A DNA stretch of 64,000 bases from Stegostoma tigrinum (taxonomy: Eukaryota), in the NCBI RefSeq assembly GCF_030684315.1, contig NC_081362.1:89111022-89175021 (forward strand). The letters are read 5' to 3'. Position 1 is the stretch's first letter. Every line of letters starts with the position of its first letter. The position numbers and the translations under genes were made by a program. Of this stretch, positions 1-64,000 are shown piece by piece. The notes under the pieces were generated by a model. The model searched no databases, had not been told where the DNA came from, and saw only the letters and a list, made by a program, of their open reading frames with translations.

Positions 1-660
1 TTTCTTCATCTCTGCTACATCTGCTCCCAAGATGGGGTGTTCCACTCCCGAACATCCCAGATGTCCTCTTATTTCAAGGACTGCAGCCACCCCCCCCCCA
101 CCCCCAAATCAGGGGTCGAAAGTGCTCTGGAACGCATCTCTTGTGTTTCCCACACCTTGGCCCTCGCATTCCCTCCCTGCAACAAAACCAAAGACAGAAT
201 CACCCCATTAACCTCCGTATTCAACATATCATACTCCGCCACTTTGGCCACCTGCAATCTAACCCCACAACCAAAGATATATTCTCCTCCCCCCAACACC
301 TCTTTCTGTGTTCCATAGGGACTGTTCTGTCCACAGCTCCCTTGTTCGCTCCGCAGACCCCACTACCTCTGCCACCTATCCCAGCAACTGCAGGAAGTGC
401 TACACCTGCCCCTATACCTCCCCCCTCACCTCCATCCAAGGAACAAAACAAACCTTTCAATCAGACAGAGGTTCACCTCCACATCTGTCAACGTGGTCGA
501 TTGCATCCCCTGCTCCCAATGTGGCCTCCTCTACATCGGCGAGAACAAACAGCGGCTTGGAGACCTGTTTGTAGAGCACCTGCGTTCTGTTTGAGACAAA
601 CGTAGCACCTTTCTGTCATGAACCATTTCAACTCCACCTCCCACTCCCTGCATGACATAC
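1..660 (+). mobile_element. Degenerate Penelope-like retroelement fragment (Neptune-like; RT C-terminus, Cys linker, GIY-YIG)
   Basis: Frameshifted translations FHSRTSQMSSYFKD, CRKCYTCPYTS and CSQCGLLYIGENKQRLGDLFVEHLRSV match the ORF at 43791-45152. Confidence 0.85.
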
Positions 661-1212
661 AAGAAGTTGTCTTTTCTGTTGCAGATGATGTCTTTAAATG
701 AAATAAATACTTGAGTACAACTTTCTTGGCTAGCATTCTGAATAATAATTGCTAGGATTTAAATGCAGGGAAAAGCTTGCATTATGCCCGTATGGATACT
801 GCAAAGCACCAGTTTAGCATTTTGACTTTCAGAACTTGTCATGTTAAGACTGTGTTGTAACAATTCAGCGGTGACAGGGCTGTCATTCAGTGGAAGAAAT
901 TTGAAGTAATGAATTAATTCATAAACAATGTGCACAACTATGGCAACACACACATACTTGGGAGCCAATTTTTATTTACTTATTTAGGTTTCCCCTTTTC
1001 ATTGTATGTCAAAACTGTGTCTCGATAAGCTCAACGATAGCTCCAGGGCATTGATGATATTTTGGTTGTGAGAATTAATTGAACCATTTCATAATGGCAT
1101 TAAAAGAAAGGTGGGATAACGGTTACCAAACAGGAGGTAATTGACTTTGATTTGTCTGTTCCTCATTGAGGGTTTAATGCCTTTTTCCTATGCCCCATTT
1201 AGCAGTAACACA

Positions 1213-1676
1213 ATGTCACACTACACAGATGAGCCCAGGTTTACAATTGAACAGATTGACTTGCTGCAGCGACTTCGGAGGAGCGGGATGGCAAAACGTG
1301 ACATAATCCACGCGCTGGAGACCTTGGACCGACTTGACCAAGAGCACTCTGAGAAATTTGGCAAACGGCACACCTACAACAACAGTTCCCACAGCAACAG
1401 CAACAACGTCTCTGCTTCATCCTCGACAGTCACAGCCGCGACACAGACACAGCACAGTGGCGCGTCGCCATCTCCGAGTAACAGCTATGACACCTCACCA
1501 CCACCGTGCAGCACTCATCTGAATGGGCGGGAGAGCTACAGCAACGAGAAACCGCCAGTGGCCAATGGCAGGCTGTCACCTAACCGTTTCCACACAACCA
1601 GTAGCCAGAGGACAGGAAATTTCCATGCCATGGAAGAAGAGACAGACCTGGAAGAAAGGGTTGAAGAGCTTATGAG
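1213..1676 (+). CDS. HMBOX1: HMBOX1 coding exon (HNF1-like N-terminal region); first coding exon visible in the window
   Basis: MSHYTDEPRFTIEQIDLLQRLRRSGM...VEELMR matches recalled HMBOX1; acceptor tag/cag at 1200-1205; GT donor at 1677 (phase 2). Confidence 0.95.
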
Positions 1677-2449
1677 GTTGGTTGAAATGACTATTCAGTT
1701 ATTTTTACTGTTGAGGTTTAAGTCGCCAAAGGCAGCTTTCCATCTTTTGTAGGATAATGACTTGTGTCATGTTAGCCAACTCTGTTGAGCAGTGCCTGGT
1801 GTAGTTGAGGAGCCCCATTAATATATTCAAAACTAGGAAGGTAACCAGCATTTTTGTTTTAAATCTTACAGCAGTAGATTTTAGTGGCTGATGATAAGGG
1901 GATGTGGAACTTAGATACAGAGCCACCATGATTTAATCCAATGGCAGAACAAGCTTGAAGGGGCTGAGCAGCTTCTTCCTGTTTCTGTGTCGCACCGTTA
2001 TTGGGATTCCAATGCAGTGGATGTGTATAGCTGTACTTAAATGTACAGCAGGACAGTCGATTCCGTCCTCTGAGATTTGGCTGGTATTTGAATGGTTTTA
2101 TCATTGGCACATCTCCCAGTGTTTGTGGGTCAGTTATGTCACGCTGAAGTGCTAAAAAGTCTGACAGGCACTAAAACAAGCCAACCAAATGGCTGTGTTT
2201 AAAAACAGAATTTTGAAGGCAAAAGCAGGATTTGAGAGTGGGGTACTCCTCACTGTTACAAACTTAGAGTCTTTACAGGTTGGAATATCCCTTACTCATA
2301 ATAAGGTAGTTCTGTTTTAATGCATTAATCGACCAACCCATTTGTTACTTGGAAACAGAGATGGCAAGAAATTCACTCTCCAAAACTTTGAAACGTTACA
2401 TAGAAACCTTTAATGTTATTTTTTCCCTCCTCTTGTTTGCGTTCTGTAG

Positions 2450-2535
2450 GAGGGACGGCACTGCTGTTAAAGAAGAGATAAAGAGCTTTCTTTCTAATCG
2501 GATGATTTCCCAGACTATCGTGGGCCAGGTCACAG
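2450..2535 (+). CDS. HMBOX1: HMBOX1 coding exon (POU-specific-like domain, part 1)
   Basis: ctgtag|G AGG GAC... translates RDGTAVKEEIKSFLSNRMISQTIVGQVT; donor gtgag; phase consistent. Confidence 0.93.
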
Positions 2536-3217
2536 GTGAGGAGGCAGCTAGCCCAACCTGTGCTTGAGATTGATGTGCTTTTTATAAAGAAAAATACTCA
2601 AAACTCTTCTGAACTATGCAACCAGTTTGTTGTACTATAAACCTGTTGAGTCTTTGAAAATGTATGTAAAACTTCCTGATTCACATGGACCCACCTGGTT
2701 AGTTGTAACTTTATGCCAAGCTTTTTACTTCGTACAGTTAACACCAGCACAACAGGAGCAAGTGGTGAAGAGTGAAATGAACCCAACAGTGAAACCAGCA
2801 TGAGAAGGAAGAAAGTCCATATTGGGTTGGGGTGTGTCCTTCCTGTTCCAGGAGTTGCTAAGAAGCTTATTACAACTGCAGCTACGTGTCTGCTAAGAAC
2901 TTCCATACAGTTCAAGTTAAAAATGTAAAACTCACTTTATATTTGTGGCCACATGACAAGAGGAAGGCGTGGATGTTGTCTAAATATAGCAACTGAAAGA
3001 CCATACTGGCAGGACAGAGAAACAGACTTTATTTTATATATCCAAAAGTGCTTCACAGCTGACAGTTTTCAAAATATTTGTTTTGCCGTGCGCTCACAAG
3101 TTAACACATTAATTTGTCTTCCATCTCATTGCTGTTTGTTGGATGTTGCTGGTGTCAAAACAGCTGTTACATTTTCCTAAATGACAGCAGTCACTGCACT
3201 TGAGAACCAATTGAGAA

Positions 3218-3321
3218 TCAATTAAGTTGATTGATTTGACTTATTGTCACGTGTATCTTAGTACTTTGTTCACTGTACTCAGTTACATGTGACAATAAAT
3301 CAAATCGATCAATTAACTTGA
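3218..3321. repeat. Short hairpin (29-bp inverted arms) flanked by 13-bp near-direct repeats
   Basis: 3227-3255 vs reverse complement of 3284-3312: 26/29 identical; tcaattaagttga / tcaattaacttga flank it. Confidence 0.7.
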
Positions 3322-3817
3322 CAAATTGGTGAAATGTTATGTGCTATAGCACCATGTAAATTAACTTTTCTCTTTGAATTCACTGTTTGGAACCCAACCT
3401 CCACCGTAACTGAGTAATTCCAGATCAGGAGATGGTGGAGTTCTTGGATTCATTTGTCCAAGAAGTACATCATCCTTTTTGCTTTGGGAACTTCAAGTTG
3501 GCTCCAACAGCACCTGATCACTGGCTTGAGGAAAGGAAGAATGGACCTTTCCTTTCACTCCATTTCCCTTTCAGCCAAGTCCAACTGCATGTTCGAGCTT
3601 GGCTGTGAAGCTGTCTGTAACAGTTATTATGTAGGTTCCTACAGTGACTGGGAATCAACAGCAATGGTTGCTTGGCTGAGGTGCCAAAATGCTGCCATGG
3701 GACTATTTCAGGATGAGAGAGAAGGAACCAAATTCATTTCGAGGGGAAAAAGAAATGCCAGCCAGTGGTCCAAGTGTGCAAAGCATTAACTGCATGGCAT
3801 CTTTTCTATGGTTGCAG

Positions 3818-3928
3818 GCATGAGTCGAAGCTTCATTTCCCAGTGGCTCTTGCAGCAAGGACTTGACATGAGTGAACCCAAGAAGCGGACTTTATACAGA
3901 TGGTATCTCCTGGAGAAGATGAATCCAG
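3818..3928 (+). CDS. HMBOX1: HMBOX1 coding exon (POU-specific-like domain, part 2)
   Basis: ttgcag|GC ATG... translates GMSRSFISQWLLQQGLDMSEPKKRTLYRWYLLEKMNP; donor gtatt; 111 nt; not in the ORF track. Confidence 0.92.
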
Positions 3929-4224
3929 GTATTGGATAACTCAGGTTTACTTCTAAACACTCTATTGCCACTTCTGTATTGCCAACACTCTGTGGTCTCA
4001 GACCAGGTCTGAATTGGGGCTCTGTCAGCAGAGCCCTATCTCCGGGCATAGTCAGATGAAGTGGACGTTTGGTTGCAGGGTGAAGAGTTTACAATGTTCA
4101 GTTGAGACTTTACCGTGGAAATATAGTTACAGATTTTGCAGGCAAAAGGTCAATGGCCACAGACAGTTGTTGAGTTGATGCTCAACTCCAGCCAAGAGAG
4201 TTGAATTAACCCAAATACACACAT

Positions 4225-4985
4225 GCAGCAAGACCTGGAAAACGTGCAGGCTTAGGCTAATAATTGACAAGAAACTGTCATGCATGCAATTGATAGGCAA
4301 TGACTGTCTCCAACAAAAGAGAATTTACCCATTACCCCTTGATGGTTAATGGCATTACTATCCCTGAGTTCCTCACTATCAATATTTTGGAAGGATGTTG
4401 GCTTCCATTGATCAGAAACTGAAGTGGGACAACCTGTAAATGTTGAAGTTATATAAATAGGTTAGAGATCTGGAATTCCGAAGCCAGAAGCTTGACTCAT
4501 ATTTTCCTTAATGCCTGTGGTGCTGTAGCAAAACTCTTAAAGGTTGACACCAACCAGGACAAAGCAGTGTGCTTGATTGGTACCCCATCCTCCACCTTTA
4601 ATATTCAATCCCTCCACCACCTATGCACAGTGGCAGTAAATGGGACCATCTGCAAGATGTACTGCAATAATTCAGTCATGTTCCTTCGACAGCACTTTCC
4701 AAACCTCTGACGACTACTTCCTGGAAGGACAAGTACAACAAGTGATTGGGAACGCCACCACCTGCAAGTTCCCCTCTAAGCTGCATACTGTCCTAACATG
4801 GAACTAAATCACTGTTTTATCACTTGGTCAAAATCCTGGAAAACCCGCCCTGACTAAGTGTGTCCCTACATAACATGACTGCTGAGGTTCAAGAAGGCAG
4901 CTCACCACTGCCATTAGCCCCAGGGCAATTAGGAATAGTCAATAAATGATGGCCTCGCCATTAACACCCACATCTGTCCAACAAA
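4225..4985 (+). mobile_element. CR1/L2-group LINE 3' fragment
   Basis: Similar to the LINE at 19848-22510 and to 47885-48490 (QDKAVCLIG motif, gcagctcaccac...ggcaattagg 3' tail). Confidence 0.7.
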
Positions 4986-5483
4986 TAATCCTGATTGGTA
5001 TTTGATTTCAGTTTTCCTTTGTGACACTAAGGCGGAGTCGAGATACGGACTTCTTTAAGACCGAAAAAGAAAAGGTCAGAAGTAGTGACCATGTGATAAC
5101 AAGCTTGGGTTTGAAGATTTTAGATATAGCAGGAAAGAAAAGCTTGAGAAGTGAAAAGTTCGAATTTTGGGCACCTGGGAATCAGTGCATGAAAATGAAA
5201 GATGGGCAGTTTGAAATCAAGTTTGCCTTAATCCTCCAACCACGAAAATTTCTTGGCTTTGAGTATGCCTTCAATTGGCTGACTTGTAGAGGATGGTTAT
5301 TTTGCATTTCAGAGAAGTATAGATCCAGGCTAGAACCCACAATTGAAATGTCAAATGTAAAGATGAGAATGTTTTAGAAATTGCAGCCAACTAAGGGAAT
5401 GACAGACTCGTTGCTGAAAAAAATCGTTCCTTCGAGCTGGTATTTTGATTGTTGAGTGTCTTTCCTTTTTTTTTTGTTTGGAG

Positions 5484-5637
5484 GAGCTACCCTAAACATG
5501 AGGCCGGCCTCATCCACCACAGAGGAACCAGAGTGGAAACAGTCAACACCACCTGTTGGTGCCACGTCAGGCAACTTCCGTCTCCGAAGGGGCAGCCGAT
5601 TCACCTGGCGGAAGGAGTGCCTAACTGTCATGGAAAG
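5484..5637 (+). CDS. HMBOX1: HMBOX1 coding exon (start of homeodomain)
   Basis: GATLNMRPASSTTEEPEWKQSTPPVGATSGNFRLRRGSRFTWRKECLTVME; long poly-T tract then GAG acceptor; donor gtacc. Confidence 0.92.
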
Positions 5638-6316
5638 GTACCTGCTGCTACCCCAGCTCCTTGTTTCGTTGTCATTGTCGTTGCATTGATGCACGTTCAC
5701 ATGCACGTGATGCATTATGATAGTGTGTGAGTTTGATATTAAACACTTCAGCAGTTGCTGCAGTCTGAGTGCAAACACACCCTCGGGGTTTTGACAGCAG
5801 AAGTTCTGAGAGCATTATCCATCAGGAGCTGTACAAATGTGGTGGTCCTACTCGATCATGATATGGGTCTGTGCTGATGTCAAAGGTTTCAACGCTGAAT
5901 GTAGCACAGCTACTTAGATGAATCTTATCCCTGCATTAAATGCTGTTAAATCTATTTTGAGTGGTGATATCCTTGAAAATGAGGCCCAGCGTAACTGTTC
6001 ATACTGCAGGTCAACTTCACTGAATTCCCATTGTTCTTCTCACAGCCTTATTTCATTTGTGTTGTACACAAACAGCAGAATAGCCCATTAATTTGCAGTG
6101 TTCCCTATTCCCCTGCTGCAGTGTCACAGTTTCTGGTACTCCAAACATTCAGCTGATTCTTGGTGAAGTAGGTTCTCTGAATGACAGGAGCAAGGTGCAT
6201 CATGGGAACTGCGGTAGTTGCACAGTAAAGAAATACACATCTGAAATTTAAAGCATATTGAGTAAAATCTAGCTGTAATATTATTATGTAACTGTAACCT
6301 TCTTTCCTTTATTCAG

Positions 6317-6399
6317 TTACTTCAATGATAACCAATACCCAGATGAAGCTAAGAGAGAGGAGATTTCAAATGCTTGTAATGCAGTTATACAGAAACCAG
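6317..6399 (+). CDS. HMBOX1: HMBOX1 coding exon (homeodomain)
   Basis: attcag|T TAC... translates SYFNDNQYPDEAKREEISNACNAVIQKP; donor gtacag. Confidence 0.94.
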
Positions 6400-6739
6400 G
6401 TACAGAACAGTGTGTTTATGATGACGATTTGGACATGACAATTAATGTCACTTGGGCTCAGGTTTTGCTGTTGTCAGTCCGACTCAAAAGGTTCTGGGTT
6501 CATCTCCCACTCCAGAGATTTAAACACAAATTTTCTGTTTGATACGCCAGCACGTACTAAGTGCTACAGTGTCAGCGTTGTTACTGTTCAGAGAGATTAA
6601 ACTAATCTTCTCCACCAACCCAGTGCTCTCACGCAGATGTCAAGGTCCATGGCCATCTCTTCACACGAGTTATCCTCTCTTCTGGCCAATATTTATCAAC
6701 ATCTCAAAGTCAGAAATTGGTACTGAGACATTTCTAAAT

Positions 6740-7800
6740 AAAAACCAAAACAGGTGCGGATGCTCTAAATCAGGAACAAAAAGGTGGTTGCTGGAAAAGC
6801 TCAGCTGGTCTAGCAGCATCTGTGAAGGAGAAAACAGTTAATGTTTCGGGTCTAGTGACCCTTCCTCAGAACTGATGGTGGTTGGGAAAATGTCAGTTTG
6901 TATGCAGAAAATAGGGAGGTGGGTGGGGTAGGGAGTAAACGATGGGATAGAGCCCAAAGAGAGAGAAAGACAGTTGGGTAGACAAAGGAGTTGCTAACAA
7001 TCAGGCTGGGAAGCTGAGTAGTTGTTAAGGGGACTGTTAGTGACTAACAACAGGGGGTATGTAGTGGCAGGCTATGTGGTAACAAAACCTGGTGTCTGGG
7101 TGGGGGCCTGGGACATGGGAGAGTTTAGGCCCTAAAATTAGTGAACTCAATATTGCGTCTGGAGGGCTGTAGGGTCCCCAAGCGGAAAATCAGGTGTTGT
7201 TCCTCCAGCTTGCGTTGAGATTCACTGGAACACTGTAGCAAGCCAGAGACGGAGATTGGCCAGGGACCAGGATGGTGCATTGAAGAGGCAGGCAACAGAT
7301 AGTTGGGTTTTTTTTTTGCGAGCAGAACGTAGCTGTTCTGCGAAGCGGTCGCCAACTGTATTCTTCGTTGCCCTAGTGTAGCGGACATCACGTTGTGAGC
7401 AGCAAATGCGGTAGACTAGATTCTTGCAAGTGCAGGTGAAGTGTTCTTTCACTTGGAAGGTAGGATTGGGCCCTTGGATTCTGGGGAGGGAGTAAGTAAA
7501 TGGGCAGGTGTTGCACCTTTGCCGGTTACAGGGAAAGGTGCCGTAGGGCTGCGGGGAGGTATTGGGGTAGAAGGATGTGTGGACCAGGGTGTCCCAGAGG
7601 GAACGGTCCCTTGGAAAGCGGACAAGGGAGAGGAGGGGAATATGCGTCTGGTGGTGACATCTTGTTGGAGGTAGTGGAAATCACATCTGATGATCTTGTG
7701 GATGTGGATGCTGGTGGGATGGTAGGTGACAAGGGGAACCTTATCACTGTTGCGGGAGGGAAGAGACGTGAGGGCAGAAGTGCGGGAGATGGGTCGTGCA
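6740..7800 (-). mobile_element. Neptune-like Penelope element 3' part (GIY-YIG and terminus), degenerate
   Basis: Minus-strand translations HFTCTCKNLVYRICCSQ and RKLEEQHLIFRLGTLQPSRRNIEFTNF; terminus with degenerate hammerhead core near 6840-6870. Confidence 0.85.
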
Positions 7801-8258
7801 AGACTTTCAGTACATAGGAAAAGGCAGATTGCTGATTTTGAACAGAAACCTGGTAGCTGTTATTGGAGACTGTGGGATATTTTCTATTTCATCTGCCTCA
7901 GACCTCCGCTTGAGAGGCTACCCGCAAACCCCTCTGCCTCTCTGCTCTTGGTTGAAAAAAAACTACTTCTTTGATCAGGTTTTAGACCATGTGTTCTCAT
8001 TTTCTTACTATGTCCTTGGTGTCCGAGTTTGAATTGTACCATTCTTGTGAAGCACCTAGGATGTTTTGTCACAGAAAAGTGCTATTCAAGGATGGGTTAT
8101 TGCTTTTGTAGGAAACATTTTGTAGTAGGACCTTTCAGCTCTGGTACAGAGTTTAGGATGTTTCCCTGTCCTTTTCTCTTCAGTTAGAAGGCAGCTGCTT
8201 GTTGTTGTTGTTTTTTTTGTTTTGGAGAATCAAGTAACGCATTTTGCTATTGTTGTAG

Positions 8259-8354
8259 GTAGGAAGCTGACAGAGTCCGAGCGAGTGACCCCTCTCAAAG
8301 TCTACAACTGGTTTGCCAATCGCAGGAAGGAGATCAAGAGGAGGGCAAATATTG
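8259..8354 (+). CDS. HMBOX1: HMBOX1 coding exon (homeodomain recognition helix)
   Basis: ttgtag|GT AGG... translates GRKLTESERVTPLKVYNWFANRRKEIKRRANI; donor gtaatg. Confidence 0.95.
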
Positions 8355-10163
8355 GTAATGTTGTTGAAGACAATGTGGAGAGGATTTAGCAAAAAGAGTG
8401 TGCTGGAAGGAAAATGCCTGATCTGCAGCCAAACCTGCAAGGAGGTTATAATGTCATTGTTCTTCTAGCTCAGTGTTACAGTAGAATTACATACAGGACA
8501 GAAACTTACTATTTTGACCCACTTTTCATCCTCAGCATCAGCCTACTCCCATTCCATTGCTCTCATTTCAGCCTTTCATCATTTTTTTTTCTATTCTCTT
8601 CCACGTACTCATCTAATTTCCTTTTGAAATACTTGAAGGTATTTGCTTCAGCATTTCCTGAGTTGACAAGTTCCATGTTCTACCTACTTGGATTTATTAG
8701 CAACTAAATCTTGTATTTATGGTCCCTGGTTTTGTATTCTCTCTCAAGCGCAAACATTTGTTTGACATCTGTCCTCTCCAACACATTCAAAGTTTAAAAA
8801 TCTCTGAGAGGACGTCCATTTTCTGAAGGGAAAAATGCTGATCTTTTCAATCTTTCCTGATAGCTCTGATCTCCTACTTCTGGCACCAACCTTAAATCTT
8901 ATCTGCACATTCTCTTGCCCTTTCATTTCCTTTTTGTTTCTCTTGTGGATAATAACATTAATTTATTTCTATTTCTTTTTGACATTCTCTTTGGTTATCT
9001 TATCTATTCCTTATACCCGACACCTTTCGCTGAGGTACTGTAGATAATAGCAGTGTTCCAGTGTCTTGTCCAAATGACATGTGAGCTTCGTCTGGGCTTT
9101 TGTAGTCCCCATCCAGTGTTCATTCATGCACGCTATACAGTGAGAATATGAACATTGTGATCAAGAACAAGGACCCTCACTGATGCACGTCACCTTCCTT
9201 CTAGCCTCAGAGAGTTAAGGTCAATAATTAGGCTCCTTGTGCTGCTCCACCAAGAAATTGAAATATGGAATTAGAGTTTTTTGACATTGTGTGCCTCACT
9301 AAAGCTTACACCATCACAACAGCAGTGACTCAGAATATTCATTCGCTGAATGTGGGCATTCAGTATTTATTGCCAACCCTTGTTGCCCTTGAGAAGATGG
9401 TGGTGAGTTTCCTCCTTAAACAGTGTAGTTCACTTTCAGGTAACAGAAGCAACGTCCGGCAGTAATAGTGCTGCAACTTGCTAGCACTGTCAGTACTATT
9501 CTGCTCCAGCTGTCCCAGAAATGGAAAGAGTTTTGCTATCAAAGTTCTGTCCTCCCACTTGGGGTGGGAACTGACAGTTTTTCCTGCATTTAAGCCAAAT
9601 TTCAGTCTGTTAACACTGTGTTTAAAGACACATTCTCTTATTTCATTTAGATGATTTGCTAAAATGTTTTTCTAATCCAGGCAGTGTTGCGACAATAGCT
9701 TGCGTCACATGCCTGAAAACACTTGGTGCTTTGCCTGTTCCTGTCAATCCCATTACCAGCTGTTCATGGTCACAGTTTACACAAACACCTGAGATAGTAC
9801 TTCTCATTTTAAAAGCAGCCTGCAGGTGTAAGGTGCATTTGGTTTTCTTCCTCTGTTAACAATTTGTAGCTGCTTGCACTTGGGCTTATATTTATTCCGC
9901 TAACCAGCACCCTACACCCAACATGTCATCTTTTTCTGTAGCAGACAATGGGGCTTTCTGGGACACTCCATAAGATATAGGAGCAGAAGTAGGCCATTTG
10001 GTCCATCAAGTTTGCTCTGCTGTTCAGTCATGGCAGATATGTTTCTCTGCCCCATTTTTCTGCCTTCTCCTTATAACTTTTGATCCCATTACTCCCCTCA
10101 GCATAGTGTTTATTTTTGGTGTGGCAAGATTATTTTCTTATGGAGAATTTTGCTTTTTCAAAG

Positions 10164-10258
10164 AAGCAGCAATCCTAGAAACTCATGGCATCGATGTGCA
10201 AAGCCCAGGTGGACATTCCAATAGTGACGATATCGATGGGAGTGATTTCCTGGAGCAG
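10164..10258 (+). CDS. HMBOX1: HMBOX1 coding exon
   Basis: EAAILETHGIDVQSPGGHSNSDDIDGSDFLEQ; acceptor tcaaag; donor gtagag. Confidence 0.93.
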
Positions 10259-10899
10259 GTAGAGAATGTTCTTTATTTTATGTTGGATTGTCAACCCATG
10301 TGGAAACTTCAGAAATATTTCCTCTCTTTATTTAAAAGCCCTGTCAATTAACTGCAAACACCATTTCTTTCCACAAACTAGAATGAGGAACATCTTCCCA
10401 TATCCAGTTTTCTTTTGAACATTACAATCAAACCTGTTTTCATCCCCTTTCAATCAGCACATTCTAGATCACAAAACCAAAACATTGGTTCCTTTCAGCT
10501 GGTGTTTTGTATCCAATTCGGGGCACTCTGCTCTCTTTTTAAAGAAAAAGTTTAAAAATTGATGGGCAGGACAATTTCTTCTTCACATCCCTCTGGTTCT
10601 TTAACAACTCACCTTTTAAAAGTCTTTATCCACTGTTTACTGAGCGTTACCAGTGGAAACAGTTTATAATTATTCCCACTATCAAATGTTCTCTTAACTT
10701 ACTGTATTCTAAAGAAAATTCCTCCACGTGTGTAGTCTTCGCTCAAGTCCCTGGTACCTGATAAGTGGAAATCACTCTGAAACAGAATTCAGATGGAGCT
10801 TTTCTTTAAAATAATATTACACACGTGTAGTCTTGCTGATCTCTTGCCTCGAGTCTCTGCTGTCCCCTTTACAGTTTTTTTTTCAATCAATCTGTTCAG

Positions 10900-11300
10900 A
10901 TCCTGCATTTGCCCATTATCCTTGATCTTCCCCAACTGATCGGGAATCTGGTTTAGCCTTTAATATATTTTTAAGGACTCTGCCCTGACAGCTTTCTGTG
11001 GCCAGGTGTTCCAAAGACACTTAAACCTCTAAGGGAAGAAATTCCTCCTTATCTCAGTCTTGAATTGGCACCCCTTTTTTCTAAAACTATGCTAACTCGT
11101 CCTACTCTCTTCCCATGAAAGGGAGCATCCTGTCAGCATTTACCCTGACAGCCCCCTTAAGAATCCTATATGTTTCAATAAGACCACTTCTCATTCTTCT
11201 AAACTCCAGTGAGTAGTGTCCCAACTTGTTTATCCTTTGCATGTAAGACAGTCCCTCCATACTGGGAATCATTGTTGTCAGCTTCTTCGAACTGCCTTCA
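10900..11300 (-). mobile_element. CR1-like LINE RT C-terminal fragment
   Basis: Minus ORF 11102-11449 contains MIPSMEGLSYMQRINKLGHYSLEFRRMRSGLIETYRIL, homologous to 62992-63462. Confidence 0.8.
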
Positions 11301-12207
11301 ATGAAATAATATCTTGTCTTAATTAGCATGTAATTACACATCTCCGTGGCCATTACACCCTGAGGTGGAGCTAGAGGTAGAGACACTACCATAAAACCTT
11401 CTGCTGTCTCTGAACGCACATTTAAAAAAAAATCAGTAAACACCCACACCTTTCACCTGCTTACCCTGGACCATCATTGATGTGATATTAGCATACCATT
11501 CTGGTGAAACCTCTTTTGAACCCACTCCATGGCCTTCACACCTTCCTTGAAGTGTGGTGCCCAGAATTGGGAAATATCTCTCCTGCTGAAACCGAGCCAG
11601 AGTTTTGGAAACATCATGAGTTGATCATCAAATCTGGCAAATTGCAAATGCGCACTTTGGAAAGTCATAATTGTGAAAGTTGCAGCCAGTTGCAAAACCT
11701 CCAATTTATTCATGTCCTGCCTTCCTGAGAAAGGAAAATGCAGGTTCCTCAAACGTGCCCCCAACTCATGATGGTTAGAATATCACAACCAGACATCTCC
11801 CACCACCAAATCATCTCTTGCAATAGTAAAAAAAAATCAGATGAAACTGGAGGCAATCAATAGTTCTCTAAACTATTTGCCTGTGACTGCTTTAGGCTAT
11901 TGAAACAGTTGTGAGATGCCTGCAGTTGGCACCCCCTTCTTGTTGGGTCTTTGGGTAGGTTTACAAGAAGAGGTGAGGGCAGCCATGCGAGTCTGTTGTG
12001 CTTAATAGTATTAAATGAAAGATTAACCATTATTACACTTCCTTGGAGGAAGTATGTTCTTGAGTATGAGAAGTATTTTATTATGTGATGGTAAGATAAC
12101 AGTTTCTGGTTAACAACATTAACGCTAGGTAAGAGATAGTAACTAGGTCAAGGCTACGTGGCTGTAGAAGGCAGAAGTAATGACAAACTAGAACCAACTG
12201 AACTGAG

Positions 12208-13351
12208 AGATAGCAAGAACTGCAGATGCTGGAATCTGTGTCAAAATAGTGTGGAGCTGGAGGAACACAGCTGGTCAAGCAACATCAGAGTCGACGTTTC
12301 GGGTCAGATCCTTCATTTGGGTTGGGGAGGGGGCAGGGAGATGGGAAATAAATAGTGGGGGGGGGGGGTTTCTGGTGGTAATTGAATGCAGGTAGGGGAT
12401 AGTAAGGATTGGTTAGTGGGAAGGTGGGCCAGATAGGTGTGGAAGATGGACAAGGTTGTCCGGTCAAGGAGGTGGGGATGAGAAGGAGGGTTGCACATAG
12501 GACGAGGCTGGGTTTGGGGCGATTTTGAAACTGGTGAATTGAAGTAGAAGGATCATAACCAGCACACCTTATACCACGGGCAATCCGATCCCACCATCAT
12601 CTGCCTTTCATATGGACTGCTCACTCTACAACTCCCTCATCTGTTCCACACTGCCCGCTAGCCTCACAACTCCTGGCACCTTTCACTGCAACCGCAGGAG
12701 GTGCTGCACCTGCCCGTACACCTCTTCCCCTCTTGTTCCGTCCAAGGCCCAAGACAAACTTTCCATATCTGACAGGGTTCATCTGTTCTGGTCTATCCGT
12801 TGCTCCCGACGTGGCCTCATTTACATAGATGAGACCAAGCGCAGACTTGGTGATCGATTTGCGGAGCATCTATGCTCTGTAAGCCATAATCAACAACACC
12901 GTCCAGTTTTCAAACATTTTAACTCCCCCTCCCACTCCCTGGGTGACATGTCCATCCTGGGCCTCCACCAGTGTCACAGTAATGCCACATGCAAATTGGA
13001 GGAGCAACACCTCATTCTGCCTCGGGAGCCTACAGCCACATGACCTGAACCTAGAATTCACCAGTTTCGAAATCTCCCCACCCCTAGCCCTCATCCCATG
13101 TCCAATCCTCCCCCTCATTCCTGCCTTCTTGACCTGACACAATCTGTCCTCTGTCTTCCACGACTATCTGCCGTACCCTTCCCATTGACCAATCTCCCCA
13201 GTCCCTACCTGCATTCACCTATATCCCCCATCTACCTTCCGCCATCTCACCCCTCCTGTCTCTCTATTTCCCAGCTCCCTTTCTCCCTCCCCAGTTCTGA
13301 AGAAGGGTCCCGACTCGAAACATCAACTTTCCAGCTCTATGCTGTATTGAC
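12208..13351. mobile_element. Head-to-head Neptune-like Penelope insertion (minus 3' terminus about 12208-12545; plus GIY-YIG/3' part about 12560-13350)
   Basis: Plus ORF GTFHCNRRRCCTCP...LIYIDETKRRLGDRFAEHL; the minus arm carries the same family terminus; degenerate flanking repeats 12193-12207 / 13352-13366 (13/15). Confidence 0.8.
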
Positions 13352-13951
13352 ACCAACTATACTGAGTTCCTCTTCCCAGAGACCGTCCTTGATGTAACAG
13401 TATGGGGAGGTATTCCAGAGCTTTCAAGTTAGCTCTTTCAGGCCAAGTAGCTTATTCAACAAAAATCAATTCTGGAGATGACATGGGCCAAACTTTATCT
13501 ATAACGATAGCATTTCATTGGCCCCATTGAAAAACATACCTGCCAATTCACTTTGAAAATAAACTCTGAGCCTGTGAGGTGGTTTAACAAACTACCCTCG
13601 AGTCAAAGATGATCTGTCATAATCATCAGGGAAGCTATGTATGTGCCAAACCTTTGACCTTGAAGTTACCCAAAAGAGGACTAACGGCTGTTTGCTTCTC
13701 TGATGGTTCAAGGATATTTAGGGTCATTTCTATTGCTTCTGTGCTGTCCAAGGTTCAGTGATCTCTGTGGCTGTACATTAGTAATATCTACATTAACTGT
13801 ACACTGCACTGAATTCTTCCCACAGTCTTCTTGTATGATTTCACACTTCAGGAAAAAAAATGATGGATCATAGCACCAATAAAAAAAAATCAATGTGTAA
13901 TAGACCAGGAGCTGAGTTGCCCAAGTGAGTGAGTGGGACAGCCTAGAAAGG

Positions 13952-14105
13952 TGATAATTGGAACTGCAGATGCTGGAGAATCCAAGATAACAAAGTGTGG
14001 AGCTGGATGAACACACACAGATGAAGGGTCTCGGCCCAAAACGTCAGCTTTTGTGCTCCTGAGATGCTGCTTGGCCTGCTGTGTTCATCCAGCTCCACAC
14101 TTTGT
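13952..14105. mobile_element. Miniature palindromic Penelope-terminus element (about 155 bp)
   Basis: acaaagtgtggagctggatgaacac ... gtgttcatccagctccacactttgt inverted; flanked by agcctagaaagg / agtctagaaagg. Confidence 0.85.
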
Positions 14106-14449
14106 AGTCTAGAAAGGGTTCTTGTTTTGATCCCAACAATGTTGTTGAGTTTGGTCTTGGCTGCGACAACAGCTCAATTATTATAATCATCTCAATATTT
14201 TTGAGCAGAGTGGGATATTTGTGAGGATTCCTTTTCCTGATCACCATCCTTTAACTTTGTTGTATTGGGACAGTGGATCAACAGGAGCAGCCAGAACATG
14301 CCGAGTGCAGGCTCTTGGCTAGAATGAACATTCACTCAAGGCCACCAGGAGAGAGGAGGGAAGTAGGGAGAGAGAGGCAGAGGTACATTCATGACAGGTT
14401 CATAATTCTCCTCATGAATCAAAGTCTTTTTTTCTCCCTCCAAACACAG

Positions 14450-14590
14450 GATGACAACACGAGCCACAGTGATCCCCAGCAAGATCCTATCTCTTTAGCT
14501 GTCGAAATGGCTGCAGTCAATCACACCATCCTGGCATTAGCCAGACAAGGGGGGAGTGAAATAAAGAGAGAGGTGATTGAAGATGATTGA
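14450..14590 (+). CDS. HMBOX1: HMBOX1 last coding exon
   Basis: acacag|GAT GAC... translates DDNTSHSDPQQDPISLAVEMAAVNHTILALARQGGSEIKREVIEDD then TGA; spliced CDS totals 1230 nt in frame. Confidence 0.95.
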   Translation, partial: DDNTSHSDPQQDPISLAVEMAAVNHTILALARQGGSEIKREVIEDD

Positions 14591-17500
14591 AGCATTGTTG
14601 GGATGGACTAAGATTTGGTGCATCATTGGACTGCCCTATCTTTAATGTAATCTCAATATTTCTGTGTTTTGTTTTGAACTAGTTAATAGGGTTCTCTTCA
14701 TCCAGATTGCAGTAAGCTATCAGGAACTGACCTGGGCAAAGGTTGTACCTCTCACCCAGAAGCCCTCCATTTTCCTGATCAAAGCTGCACCTCTGCACTT
14801 ACCATCCGTCTGTAAACATTCCTAAGGATGCAGTGCATAAGCATGAAGTATTCCTGAGTGCAGCATTCCAGACGGTATGTACTCACCAGCCTGTAACTTC
14901 AAAAGAATGCTTCTCAAACCTCTGTAGGTTTGAAGGGCTGTTCCCACTACTCTTGTTTAATTTGAACCTTAAAGTAGTCCCGCAAACAGAACCAGATGTC
15001 TGGCCTTGACTGATTCTTCCTCCCATGGTTTTGACCTGTAACATCAAACATTCCCACTTTAAAGTGCACTTTCCTGGGCCGAGTCTCCGAGGTTTGCCGA
15101 TTACCTGACCTTGATTTTCACTACCTGCATGGTTTGGGAAATGAGAAGTGCTGATTCGTTCAGAATTACAGACAAGATATTTTCACTGTTGGATTGTTGC
15201 TAACAAATACTAGAACTGGATATCGCCAAGTTGTTTGGAGGTTCATGGCAGATACAAAAACATTCCAGTGGCAACCTTCTCATGCTAGTGGGTCACCAAA
15301 AATTACAGACAGTTAGGACATCTGTTAGGAGCGGTTGGTTTGGACAGCTGCAGGCAGTTGCTTGGATATTAAGTCCTTATTGAACTGGGCATCGCTGTAA
15401 CAAGAGTGTCAGTAGCACCTTTAATGTAACTAATGTGCCTGACTCAAGTGAAGTTCAAGCATGAACCTGGTGGAACATCTGATTTGATTGAATTTGTTGT
15501 AAGAGTCTGATTGCACATGTAGCCCGGGAGATTGTCCTACATGTTGCACGTGGAGAATGTACCCACAACAACGAACCACCCTGATTCACTTCCTCGAATG
15601 TGCTTAATTCAGCTCTTCAGGAGTAGACTGATGAGAGCATCCCTTTTGCCACGGTGCCATTAATGAACGCTTTTGCATTACACAGGGGTCTATACTTAAC
15701 TCCAGTTCCTGCATAGGCCAAAAAAAATTCTGAAGGGACATTGTGTCTCAGTCATGTTTTATTTTTGTGCAGTTTTAATAGTAATCAGAGGCAAGTTAAA
15801 GCTATTAATTTGTGTATAGTATTTCATTATGCAATGCCCATGTGAATGTGAAACAAAGATATTCCACATGCAGAATCTTCCACTTGTATGACAACAGAAA
15901 ACACTGGAGACACAGCCCAACCAGATGAGTATCTGTGCAGAGAGAACCAGGGTTAAAGTTACAGGTTGACGACCTTCCTTCAGAACTGGAAAACAAAGTA
16001 ACAAGTTTCTAGTAATGTTGGGATGGAAGGAAGGGACAAACACTACATGAGAACTCCTTGTTTACTTCCACAGGAAGTTTAGCACAAAGGAGTCTGATCC
16101 TGGATAACCTTGCAATCTAAGCTGGTAGGAGGATTATAGTTGAGGACCTTGTCAGACTGACTGTCTTATAGCTCAATAACCTCAGGTATAGGTTGTCTGT
16201 GCTGCACAATTGATAAAGAGTGAATGTGAGGAAGTGAAGACAAATGGAACCTTTTTTAACAAGTTTCATCTTCAAGAGAGCAACTGAAAAGGGAACAAAT
16301 ATACCCTGGGAGATGAGGCACAATTATCCATCCGTGTGCACTAGTAAAAGTTTGGCATTTCCAATGGATTTTATTTCATTCTGGCTTGATCTCAAACTCA
16401 AATTGTGTTTCCAGGAAGGAACATGAGGTAAAAGTGGATGTGTTTGGGTTATTACAGTGGATGCACTGCCCAGTTGCATTTGCAATTGTTATTTTACATT
16501 CCTGCTACTGTCTGATTTCATCCTTGGAATCTAGTGTATGGGTTAGAAACCCAGTTGATCCTAGCTCTTCTAAAGTCCCATTGTAGATTTCCACACTGTC
16601 CTATTCCTTGGTAACTTTTGCTATCCATTTTTTGACTGATTTGTTGGTCGTAAAATCAGTTGTGATTGTCACAGTTACATTTGTCAACCTACAGTCTTGT
16701 CTCCCTTAGTCTCCCCGACAACCAATACTCCTTTTGTGTAGAATAGCTACAATGCAGGAGATGGTCATTCGGTCTGTCGTATTCATGCTGGCTCTTTGCA
16801 AGAACAACTCAACTGGTTTCCCTGCCCTTTCCTTTCTTGATAGGCCTTTTGTTTAGTTTTGCTTATCCTATTCCCTTTCGAAATCTTGAATGTGACTCCA
16901 TCATACACTCAGGCAGTGCATTCCACATCTGATCACTTACTACATTTTTTTTTCCTCATCTCGTCTTTAGTTCTTTTTCTCATTCACCATATATCAGTCT
17001 TTGATCCTGTCACCAATGGTACCAGTTTCTGTCTTTTCTGAAGACACTAGACCTTTGTCAACTCTCTTCACACTATTGTCTTTTTAGAATGGTGTTCTCA
17101 GCAATCTTGAAGATCTGTCATCTCTGAAAGCATTATCAAATCTTTTCCAAATTCTCCCCAAAGCCTTCATTTCCTTCCAGAGGTATGGTACCAGAGTTGG
17201 ACAAAATATTGCAGTTGAGATTCAGGGTGTTACATAAAGGTTCAACAAAGCTTACTTGTTTTTGTACTGATTACTTATATTTATGAAGTCAAAGATCTGC
17301 TATGTCTTTTTAATTGCTTAGCAACAAACTCTGCCACTGTCAATACCGTGCATGCATGTACCCCAGGTTTACTGCTCCTGCCTCCTCTCTACAAGCAGCC
17401 ATGTCATATTTTATAAAAAATAGTGTACAGGTTGGTGGCAACACAGACTATCTCACAAGACCTGTTTTCATATCCCACTTTTTGCCTACTGTTCGTCAAA

Positions 17501-19847
17501 GTGACTGTGTACTTCTGTCCAATGTGGTTTAGTACAGTTTGGACCAGTGTTCCCACAACGACAGTTTGACTCTCCAAGATCCTTTGTCACAGTGATTGGG
17601 GATGGGCAGTAAATTATGGCCATGCCCCCATCTTGCAATGACCATTGAAAAGATAAGCTGCTCTATACAATGGTCGAGCAAATAGAGAATGTGCTTGGGC
17701 CATTCAGTGAGAGCTGCTGAATGTAATTAATCATCCACGGAGAATGAGTGACAAAAATATTAACAGGAGCTGGTATTTTGTGATCCCAAATTTAGTTGAT
17801 GGATCAAGGAACTTCAGAATTCCAATCCAGAATCTGGCTAGTAGGGCAAATAGTGCAACTGCATGCTACAAATTATGACATTTAATGCATGCAGTGTGAG
17901 CTGCCATTTGAATGCCAGAATTTGCATGAGAAAGTGCTGGGAGGAAATGAAACTAGCAATCTCAAAATGATGAATCCCTGCTTCAATAATCATATACCAT
18001 TATCGATTGTTATTATGTAACATAGTGGGCATATTAGGTTGGAGTATCACTCCCAGGGATGATAGAAATAATGATTTAAGTAATCGATTCACCTTAGTTT
18101 TATATTTACTACAGTTTTCCTGGCTGATCAGTTCAGCTAACAAAATAAGTGTTTATTTCCCATGTACTCTTTGAGCTAATGCTGCCAAACCTGTAAATAA
18201 CATGTGGAATAGAGACACTACTTTCTTATGGTTTCATTTGTCTTGTAATAAGTGATGTATTTTTCTGCCAAGCAGAAAGGGAATATTCTATAGAGTAAAT
18301 GAAGGATTCAGGTTGATATAATCCTTCCCTGTGTTAGATGTTGTATTTGCTAATTTAGCAGCTGTACTTATATTTGTAATACAATTCCACCACCTCCCCT
18401 AATACAGGCCTCAAATGTTTTTCACCCAGCAAGATTCTCGCAAAGTTAGTTTTCTGTTACTTATTATTTTGCACAGGAGACACTAGACAATGTTAATTTT
18501 AATGAGCCATGTTTTTAAGACACACTGGATTTTTATGAATAATAACCAGATTTTCATGAATTAGATCCCAAAAAGAGCTTCCCTTCGTAAGAGATAAGTA
18601 AAAAGCACTGTTCCAGCAGTTGGCCAGTATTAATTGTAGGTGTTATTGTGGAACAGATACCGGTAGAGTACTTTCACAACCCATTTCAACATAAGAAGCA
18701 TTTGTATTCGTAGCTGGAGTGTTAAAACAACAACTGTTCATTTCCAGTTAGGATTGTTAGACAAACAACTCCTGCCCTTATGTTTCTCAGAACTCCAGAG
18801 AAACCAATGGATCACAATGAGGTGGCTCTTCAGACCAGTCATGAAACTGAAATAGAGAGTGGGGTAGATCCAATTTCAGAAACTGGTGTGGGAATATCAA
18901 CAAAGTACTCCGTGTACTTGGTTCCCCTTTAATAACAGATATAAAATCAACCAATCAATTTCTCCTGATTATTGTGAAAAACAAAACTGGCCGGAGATAG
19001 GGAAATGATGCAGAAAAGGATTAGCTATCATAACTTGGAACCACAGAAACTTAATGTTTATTGCGTCAGCCAGCCTCATGTAGGGTTAGTTTGTGCAGCC
19101 CTGTATGTCTCTGCTTCAACCATTAGTAAATATGAAAAATATTCAGTGAGAGAGACCATTTCATCCTCTGCTGTTCTGGTAAATCAATTTTGTAATTTTA
19201 GTTGGGTGGGGTATGGTGGGGGGGGGGGGGGGTGGAAATCAGCAAATGCTGACAAATCAAATTGTATAAGCATGTATGTTTCTGGCCCTACTTCGTCATT
19301 GTGGTCATGGATGAAATTATTTTTAAAAAATGTTATGATCACTCTTCTGTTCCAAAATCATATGTTTCACCATATCTTAAGTAATTCATTGAAAAAGAAA
19401 ACGACACTGTCCTGCCCACCCCATTGCTTCCATCAATCAACAGACATGGAAACCTGCTCCTCATACTCAGGGTAACTAAATTAGGAGAGGCAGCTTTCCT
19501 GACAACTCCTGCACATCACCTGCTTCCTGCTCGTAGCAGTGAGTATAGTCAGAACCACCCAAGTCTGAGATTATATTTGAATGCAGATTCACACTTGGAC
19601 TAGACTGTTGTTCCATTGCTGCAGGGACCTATTTCTCGACTTTTTAAGCAATGAGGCCAGTGAGAGATGTTAGCAACTTGCCTTTAAGGCAGACCAGACA
19701 CTCAGACTGCCTTTGTGATTCTACTTTTTTTTTGAAATATCATTATTTATAATGGGTCTTCCTCACTCCAAAAGAATGGCAGAAATGTCACATTACATCC
19801 CACTCCTGCCTATTCAGCTGTACAGTTGCGAACCCTGGAAATGACAA

Positions 19848-22510
19848 CCACTGAGCGTCGGCCTTGGAGGGAGTGAATGGCTTTGGATGTGATGCCAATC
19901 AAGTGGGCTGCTTTGTCCTGGATGGTGTCAAACTTCTTGAATGTTGTTGGGGCTGCACTCATCCAGGAAAATGGGGAGTATTCCATTGCACTCCTGACTT
20001 GTGCCTTGTAGATGTTGGACAGGCTTTGAGGATACAGGTGAGTTACTCACTGCCGTATTCCTAGCTTGTGGCCTGCTCTTGTAGCCACTGTATTTGTGGT
20101 GAGTCCAGTTGAGTCTCCAGTCAATGATAACGTTCAGGATGTTAATACTGGAGAATTCAGTCATGCTAACATTGAATATCAAGGGATGGTGGTTAGATTG
20201 TCTCTTATTGGTGATGGTCATAGCCTGGCATTTGTGTGGCACGAATGTCACTTGTCATCCTAATACTGGATATTGTCCAGATCTTGTTGCATTTGAACGT
20301 GGACTGTTTCAGAATCTGACGAGTCATGAATGGTGTTGAACATTGTGCAATCATCAGCGAACATCCCCACTTCTGACCTCCTGATGGAGGGAAGGTAAAC
20401 AGCTGAAGATGCTTGTGCCTAGGACACTACCCTGAGGAATTTCTACAGAGATATCTGGGGGCTGAAATGATTGACCTCCAACAACCATGACCGTCTTCCT
20501 GTGTGTGAGGTATTAGTGCACCCACTGGAGAGTTTACCCTGATACCCATTAATTCCAGTTTTGCCAGTGCTCCTCGATGCCACACTCAAATGCAGCCTTG
20601 CTCTCAAGAGATGTCACACTCACCTCTGCTTTGGAATTCAGCTCTTTTGTCCATGTTTGAACCAAGGCTGTTATGTGGCCCTGGCGTAACTCAAACTGGG
20701 TGTTGCTGAGCAGGTGCCCTTTGGTAGTACTATTGATGACACCTTCCATCATTTTACTGATGATCAGAACTAGACTGATGGGGTGGTAATTGGCCCGGTT
20801 GGATTAGTCCCTCTTTTTGTGTACAGGACATACTTGGACAATTTTTCACATTGTTGGTTTGATACCAGTGTTGTGACTGTATTGGAACAGCTGGGCACGG
20901 GGAGCGGCAAGCTCAGTTGTGTGGAGCACAGTTAGGCAGTACTATTGCCGGAATGTTGGCAGGGCTGGTAGGCTTTGCAGTATTTAAGTGTCTCCCAACC
21001 ATTTATTGATATCATGTGGAGTGAATCTAACTGGCTGAAAACTGGTCTCCGTAGTGCTGGAGACTACCGGAGGAGGCAGAGATAGATCAATCCACTCAAT
21101 GCTTCTGCCTGATCTTTTGCACTGATGTGCTGGGCTCCTCCATCATCGAAGATGGGGATATTTGTGGAGCCGCCTCCTCCAGTTGTCCACCACCATTCAC
21201 CACTGGATGTGGCAGTACTGCAGAGCTTAGATCTGATCCGTTGTTTGTGGGATCGCTTAGCTATGTCTTTCACTGTTTGGCATGCAAGTACTCCTGTTTG
21301 GTGGCTTCACCAGGTTGATACCACATGTTCGAGTAAGCCTGATTCTGCTCCTGGCATGCCCTCCTGCACTCTCCATTGAACCAGGGTTGACCCCCTGGCT
21401 TGATAGTAATGGTTTGAGTGCAGGATATGCCAGACTCGGGTTGTGCTGGAGTACAATTCTGCTGCTGTGGATGGTCTCATGGATGCCCTAGCCTTAAGTT
21501 GCTAGATCTGGGCAAAGTCTGTCCCATTTAGCACAGTGATTGTGCCACACAGCACAATGGAAGTTATTCTCAATGTGAAGGCAGGACTTCATCTCCACAA
21601 GGACTGTGATGGTCACTCTTACATCTGTCCGTGACAGTATTGTTGACTGCAGCTGGCAGATTACTAAGAATAAGATCAGGTATTTTTTTTTTCCCCCTCT
21701 TGTTGGTTCCCTCATCACCTGTCACAGACCCAGTCTAGTAGCTGTGTCCTTTAGGACCTGACCAGCTCGATTAGTAGTAGTTGCCGAGCCACTCTTGGTG
21801 GTGGACGTAGAAATCCCCCATCCAGTGTACATTTTGTGCCCTTTGCTATCTTCAGTGCTTCCTCTAAGTGTTCAACATGGAGGAGGAGGATGGTGTGTGG
21901 TAATCTGCAGGAAGTTTCCTTGCCCATGTTTAACCTGAAGCCATGAGACTTCCTACAGCAACACCCTCCCACCTGTAGTACCACTAAGATGCCACCTTTA
22001 CTGAGTCTGACCTGCTGGTGAGACAGGACATATCCAGGGATGGTGATGGTGTCTGGAACAGTTAGAATCATATCTGAAAGATTAATCTGTGAGACAGCTC
22101 TCCCAATTTTGGCACTAACCCCAGATGTTAGTGAGGAGGACTTTGCGCGGTCAACAGAGCTGTTACTGTTGTCTTTTCTGGTGCAGTGTGTATGATCTAC
22201 AAGATGCACTGCAGAAATTCACCAAAGATCCCCACACAGTACCTTCCAAACCCATGACCACTTCCATCTAGAAGGACAAGGGCAGCAGACATATGGGAAC
22301 ACCACAAGCTGCAAGTTCCCCTCTAAGCCACTCCCCATCCTGATTTGGAACTATATCACTGTTCCTTTGCTGGGTCAAAATACTCACATTCCCTCCCTAA
22401 TAGCAGTGTGGGTCAACCTACAGCAGGAGGACTGCAGTAATTCAAGAAGGCAGCTCACCACCACCTTCTGAAAGGCAATTAGGAACTGATACCGACATCC
22501 CACAAATGAA
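19848..22510. mobile_element. CR1/L2-group LINE with an inverted 5' part (minus 19848-22180; plus 3' end 22181-22510)
   Basis: Minus fragments VPDTITIPGYVLSH (endonuclease region) and TFVPHKCQAMTITNKR (RT end); the plus segment continues the sequence and ends in the family tail. Confidence 0.8.
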
Positions 22511-23470
22511 TACGTCCTGTTTTCATGACAAATTTATTCCAGAATGCACATCTTTTTCTTTGCAATGTAAAATAATTCATGAATTTGCAGGGGAGCAATC
22601 TAAGTATGATTTTGACAAAGAAGGAACACTTCACTATTCATTGCTACTGTACCTTTTGGAGCTTAGAAGATCTGAAATGTATAAGATTCTGAGTAGGGGA
22701 TTTCATAGGTAAATTCTGATAGTTCTGGTCTCTCACCCGAGAGATACATTCTAAGTGACAATTTCAAATTATGACATCTCCCATTGTAAGGCAGAGAGGG
22801 AGTAAGAATTTTCTCTCAGGGGCATTAAGTTCTTTGGCATTCTGTCATTGATAACAGTGGAGGCCGGATCATTGACTCTCTTGTTAATCAAAAATCAGGC
22901 TGCAACTCCACCATATTTAAAAGTCACAGGGTAGGCAATAAAGCAGAGGTCAGGCCACAATCCTATCAGTCATCCATGACCTTACCAGAGCAAGCTCAAG
23001 GGGCCAAATAGCCCACTGCTGCTCCTATTCACTTTATTCCTGTGTACTTCCAATTCTGATTGCCTTGTTTTTTGTTCTCTTCTCTTTCCTTACCACCAAC
23101 AAATAAACTTCTCACAGCCAGGTTGGATGAAGAGATGCACAATGCTAGTTATGAATAAAAAACTCTCACATTCCAGGTTTGTGGAGGGAATGATGCAGGA
23201 AATAGGGCAGTTCTGCACTGAAATAATCTATTGATTTCCAAACTGGAAGGTGAACAGAATAATCTTAAAGCCTTAGACTACTTTTTCCAATAAATATATA
23301 CAAAGCAGCAGATGTCTTTTCATTTGAGTCCTGTATCAGTTTCTTTTCCTATAGTGCCTTTTTTGGACAGTAGACTGTTTGGCAAAAAATGTTATGCTTT
23401 TTGTACAGTTGTTTTGAGAAATTATTTTTTAAAATTTGTGTTAAATCTCCGTATTGTACAAGTAGGAAAA

Positions 23471-23476
23471 AATAAA
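23471..23476 (+). terminator. Candidate distal polyadenylation signal for HMBOX1
   Basis: AATAAA with upstream TGTA motifs, a CA about 20 nt downstream and a GT/T-rich downstream element; no transcript evidence. Confidence 0.4.
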
Positions 23477-24401
23477 CTATACATTGTGCTGCATTCAATG
23501 TCTTTGCTGTTTTAAAATGGTTTCTTTAGGGTGTTATGAAGGGGAACAAAAAAATGCTCACTTTGGACAATAAGGGTATCAGTTAAAAATACAAACATCA
23601 CTTTTTCAATGATCTAGTTGGCCTACTCCTGATTTTGCTTGCTTTGTAAGTTTTTTTTTCCACAGCTCCAAGAGGAGATACGGTACTGTTCGTGAATAGA
23701 GCCCCACACGTTCCAGGTTTACTTTGAGTTGGATGGATGTGGTCAGCCTATACACAGGTGCTTATTGTTGCACTGACATGTAGGAAATTTAGGAACCTGT
23801 TCCTGCCCAGTCTGTTTCAAACTCCCATTGTGTAGGTTTTTCCTACTGCTGCTTAACTTTGACTAACTTCTTTTACACCCGGAGTTTGGAATTTTTTTCT
23901 TTTGATTATCTTGAACACCTTCTTGCTGTAAGGGTCCCAAAGGAATATTCTGTGAAAAGATTAAGATCACCTCAGTGGCAGTCCATTGCAGTTTTATAAT
24001 CCACAATTTCATCTTTTGGCAACAAAATAAATTTGCTCTCTAACTTGATGTTTTGGATACTCTGAAAATGAATTTAAAATGCACAGAGGTCAGGCAGCAT
24101 CTGTGAAGAGAGAGGGGCGTGATGTTTCTGGTTGATCACTTTTCAGCACAACAAAACATGAACCCTTTCTCCACAGATCTGAGCTGGCCTGCTATGTGAG
24201 GACATCATTTTGTTCTTTCCTTAGAATTAAATTTACAGTATCTGCAGAACAATGCTTTCAGGTAACTCGGTTGTAGTGCTCTAAGTTTACCTATTCTGTA
24301 TGTTATTCCATCTAACTGTATAAAGCCCCACTCAGAATGTTCCCTGTAACTCTGGCAATATTAGAAAATCAAGGTAAGCTGAGTCTGTACATTAATTTGT
24401 A

Positions 24402-24407
24402 TTTATT
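24402..24407 (-). terminator. Candidate distal polyadenylation signal for KIF13B
   Basis: tttatt on plus (AATAAA on minus) with upstream TGTA motifs on the minus strand; no transcript evidence. Confidence 0.35.
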
Positions 24408-24994
24408 GCTCATTGTTAAGCCAGAAGTAACAAGTAGTATTATACAGACTAAAATTTAAGTACATGAGACATGCAGATGACAAAGCACCTTTGAATTTCA
24501 TCGAGCCTTTAAAAATATTTAAAATTAAACATTTAAAATTTTTGCATTGTGCTTTTATATACAAACCCAGCACATACACAGGTGGCCAACCAGCTACTGA
24601 ACCTTATGCATACTTCCCACTAGACTGCAAAAAATTAGTGTTAAATTCAAACCTTTCCTGGGCTTGACAACCTCTGAGCTTCAGTGTTTATTCATACATA
24701 AAATGAGAATCAGTAGTTTAGAATTTACGTTTCAAAAATGGTCATTGTATGATTAAATCCAAGAGGTATGATACATCTCTGCTCCAGAGAGCTGCAAACA
24801 TTATAAATAAATGATTGTATTGTAATTGTTGAGGCAAGTCAGTTGCCACAAATATTATTGCAATTGCATACCTATTTTGTTGTACATTTCCCATAACTCC
24901 CATATTTATAAAATAGAATTTGAGATAGAAAAATCCAATGTTTGGACCCAGTACAGTCAAAATCACAGGATGTCAGCTCAGAACAAAAACCCAA

Positions 24995-25115
24995 TTCTGA
25001 AGGAGGGTCTAGGCCCAAAACATCAGCTCCTCTGATGCTACTTGGCCTGCTGTGTTCATCCAGCTCTCCACCCGGTTATCCCAGATTCTCCAGCATCTGC
25101 AGTTCCTATTATCTC
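24995..25115 (+). mobile_element. Solo Neptune-like Penelope terminus
   Basis: tctgaaggagggtctaggcccaaaacatcagc...ccagcatctgcagttcctattatctc matches the family end. Confidence 0.85.
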
Positions 25116-26229
25116 CGAAACTTACTTTGTAACAAGTGTTCCCAACTGCACTGACACCATGTAGGAACATCAGCCTTTTCTCTTCTTACAGTCAGAATCA
25201 TCCAGCCTTGAACCAGATGTAAACACTGAACTCATCCTTTGACTCTGTTTATTTCTACTGCTGACCTATTCTGAGACAGATTTGGAATTTAAAAATTAGA
25301 CAAATGTTTGAACTGGCCCTGAAGGAATATATGGGGTATTTCTGTAGCTTGAGAGCTAGTAACATTAATTCTGATAAATATTTGACATAATGACTATGTT
25401 AAAAGGTATCTAAACACTTATCATTGTATTGTCCCAAATATTTTTAAATTTTTACATAACATTTACAACATTAATTCAACTTAAAATACTCAATTACACT
25501 GCATGTTAACCTCAAAGTCATCATTTCAAACCTTAATTTTATGAAATTAAGTTCTCTTTCAAGTAAAGGAATTAAAGTCAGAGTTTACATGTGAGAGATA
25601 GGTGTGACATTGGTCAAGTTAATTACTACCAACCATTCACACACTTGTAATACAAACAGGACAAACCTTGGCAGGAGAGCATAGAAAACCACACTCACTT
25701 GAGAAAGCAAACAGTAAACCTGGGTTAAAGTTGTTGAGTTTGTGTGCTCTGTTCTTTTCATCATCTCCACTGTTCCTGGACATTCTAGTCAAACATGTCA
25801 ATGTTTGGTTAATGAATTTTAAAAAATGAGAGTTACCAGTTTGTTTTTCAGCCACAATCTGCTGGAAGTTAACATGATCAATAATTTATCTAACTGTTGT
25901 GGAACTGTACCTTTGTGTGGCATTTTTGAAACATGTACAGGCAGCAAATTTGAGTTGTACTACCATGAGTGTGTTGCAAAAGGAACTCTGACCCTAAAGT
26001 ACATGTGGAACTTCATTCCAGGGCAAATCACTTTTAACGTGCACCAAAACTCACTTTAAAGCAGCAGAGAGCAGTAATATAAACTCAACAGACGAGGCTG
26101 TAATGGTGTAAAACTGGCAGTGTTTTCCACGACTGCTATTGTTATGGTCTACTTACAGAAAGAGTGCAGAATCGCACAATGTACATTAGGCATCAAAATC
26201 ACTTTCAACCAGTGCAGAGGTTAAGGGGA

Positions 26230-26500
26230 TAAGCAATGGCCTAGTAGTATTGTCACTGTACCATTAATCCCGAGACACAGATAATGTTCTGTGGACCTGA
26301 GTTCAAATCTTCCAAAAGTAGATGATGGGATTTGAATTCAGTTTTTTTAAAAAAAGCTAGATTAAGAGTTTCATGCTGATCAGGAATCCATTGTTGACTG
26401 TCAGGAGAAACTGCCTACATGTGACTCCAGACCCACAGCAATGGGCAATCAATGCTGCCCTAGCCAGTGACACCCTCATCCCGTGAATGAATAAAGAAAT
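26230..26500 (+). mobile_element. tRNA-derived SINE with a 3' tail like the CR1/L2-group LINE
   Basis: tggcctagtagta...gagttcaaatc (A/B-box-like); tail ccagtgacaccctcatcccgtgaatgaataaag; similar copies at 50050-50345 and 55910-56260. Confidence 0.6.
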
Positions 26501-29500
26501 CAATTGTTGTATTGATAGTATTCATGCATTATTTCAACACGTTAAAAATGTGTATATACAGTTTGGTTTCCGATTGTTAATTCACTCATAGTAAGAACTG
26601 CTGTTCTTACTATCTCAGTGAATTATAACCCTACTGCGAAGCCTCTTCTAGGGACACCCACCTTGTGAGAAGTTATCCTCTTCCCTCTGGAAAGCCCTCA
26701 GTGGATCTCTCGCCAACTGCAACCCTCTGGTAAAGTCTTCAGCCTAACTTCCCTACTGTGTTCCTCCTGCTCCCCACAGTGTTATCCTTGGTTTCAGAGT
26801 GTTTTTTAAAAATAGTTTTGGGTTTCTCTTTGAAGAAGCTGTCTGCTGATGTATCGGTGCTGAGCTCCACACTTTCAACTTCTTGGTATTTGTGTGCTAA
26901 GTAATGGATTTGTTGCAAAAATCATTCTTGATAAAATTTACCATTACTTTAATTACATTACTATTTCATCTTTTGGTCATTTGAGAAATGGTGGATCATT
27001 CAGATTTGGTCTCTGTATTCTAATTTAATTCAGCTTTGATTCAAATACAAGTAAATGTGATTAACAGAAGTGACTCATTCTTTGAGCTGTCATTGCTCAT
27101 CTTCCTCCTCCATTGTACCCAAAAATCTTTCCTTCAGCGACATATCATATCTCATAAGGATTAAGGCAAAAGTAACTCAGGCTGCCTATTGGCTGCAGGC
27201 AATATCTTAAACATACTCAGTGGGAACTAAGTAAGTATTCGCAGAAATTTTTCTCCCAGAACAAACCCATTTAATTTCATTAATAAAATGTCCACTATAG
27301 GTTTGCAAAATAGTTAAGTGTGCCAACCAACACCTCCAGTTACACCAACATTCTTGAGTTATACATGGAGCAATAAACGTGGCTAAATTAAAACCTCATT
27401 CTAACTTTTTAAGTGACTGAATAGTAGAATATTATATGCGACAAAATTATTTCTACCTGATGGTTCCTTGAGTCAAACACTACACTGTCATGGTAAGTTA
27501 AACTTGGCCATTCCACACTTCTAAGAGCTATAACTGGGCAGGCTAGTTTCACCACAACAATTTGCCAAAAGCTCTCTTTTCCCCCAGCCTCCCAAGAAAC
27601 TAAAAGACAATTATAGCTCATTTCATATTTTTTGAACCCTGAATGAATACAGCTAGGAGGCTTTGCTTCTACGCTACACCAAGTCCATTACATAGATTCT
27701 CGATATATCAAGACCTCAACATACTGCCCATACACCAATACATAGAGTAATTGACAAGCCTAATTAACATCCATAAGACATTTCAATCTGGATTTGATTT
27801 AAAGGAAATAGACTAAATATAAAGAAAAGTTCAGAAATCTTTAAAAATTAACATAAATGTTGTTCGATTTGAACACTCATTTGATAAACATATGCTAAAT
27901 TGCTAATTTAGTGATTAAAATTTGAAAACCAGTCCAAAAGGTTTACTCAAAGCTTCACGATATACTACAGGTGGCTGTAGCAGACCAGCAGTAAAATTCT
28001 GGAGAAAATGGGAACTTTGCATAATCATCCAACAAACCAGATGGCTATATCGAGTAATACGTAACCTCTGCTGAGCCAACTTGTAAACCAGAGAGTGTAT
28101 TAATCTGCCTGTCACTGTTACGAACAACTAAAATGGCAGAATCTTCTACGTGCTCTTTAAAAGAAAATGATCTAAAAAATTGAATCCTCTGTTAAAATAG
28201 TGCACATTAATTAAGTGCAATTTGTATTCAGGGTAACAGCCAGCTAGAAAATTTACTGGTGGATGCCTAAACTCATACAGATCTGCTGTATGACAATGGC
28301 TGTTTTCCATTCCCTTTCCATGCAAGGTAAAGAGTCTGTTACAAGGGAAATAGACATATGGAGCAGTTGTTTATAACTGCATTCACAGCGATTACCAGCA
28401 CTTTATGAACCAAAAGAACTAGACAAGTTGTCTAACTATTTTTAATCCATCTGTTCGGATATGATTTGACATACCTTTGGGGGTGGCTGGGACTTTAACC
28501 CTGATCATCTGGCTCAGAGGTAGTGACAGTACCACTGCAACAAGGTGTAATCTGTTGCAAATTGGTTCCCAGTATTTCCATGCTCTCTCCAACAAGGTTG
28601 GAAGTATCCAAACACTTTGCCCTTGTTACAGATGTATGTGGCTGCGCTTTGTTATAAAAGCCAAATGGACAAATTTTAAACACCAGTTACATGGAAGATT
28701 CTGTCCCCACTCTCTTCAGAAGCTGCTCAGTTACATTTAAACCAACTGGTGCTAGGAAATAAGAGGGGACTGATTAGGTTACAGATAAGAACAGGATACA
28801 TAGTTACAGAATTCAGGTCTCCCAAGTTCTACCACCTGCAAATTACTTTGAGAATAACTTCTATGGTGTTTATAGAGTCAAAATTGGCAAATGAATTCCC
28901 TACAGAAATTAAGTTTAAAAAGAAATCAGGCCACCTAAACCAAATCATATTCAACTTGAAACATTAAATGTCTCTCCAAAAATGCTGCCAATTTCCTCCA
29001 GCACTTGATTTTAGATTCCCAGCATATTACCAAATCATACTCTTGGCCCTCTCTCAAAACAACAATCAGATCTACCTTTGAACTCCAGCACCAAAACCAT
29101 TTATCAAGTTCAACAATTCAGCCAATTTAAGTCATTCAAGTAGTGCTTATAACATTCCAACACAGACTATGAGGTGCTCAATAATCAGTAAAGTAGTAAA
29201 TCACAGGAAAACGTCCATGTGTGATTCACAAGGCAAAGGGATGAAACTGGAAAAAGACCACACAATCCATCTTTCATAGCCTGTGCATTATCTACCTCAT
29301 CTTATCGAAATTTCATAAGACTTACACCGAGATCCACCATGACGATCAAAAAGAAATGAAGAAAAATGGTTTACTACTCCTCGTTGCTCAAATTGTCAGT
29401 ATTTGCCACAGGCCTACTGACAACGTTTCCGCTCCCCATCAACTTAAGGAGCCTGAGCATTTAAGATTGTTTTGCAGTTGACCTCGAGCGCCGACAACTC

Positions 29501-29716
29501 AAATCCAAAATGATCAGGTAAAGAACAAGGCACATTTCAGAGCTATGGCAGATACCAGGAATTTCTGATTTCTGGTCAGTAAAGCAGGAGCTGCCACATT
29601 TGGAGAATCTGTTTGCTACATCGGGCAACTGCTGCCCAAAAGTTCAAGATGTAAACCTAAACATCACAACTGAGAAAACAACTGATGAAATTACAAGACA
29701 ACATGAATTGGAAATA

Positions 29717-29912
29717 CAGTCTGTTCTGGTATAACGTGATAGTTGCGTCCTCGTGCGATCTCGCTATATTTTAACAAAAATAATCGCGCAGTAGCTCCGC
29801 TGTTTAGACCCATGGAGCCGGAATCGCATTATAGCCGATACCAGTGAGGAAAGTTCACGTTCTAAGCTCTTTAAACGCGTTAAAGCAGCCCATGTTATAG
29901 CAGAACTGACGG
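29717..29912. mobile_element. Tc1/mariner (Tigger/pogo-like) MITE
   Basis: Terminal inverted repeats CAGTCTGTTCTGGTATAAC / CCGTCAGTTCTGCTATAAC (16/19), with TA on both flanks. Confidence 0.75.
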
Positions 29913-31577
29913 TACGCAGCAGGTACAACCGCATCCTAATTAGGAACAAGTTATAATTTCAGGTAGAAAACACTAGCCAGAGATGGTGCAATGTCCGTTG
30001 CAGGTATTAAACAGTGGTGGAACTTCCTGGCTTAATTATGACTGGTTGGTTCTCGTTCCCTTTCTTTTCTTCGGTTGCACAAAGGTGTTCACGTATCCAC
30101 CTCCAGTTCTGACAACATTTCAATTCTTGACCCATCAATCAAGTCTCTCATCTTTTTGGGTTTCTTCTCAATATTGCGTACCCAATGCTATGCCTATTCA
30201 AAAGTATTATTTGATCATAGAGAATACATCAAGAAACTTTGAAATGTTAGATTACATAGAATTAAGGTTCTTTCATTGCTTCTATAGCAGTAATGCCTGC
30301 CCCAACATTGTGGCCAATTACAAATTTGTTAAGAATTTTCAGTAAATCAGGGAGTTTCTGTTCCAGTAAAAGACCCAACAGGAGTAGCACCCTGCTTTAC
30401 AAATAAAAACTTGTAAAGTTAATTACACGACACCTGCACAGTTCACGTAATGCATTTTTAAAATCATCACAGTAGAAATGGTCTGATGAGACAGAACTTT
30501 CGGAAATCTGGTTTCACTGATCAACAATGTTGTTCCAATTCTTACTGTCAAATGTACAGTTAAACATGATTCTGAGGTTTAATAGCAGTCAAATGATTGA
30601 AAATTCCATCTTTCCCAACTATTTGGAACCCTATTCATTTAAGTCCCTGAATACTTCAAAATATTTCTCAATATCCCAGCAGACCACTTAAAATACATGG
30701 CTTTGCATTGCATAGGGAAAGAACTTAAATTTCCACCATGACTAGTTAAAAAAAAATTCCCAGGTCCCCATAGTAGGAGCTTCCACCAGTGGAAGCATGC
30801 TGGTAGCATCCTGACCATAATAGCAAACTGCACCTTCCCAGAACTGCTGTGTTCTCTCACCCTTTTCCTGTGGCCCATCTATCAGTGAACCGTTGAGGCC
30901 TAACAGTAGGAAAGAAATGGGACCACAACCTCAACTTGGCACAGACCTCTCAGCAAAGACTCTGAAACCCTCAGCTCTGCTCAAAATCCCCCAGAACTAA
31001 AATCAGAACCAATTCAAGGTGAAAACAAAGTACTGGAATAAAACAATTCAGTAACCAATGTCACAGGTGCAGGAAATTAATAGTCAAATGTTCATATGTT
31101 CTTTGTGCAAATTCAAAGAGGTGCATATGATAATGTTTTATTCCCTAGCAGCTGTGATGGGGCAGGTGGGGCGGTCGTGCATGGACACTTTCATCACCCA
31201 ACGAGGACGACTGCAGGCAGTTCAGCACAATAGAAATGTGAAGTCAACCTTTGACAATACAAAAGCCCTTATGTGAATCATAAATATTTTTACAGCATAC
31301 ATTCAATAATTCATAAGTCATTCAGGCACGGTTTGATAATCGACTAAATTGAAGCAAGAAAATGAAATGATGTTACAGCTGGAAGATAAGTGAACATAGC
31401 AGGTAGAAAGAAGAACATTAAGTGAGAGTGTTCCAGGGTAGGCCAGTTAATGGGTCTCCTTGGTACAGAGGTTAGCGAGGAAAGGCACCACTGGGTTCAG
31501 CTTAAAAGGAGTTTGCCATGGATGTCGAGTTCCAAAGCCTTACTAGGTCTAAACATAACCATGCACTGGCTGATTTC

Positions 31578-31888
31578 TCACGAAGGTTTTTGTTCAGAAG
31601 ACCAGGATTTCCTATGCTCACTCTTCCTTGGAGTCCTGTCACCTGATCGGATTCCCGTTCCTCCTTCAGATTTGGCCATTGCAGTGAGAGCTGACAAGTT
31701 CGGGTTAGACTTGGAAAAGTTCCCGCTCCTCCGATTCTCTGAATTTGCAGCCAGCTGTGTCCGGAGGCCAATGCTGCGTCGTTTCGCTGAGCCAGTGGCT
31801 TTTGCAACTCTATTTGGCCTGACTAACACTCCGTAGCCTGGATTACATCGGAAATACTGCTTTCCACCAACTGAACCGTCATTCTTTC
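31578..31888 (-). CDS. KIF13B: KIF13B last coding exon (CAP-Gly C-terminal half and tail)
   Basis: GKNDGSVGGKQYFRCNPGYGVLVRP...EHRKSWSSEQKPS then stop; cag acceptor at 31891-31889. Confidence 0.95.
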
Positions 31889-32499
31889 CTGAAACATAAC
31901 AAAAAGTGTTTTTAAGATCTTTAAACTTAAAGCAAATTGTGAAAACATTCAGATAGTAAGCTAACACCCCGGAACTAGCCCCATGAAACGATGAGATAGG
32001 CAAGATTTAACTTTCTCCATTACAATGGCTTCACTAAAGGGTTACAGGGAAAAGGCAGGAATGTGGACATGAGGAATGCCAGATCAGCCATGACCCTTTT
32101 GAATCATGAAACAGAATCAAGGGGATCAACAACCTACTCCTGTTTATGGTTTTATGGTCTAAAAGATGACGAAGAGAAAGAGGTGACTCTTTAAACCGCA
32201 CCGTTACTTCAAAACAGCAAAATACCTTGGAGCTTTTCTCCACAAGGTACTCTTACACAATAAAACAATCGGCCGAGGACAGCACTGGTCCAAAACAGGT
32301 CACAGCCACAATCTTCCAGAACAGGATGAAAGGAATGTAAGAACAGAAGTACACCTGATCTTTTATTTCAACTCTAGGGAGAAAACACAAAAAAGGGACT
32401 AACGTCTCACAATGGAGCTAATCCCAAGATTTAAAACAAATCATTCTTCCAGCTCTTTGGATTTCTCTCATGGTTGATTCAAAGCAAGACAGTGTACAA

Positions 32500-32817
32500 T
32501 CCGAGGACAAGCCAAACAGAGACATGCACGAGAATTCCTATAAGCATGGCATTCCAACCGGAACTCCATCAACCAACACATTGATTTGGAGCCAATCTAC
32601 CATCCCGTGAGAAAAAGAACAGGAAATGACATCACCAACCCAAGGAAACCTAACCAGATAAATAGAAAGCGGGACATAACACCAGCGCTTCGTCGGAGAC
32701 TCACTGATGATGTTACCTAGAATGGCGACGAAACGTCTGAAAACTAACCTTCCAGCTCAGCGAGCAAACTCACATCCAGAACCTCAATCTGGGCTACAAA
32801 TCTTCTCAAAACTCGCT
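32500..32817 (+). mobile_element. Poseidon-like Penelope 3' terminal fragment
   Basis: Near-identical to the 3' end of 57372-59150; flanked by agtgtacaa at 32491-32499 and 32818-32826. Confidence 0.85.
32701..32740 (+). ncRNA. Minimal type I hammerhead ribozyme motif (Poseidon-like terminus)
   Basis: TCA-CTGATGA-T-GTTACC tagaat GGCGAC-GAAAC-GTC-TGA: catalytic core, stem II, and TCA/TGA stem I. Confidence 0.7.
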
Positions 32818-33611
32818 AGTGTACAAAAATTGCAAAACCATTAAGTTGAAGAGGTCTCTTTTCATCTTCACCCATGGGAAGAATGATAGGTCAAATTTCC
32901 TTACGCAATGGAACGTTGGAACAATGGGACAGTTTGTAGAGAATGGCTGAGACAGAGATCATTGAGCATTCTCAGGGAGAAATGGATAAATATTTGAAGC
33001 AAAAGGAAGATAAAGGATTATAGGTGAAGGCAAAGAGTGGACATTTTAAAGATAATAAACTACAGTAACTCCTCCTGTGCTCTGAGTCTGTCTAACTTCT
33101 CATTTCAGCTTTGACATCACCCAAAGTTAGTACGGTCCACGCTGAAAGTACAGAACATCAGTCAATACTGCATTTGCCATACAGAACTAGAGTTGTTTAT
33201 GAACTTACATTGGAGCAGACATGAATTTTTTGTATACTGAGTAATAGGCAAAACTACAGCGAATAAGATACAACAAAATAATTTTATAGAAATCCTGTTG
33301 GCCCATGCTCAATGTGACCATCTGTTCGTTACCTGGTTGCACAAAGTTCAAACAGCATTTTATGACATAGCTGAGGCAAATTTATTTATTTAATTATTAA
33401 GGACACCAAATAAACAAATGAAAATAACAAATCAGAAAGAAGAACAAAAGAAAAGCAAACTTGCCACTCCTGTGGGAACCTGTAACTCAAGATCTTAAGA
33501 AAACAACTATGAACTAAATGAGAAAAGGTAAAGCGACGTTTCAAACGCATTAACAACATTCTTTTACGCATAAAATCAAAAATCAATTGAAGGGATTTCT
33601 CAGTCTCTTAC

Positions 33612-34824
33612 CTGCTGGTACATTCAGCTCAATTCCAATCCAAATTCCATCAGCAAACTCTGTGGGTCCTATATACCTGACTGTACCAGTCTTGTTTGTA
33701 CCAAATGAGACGTATTCCCCTTCTTTTAGCCACTCAGGAACAATGTCAACTGCTTCCTCAGAATCTGAAATAATTTCAAGTTTTTCATTTGATAACTCAA
33801 GATCTTCATCATATCTTGTATCTGCAGTCACAGATCTCTCAAAGTTGTCACTTGGCTCTGGTATGTAACCTGCAGCCAGACCGGAGACCCCAGACCCCCA
33901 TTCCTCTGTTGACCACTGCTCTTCTTTATCTTCACAATCTTGCCAAGAATTTTCATCCCCCAAGATGCCCGTGAATGACTTCAACTCGGACGTCCTCACC
34001 TTTTGTATTTTGAAAGGGTTAGATGCTGAGGTTATGGACGGAGTTGTGTCAGATTTTGACTCAGACTTGGAGACAGTTAGTGCTGAGGTGGACTTCTGTG
34101 CCAGCAACAAGTCCTCCAGCTCATCAAGTTGGAGGGAATGCAGGACAACTTTCTGGTTGGTCACATCAGGGCCGACTGATTTGTCCACTGGTGCTTCAGC
34201 TGTCTGAGAGGTAGAAAAGCTGTTTTTAGTGTCAACTGATGCAGATATTTCCATGGCCTCTGCTACCACTGTCTCATGTGCAGGCTCTGCTGTTACCTCA
34301 GCATTTGCTGATCGATTCTCAACTCTTGCACAATCCTTTCCCACATCCTTGCTTGGGCTTTGCAGTTGGAATTGACCTTTGCTGGACACCTGTGGAGCAC
34401 CATTTTTTACTTGATTGATTTGATGCTGCATGTCCAGAGATCCATTAGCCATATGTCCAGCAAAGCAGGAACCAGATTTCACATTGGCATTCAGTTTGGC
34501 TGAACCCTCACTGCTGGATGTCCTTTGACTTTGTAACTGGGCAGAAGCGTCCCCATCTGTAGTGGCCCAACTTAGCGGAGGTGTGCCAATGTCTCCACTT
34601 GACACCATTGCAGTTTCCGAAAGGGTAGCTGTAGAAACGCTGTGGGAGAAATACCCACTTGAAGCTTCACTTGAAGGACTCTGAGGGTCTCCTTGGGACT
34701 CATGGCCAGCTGCATCCACAGACTCTATCTTTGATGGAGTATTTGGAATGACTGAGCCCATCACTGTGGGATGGGTGGGTTGTGTCATGGTCACTGGTGC
34801 AGAAGGGGCTTTTTCTTGTTGAGC
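33612..34824 (-). CDS. KIF13B: KIF13B large exon (Ser/Pro-rich linker and CAP-Gly N-terminal half)
   Basis: SPSSEASSGYFSHSVSTATLS, PFKIQKVRTSELKSF, VPEWLKEGEYV...GTVRYIGPTEFADGIWIGIEL; cag acceptor, gtaag donor. Confidence 0.95.
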
Positions 34825-35815
34825 CTGATGAAAATGTACAGAAACACCACATTTTGGCAAAGCAAGTTATGTTAGCACATTTTACCCCTTCTCCTCATTA
34901 CCCCCATCCCACAACCACTCCAAACAACACGTACTTTGCAAAATCAAATACAAGTCATGCTGAAATCATGCAACAATCTCAAATACATTCCTCATCATCC
35001 TCCTAGCAGAAGGAAGAGACCTCAGTGGGCAAACAATGAAGGTACCAAGGGATGTGCTAAAGAGAGATGAGCAAAACTGAAGAGAAAAACATCTCGAAAA
35101 GGAAATGATTTCTCAGTCCATCTTTGACCTAATAAGCACTATATCTTATACATCACTAAACATGGATGTCATGAAAATTAGTTTTTCAAAAATGTATAAG
35201 TTTATTTAATGGAAATTAAGCTACATTTATGTACCAACTTATTTTGAGACACTGGAACATCCCAGAAGTGCTTCACAATAAATGTTTGTTTGAAGTGCAG
35301 TCAAATGTTCTTATGCAGCATACTTAGCTGCCAATTATCCATAACCAGGTCCATATGCAAGGTCAATAAAGAAGATTGAATGAAAAGACAGTGATTTAAT
35401 AAATGCTTTTAAATCCTTCCTTTATCTTACAGCACAGCATTTTCCTCAAGCCTGCATCGCAGTTGCTACTCTCAGTCCTCACCATTCTGAATCATCTCGT
35501 ATCACTCCATTCCATCATTGCAAAGCTCTCTTCCGTATCCATCTGACTTTATAATCTCTTCCACAATCTTTAAAAACATTCTTAAAAGAAAAATCTCTTT
35601 ACCACTCTCCTTTCAACTGAATATGCTGTCCACCTTTTATAGCACTCCCCAGATGGCAATATTGTAACTACTTAAGCTGTTGAATGCACAGTTGCACACA
35701 CATGGGACGTTTGGAAATAATTTTGATTCTTCTGCAGTAAATGTGTTATGAGATAACTAACCAGACAGGTATGAATTCTAATACTTAGCTTCTTGAAACT
35801 GGAGATTATACTTAC

Positions 35816-35878
35816 AACTTTATTCTGTTCAAATGTATCTTGAAGTTTAGCAGACTGCACCACAATTCGAGGAACAGA
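35816..35878 (-). CDS. KIF13B: KIF13B coding exon (63 nt)
   Basis: ctgtag| then SVPRIVVQSAKLQDTFEQNKV |gtaagt; resembles recalled human PVPRIMVQSA. Confidence 0.85.
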
Positions 35879-36512
35879 CTACAGATAAGAAATACTGATC
35901 AGTTACTATGCACTACATATTCAAATAAGGCTTAAACTCAAAAATCCCCAGACTGTCAATGACCCAGCTTAAATTACTGTATCATTCAGTAACCTATAAA
36001 CATTTAACAAAACATTTGTTTGTAATACTTTTAGTCTCACATTTCACCACATTCTATGCAACCAGGACCACTGCACCTTCACCAAGGGCAGATCCAATCA
36101 CAGCTTGTTTCTGAATATCCCTCTGATTCCCATCGCCTCCTTCTTTTGCACCCTATGCAAGGGCCTGCAGAAGCTCTGGCTCAAAACTATCATTATATTT
36201 CAGAGTCAGTCCTGGTCCACAAAAATATCAGTGGCATTTCAAATAAAGCACTTAATTGAATGTAAACCACTTTGAGATGTCCTGAGGTTGGAAAAGGCAC
36301 TGCATATATGCAATGGCACTTTTACATTTTTATTGAAACATTGTTTAAAATATGATGTCATCGTAACTAAAACATTTTGCAAGAAGTTACTGAAATCAAC
36401 CAAATGAGTGAGCCAACCGACAGTGAGCTCAACAACAATACAAGTCACTTCTATAATCCCTTTCCATTTCAACTACTATCCTATTGCTCATAAAAGGATC
36501 ACAAACTAGAGA

Positions 36513-36636
36513 AGAGAGATAACACGGTGTAGAGCTGGATGAACATAGCAGGCCAAGCAGCATCACAGGAGCAGGAAAGCTGATGTTTTGGGTCTGGACC
36601 CTTCTTCAGAAATGGTGGAGGGGAAGGGGAGTCTGA

Positions 36637-36668
<32 letters not shown>

Positions 36669-36868
36669 CGGGGGGAAGGTGGATGGAAGATGGATAAAGG
36701 AGCAGATAGGTGGACAGGAGATAGACAGGTCAAACAGGTAGGGATGGAGCCAGTAAAGGTGAGTGTAGGTGGGGAGTTAGGATGGGGACAGGTCAGTCCA
36801 GGGAGGACAGACAGGTCAAGGGGATGGGATGAGGCTGGTAGCTAGGAGATTGGGGTGGGGCTTGAGGA
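36513..36868 (-). mobile_element. Neptune-like Penelope 3' terminus including a (GA)n tract at 36642-36668
   Basis: gagctggatgaacatagcaggccaagcagcatc... similar to 42655-42970. Confidence 0.8.
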
Positions 36869-37616
36869 TCTTGAGAACATAGTTTTAAAAGTATTTTGCA
36901 AAAGAAACTAATGCAAGGTAGAAAGAAACCTTTTCCACACTATTTGGATGATTGAATGCATGACTTAGTACTGTGATACAGGTAGGTTCAACTGAGGAAT
37001 TTAAGAGGGCATCAGATGATTATTTAAATAGAAACTGTGTGCCAGACTACAGGGAACAAGGAGAATGGGACTCATTCAAAGTGCTCAGACAGCTGGTTCA
37101 GACACAACAGGCCGAATAGCTTCCTCTGAGCCATTAACAATTCTGTAATCCTGTCATGTTGCGGTGATGATGTGTGCCTTCCCAAAAGATTTAACATTCT
37201 GCTCACGACTGCAGCACACTTTGTATTAAATGGTGTGCTGTCGGATTATACTTGCGCTATAAACTCAGTACATATTCCCGTGTCATGGCATACACATTGA
37301 TGCCACTTTGCAGTTGAAAAGTGTCCTTCACGTATCTCAGGAACATTCTGGCAGATCATATTGAAAAGCCAGCTCATAGAGACTATCATTGAATATACAA
37401 AGGTCTGGTAACATTTAAATGAAGTATTACAAAGGTGCCCTTAAAGTTCCTTGCTTTCATAATTCATTCACGTACAGAATACACTTTCTACACCAGTTAA
37501 ACACCAGGTCAGCATTTAAGATTCTGTAATGCACACATGGCCAGCTTTATTGAAATAGTGTATGAACTGCCAAATTTATGGTGATGTTCCCATAATTGCC
37601 CGCTTGCTTCTTGACA

Positions 37617-37940
37617 ATTAGATTAGACTAGATTAGATTAGGTTCCCTACAGTGTGGAAACAGGCCCTTCGACCCAACAAGTCCACACTGCCCCTTGGAG
37701 CATCCCACCCAGACCCATCCCCCATAACCCACACACCCCTCAACACTACAGGCAATTTAGCATGGCCAATCCACCTAGCCTGCACACCTTTGGGCTGTGG
37801 GAGGAAACCGGAGCACCCGGAGGAAACCCATGCAGACACAGGGAGAATGTGCAAACTCCACACAGACAGTCGCCCTAGGCTGGAATCAAACCTGGATCCC
37901 TGGCGGTGAGGCTGCAGTGCTAACCACTGAGCCACCGTCA
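37617..37940 (-). mobile_element. HE1-like (V-SINE) tRNA-derived SINE
   Basis: Minus strand gtggctcagtggttagc (A box), ggtttgattcc (B box), tggagtttgcacattctccc core and (aatct)n tail. Confidence 0.85.
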
Positions 37941-38549
37941 CTATATTTAACATTGTTGAAATCTTCCTTGCTCCCCTCTCAATTTGTCACGCTGCCACTT
38001 TCACCTCTTCGAACTGTAACAACTAACTAGCCAATCATCCTGCCCATGTTTCTGAGAGCTATCATGACTTAAGTTTTTTGCTGTATCCCTACATCTAAAC
38101 ATACCAAGGCAAGACTAAATGAAAAGGAGCAGAGGAAAAGGGTGCTCCAGCTTCTTCCCATAGTCCAATGGCGTGCAGGTTAGGTGGATGAGCCATGTTA
38201 AAATTGCCCTGTAGCATTCAGGTATGTGCAAGCAGGGGCTGAGTCTGCGTGATCCGATCTTTGGAGAGTCAATACAGATTTCATGAGTCAAATGGTCTCT
38301 TCCGAACTGTAGGAATTCTATGATTCAAATTGGACCGTAAATGGTACAAAAGTGCTTTCTCTCCAAAGATTTTGCTAGATCTGCTGAAATTTTCCACTAC
38401 TTCTATTTTTGTTTCTCATTTCTGGCATCTGCAGTTCTTTGATTTTAATTAAAATTAGAAGTGTTTCACAGCGTTTTTCGTGTCTCATTGCCAGCCAAAT
38501 ATATTTAACTGTTTAATGACATTTTCGAAAACAACTTATGAGTCCTCAC

Positions 38550-38686
38550 CTGTTGATTCGGTGCAGGGACAGATCTTCTCTTCTCTTCATCCCGTACAGG
38601 GAAAAGTGATTTGAGAAGTTTGGGCATTTGAGGTACAAAGGCCTTCACTGGATTCAAGTAAGAGGCAGCTAGTGTTGAAAAGGAGA
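38550..38686 (-). CDS. KIF13B: KIF13B coding exon
   Basis: (V)SFSTLAASYLNPVKAFVPQMPKLLKSLFPVRDEEKRRSVPAPNQQ; donor gtgagg; a second in-frame acceptor gives a start at 38668. Confidence 0.9.
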
Positions 38687-41502
38687 CTGGTAAGAGATGG
38701 TAGACAATGATGCAGATATTGAAAAATGAATTTTATCACTGTATTATATTTTTTACCTTGTTATTCTGCACTGCCCCTTATTGCTGTACAAGAGGAAAGA
38801 TGAAATGCAGAGTTTTCTCCACAAACTGCACACTCCACTCTTTGATCATTTACTTTTCCCTGAACATCTCTCCTTTTCCCTCTTCCTTGGCAAAAGCACT
38901 GACACAAGACCCAAGTTTTATTTCCGAGTTCAAATCCACATAAGGTCTCCATTGTAATTACAAGTTCCTCTCCAGACCATACACTAACCCGACTTGGAAC
39001 TATATCACCATTCCTTCACTGGGTCAAAATGCCTGAACTCCCTTCCCGATAGGACCCTGGGCACACCAAGCCACAAGGACTATTAGGAGTTAAGGCAACA
39101 GCTCTTAAATAGCCAAGCAAGCAATTTGGTTTAAGGCAATTATGGATTAGAAACAAATCTTGGGTTTGCAAAGTACACCCAAAGTTCTTCAGTGAATGAA
39201 TAAAAATAAAGTCAGAATTGCCAAACCTGGCAAGAACGATAGGTTTTCATTACAATCATAGCTTCAGTCACACATTTCTAGCATTCAATTATAATTTTAT
39301 AAAAACTTTTAAAATTAATTGATATGTTTTAATCAATTGAATTTAAATTCTATCGGTTGCCATGTGGGATTTGAATCTACAGTCCCAGAGTTTAAGCGTT
39401 ACAACACCCATCTCTCAGTTCACCTTCAAGGAATTTCAAAATTATTCAGCAATGCTGCTCACTTTGTCAGAGCTTTGTAGAATATTTGTGCCATCAGTAA
39501 AGATAATTCTGTAAAACAAGTAGCATTGTGACTTTATCATTACCATTTTCATGCATTAGCCCACATTTCACTAATACACTGCAGAGTAACCATAACCTAC
39601 ATGGCATAGCAAAGGAATACATTCATCCATTTACATTTCCTGAAATATCTACTGGGAACCATTCTGAATGTGAGCCAGATTTCCAAATTCATCTTGGTGC
39701 TTGAAAACATGGAGGCTCTGGGTCACACAACTAATCACCTTCCAAACAGGTCAAACTTGATGCTGCCTTTGGGGAATACATGCACAATGGAATGGCCCTT
39801 CTAATTCATACACTGAAACTGACTGGAGTTTGTTATTTTAGCAGATCTCACATTTCATTAAATATAACAACATGCTCTATAGTGAGTGAATCAGAAGTGT
39901 GGAAGAGGGATTAAGAACAATCCAGACACAGAGTGTTACAAGTCCAATCAGAACATGCACTAATGTTTGCCCCGACACTGGAATGAAAGCACATGTAGAC
40001 GGAAATTTAAAATGGCACCTGTTGTTAGAATTTCTTACCATTATTCATCATAGAAAGAAGGGCAGTGCAAATGTGGGGGGGGGGGGAGAAGATGAATTAT
40101 GAGTTAAATCACAGGAATCCTTTTTAGAATTGGTAGCAGTTTCATTTAGTAGAAAACTACTGTTATGCAATCAAATTTTACACTGAAAATGTGAACCCTT
40201 TGTATTATAATTAGATTTTGCGAGTGGAGGAGCTGTAAAGAGATAGCGGAGTTGTGCTACTGGACAGTCATTATCATTTGTAGCTGTTTTCATCATTGAG
40301 TAAAGAATTTCGAACAAGCAGTTTAATAAGCTTTAGCAGGCAACACTGTAAATGACTGTGAACACTGGAAACCACATTAACAAAGATAGGAGCTAGAGAG
40401 AGGGAAATAAAAAGGACTTAGCCCTGGTAGAAAATCATTAGATGACACTACCATTGTTAATATTTCTATCATCTGAACTACTGAAATTTCACAGTCAATT
40501 GATTTTTGAAATGTGTTTTGTCAATAACGCAGACTGCACTTTTTCTCCAAACCATATTTCCAAATGCAACCCATTAAGTCTTGACTTCGATTAGCCCAGG
40601 CAGGGTCTCTAAAATAGATGGCTCCCAATCTGCATCATTTCTAACTCTCATGTAAGAGTAAGAGTCATACTTCATTTTGTTTTAATCGCTCGGTTGATCT
40701 TACCTGGCTGAATGCTTCTCAAAAAAGTAACATTATAGAAAAAAATGAACAAACCATGAAAAAGCATACTGTAAAAATTAGTTTGTTAGTTATCTACTGA
40801 CAACATACTGTTGATCAAACAAAAAAAGTGCTTGGAATCTCCAGAGCACTGCATATTGTGCACAGTGGCAGTCTAAAGTGAACTGTGCATTTTTAGCGAA
40901 TATAAATTAAGTGATAGGAAGCAAAGATTTTACAAGACTCAAGCAGCAGCTGGACATTTTTCTGGAGAATGATAGTCTTTTAAAAGATTATAGACGCATT
41001 TAATTCAATAAAACCCGACTACAGTTGAAGTATTAGGCAGATTACAGAAATTAAAGTGAAATTGATTCATTATTCATCAAGTCTTTCTGGAATTTTCAAT
41101 CCATTTTGCTCAAATAATATTCAGTTAAAAACCACACCAGCAGGTTATTTAAAATCACAACAAGCCACCAGCTTTCTACAAGAACAAATGCAATAAAAAT
41201 TTAAAACGTACCGGAAGCAGCCACAGATAGATCAAGGAAGTCACTTTCCGCTCCTAATTATTTAAATGCCTGCTGATTAAAACTGCATTACTAAACTAAC
41301 AAGTGATCCCCAAATGTTGAAAATTACAGGTTCTTTCGAACAGTAAGATTTTGGGATCGGGATTAAATATCTCAGAGGGAATGCGTTCTCTCAAAGGTCA
41401 GGTCAAACTTGCAAGCTAACATCAATGAACTTTTCTTCAAGAATTAAAGTTCAAAAAAAAGTATGCCGTTTAAAAGTATGAAACAATAACACGGGCATCT
41501 GA

Positions 41503-41693
41503 GATAATGGGAGCTGCAGATGCTGGAGAATCCAAGATAACAAAAGTGTGGAGCTGGATGAACACAGCAGGCCAAGCAGCATCTCAGGAGCACAAAAGCT
41601 GACGTTTCGGGCCGAGACCCTTCAGGGGACTAGGCCCGAAACGTCAGCTTTTGTGCTTGGCCTGCTGTGTTCATCCAGCTCCACACTTCGTTT
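41503..41693. mobile_element. Miniature palindromic Penelope-terminus element (about 190 bp)
   Basis: cacaaaagctgacgtttcgggcc ... ggcccgaaacgtcagcttttgtg inverted; flanks acacgggcatctga / acactggcgtctga (12/14). Confidence 0.85.
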
Positions 41694-42165
41694 ACACTGG
41701 CGTCTGAAATACTGTGATTTTAATATCCCTCTAAGTCAGACTTCTGTTTTCAAATTTTCTCGCACACGCTCCTCATAAAAGAGAAAACTATCCCATGTCA
41801 TAGAGGTCTACACCACAGGAAAAAGCCCGTCAGGCTATCAAATCTGCACCAGTCAAAAGCCCACCTAACTATTTTAGTCTCATTTTCCAGCACTTGGCCA
41901 ACTGCCTTGTATGTCTTCGCACTGCAAGTGTACAACTAAATGCTTAAATGTTATGAGGATTTCTACTTCGACCATCCTTACTTGCAATGAGTTCCGGGTT
42001 CCAACCACCCACTGGGTAAAAAACATTTTCCTCTCACTCCTTCTGAATGACCTGCCCCTAACCTGAGGTCTATGCCGCGTAGTCCCTCCAACAGGAGGGA
42101 GATTTCTTTTGGCCTACCCTATTTGTGTCCCTCATGATCTAATATATCCTTGTACTACTTCTCAC

Positions 42166-42274
42166 CTGCAGCTTGTGGCATGGAATGCCTGGACACCGGG
42201 GAATGGAACGGAGGAGTCTTCTTGTTTGACTGCAGTGCAGCTGTCGAAATGTCCTGCTGACTCTCCCATCGACT
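42166..42274 (-). CDS. KIF13B: KIF13B coding exon
   Basis: gggcag| then SRWESQQDISTAALQSNKKTPPFHSPVSRHSMPQAA G|gtgag. Confidence 0.88.
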
Positions 42275-42752
42275 CTGCCCAGAGGCAGGGGAGGGGGGAA
42301 ATAAACAAAGAAATCCAGTTTAACTTAAGTTTTTGTGATAGCTGCACTTCAGACTGTGGGTACTGCAAGTTCTTTTAAAATTACACCAGTTTTTTTCTCT
42401 CATTTAAGTCTCTGAGAAACACATACAAAATTAGGAGGGAAGTTCCATAACTCATGCCTGCAAGATGCAAAAAAGGTCAACTCCACTCCCTACTTACACA
42501 TGCATTTGCTTAAGATTGTTTGGGTAGAAAGAGACATGATTCAGTTTCATACTTGCCTTTAATTAGGATATCAACTCTCAACTAAAAGCATATACTTAAG
42601 TTCTAACACTGCTATTCTAGGTTATCGGTTGGGCCAATATGGGTCTCAATGTCTCAGAGATAATGGGAACTGCAGATGCTGGAGAATCCAAGATAATGAA
42701 ATGTGAGGCTGGATGAACACAGCAGGCCAAGCAGCATCTCAGGAGCACAAAA

Positions 42753-42785
42753 GCTGACGTTTCGGGCCTAGACCCTTCATCAGAG
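42753..42785 (-). ncRNA. Minimal hammerhead ribozyme motif (Neptune-like terminus), intact core
   Basis: Minus strand CT-CTGATGA-A-GGGT ctag GCCC-GAAAC-GTC-AG. Confidence 0.65.
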
Positions 42786-43820
42786 AGGGGGATGGGGAGA
42801 GGGTTCTGGAATAAATAGGGAGAGAGGGGGACACGGACCGAAGATGGAGAGAAAACAAGATAGGTGGAGAGAGTATAGGTGGGGAGGTAGGGAGGGGATA
42901 GGTCAGTCCAGGGAAGACGGACAGGTCAAGGAGGTGGGATGAGGTTAGTAGGTAGATGGGGGTGCGGCTTGGGGTGGGAGGAAGGGATGGGTGAGAGGAA
43001 GAACAGGTTAGGGAGGCAGAGACAGGTTGGACTGGTTTTGGGATGCAGTGGGTGGAGGGGAAGAGCTGGGCTGGTTGTGTGGTGCAGTGGGGGGAGGGGG
43101 ACGAACTGGGCTGGTTTAGGGATGCGGTGGGGGAAGGGGAGATTTTGAAGCTGGTGAAGTCCACATTGATACCATTAGGCTGCAGGGTTCCCAAGTGGAA
43201 TATGAGTTGATGTTCCTGCAACCTTCGGGTGGCATCATTGTGGCACTGCAGGAGGCCCATGATGGACATGTCATCTAAAGAATGGGAGGGGGAGTGGAAA
43301 TGGTTTGCGACTGGGAGGTACAGTTGTTTGTTGTGAACTGAGCGGAGGTGTTCTGCAAAGCGGTCCCCAAGCCTCCGCTTGGTTTCCCCATTGTGGAGGA
43401 AGCCACACTGGGTACAGTGGATGCAGTATACCACATTGGCAGATGTGCAGGTGAACCTCTGCTTATTGTGGAATGTCATCTTGGGGCCTGGGATAGGGGT
43501 GAGGGAGGTGGTGTGGGGGCAAGTGTAGCATTTCCTGCGGTTGCAGGGGAAGGTGCCGGGTGTGGTGGGGTTGGAGAGCAGCGTGGAGCGAACAAGGGAG
43601 TCACGGAGAGAGTGGTCTCTCCGGAAAGCAGACAGGGGTGGGGATGGAAAAATGTCTTGGGTGGTGGGGTCGGATTGTAGATGGCGGAAGTGTCGGAGGA
43701 TGATGCGTTGTATCCGGAGGTTGGTGGGGTGGTGTGTGAGAACGAGGGGGATCCTCGTAGGGCGGTTGTGGCGGGGGCGGGGTGTGAGGGATGTGTTGCG
43801 GGAAATACAGCAGACGCGGT

Positions 43821-45152
43821 CTCAACCGCCTAGCCGAACTCATCCTCACCCTCAACAACTTCTCTTTTGACTCCTCCCACTTCCTACAGATTAAGGGGGT
43901 GGCCATGGGCACCCGCATGGGCCCCAGCTATGCCTGCCTCTTTGTAGGTTACGTGGAACAGTCCCTCTTCCGCACCTACACAGGCCCCAAACCCCACCTC
44001 TTCCTCCGGTACATTGATGACTGTATCGGCGCCGCCTCTTGCTCCCCAGAGGAGCTCGAACAATTCATCCACTTCACCAACACCTTCCACCCCAACCTTC
44101 AGTTCACCTGGGCCATCTCCAGCACATCCCTCACCTTCCTGGACCTCTCAGTCTCCATCTCAGGCAAACAGCTTGTAACTGATGTCCATTTCAAGCTCAC
44201 CGACTCCCACAGCTACCTAGAATACACCTCCTCCCACCCACCCTCCTGCAAAAATTCCATCCCCTATTCCCAATTCCTCCGCCTCCGCCCCCACGATAAG
44301 ACATTCCACTCCCGCACATCCCAGATGTCCAAGTTCTTCAAGGACCGCAACTTTCCCCCCCCAGTGATCGAGAACGCCCTCAACCGCGTCTCCCGTATTT
44401 CCCGCAACACATCCCTCACACCCCGCCCCCGCCACAACCGCCCAAAGAGGATCCCCCTCATTCTCACACACCACACCAACCTCCGGATACAACGCATCAT
44501 CCTCCGACACTTCCGCCATTTACAATCCGACCCCACCACCCAAGACATTTTTCCATCCCCATCCCTGTCTGCTTTCCGGAGAGACCACTCTCTCCGTGAC
44601 TCCCTTGTTCGCTCCACACTGCCCTCCAACCCCACCACACTCGGCACCTTCCCCTGCGACCGCAGGAAATGCTACACTTGCCCCCACACCTCCTCCCTCA
44701 CCCCTATCCCAGGCCCCAAGATGACATTCCACATTAAGCAGAGGTTCACCTGCACATCTGCCAATGTGGTATACTGCATCCACTGTACCCGGTGTGGCTT
44801 CCTCCACATTGGGGAAACCAAGCGGAGGCTTGGGGACCGCTTTGCAGAACACCTCCGCTCAGTTCGCAACAAACAACTGCACCTCCCAGTCGCAAACCAT
44901 TTCCACTCCCCCTCCCATTCTTTAGATGACATGTCCATCATGGGCCTCCTGCAGTGCCACAATGATGCCACCCGAAGGTTGCAGGAACAGCACCTCATAT
45001 TCCACCTGGGAACCCTGCAGCCTAATGGTATCAATGTGGACTTCACCAGTTTCAAAATCTCCCCTTCCCCCACCGCATCCCTAAACCAGCCCAGCTCTTC
45101 CCCTCCACCCACTGCATCCCAAATCCAGTCCAACCTGTCTCTGCCTCCCTAA
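43821..45152 (+). pseudogene. 5'-truncated but uninterrupted PLE ORF: reverse transcriptase, Cys-rich linker and GIY-YIG endonuclease
   Basis: GVAMGTRMGPSYACLF, FLRYIDDCIG, FPCDRRKCYTCPH, NVVYCIHC..CGFLHIGETKRRLGDRFAEH; open to the stop at 45152; no native start. Confidence 0.9.
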
Positions 45153-45621
45153 CCTGTTCTTCCTCTCACCCATCCCTTCCTCCCACCCCAAGCCGCACCC
45201 CCATCTACCTACTAACCTCATCCCACCTCCTTGCCCTGTCCGTCTTCCCTGGACTGACTTATCCCCTCCCTACCTCCCCACCTACACTCTCTCCACCTAT
45301 CTTCTTTTCTCTCCATCTTCGGTCCGCCTCCACCTCTCTCCCTATTTATTCCAGAACCCTCACCCCATCCCCCTCTCTGATGAAGGGTCTAGGCCCGAAA
45401 TGTCAGCTTTTGTGCTCCTGAGATGCTGCTTGGCCTGCTGTGTTCATCCAGCCTCACATTTTATTATCTTGGGTCTCAATGTCTGCATACTTTACCAAAG
45501 ACTTTACAAGTTAAGCAAAACACTGCAACATCTTAATTAAGTGCAAAAAGAAAGTGATAATATTTTTGACTAATTCCAATTAATTTTAATTAAGTTCAGA
45601 AGATTGGCCCTTTATAGATAA

Positions 45622-45851
45622 CAAGTTATAGAGCTGGATGAACACAGCAGGCCAGGCAGCATCAGAGGAGCAGGAAAGTTGATGTTTCAGGTCAAGACCC
45701 TTTTTCAGAAATTTTTCAGAAATATTTCTGAAGAAGGGTCCAAACCCGAAACATCAGCTTTCCTGCTCCTCTGATGCTGCTTGGCCTGTTGTGTTCATCC
45801 AGCTCTATACCTTGTTATATCAGATTCTTCAGCATCAGCAGTTCCTACTAC
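45622..45851. mobile_element. Miniature palindromic Penelope-terminus element (about 230 bp)
   Basis: agagctggatgaacacagcaggcc...tcagaaat / atttctga...gtgttcatccagctct; flanks ccctttatagataa / ccctttagagataa. Confidence 0.85.
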
Positions 45852-46042
45852 CCCTTTAGAGATAAAAAATTTTCAATATTTTACAAGTTCTTTGACCATT
45901 AAATCTGGAGCTATAAATACAAAGAATGCAGGTAGGGATAAATGCCAGGCAAAGTTCTTCTCACTAATTAATTCTTAATTCTCTGCCAAAGTATAAGTTA
46001 CAAAGTTATTTGGAATCTAAACACAGAAAAACAAATATCAAG

Positions 46043-46135
46043 ATAATAAAATGTGAGGCTGGATGAACACAGCAGGCCAAGCAGCATCTCAGGAGCACAA
46101 AAGCTGACGTTTCGGGCCTAGACCCTTCATCAGAG
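46043..46135 (-). mobile_element. 93-bp Penelope terminus consisting of the hammerhead motif (46103-46135) and downstream tail
   Basis: Matches 42693-42785 except for one base; exact 14-bp repeat aaacaaatatcaag at 46029-46042 and 46136-46149. Confidence 0.88.
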
Positions 46136-46229
46136 AAACAAATATCAAGTTCATTTTTCAAATCAGCAGCCCACTTTGGTTACCTAAACTGCATCCAGCA
46201 GGTAAATAATGATCTCTTGGAATGATAGA

Positions 46230-46548
46230 ATAGAATCAGAGAATTCCTACAGTGTGGCCATTCAGCCCATCAATTCCACATTGACCCTCCGAATAGCATC
46301 GCTATCCCTACATTTCCCATGGCTAACCCACCTCACTTACACATCCCTGGACACTGTAGACAATTTAGCATGACCAATCCACCTAACTTGCACATCTTTG
46401 GACTGTGGGAGGAAACTGGAGCACCCGGGGGAAACCCGCTAACTCGAGGAGAATACGCAAGCTCCACACAGACAGTCATCCAAGGGCAGAATCAAACCCA
46501 GGTCCCCTGCTGTCAGTTAGCAGTGCTAACCACTGAGCCATCAGGCTG
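46230..46548 (-). mobile_element. HE1-like SINE
   Basis: Similar to 37617-37940 (ctaaccactgagcca, ggaaactggagcacccgg). Confidence 0.8.
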
Positions 46549-46979
46549 CCCATGATTACCACCAGTGCAATAACAGAGGCGGACTTCAGTACGGGCCAGT
46601 ACCCATGGGGATATCACTAATACTACACAACTGGGGATTTGGTTGTTTAGGTTTGATGCTTTTCTTACAATACGCACTAATGATAATACTAACCAGTCTA
46701 TTCACTTGCTTCTTAGAAAACACCAAGAGGACCACAAACGGGTTTATAAATGATCAACTGCATGCCTCTAAAATCTTGCATCACCAGGTGGTTTAAGGTT
46801 GATTAGCAGTAGCATGTACTGGGGGAAATGTAACCAGAATCTCATCACTTGAATTGTTAGGTCACCAGACAAGAGCGACACAGGAATCAACTGGCAATGT
46901 TAAACATTAGTTAATCAGGGAAGTTATTTCTCCTTAATTTTGTTAATTTGCTTTATATTAATGGCAAGAGTATAGTTAC

Positions 46980-47033
46980 CTTGTTGCGTTCAAGGCTTGA
47001 TCTTGCATTGAGGTCATGACGGCTTCCGGATAA
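46980..47033 (-). CDS. KIF13B: KIF13B coding exon (54 nt)
   Basis: aaaaag| then LSGSRHDLNARSSLERNK |gtaac; phase 0/0. Confidence 0.85.
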
Positions 47034-47884
47034 CTTTTTAAAAAAAATTCAAAAGATGCATACATTACTTGAATGAAGTAAAATTATTAAAGATGCTATG
47101 ATAGATCACAGCATGCAAGCTCAGGATAACTAGCCATGCTCTAGCGCATCCAAATTCAGACTGTGATGATGAGAACAATCAAGGGGATTAAATTGTATTA
47201 TGCAGCACTTTTAACAAACAAAGAGTTTATTAAAATAGCAGGAAGGTAGTTAGGGACAGAACTTCATGCTGCCTAAAAGAAAATCAACCAAGTATTTATA
47301 CTCACAAACATAATGAGCACACAATATATTTCCAGTAGATAATAATGAATAGTTTTGCAATAAATGGCAGCCAGAACATCTCCATTAAACAACAAGGACT
47401 TGACCATTCCCCTGCAATTCTACCACCTAATTCCATCACCTAAGTTGAACAATGTCAGAACACAAATGGGAGCATCACAATCTCTAACTCATACACCATC
47501 TTGACTTGGAACTATTCTTTGTGGTAAAACTTCATGTCAACTTCATTAATGTATGATGAGAACACCACTCAACTGGAGCAAACCCATTATTTTGCTGCAT
47601 TGCTTAATCTATATTAACAGATCAATGACTGACAAATGATGTTTCTGTCATTGAGTCATACTGTACAGGTTCCTTCTGTATCTCTAAATGTTCAAAGATA
47701 CCTTTCTCTAGTCTGAGTAAACTGCCCTTTCCCATTAAACTTAATCACTTACCTTGGAAATGATAAGAATTCAACTTCCACCAATCTTGAGCAGTGCATT
47801 CTACGTTCCACCGGTGCATTAAAAAAAACTTCTCCTGGCCTCTCCCAGAATTCCCTTTGTCGGTATAATTCTTGCCACTTAACT

Positions 47885-48490
47885 ATGAGGCAATGGCCAT
47901 CTCAAGCAACAAAGAATCTACTCTTGACACTCACTGACACTATCACAGAAAAATTCCCAATCAACATCCTGGAAGTTACCATTCATGATAAATTGAATTG
48001 GATCAGCCATAAAACTACGGGCCTGTAATAGCAGGTCAGAGGCCCAAAACTCTGTGGCAAGTAACTCAATGCTGACATCCCAAAGTCTGTCCACCATTTA
48101 CAAGGCACAGGTCAGGATTGTGACAGAATACTCTCCATTTACCCTTACAGTGCTGTTCCAACACTACTGAAGCTCAATGCTTTCCAGGACAAAGCAACCC
48201 CCTTGATTGGCAGCAGTGTGCAACATATGCAAGAATACCTCAAAAGTACTTTGCCAGTCCACTTAATTCCACCATCTAAGTTGGACAATGTCAGAAGACA
48301 GATGGGAGCATCGCAACCTCTAAATCATACACCATCCTGACTTGGAACTATGTTGTCCTTCCTTTATTGTCGCTTAGTTAAAATACCAAAACTCCCTCCC
48401 GAACAGCATTGTAGGTCTAAGTACACCACTTGTACTGCGAGCATCAGCAACAACGATAGTCGTTGCCAGCAATGCTCATGGCCCATGAAA
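47885..48490 (+). mobile_element. CR1/L2-group LINE 3' fragment
   Basis: Similar to 4225-4985 and the reverse complement of 19900-20250. Confidence 0.7.
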
Positions 48491-49138
48491 GGATTGAGAC
48501 ACAAGTAACTTTCAATCCTCTATTTATTCAATGCAAGTATTAATCCCATCTTACCTTAGCAAAATTTTTAATTTTATTTTAACTAAAACTCCATAATGCA
48601 ATTCTACCTTTACGTACGCTTGACAATCAGATATTTCCTTCTCCTAACATTTAAAGGTCAAGTGAAATTTAGAACTAGGTGGTCATAGCTTAAAAATAAG
48701 TTGTTGTCCATTTAATACAGATGAGGAAAACAAATTCTGACTGTTGGAAGTCTTTGGAGTTGCCTCCTTCAAAAGGCACTGGGTCCAAAATCTTTGTTTT
48801 TAAGTCAGAGGCAGATTCTTGATACAGAGGCAGCAAAAGATTATTGAGTATGCAGACATGTAGAGTTGAGGTTAAAATCAGTTCAGCTATAAGTTTACTG
48901 AATAGAACAGCAGGTTGCAAGGACTGGGTGGTCTATTCGTTCCTTGTTCGTACATTTGTAAATCAATATTGGGATAGTTAAATTACACAAAAATCCATCG
49001 TGTTCCTCAGTTTATTGACTAAGACAACAGGATCAAAATGACAAAGCAAAGCTTAATTCTCTTAAAAGCGTGGTTTAAAGCACATTCTGATTCTCATCGC
49101 GCACACAGGCAAAGTGAAAACAGTTGCTGAAGTCATAC

Positions 49139-49216
49139 CCGATTAACATTCGGAGAGCTGATGCACCTTCTGGTCAATTTACGCTTTGTATTTAATTGTT
49201 CTTTTACTGCAACTTC
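49139..49216 (-). CDS. KIF13B: KIF13B coding exon (78 nt)
   Basis: gaacag| then EVAVKEQLNTKRKLTRRCISSPNVNR |gtatga; phase 0/0. Confidence 0.9.
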
Positions 49217-51071
49217 CTGTTCACAAAACACAGCAGAAAAGATACAACACAACATACAATCAGGACAAGGACAAAACCAGACAAAACAACAGAAAGAGAA
49301 ATCAGCAGTTCTACAGTGCAAAAGGAACAGTTCATTACTTTGGAAGAAAGCAAGCAAACAGCCTTTGAATAGGTTAAATGAAAGTAAAATACTGCAAATG
49401 TTGGAGATCTGAAATAAAACAGTGTTGCAGAAACTCAGCAGTCTGGCAGAAACGGTCGGGACCTTTGTTGTTATTTCCAATTGTGACAGATCTTTTGCCA
49501 ATTCCTCTTCTCCTCCAGTAGCAACATCTTGCTGGAGGACAATCCAATGAATCCTAGTTGGCTTCTCAACTTAAGTCCCTTAACCATTTATATCTGCAGA
49601 CAGGGAGAATTGAGGGTTAAGGAGAACAGCGCCAGGTGGAGCCAATGCTGCTCACATGCAAATACATTCGCCAGTCAGAGGATGCTGAGCATCAAGAATA
49701 AGTTAGAGGTCCGGCAGTCCCGCCAGGTTGTTCCACTTTTCAATCACGTCATGCTGACCTATATCTTAATTTTATTTACTCCCCTTTCTTCCATATTGTT
49801 TAATACCCTTGTCTCTTTTTTCTGAAACTTATCAACTGCTTCAGCCCATAGAGCAACTTCCCCTCGGTCTATCTTTCAATCCACAACTTGAACTCGTCCA
49901 ACTCTACTTCCTCACAAAAAAAACTTTCAAAACTTACTCCATTCAACCAGCTCACTTAAACAATTTTGTTCAGCTACTTGTATTACTATTGTTCAGAGCC
50001 AAGTGCAGTTCCTGATTTTTAAATCTATATTTTGGACACTACTCCACCTGACATTGTGGCATTCTCAGTCTTTCGACTAGTAATCCAGAGACCCAGGCTA
50101 ATGTTCTGGGGACTTGTACTGAAATCCCAACAAAATAGATGGTTAAAATTTGATTCAATGAAAATCTGGAGACAGAAGTTAATCTAACTGCAACTATGTC
50201 ACCAATTGACTTTTTGTAAAAACAGAACTGGTTCACTAACGTCCTTCAGGGGAGAAAATCTGCCATCTTTACCAGGCATCATCTACACATGACATAAATG
50301 CTGGCCCAGCCAGTGATGCTCACATCCCATGTATGAATAAAATCACAGGCTCTGTTTACCAAAGGTTTTAACTGCCATTTAAGGAAAACTACCATTCATG
50401 GGATGTGGGTGTCACTGGCTAGACCAGTATTTATTGTCCATCCCTAATTGCCCAGAGGGCAGTCAACCACCTTGCTATGGGTCTGGAGTCACAAGTAAAC
50501 CATACCAAGCAAGGATAGCAGTTTCCTTCCCTACAGGACATCAGTGAACCAGGTGGGTTCTTCCAACAACAGATTCAGTTTTGATATCATGATTACACTC
50601 TTGACTCGCTACTTTTATTGAATTCAAATTCCACCATCTGCCATGGCAGGAATTGAAACCAGGTCCCCAGAGGATTACCTGGGTTTCTGGATTAATGTTC
50701 TAGTGATAACAGCACCAGGCTCCCTGTGCCAGACAAACATGAATATCATGACTCAGACTTGTTCTCGTCAAATCTATTTAAATACATAAGACCCTGTGAA
50801 GACTTTGATTTTTGTACTGTGGAAAAACTTCCAACAACTTCAGTTCTAGCTTCACACTTCGTTACGTTCCTTCAGATCCTGTTTCTCTCAAGATGTTAAC
50901 TTTTTTTTTATGATGGCACTGTGTGAAGCATCGACGTGTTCATTAGTGTCTGTCAACTTGCTGTTGTTGTAGATTAGCTTGTCTTTTTCCATGATAATGT
51001 AAAGATGGGATATTATTATCTTTGTGCAGTGTAAGCAGTTGCAAATGAAGAAAGAACAGCCGAGTACTGAA

Positions 51072-52585
51072 GAGATAATGGGAACTGCAGATGCTGGAGA
51101 ATTCCAAGATAATAAAAATGTGAGGCTGGATGAACACAGCAGGCCAAGCAGCATCTCAGGAGCACAAAAGCTGACATTTCGGGTCTAGACCTTTCATCAG
51201 AGTGGGGGATGGGGAGAGGGTTCTGGAGTAAATAGGGAGAGGGGGGAGGCGGACCGAAGATGGAGAGAAAAGAAGATAGATGGAGAGGAGAGTATAGGTG
51301 GGGAGGTAGGGAGGGGATAGGTCAGTCCAGGGAAGACGGACAGGTCAAGGAGGCGGGATGAGGTTAGTAGGTAGGAAATGGAGGTGGGGCTTGAGATGGG
51401 AGGAAGGGATGGGTGAGAGGAAGAACAGGTTAGGGAGGCAGAGACAGGCTGGACTGGTTTTGGGATGCAGCGGGGGGAGGGGATGAGCTGGGCTGGTTGT
51501 GGGATGCGGTGGGGGAAGGGGAGATTTTGAAGCTGGTGAAGTCCACATTGATACCATTGGGCTGCAGGGTTCCCAAGCGGAATATGAGTTGCTGTTCCTG
51601 CAACCTTTGGGTGGCATCCTTGTGGCACTGCAGGAGGCCCATGATGGACATGTCGTCTGAAGAATGGGAGGGGGAGTTAAAATGGTTTGCGACTGGGAGG
51701 TGCAGTTGTTTATTGCAACCGAGGGGAGGTGTTCTGCAAAGCAGTCCCCAGGCCTCCGCTTGGTTTCCCCAATGTAGAGGAAGCCACATCGGGTACAATG
51801 GATACAGTATACCACATTGGCGGATGTGCAGGTGAACCTCTGCTTAATATGGAATGTCATCTTGGGGCCTGGGATGGGGGTGAGGGAGGTGGTGTGGAGG
51901 CAAGTCTGTAGCACTTCCTGCGGTTGCAGGGGAAGGTGCCGGGTGTGGTGGGGTTGGAAGGCAGTGTGGAGCAAACAAGGGAGTCACGGAGAGTGGTCTC
52001 TCCGGAAGGCAGGCAAGGGTGGGGATGGAAAAATGTCATGGGTGGTGGGGTCGGATTGTAGATGGCGGAAGTGTCGGAGGGGTGGGAACCCTGCAGCCCA
52101 ATGGTATCAATGTGGACTTCACCAGCTTCAAAATCTCCCCTTCCCCCACTGCATCACACAACCAGCCCAGCTCATCCCCTCCCCCCACTGCATCCCAAAA
52201 CCAGTCCAGCCTGTCTCTGCCTCCCTAACTTGTTCTTCCTCTCACCCATCCCGTCCTCCCATCTCAAGCCGCACCTCCATTTCCTACCTACTAACCTCAT
52301 CCCGCCTCCTTGACCTGTCCATCTTCCCTGGACTGACCTATCCCCTCCCTACCTCCCCACCTATACTCTCCTCTCGAACTATCTTCTTTTCTCTCCATCT
52401 TCGGTCCGCCTCCCCCTCTCTCCCTATTTATTCCAGAACCCTCTCCCCATCCCCCTCTCTGATGAAGGGTCTAGGCCCAAAACGTCAGCTTTTGTGCTCC
52501 TGAGATGCCGCTTGGCCTGCTGTGTTCATCCAGCTCCACACTTTGTTATCTTGGATTCTCCAGCATCTGCAGTTCCCATTATCTC
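51072..52585. mobile_element. Head-to-head Neptune-like Penelope element (minus arm about 51072-52080; plus arm about 52081-52585)
   Basis: Both ends terminate in gagataatgggaactgcagatgctggag / ctccagcatctgcagttcccattatctc; the minus arm encodes a frameshifted GIY-YIG. Confidence 0.92.
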
Positions 52586-52905
52586 AGAATCCGAAGGAAA
52601 ATTGGTGAAGGTCTAACTGTTGAAAATAGAATAAGAACACCAATCCAGACAGATTGCTGATTGACTCCATTAGAAATTGCAACAACAGCTTGCTCAGACA
52701 ACAACAGTAAGCAGGAGCTTAAAAGTTCAGTGGAGCTTAACAATGTACAGAACAAAATATACATTCCAGGTTTCGTTTTTATTAACAGACCGCTTGCACT
52801 GATGTCAAAGCTAAGTTCACATCCATTAAAACATCTACAAGTTAATACAACTGCAAGTTAAGTGGCAGATGACATTCCTCAAAAATCACATTTTCATTGT
52901 GACAA

Positions 52906-53561
52906 TATTATGGCTAAGGGGTGTATCCTGTACTTTTTTTTAAACATGAAGAAAGGTTTAGACAGAGCTGGCAAGCAGTCTGTTCAAGGGAGCCTGTGAG
53001 GCGTTAGGCTTTTTTTTAAAAAACAGTTAGAACAAGAGAAGCAGCAAGGTCAAGCTCCCTCAGAACCAAGATTTTTAGTGATAATGGGAACTGCAGATGC
53101 TGGAGAATCCAAGATAATAAAATTATTCATCCAGCCTCACATTTTTTTATCCAAGATTTTTAGTGTTAGCTTTCTGCAATTGCTGAGGTCGTGAAGTTGA
53201 GTGTGGAAGCACATATTCCTCTCTGTACTACAGCTGAAAGGTGGTCTGTTCTTCCTGCTACTAGAATTGCATGTGAGACAATCTATTTAACTAAATTCGA
53301 TTTTGCCAACAAAGGATGTTACCGTACCAAAACAGTTAATTAGCAGATAATGTATTATTTTGTTAAGCAATTCAATCAAGTTACAGTTAAGTCAGTTATT
53401 TCATTTTTATTTTGACTGTATTTTAACTGTGGTGCAAAAATAAGTGATTTTCTTAGAGTAGTTTGGCCAATCAAATTGCATCTGGAATGCAATACCTTAC
53501 AGTTGGGGTCTAGGCTATAATCTTAATATATTGAGGGGTTTGTCCAGTCTCGTCCATATCA
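52906..53561. mobile_element. Possible solo LTR
   Basis: Ends tattatgg ... ccatatca resemble TGTTATGG...CCATAACA LTR termini; no target-site duplication found. Confidence 0.3.
53081..53150. mobile_element. About 70-bp chimeric Penelope-terminus insertion
   Basis: Two opposite-orientation terminus pieces; exact 15-bp repeat ccaagatttttagtg at 53066-53080 and 53151-53165. Confidence 0.85.
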
Positions 53562-53879
53562 CTTATGGTTGGCTCACATCCCAGATCTTGAGCTGATCAA
53601 AAAAATTCACACAGCTGGTTACTACACTCCTATCTCAGCATCATAAGACTGAACTAAAAACAAATTGCAGAGATTGTGACATGTTGATTACCTGTGATTT
53701 CACAATTTAACACAGATAGGATCCATGGCTTTATTGGCAATTGGCTGGAAAGATTAGCTATTAGTTCTCCTCTGGATCAGCCCACCCACGTCTTGCAGCA
53801 GGTGCCATTGCTCAAGTCACAGAGGAGTGTGTTGACCAGACCCAATGATCAACAGCATAGCGCTTGTTCATTTCAGTGG

Positions 53880-53914
53880 ACAGAGGTAACAGAGGTAACA
53901 GAGGTAACAGAGGC
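53880..53914 (+). repeat. 9-bp tandem repeat (acagaggta), about 4 units
   Basis: acagaggtaacagaggtaacagaggtaacagagg. Confidence 0.9.
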
Positions 53915-54298
53915 AAGCATTATTTGAAAATGTTGAAGAGGACGGGGTGGAGTGGAGCATGTGCTAAAATGTACAATTGATTACCCACCAAATTTGATTA
54001 CATTTCAGGAATCAACATAACGGATATCAAAATTTCAGTCTAATTACAATGATCAACTACTCCTTTGGATCAGTTTATTTTTGACCTGCATACACAATGC
54101 ATGCCAAACTAATGCCTGTATCATAATTCAGTTTTAAATTTAGCTCAAAATGTAAGCATCCTTTTGTAACCTTTGACCTTCTTTGCCTGTGCATGTAACC
54201 TGCACACTAAGTAAAATTATGCCCACAAGTCTTAAATTGGAAATTGAAGGTGGGAAAACATCAGCTGAGTCAGTTTCTACCATCTCAAGAAAACTCAC

Positions 54299-54451
54299 CT
54301 GACGCAGGCGATCCAGAGTGAGGATATTCTCCACTGCCAGTACACTACGGAGATATTTCTCAATGTATGCTTCTTTCTCAGCAGACTCCGCAGTTTCTAA
54401 CTCTGCTGCCATTCGTGCCAGAGTTTCACGGTCTTCGGATGCTTGGGCATC
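54299..54451 (-). CDS. KIF13B: KIF13B coding exon
   Basis: DAQASEDRETLARMAAELETAESAEKEAYIEKYLRSVLAVENILTLDRLRQ; cag acceptor, gtgag donor. Confidence 0.94.
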
Positions 54452-57174
54452 CTGAGAAATAGAAAGAAGAATACCAGATTATTCATATAACCCATCTTGT
54501 GTCTTAAGGCAAACCATGCAAAAATTAGGTGGCGATTTATTTTAGTTTTTGCTGAAATAGATCTATTGATCATTTCGTTGTCAATAAAAGTGTAAGCTGC
54601 CACGTTCAGAAACTATCTATCGCTTTGATCAGCCTGCACCTTCAATACTGATCACTTAGGCATTAAGATTCAGGCTAACTGATCTCTATGACAGATCACT
54701 TGGTTAAGAGGTAGGGTAGTAACATCAAGTATCTTAGCTTCACAAGGAGGAATTAAATGGAGCACAAAGGCAAGGAAGTTATAGAAAATTTCTCTTTTTA
54801 AATCATCAGTTAAACCTCAGTTACAGTAATGTGAACAACTCTTAGTATTATGCATCAGGGAAAAAAAAATCAATGCATTGAAGTGGACATTTGCTAGAAT
54901 TGTACCAGGACTGAGGGCCTTCAGTTACATGGAGGGATTGGACAAGTTCTTCAAGATGTACGATTAGATTCAGCAAAGGTGTTCAATATTAGGAAAGAGC
55001 TGATGGACTAAATGGATATAAATTGTTCAAGCAGGAGGGTTGTCAACTAGAGGACAAGGATTTCAGATAATCAATAAAAGGACTAGGAGCTAGATGAGGA
55101 GAATATTTTACTTTGTTTATACAACTTGGGTAGCAGATGTAGATTCAATAGTAACGTTCAAAGTAAATTTGATGAGAATGAACACAAGGTGGATTTTGTT
55201 TATGCTGTAAAGTTAAAGATCTTGCTGTTCAAAATACAGACTGGCATCAATCACTAATCTATGACAATTAGCTGACACAGCAGCTGAAATTCTCTCACAG
55301 GATAGTGATATGCATCAAAATTCTCTGCTGGTGAGTGACAGATCACCAACAGATTGTCAAGGTGTGTGCACGTATTTTTCAATTAGGATCTCTTCTCCCA
55401 TAAAGTCAGCTCTAGTGCTGTTTCATGATCCAAAGAATGTATATCACATACTATCAATTACCAATTTGCTTTAACATAAACTTACTCCTGAACTGTGTTG
55501 CAAGAGTACATACAAACACATGAATCAGAAGGAGGCATACGCCAGTTATGTCCTCCTCTGCCATTCAGAAAGATCCTCGCTAAGCCGATTGTTGCCTCAA
55601 CACTAATTTCCCGATGACCCTCACTAACCGCTTGTTAGTCAATAATCTGTCTCCTTGTGTCTTACAAGTAATTACTGACTCTACCTCACCAGTGAAGAAA
55701 ATTCCAAATGCTTCTAATTCTCAAATTAAAAACTCTTCATTTCTAACTTAAAATGCGATCACCCTATTTTTCAACTATCTCACCTTGTTTTAGTTTTGCC
55801 CACAATGGGAGACATCCCTTCAACTGTCACAACTTTGGTGCTGAAGGAAATAGGGTGCTTCCACACTCCTCCAAGTCATAGGCATGTTTCATTGAGGGTT
55901 AGAGGGCTCAAGTAGCACAGTAAAATTACTAAATGAATAATCCAGAAGCCTGAACTGATGTTCTGACGATACAGGAGTTCGAATCGCACCATTGCAGCTG
56001 GGGCAGTTTAAAAGTCAATAAGTAATGATTCTGGAACCAAACAGCCTGCAAGTTATAAAAAACTCATCGGGCTCACTCATTTCATTCAAGGGGGGAAACC
56101 CATTATCCTGTTCATACTGGCCCACACGACTCCAAACCACGCCAATGCTCTCTGAAAAGGCCAAGCAAACTGCTCAATTGTAGGTGGCACAGTGCCACCA
56201 ACTTTAAACCAATTAAGGATGGAGAATAAAGGCTGAAATTGTCAACAAAACTCACATTCAAAACAGGACATGTTTTAAAGAAACTACACAGTTGCTCTTC
56301 CCATAAAAATACACCATGCTACTAATAAAGTTAGTTGGGTCAGATAGAAAGTTAATTAAATCAGCCTAAGTATGATTAATAAACCCAATAACAATGCACA
56401 TTCCATCTGTAAATCTAACTCGAATAATCTTAAACTAATTAAACAGCAAGTTAAAATTTCCCTTAAATCATATAACCTCGACATAATGTCTATTAGGCTC
56501 CCTCAAATTATGTTTGAGGCGCAAGAGTAACCAGATAGGATATGGATGCCAGCTTAAAAATTTAACTTCTTAACTTAAACTTAACCACTTAGGAAGAGGG
56601 TTTTAGCTCACACTACCAGTTCCACCTTTCTGAAAGCAGCCCCCTGCTCTTGGCCCAGAGCCTGCAATTTGTTTTTCAATTTTTAACAATATATCCAACT
56701 CTCTTTCAAAGTTGATTCTGAATTTACTCCCAACACTGTTTTCAGATCCCAGATTTACTTTGGTGAAACTATTATGTTGACCCCTTAGCTCATTTGTCAA
56801 TTATCTCGTATCATTTTCCAAAGGTTACTGACCATCCTGTCAGTAGATGCAGTTTTTTGCCATCTGCTACATCAAACTTCCTCTCATTCACCAGCACTAT
56901 TTCCACTGTGCTCAAAGGCAATCTTGGATTATTATGCATTTTACATGCAGATAACGCTTTACCTGCAAAACTTGCCGACACCAATTGGTCAACTTTTTGA
57001 GTTAATCAGCCTTCACTGGAACCTCTTTTTCATTATTTACAGCGTACTTAGGTACAGGACATCATTTTGTGCGCAAACCTGTCAATATCCCCACAAATAA
57101 CACCAAAACTAGGTCCAACTCTTTAAAAAAGTCCACAAACCAACATCAAGTCATGACAATTATTGCTTACATAC

Positions 57175-57267
57175 CTCTGGAATATTGGAGACGATCTCAA
57201 AGGTCACTCCACACGCATTAAATGTACTTTTATGGGACATTCGTCTCAGGAAATTTTGTGCAAAACC
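57175..57267 (-). CDS. KIF13B: KIF13B coding exon
   Basis: GFAQNFLRRMSHKSTFNACGVTFEIVSNIPE; cag acceptor, gtatg donor. Confidence 0.92.
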
Positions 57268-57371
57268 CTGAAATTATACATTTTGTTATGGTGTAAAATG
57301 AAGACATTAATAAGCTTCACAATAGTCAACCCACACCAGGCGCTAGCACGAAGATCAACTGACATCTGAAT

Positions 57372-59150
57372 GACAAGAAAGGAAAGCCCTAGAGGGACTC
57401 AAAAAAGATAAAAACATCGTTATCCTTCCTGCAGACAAGGACACTTGAGTCATTTTAAACCGAACAGACTACATTGAGAAAGCAAACGCACTGCTTGCAG
57501 ATACTGACACTTACCAACAGGTAGTGATAGACCAGACCCCACAACTAGAGAACCGAATCACAGCCTTACTCAAAAAACTTCAAAAATCTGGAGAATTAAA
57601 CAAGAGAAACTTCCAAAAAATGAAACCAGATGGATCCAACACACCACGCTTCTACGGACTACCAAAAATTCACAAACCAGGAGCCCCCCTCAGAACCATA
57701 GTCTCACTACCTGGAACACCAACCTACAGATTAGCCAAGGAACGACACCAAAGACTAAAACACCTAATAGAAGACTCACGCCACTCCATTCGCTCCACCC
57801 AAGAATTCCTGAACACCAAAGACACCAAGATAGAAGAGGATGAAATAATGGTCTCCTTTGACGTAACAGCCCTGTTCACATCCATCAACGTCAACCTGGC
57901 CGAAGAGACACAGACTACACTATTAGAAGAACCAAAGACACATACACCAGACTCCACCAACCTCATCAGCAAGGACAACATCAAGCTAGTGGACCTATGC
58001 CTTACCACCCACTTCACTTTCAATAACAAAACCTACAGACAAACCAACGGTACACCCATGGGATCTCCGATATCAGGGTTCTTAGCAGAGGCAGTAATGC
58101 AGAGACTCGAACGAACAGCTCTGCCAATCATCCAACCCAAACTTTGGGTCCGCTACGTGGATGACACCTTTGTCATCACTAAACAAAACAAATTAGAGGA
58201 AACTTTCAAGACCATCAATAATACCCTTTACTGGCATAACATTCACAAAAGAGGAGGAAAACAACAACAAACTGCCATTCCTAGATGTCACAGTAGAGCG
58301 AACAGCCAATGGGGAACTTCAAACCAGCGTCTACAGGAAAACAACACATACGGACCAAATACTGAACTACAGGAGCAACCATCCCAACACCCACAAACGA
58401 ATCTGCATTAGAACATTATTCCAACGAGCCACCACACACTGCAGCACAGAGGAAAATCACCTACACAGCGTATTCAAAAAGAACGGGTATCCTATGAACA
58501 CAGTCCACCGATTCCTCAGCAACAAACCCAAACAAACAGACAAAACAGGCTCAGAAACCATAACCACTCTCCCCTACATCAAAGACATGTCCGAAATGAC
58601 TGCCAGACTACTCGGACCCCTTGGCATCAGGGTAGCCCACAAACCCACCAACACACGAAAACAGCAACTAGTGAACTTAAAAGACCCTATACAGACAACA
58701 AATAAAACAAACGTCATCTACAAAATACCTTGCAAGAACTGTGACAAACACTACACCTGGACAAACAGCAGAAAGCTAGCCACCAGGATACATGAACATC
58801 AACTAGCCACAAAACGACATGACCCATTATCACTAGTATCCTTACACACAGATGAGGAAGGACACCACTTTGATTGGGACAACACATCCATCCTAGGACA
58901 AGCCAAACAGAGACACGCACAAGAATTCCAACCGGAACTCCATCAACAAACACATTGATTTGGAGCCCATCAACCATCCGCTGAGAAAAAGAACAGGAAA
59001 TGACATCCCCAACCCAAGGAAACCTAAACAGATAAACAGAAAGCAGGACATAACACCAGCGCTTCATCAGAGGCTCACTGATGATGTTACCTACAATGGT
59101 GACCAAACGTCTGAAAACGAACCTCCCAGCTCAGCGAGCAAACTCACATC
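57372..59150 (+). mobile_element. Poseidon-like Penelope element, 5'-truncated and frameshifted (RT and GIY-YIG)
   Basis: PRFYGLPKIHK, SFDVTALFTSI, GTPMGSPISG, WVRYVDDTF, NVIYKIPCKNC; exact 13-bp repeat ctgacatctgaat at 57359-57371 and 59151-59163. Confidence 0.93.
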
Positions 59151-60106
59151 CTGACATCTGAATTTTCAGTACTCTACTGTATTCTCTGACTTTTCTACCA
59201 ACCTGAAACTATCACAAAGCAGCACAGCTCAAATCAGTACCTTAACCAAGCAGTTCTTTCCCCGCTTTGGCTTAGCCACGTGCCCAACATGTGCAAAATC
59301 TACAGGTGAGTCTCTATACGAAGTTAAGGTAGCCAGAGTGCTGGAGCTGCCATTTGGCCGATTATTGGAGCTCCCAATCTTCTAATACAAACATAACATA
59401 GGTGTCGAAACCCAAGGACGTAGCAAAGGTAGATAATGTTCACAACATGCAGCCAGAGCAGAGGAAAATTTTTATAGTTTTAAACTACACAGCCCTCCAG
59501 CAGGCAGCACTGGTAAGGCTCCTGCCATTTTTCCACCCAGCATCACAATACTAAATGACAGCCAACTCCGCTTGGGAACAAGTTTAGTTTTCCTTTATTA
59601 AATTCTTTTCCTTCCTCCCCACTGAATCCCTAATACTCTTCCTGGTAACATACACGACAGTGCAGACACCAGCTGCCCTCCAGCAGCTAATAATTCTTCA
59701 CACAGGTGCTTAAATCAGAATTGATAAACTATTCAAGGGTTAGGAGTGTCCAAAACTACCATCAAACCAAAGCCGGTGTCAGCATGCTTTCCAGGAGGGC
59801 CAAAAGATAACAATCAGAAGTGAAACAAGCTGCCTTCACTTTTCCCTATAGCAGATGCACTGAAGTCAGCGTAACAGCCCTAAAGTTGTCCTGGCTAAAA
59901 CTATACCATCACCACTGCAGGACTTTTAGAATCCAGGTGGCAGAATTAACACTTGTGAACAGAATAAGGTGAGTTTGCAACCTTCAATCACAATTTATTA
60001 GCTTGCCTTTTTAATTCACTTCATTGAATCACTCCAATTTTCTTCATTAATTTGTTTAGGACTCTGATTTTAGCAGAATTGCCAGAGGGCTCCCTTCAGA
60101 CTGTAC

Positions 60107-60283
60107 CTGTCGGCTGTAAACATTTACACAGATGCGCTTGCGTAACACGAGCTGCATCTCAGCAGGGTGGCTGAGCTGAACCACAGTCTTCACAATGAGA
60201 AAAACACGCTCATCAGCTGGAGTGCCTTTGCTCAAGGATGGACAATTATGAATGTTAGAGTCCCAGGAAGCCTCTGCCTTCAC
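60107..60283 (-). CDS. KIF13B: KIF13B coding exon
   Basis: VKAEASWDSNIHNCPSLSKGTPADERVFLIVKTVVQLSHPAEMQLVLRKRICVNVYSRQ. Confidence 0.94.
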
Positions 60284-60540
60284 CTTATGAGAAAAAAAAT
60301 AAAAATCAGTGCACAGCATTTACTATGGATAAATTCCAAAAGTCAGCTTACAGCAAATTACTGAATGAAAGAAGTTTAAATGTGGATCAGCAGACGTTAT
60401 GAAATGTTTATAGATACCAGGAAAAGATGGACAGTGGTACTCAGCATAGCATGTTTTTCTTCAATCAGCTGTTGAGGGTTAGCTTTTTTTAAAAAAAAAG
60501 ACTTTTTCATGAGTTGCTGTCAAGATCAACTTCTCATTAG

Positions 60541-60848
60541 GGGTGGCACAGTGGCTCAGTGGTTAGCACAACCGCCTCACAGTGCCAGAGACCTGGGTTC
60601 TGTTCCAGCCTTGGGTGACTGTCTGTGTGGAGTTTGCACATTTTCCCCGTGCCTGCGCGGGTTTCCTCCTACAGTCCAAAGATGTGCAGGTTCGGTGGAT
60701 TAGCCAGGCTAAATTGTTCACAGTGTTCAGGGAGGTGTAGATCAGGTCGGTTATTAGGGGGATGGGTCTGGGTGGGATGTTCTGAGGGGCGGTGTGGACT
60801 TGTTGGGCTGACGGGCCTGTTTCCACATTGTAGGGATTCTATGATCTA
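60541..60848 (+). mobile_element. HE1-like SINE
   Basis: gggtggcacagtggctcagtggttagc (A box), gggttctgttcc (B-box-like), V-domain-like core and CR1-like tail. Confidence 0.85.
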
Positions 60849-61684
60849 ATGCACATCCTGACTGCCCTTTAGGAAGTGGTTCTTCGCCGCTGCAGCAGGC
60901 ACTACTGGTCTGAGGCACTCCTCTCTCAGTTCTGTTATGAAAGTGGTTCCATGATTCAAATACGAGTTGTATCATGCTGGTACAACTGGGTGGCTGGCTA
61001 AACTTTTTCAAGGGCAGTTGACGGTGCTCTGGATCTAGAGTCGTAGATCAAACCAGGCAAGGACGACAACCTTCCGCTCCAAATGACATGAATGAACCAT
61101 ACAGACAAAACAATATCTTTATGACACCACTACTGAGACTGAGATTTATATCCAGATTTTTATTGATGAATTGAATTTAAATTCCAACAGCTATGCTGCC
61201 AGGATTACTTGTACAGTGACATTGCCACTATGTTGTTGATACAAATTCATTCCCAACTCCATTCAGTTTTGCTCTAGCTGCGTGCTCGAAGAACTTTAAC
61301 TTATTAAATATTTTAGTTTCACAACTGTTTCATGTTAGGCCTGATTCAGTTTAGGATTCATCACATATCAATGGAGAAATATTCTGCACATGCTGCAAAA
61401 CTCAGTTCATGGATGACAAATGATCCTCACTTCTTTCCTCCAATCTCCTCTTACTTTGAAAAATGAAAATAAAATTCCACCCATCATTAGAAGTGGGATT
61501 CCTGCTCCTTTCTGACTTGACATTTTAACTTCTCTCTCCCTTTCTAGTTTCAAGGAAAGCTTATAAAACCTCTTTCCTTCCACAAACGTCCTTTTGTTTA
61601 GTCCTTGCTGTCCAATTTTCTACTGTTTTCCATTATTAGAAGTTTAATTTGAAGATATATAAATATATTGGAGAGCTAAATCAC

Positions 61685-61809
61685 CTCTGGTTCGTGGCGC
61701 TTTGCAATCTGAAGTTCAAAAATGTCATCATCATCTTCATCGATAAGGCTAGCATCCAATGCACCAGGTTCTGGCCCATCCAGATCTTCACGGGAGCTGA
61801 AGTCATCAG
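61685..61809 (-). CDS. KIF13B: KIF13B coding exon (most upstream in the window)
   Basis: DDFSSREDLDGPEPGALDASLIDEDDDDIFELQIAKRHEPE; tag acceptor, gtgat donor. Confidence 0.88.
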
Positions 61810-63620
61810 CTAATGGTGGGTGAGCAAGGAAAGAGAGAAAATAGCGACAGTGCTAAACAAAAGCGCATCATCTTTTGGGATTATTTAAGAGGTTTTTTTT
61901 CTAAATTATCTCTAAACTTTTTCCTAGTTAATGGCACTCCTCTGTTGTGCTCAGTATGTGCACATGGATAAGGAGAGAAGATTAAATGTATTTCAAAGAT
62001 ATCTGTAGTCTCAGCTGAGTGAAATGAAGCATTGTGGAAAGACACGCATTGCTTTGCTTGCTCTCTTCACTCTGATCCTCCAAAACTTCTTGGAGGGGAG
62101 TGACAAACGCATATTCCCCACTTGCAGGCACTGGCATTTGAAATTGGGAATCAAGCAGAATGACAACCAAGCAAAATCCCAGCGGCCAAGGAAGAAAGCA
62201 GACTGAAGCAAATCCACTCTTGCAAGTAATGCCTTTGGGTGAGGAAAGTCTGTTAAGGAAAAATTCAACACCAGAACTTTGTCAGCCTGGGCAAACTATT
62301 GACACACCTGTACCTAAAAAGCATCTTTATCCTGATTGACGTGGCTCTGTCCCAAAGCCTACTTTTCGGAGAATGTTTCAAAATCAGAAAAGGGTTTAGG
62401 TAATAAAAGAGAAACTATTTCTAACTGCTGGAGGATCAATTGCCAGACAGCATAGACTTACAGAGACAGTTGAAGAACTGGAGGTAACATGACAAAATCA
62501 TTTTATGCAACAAGTAGCATTTGGTAAACTTGCCTTTACTGGTAAGTGCATTGAGTATGGGAGTTGGGAGGTCATGTTACAGCTGAAGCATGACCTTACA
62601 GAGGTTAATAAAATCATGAAGGCCATGGATAGGGTGACAAGTCAAGGTCTTTTCCCCAGGGTGGGAGAGACTGAAATTGAAAGGCATAGGTTTAAGTTGA
62701 GAGGAGAAAGACTTTAACAAGGAACCTAAGGAACAACTTTTTCACAGAGGGTGTTGCATGTGCGGAACAATCTGCCAGAGTAAGTGGAGGAGGTTGGTAC
62801 AATCAGCTGTCTAAAAGGTATCTGGATGAGTATACGAACAGCATAGGTTTAGAGGGATATGGACCAAACGCTGGCAAATGAGACTAGAATAATTTAGGAT
62901 AGTTGCCACCCAGGTTGACAGGGCTGTTAAGAAGGCATACAGTGTTTTAGCTTTTATTAATAGAGGGATCGAGTTCCGGAACCAAGAGGTTATGGTGAAG
63001 CTGTACAAAACTCTGGTGCGGCCGCACTTGGAGTATTGTGTACAGTTCTGGTCACCGCGTTATAAGAAGGATGAGGAAGCTTTGGAAAGGGTGCAGAGGA
63101 GATTTACTAGGATGTTACCTGGTATGGAGGGAAGGTCTTACGAGGAAAGGCTGAGGGACTGGAGGCTGTTTTCATTAGGGAGAAGAAGGTTGAGAGGTGA
63201 CTTCATAGAAACATATAAAATAATCAGAGGGTTAGATAGGGTGGATAGGGAGAGCCTTTTTCCTAGGATGGTGACGGCGAGCACGAGGGGGCATAGCTTT
63301 AAATTGAGGGGTGAAAGATATAGGACAGATGTCAGAGGTAGTTTCTTTACTCAGAGAGTAGTAAGGGAATGGAACGCTTTGCCTGCAACGGTAGTAGATT
63401 CGCCAACTTTAGGTACATTTAAGTCGTCATTAGATAAGCATATGGACGTACATGGAATATAGTGTAGGTTAGATGGGCTTGAGATCGGTATGACAGGCCG
63501 GCATAACATCGAGGGCCGAAGGGCCTGTACTGTGCTGTAACGTTCTACGGTCGGCATGGACGAGTTGGATTGATTGGGTCTGCTTCTGTGCTGTACGATT
63601 GTAAGACCCTATGACTAAGT

Positions 63621-63869
63621 TCTGGATGTGAGTTTGCTCGCTGAGCTGGAAGGTTAGTTTTCAGACGTTTCGTCACCATTCTAGGTAACATCATCAGTGA
63701 GCCTCCGACGAAGCGCTGGTGTTATGTCCCGCTTTCTATTTATCTGGTTAGGTTTCCTTGGGTTGGTGATGTCATTTCCTGTTCTTTTTCTCAGGGGACG
63801 GTAGATTGGCTCCAAGTCAATGTGGTTGTTGATGGAGTTCCGGTTGGAATGCCATGCTTCTAGGAATGT
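63621..63869 (-). mobile_element. Poseidon-like Penelope 3' terminal fragment
   Basis: Reverse complement of about 32530-32780; exact 12-bp repeat ctatgactaagt at 63609-63620 and 63870-63881. Confidence 0.9.
63661..63700 (-). ncRNA. Minimal type I hammerhead ribozyme motif, intact
   Basis: Minus strand TCA-CTGATGA-T-GTTACC tagaat GGTGAC-GAAAC-GTC-TGA; stem II fully paired (one G-U). Confidence 0.75.
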
Positions 63870-64000
63870 CTATGACTAAGTGGTTAGGATTTTGAAAGCA
63901 TTGTCTAACAGGGGAAACAGATTTGGAAGCAATTTTCGCTGTAGTATTGAATAAAAGGATTGGGAGAAAAATGTAAGTGCATACGGAAAGAGTCAGGAAG

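What the first reader, a model, noticed from the sequence alone, without database searches (positions are those of the whole stretch)
12193..53165. Size series of palindromic, direct-repeat-flanked Penelope-terminus elements (retro-derived MITE-like family)
Seen: at least seven insertions have the Neptune-like 3' terminus at both ends in opposite orientation: about 2.8 kb (42655), 1.5 kb (51072), 1.15 kb (12208), 230 bp (45622), 190 bp (41503), 155 bp (13952) and 70 bp (53081). Six have 12-15 bp flanking direct repeats, exact at 42640/45470 and 53066/53151. The internal junction differs in each copy, so they are not copies of one master element. Established: PLEs can carry inverted terminal segments. 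Inference: here this is a common integration outcome, as if both nicked target strands prime reverse transcription on the element's 3' end and the two cDNAs are then joined.
Basis: partly seen in the sequence, partly recalled or inferred. Interest (0 to 1): 0.75.

Follow-up and report, generated by a model that had tools for sequence, protein, structure and literature searches.

The report
Mirror-image Penelope retrotransposon insertions
Seven insertions here are two truncated copies of a Penelope-like retrotransposon joined head to head, six of them inside one target-site duplication, a layout already described for these elements and likely made when both cut DNA strands each start a copy.

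Summary
Seven insertions (72 to 2817 bp) consist of two 5'-truncated copies of a Neptune-type Penelope-like element (PLE), with 3' ends pointing outward. Six sit in a 12-15 bp target-site duplication (TSD), two exact. All seven seams differ. That is the known PLE 'tail'. Inverted arms, tail and TSD together are published PLE anatomy, so this is not a new MITE-like family. Assembly fold-back is unlikely (arms 76-97% identical, TSDs present). Independent insertions are unlikely for most copies (arms share source variants, 16:0:1 informative columns). The best mechanism is inferred: priming on both nicked target strands at the two published RT start sites, then end-joining. It fits in vitro data on a lizard PLE, and the tail lies on the shorter arm in 4 of 6, which simple fold-back does not predict. 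One modest extra: 6 of 18 arms stop within 12 nt at the hammerhead core, giving a roughly 200 bp size class that mimics a MITE. No genome was available, so all counts come from 64 kb. Interest 0.3.

The parts
12206..13351 (.). E1: old head-to-head insertion. Left arm 12206-12540 (minus-strand copy, with tail), 5 nt seam, right arm 12546-13351 (plus-strand copy with decayed endonuclease region, no tail). Arms about 76% identical.
12193..13366 (.). E1 TSD 12193-12207 / 13352-13366, 13 of 15 identical
13953..14105 (.). E2: left arm 63 nt with tail, 4 nt seam (CACA), right arm 86 nt without tail; TSD 13940-13951 / 14106-14117, 11 of 12
41501..41693 (.). E3: hammerhead-centred palindrome. Left arm 124 nt with tail, right arm 68 nt without tail and with a 14 nt deletion; TSD 41489-41502 / 41694-41707, 12 of 14
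42656..43820 (-). E4 left arm, 1165 nt, with tail; open frame 42739-43821 encoding the linker and GIY-YIG part; hammerhead motif 42783-42756
43821..43829 (.). E4 seam, 9 nt: an exact inverted copy of the element sequence at the left arm's breakpoint (the same 9 nt stand at 44379-44387). It puts N where all 8 aligned homologues have L.
43830..45472 (+). E4 right arm, 1643 nt, no tail: C-terminal half of RT (YIDD), CX4CxxC linker, GIY-YIG, pyrimidine-rich UTR, hammerhead motif 45377-45404. Arms 97.1% identical over 1090 columns.
42640..45484 (.). E4 TSD 42640-42654 / 45470-45484, 15 of 15; 3 nt overlap with the element end on the right
45615..45853 (.). E5: hammerhead-centred palindrome of a second subfamily. 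Left arm without tail, 11 nt tandem duplication at the centre, right arm with tail; both arms stop at the same element position. TSD 45608-45621 / 45852-45865, 13 of 14, overlapping the left element end by 6 nt.
51071..52585 (.). E6: left arm 1010 nt, 2 nt seam, right arm 503 nt. Tail on both arms, no TSD. Arms 96% identical and share UTR variants, but carry different terminal variants.
53080..53151 (.). E7: left arm 44 nt with tail, 2 nt seam inside a 5 bp micro-hairpin, right arm 26 nt without tail; TSD 53066-53080 / 53151-53165, 15 of 15
46038..46137 (-). Control: single-arm 5'-truncated copy of the same young subfamily, no tail, exact 14 bp TSD 46029-46042 / 46136-46149
24994..25116 (+). 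Control: single-arm copy with tail, no TSD found
36514..36867 (-). Control: single-arm copy without tail, no TSD found
6745..7800 (-). Control: older, longer single-arm copy of a further subfamily, no TSD found

Best explanation
These are head-to-head pairs of 5'-truncated Neptune-type Penelope-like retrotransposon copies, six of seven inside one target-site duplication, each likely made in a single integration in which both nicked target strands prime reverse transcription. Shown by the sequence: both outer ends are element 3' ends, set at one of two positions about 34 nt apart, directly against the TSD, in most cases with a few (1-6) shared bases; the ragged, variable junction is in the middle. 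Inferred steps: (1) the GIY-YIG endonuclease, probably as a dimer, nicks both strands 12-15 bp apart; (2) each free 3' end primes the RT on element RNA at either of the two internal start sites, which gives a tail on one arm, both or neither; (3) both cDNAs stop early, often at the hammerhead core; (4) host end-joining links the two cDNA ends, leaving 1-16 nt seams, some locally templated; (5) gap filling makes the TSD. If only one strand is extended, an ordinary single-arm copy with the same kind of TSD results (46038-46137). The small palindromes are likely dead-end products, not a self-propagating family.
For: Anatomy and TSD significance. The single-arm control has a 14 bp TSD, in the same range. 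Arms of one element share source variants: E4L+E4R versus E6L+E6R at 16 columns, the other two pairings at 0 and 1, in 513 columns; terminal variants agree between arms in 6 of 7. Among the 6 asymmetric elements the tail is on the arm with the shorter inner reach in 4 (E1, E2, E4, E7), about equal in 2 (E3, E5); a copy made by fold-back of one cDNA cannot hold sequence its template lacks. E6's arms differ at a linked terminal variant, each form matched by other copies in the window, as two templates would give. In run X12 (same species label as the best holder) the 15 joint rows shown (359 more not shown) leave the terminus at 52550-52552 (4 rows) or 52584-52585 (11 rows), so the two ends 34 nt apart recur at many loci. 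PMC11167929 (parts 1-3 of 4 read): a purified lizard PLE protein cleaves and extends both target strands, uses two RT start sites that delimit the tail, shows no start-site difference between strands, and is predicted to be a dimer. Of 80 related loci from metagenome contigs, 12 had the ORF end and 500 nt on both sides; 2 of these (L002, L018) have an inverted 3'-end arm at the truncated 5' end.
Against: Only 7 events; no genome was held. The tail-on-short-arm argument fails if the endonuclease trims one end of a double-stranded intermediate (suggested in PMC8557442) or if centres were later deleted asymmetrically. Micro-hairpins at the seams of E4 and E7, and the zero-loop centre of E5, are what the self-priming model of PMC3846280 also predicts; 2 of 6 seams with a stem of 5 bp or more against 7.1% in random seams is only suggestive. 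E6, the best two-template case, has no TSD and could be two insertions or a rearrangement. Shared variants between arms fit one template or gene conversion equally well. No TSD was found for L002 or L018 within 70 nt. The in vitro work is on a Poseidon-clade element and did not show joined products; the 3 Poseidon-like copies in this window are all single-armed. No empty site was read for any TSD-bearing element.
Confidence: 0.6

Rival explanations
1. Fold-back or self-priming: one template or cDNA end folds on itself and primes the mirror arm, and the endonuclease later resolves the intermediate, leaving the tail on one side (model of Arkhipova et al. 2013, with the resolution step suggested by Craig et al. 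2021).
For: PMC3846280 reads palindromes at inverted junctions as self-priming. Seam micro-hairpins in E4 and E7; both arms of E5 and nearly of E3 end at the same element position. Arms of an element share variants.
Against: Tail on the shorter arm in 4 of 6; the tail is explained in vitro by two RT start sites, not trimming; E6's arms carry different terminal variants; seams of E1, E3 and E6 have no stem of 5 bp or more, and E2's has a 12 nt loop.
Confidence: 0.24
2. The small members are remnants: long inverted insertions, or two nearby independent insertions, were later shortened by deletion through the unstable centre, and this produced the size series.
For: Long palindromes are prone to central deletion (own knowledge, no call). 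E6 has two tails, no TSD and discordant terminal variants. E3 and E1 arms carry internal deletions.
Against: One TSD encloses both arms in 6 of 7. The smallest element (E7) has an exact TSD like the largest, so size does not track age. Single-arm copies stop at the same inner position as palindrome arms (46038-46137), which points to truncation at insertion.
Confidence: 0.1
3. A non-autonomous palindromic family (MITE-like or retrozyme-like) that is copied as a unit from master loci.
For: A size class near 200-240 bp centred on the hammerhead (E3, E5), and clustering of inner ends. An unchecked AI note on another genome reports five such 200-215 bp elements.
Against: All 7 seams differ; E3 and E5 belong to different subfamilies; arms grade continuously into RT and GIY-YIG coding sequence; single-arm copies carry the same kind of TSD.
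Confidence: 0.04
4. Assembly or library fold-back artefacts.
For: Palindromes can arise in amplified or long-read libraries (own knowledge). No long reads were available, and no listed contig spanned a seam.
Against: Arms differ by 3-24% with indels and an excess of transitions (E4: 18 transitions, 8 CpG-type, 14 transversions in 1090 columns; E6: 14, 6, 6 in 502). Flanks are not mirrored, TSDs are present and the ends are unequal.
Confidence: 0.02

Closest known systems
Inverted-pLTR Penelope-like insertions with tail and TSD (Adineta vaga Pen2/Pen2a, PMC3846280; D. virilis Penelope, PMC2377424; general scheme in PMC8557442 Fig. 2)
   Same: An inverted 5'-truncated copy at the 5' end, head-to-head; 30-40 bp tail on one end; one TSD around the whole; variable arm size; short palindromes at some seams.
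   Different: Here both arms are truncated and no full-length ORF or direct pLTR tandem is present; sizes go down to 72 bp; TSDs are 12-15 bp against 8-10 bp in the rotifer examples; 7 of 11 local insertions are of this form.
PAc (Poseidon from Anolis carolinensis) in vitro system, PMC11167929
   Same: Two RT start sites delimiting the tail, a hammerhead just upstream, and cleavage plus extension of both target strands, which is the chemistry the model needs.
   Different: Poseidon clade, not Neptune-type; the paper does not show or discuss joined inverted products in the parts read.
L1 twin priming (recalled, no call)
   Same: Both target strands prime cDNA, the two cDNAs are joined by end-joining, and a TSD encloses an inverted structure.
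   Different: In L1 the second primer anneals internally, so the insert has one 3' end and an inverted upstream segment. Here both arms begin at the element's 3' start sites, so the terminus is duplicated.
MITEs
   Same: Short, non-coding, inverted ends, TSD, apparently high copy number.
   Different: No shared master sequence, ends derive from an RT-encoding element, ends are unequal, and single-arm siblings exist.
Animal non-LTR retrozymes (bioRxiv 10.64898/2026.07.22.740005, passages and abstract start seen)
   Same: Hammerhead-bearing, PLE-derived, non-coding.
   Different: Retrozymes are tandem arrays; these are inverted pairs with unique seams.

Membership tests
EN+ Penelope-like elements | One ORF with RT followed by C-terminal GIY-YIG endonuclease | tested here: met
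   E4 right arm aligns over 97% of its length at 51-54% identity to full-length RT+GIY-YIG proteins. Pfam on the fragment itself is weak (RVT_1 E 0.02, GIY-YIG E 0.084); homologue P0007 passes both cut-offs.
EN+ Penelope-like elements | 5' truncation with direct or inverted pseudo-LTRs | tested here: met
   Inverted form in 7 insertions, all arms 5'-truncated. No direct tandem or full-length copy of this family in the window.
EN+ Penelope-like elements | Optional 30-40 bp tail at one end | tested here: met
   Second terminus at element positions 33-37; joints at 52550-52552 and 52584-52585 in run X12.
EN+ Penelope-like elements | Minimal hammerhead motif in the pLTR | tested here: met
   Core motif with stem II found at 7 termini of this family and conserved across 8 aligned copies, with no compensatory double changes. 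Rfam gives no match at gathering scores. Features match those listed in PMC4209133 (passages).
EN+ Penelope-like elements | Hammerhead self-cleavage activity | not testable with these tools
   Needs an in vitro assay.
Neptune clade | CX2-5CxxC linker between RT and endonuclease (shared with Nematis) | tested here: met
   CDRRKCYTC in E4, cysteines invariant in 9 of 9 aligned sequences; definition from PMC8557442.
Neptune clade | RT groups with named Neptune references in a tree | not tested
   No named references were returned by the tools. The host gene fragments look vertebrate (names recalled), and the passage found only Neptune and Poseidon in the vertebrates sampled.
MITE | Many copies share one internal sequence from a master element | tested here: not met
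   7 of 7 seams differ; four subfamilies are involved. Small sample.
MITE | Terminal inverted repeats derived from a DDE transposase element | tested here: not met
   Ends are contiguous with RT and GIY-YIG coding sequence.
L1-type twin-primed inversion | Single 3' end with an inverted, non-duplicated upstream segment (definition recalled) | tested here: not met
   Both arms start at the 3' terminus and overlap in sequence.
Non-LTR retrozymes | Tandem head-to-tail hammerhead units | tested here: not met
   All multi-unit copies in the window are inverted pairs.

The most novel reading that the evidence does not exclude
In this lineage double-strand priming is the majority integration route of the Neptune-type family. 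A dimeric RNP primes both target strands, at times on two different RNAs, and RT preferentially stops at the hammerhead core (an RNA 5' end or a structural block). That would mass-produce roughly 200 bp MITE mimics by retrotransposition alone, and the genome would hold a very large fossil record that settles how PLE inverted repeats and tails form.
Probability: 0.35. Interest if true: 0.55.

Novelty: new member of a known kind. Interest (0 to 1): 0.3.

Why it matters
How PLEs form inverted repeats is named as an open question in PMC8557442 (section read). A genome where most insertions of a family take this form, with readable TSDs and subfamily markers, lets fold-back and two-strand priming be told apart by counting. 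It also warns annotators: short TSD-flanked inverted repeats of this kind would be filed as MITEs although they derive from an RT-encoding element. The architecture itself is known, so the value is as a test bed, not a new system.

Tried and rejected
No genome is held, so the genome-wide tabulation could not be run. Exact-pattern scans for the terminus found 0 matches in viral, metagenome and prokaryote genome contigs. Rfam found nothing at gathering scores. Folding single termini as RNA gave no significant z-scores (0.41 to -0.91). Pfam at E 0.001 missed the E4 and E1 fragments. Laying contigs of 4 runs on 52530-55000 did not resolve the empty site or the seam of E7. One X12 contig runs 52563-53098, but has fewer than 31 letters inside E6 and inside E7, so I do not count it as bridging. 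Two contigs of a related species (X1, X3; about 91% alike) align from 52585 rightwards and continue 211-214 letters that do not fit the E6 terminus, which suggests E6 is absent there; the letters were not shown, so an empty site is not proven. Summed depth over the terminus is some 10^5 times that of the flanks, but the tool states this is no copy number. The difference between families (7 of 11 inverted against 0 of 3) is not significant (Fisher p 0.096). A spliced-RNA explanation for the stop cluster was considered and dropped: arms run past the candidate AG and do not continue into another exon. Earlier-findings searches by place and by sequence were empty. Paper searches for a PLE two-strand priming model and for shark Neptune elements returned no listing on the subject; the supplements of PMC11167929 held as text had none of four terms, and its figures are not held. 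Evgen'ev and Arkhipova 2005 and Arkhipova 2006 were not seen and may already contain such a model. Passages of PMC8969392, PMC9977147, PMC6431247 and PMC7599744 added nothing on mechanism.
Full report
Scope. No genome is held for this window, so all counts come from the 64 kb window, one read-laying run and 80 related loci from other organisms.

Observation. A BLAST of the terminus against the window gave 18 hits: seven convergent pairs and four single copies. The pairs are E1 12206-13351, E2 13953-14105, E3 41501-41693, E4 42656-45472, E5 45615-45853, E6 51071-52585 and E7 53080-53151. Direct repeats flank six: 15/15 (E4, E7), 13/15 (E1), 11/12 (E2), 13/14 (E5) and 12/14 by eye (E3). E6 has none. 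Random position pairs reach these scores in 0-0.17% of 2986 trials, and mismatched left/right pairings score at most 8. All seams differ and hold 1-16 nt not assigned to either arm.

What the element is. The long arm of E4 encodes the C-terminal half of an RT, a CX4CxxC linker and a GIY-YIG domain. It has 82 full-length homologues among 2492 candidates, the best at 51-54% identity. The linker marks the Neptune/Nematis type (PMC8557442, passages); I built no tree with named references. The ORF runs toward the terminus, so the pairs are head-to-head with 3' ends outward. About 100-130 nt inside the terminus lies a minimal hammerhead motif, as described for PLE pseudo-LTRs (PMC4209133, passages); Rfam does not score it.

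The unequal ends. In six of seven pairs one arm begins 33-37 nt (about 40 in E2 and E3) inside the other; E6 has two full ends. Single copies also begin at either point. In contigs of run X12 the 15 joint rows shown, of 374, leave the terminus at 52550-52552 or 52584-52585. This is the PLE tail. PMC3846280 (passages) describes an inverted pLTR, a 31 bp tail and a 9 bp TSD as the typical structure, and calls head-to-head the most frequent arrangement. [quoted passage not shown] PMC2377424 (passages) notes inverted terminal repeats that vary in size between copies. Related loci show the same layout: 2 of the 12 with enough flank (L002, L018), though without a detected TSD. The architecture is therefore known.

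One event or two. For E4 and E6, 16 informative columns group the arms by element, against 0 and 1 for the other groupings (513 columns). Terminal variants agree between arms in 6 of 7. With one TSD around both arms, this argues for single events. Arms differ by 3% (E4), 4% (E6), about 10% (E5) and 24% (E1), with indels and transition excess, which is ageing and not a fold-back artefact. E6 is an exception in three ways (two tails, no TSD, discordant terminal variant) and may be a two-template event with target loss or a rearrangement.

Mechanism. In an ordinary target-primed insertion the 3' junction is precise and the 5' junction ragged (own knowledge). Here both outer junctions are of the precise type, mostly with a few bases shared with the TSD (read by eye), and the ragged junction is central. 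PMC11167929 (parts 1-3 of 4) shows that a purified PLE protein cleaves and extends both strands and starts RT at two sites that delimit the tail, equally on both strands. Two-strand priming followed by end-joining accounts for the TSD, the tail asymmetry, the free arm lengths and the single-arm siblings (46038-46137, 14 bp TSD). Simple cDNA fold-back predicts that the shorter arm is a subset of the longer; instead the tail is on the shorter arm in E1, E2, E4 and E7, with E3 and E5 about equal. This argument is not airtight: end trimming or later asymmetric deletion could give the same picture. Seam features fit templated end-joining: a 9 nt inverted copy of the breakpoint sequence in E4, a 5 bp hairpin in E7, an 11 nt tandem duplication in E5, a 4 nt repeat in E2 (SD-MMEJ as in PMC5728401, abstract only). 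They fit self-priming as well, and 2 of 6 hairpins against a 7.1% null is weak. I give two-strand priming 0.6 and fold-back 0.24.

The size series. Inner ends are not evenly spread: 6 of 18 arms stop at element positions 120-131, at the hammerhead core (p about 0.004 under an assumed log-uniform null). Two such arms give about 200-240 bp, the size of E3 and E5 and of five elements in an unchecked AI note on another genome (a lead, not support). The stop may be an RNA 5' end or an RT block; neither was tested. Because E3 and E5 belong to different subfamilies and no seam is shared, a master palindrome is unlikely.

Limits. No empty site was read for a TSD-bearing element and no seam was spanned. 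The claim that a two-strand model for PLE inverted repeats is not in print rests only; two older subscription papers and the supplementary figures of PMC11167929 were not seen and may bear on it.

Verdict. Real, well-formed examples of known PLE anatomy at high local frequency (7 of 11), useful for testing an open mechanism. New member of a known kind; interest 0.3.

Noticed in passing
window 14020, 41624/41626, 45709/45726, 46137 (and by eye 24994): Inner ends of 6 of 18 arms fall at element positions 120-131, at the hammerhead core (122-128). Scan statistic p about 0.004 under a log-uniform null; the arms of E3 and E5 are not independent, and the locus-level figure (5 of 11, p 0.004) counts one copy placed by eye.
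   Followed up: partly
window 32499-32817, 57371-59150, 63621-63869: A second PLE family (Poseidon-like by lack of the cysteine linker, my reading) has 3 copies, all single-armed, with hammerhead motifs and exact TSDs of 9, 12 and 12 bp; the first carries a tail-like extension.
   Followed up: partly
window 51071-52585: E6 is the odd one: tail on both arms, no TSD, different terminal variants on its two arms, and apparently absent in the related species.
   Followed up: partly
window 1141-1752 (+) and 33583-34866 (-): Host exons with HNF-1_N and CAP-Gly Pfam matches; HMBOX1-like and KIF13B-like by recall. The insertions lie in non-coding DNA around them.
   Followed up: no
window 1-658: Old fragment of the same PLE family cut by the window start, with no terminus detected; left out of the counts.
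   Followed up: no
window 62893-63462: Open frame resembling the end of a CR1/L2-type LINE ORF2 (recalled; no Pfam match).
   Followed up: no
window 52585 and 53077 in run X12: Loose-end consensus next to the terminus across hundreds of other loci is A+T-rich (agreement only about 0.4), in line with A+T-rich targets; some contigs return from the terminus to 52534-52543, kind of joint not shown.
   Followed up: no
L025 1418-1699 and 4985-5131: A near full-length related element with a direct pLTR plus an adjacent inverted pLTR, the textbook Penelope arrangement; L012, L015, L019, L039, L042, L051, L061 and L074 also show inverted PLE pieces at or near the truncated end.
   Followed up: partly
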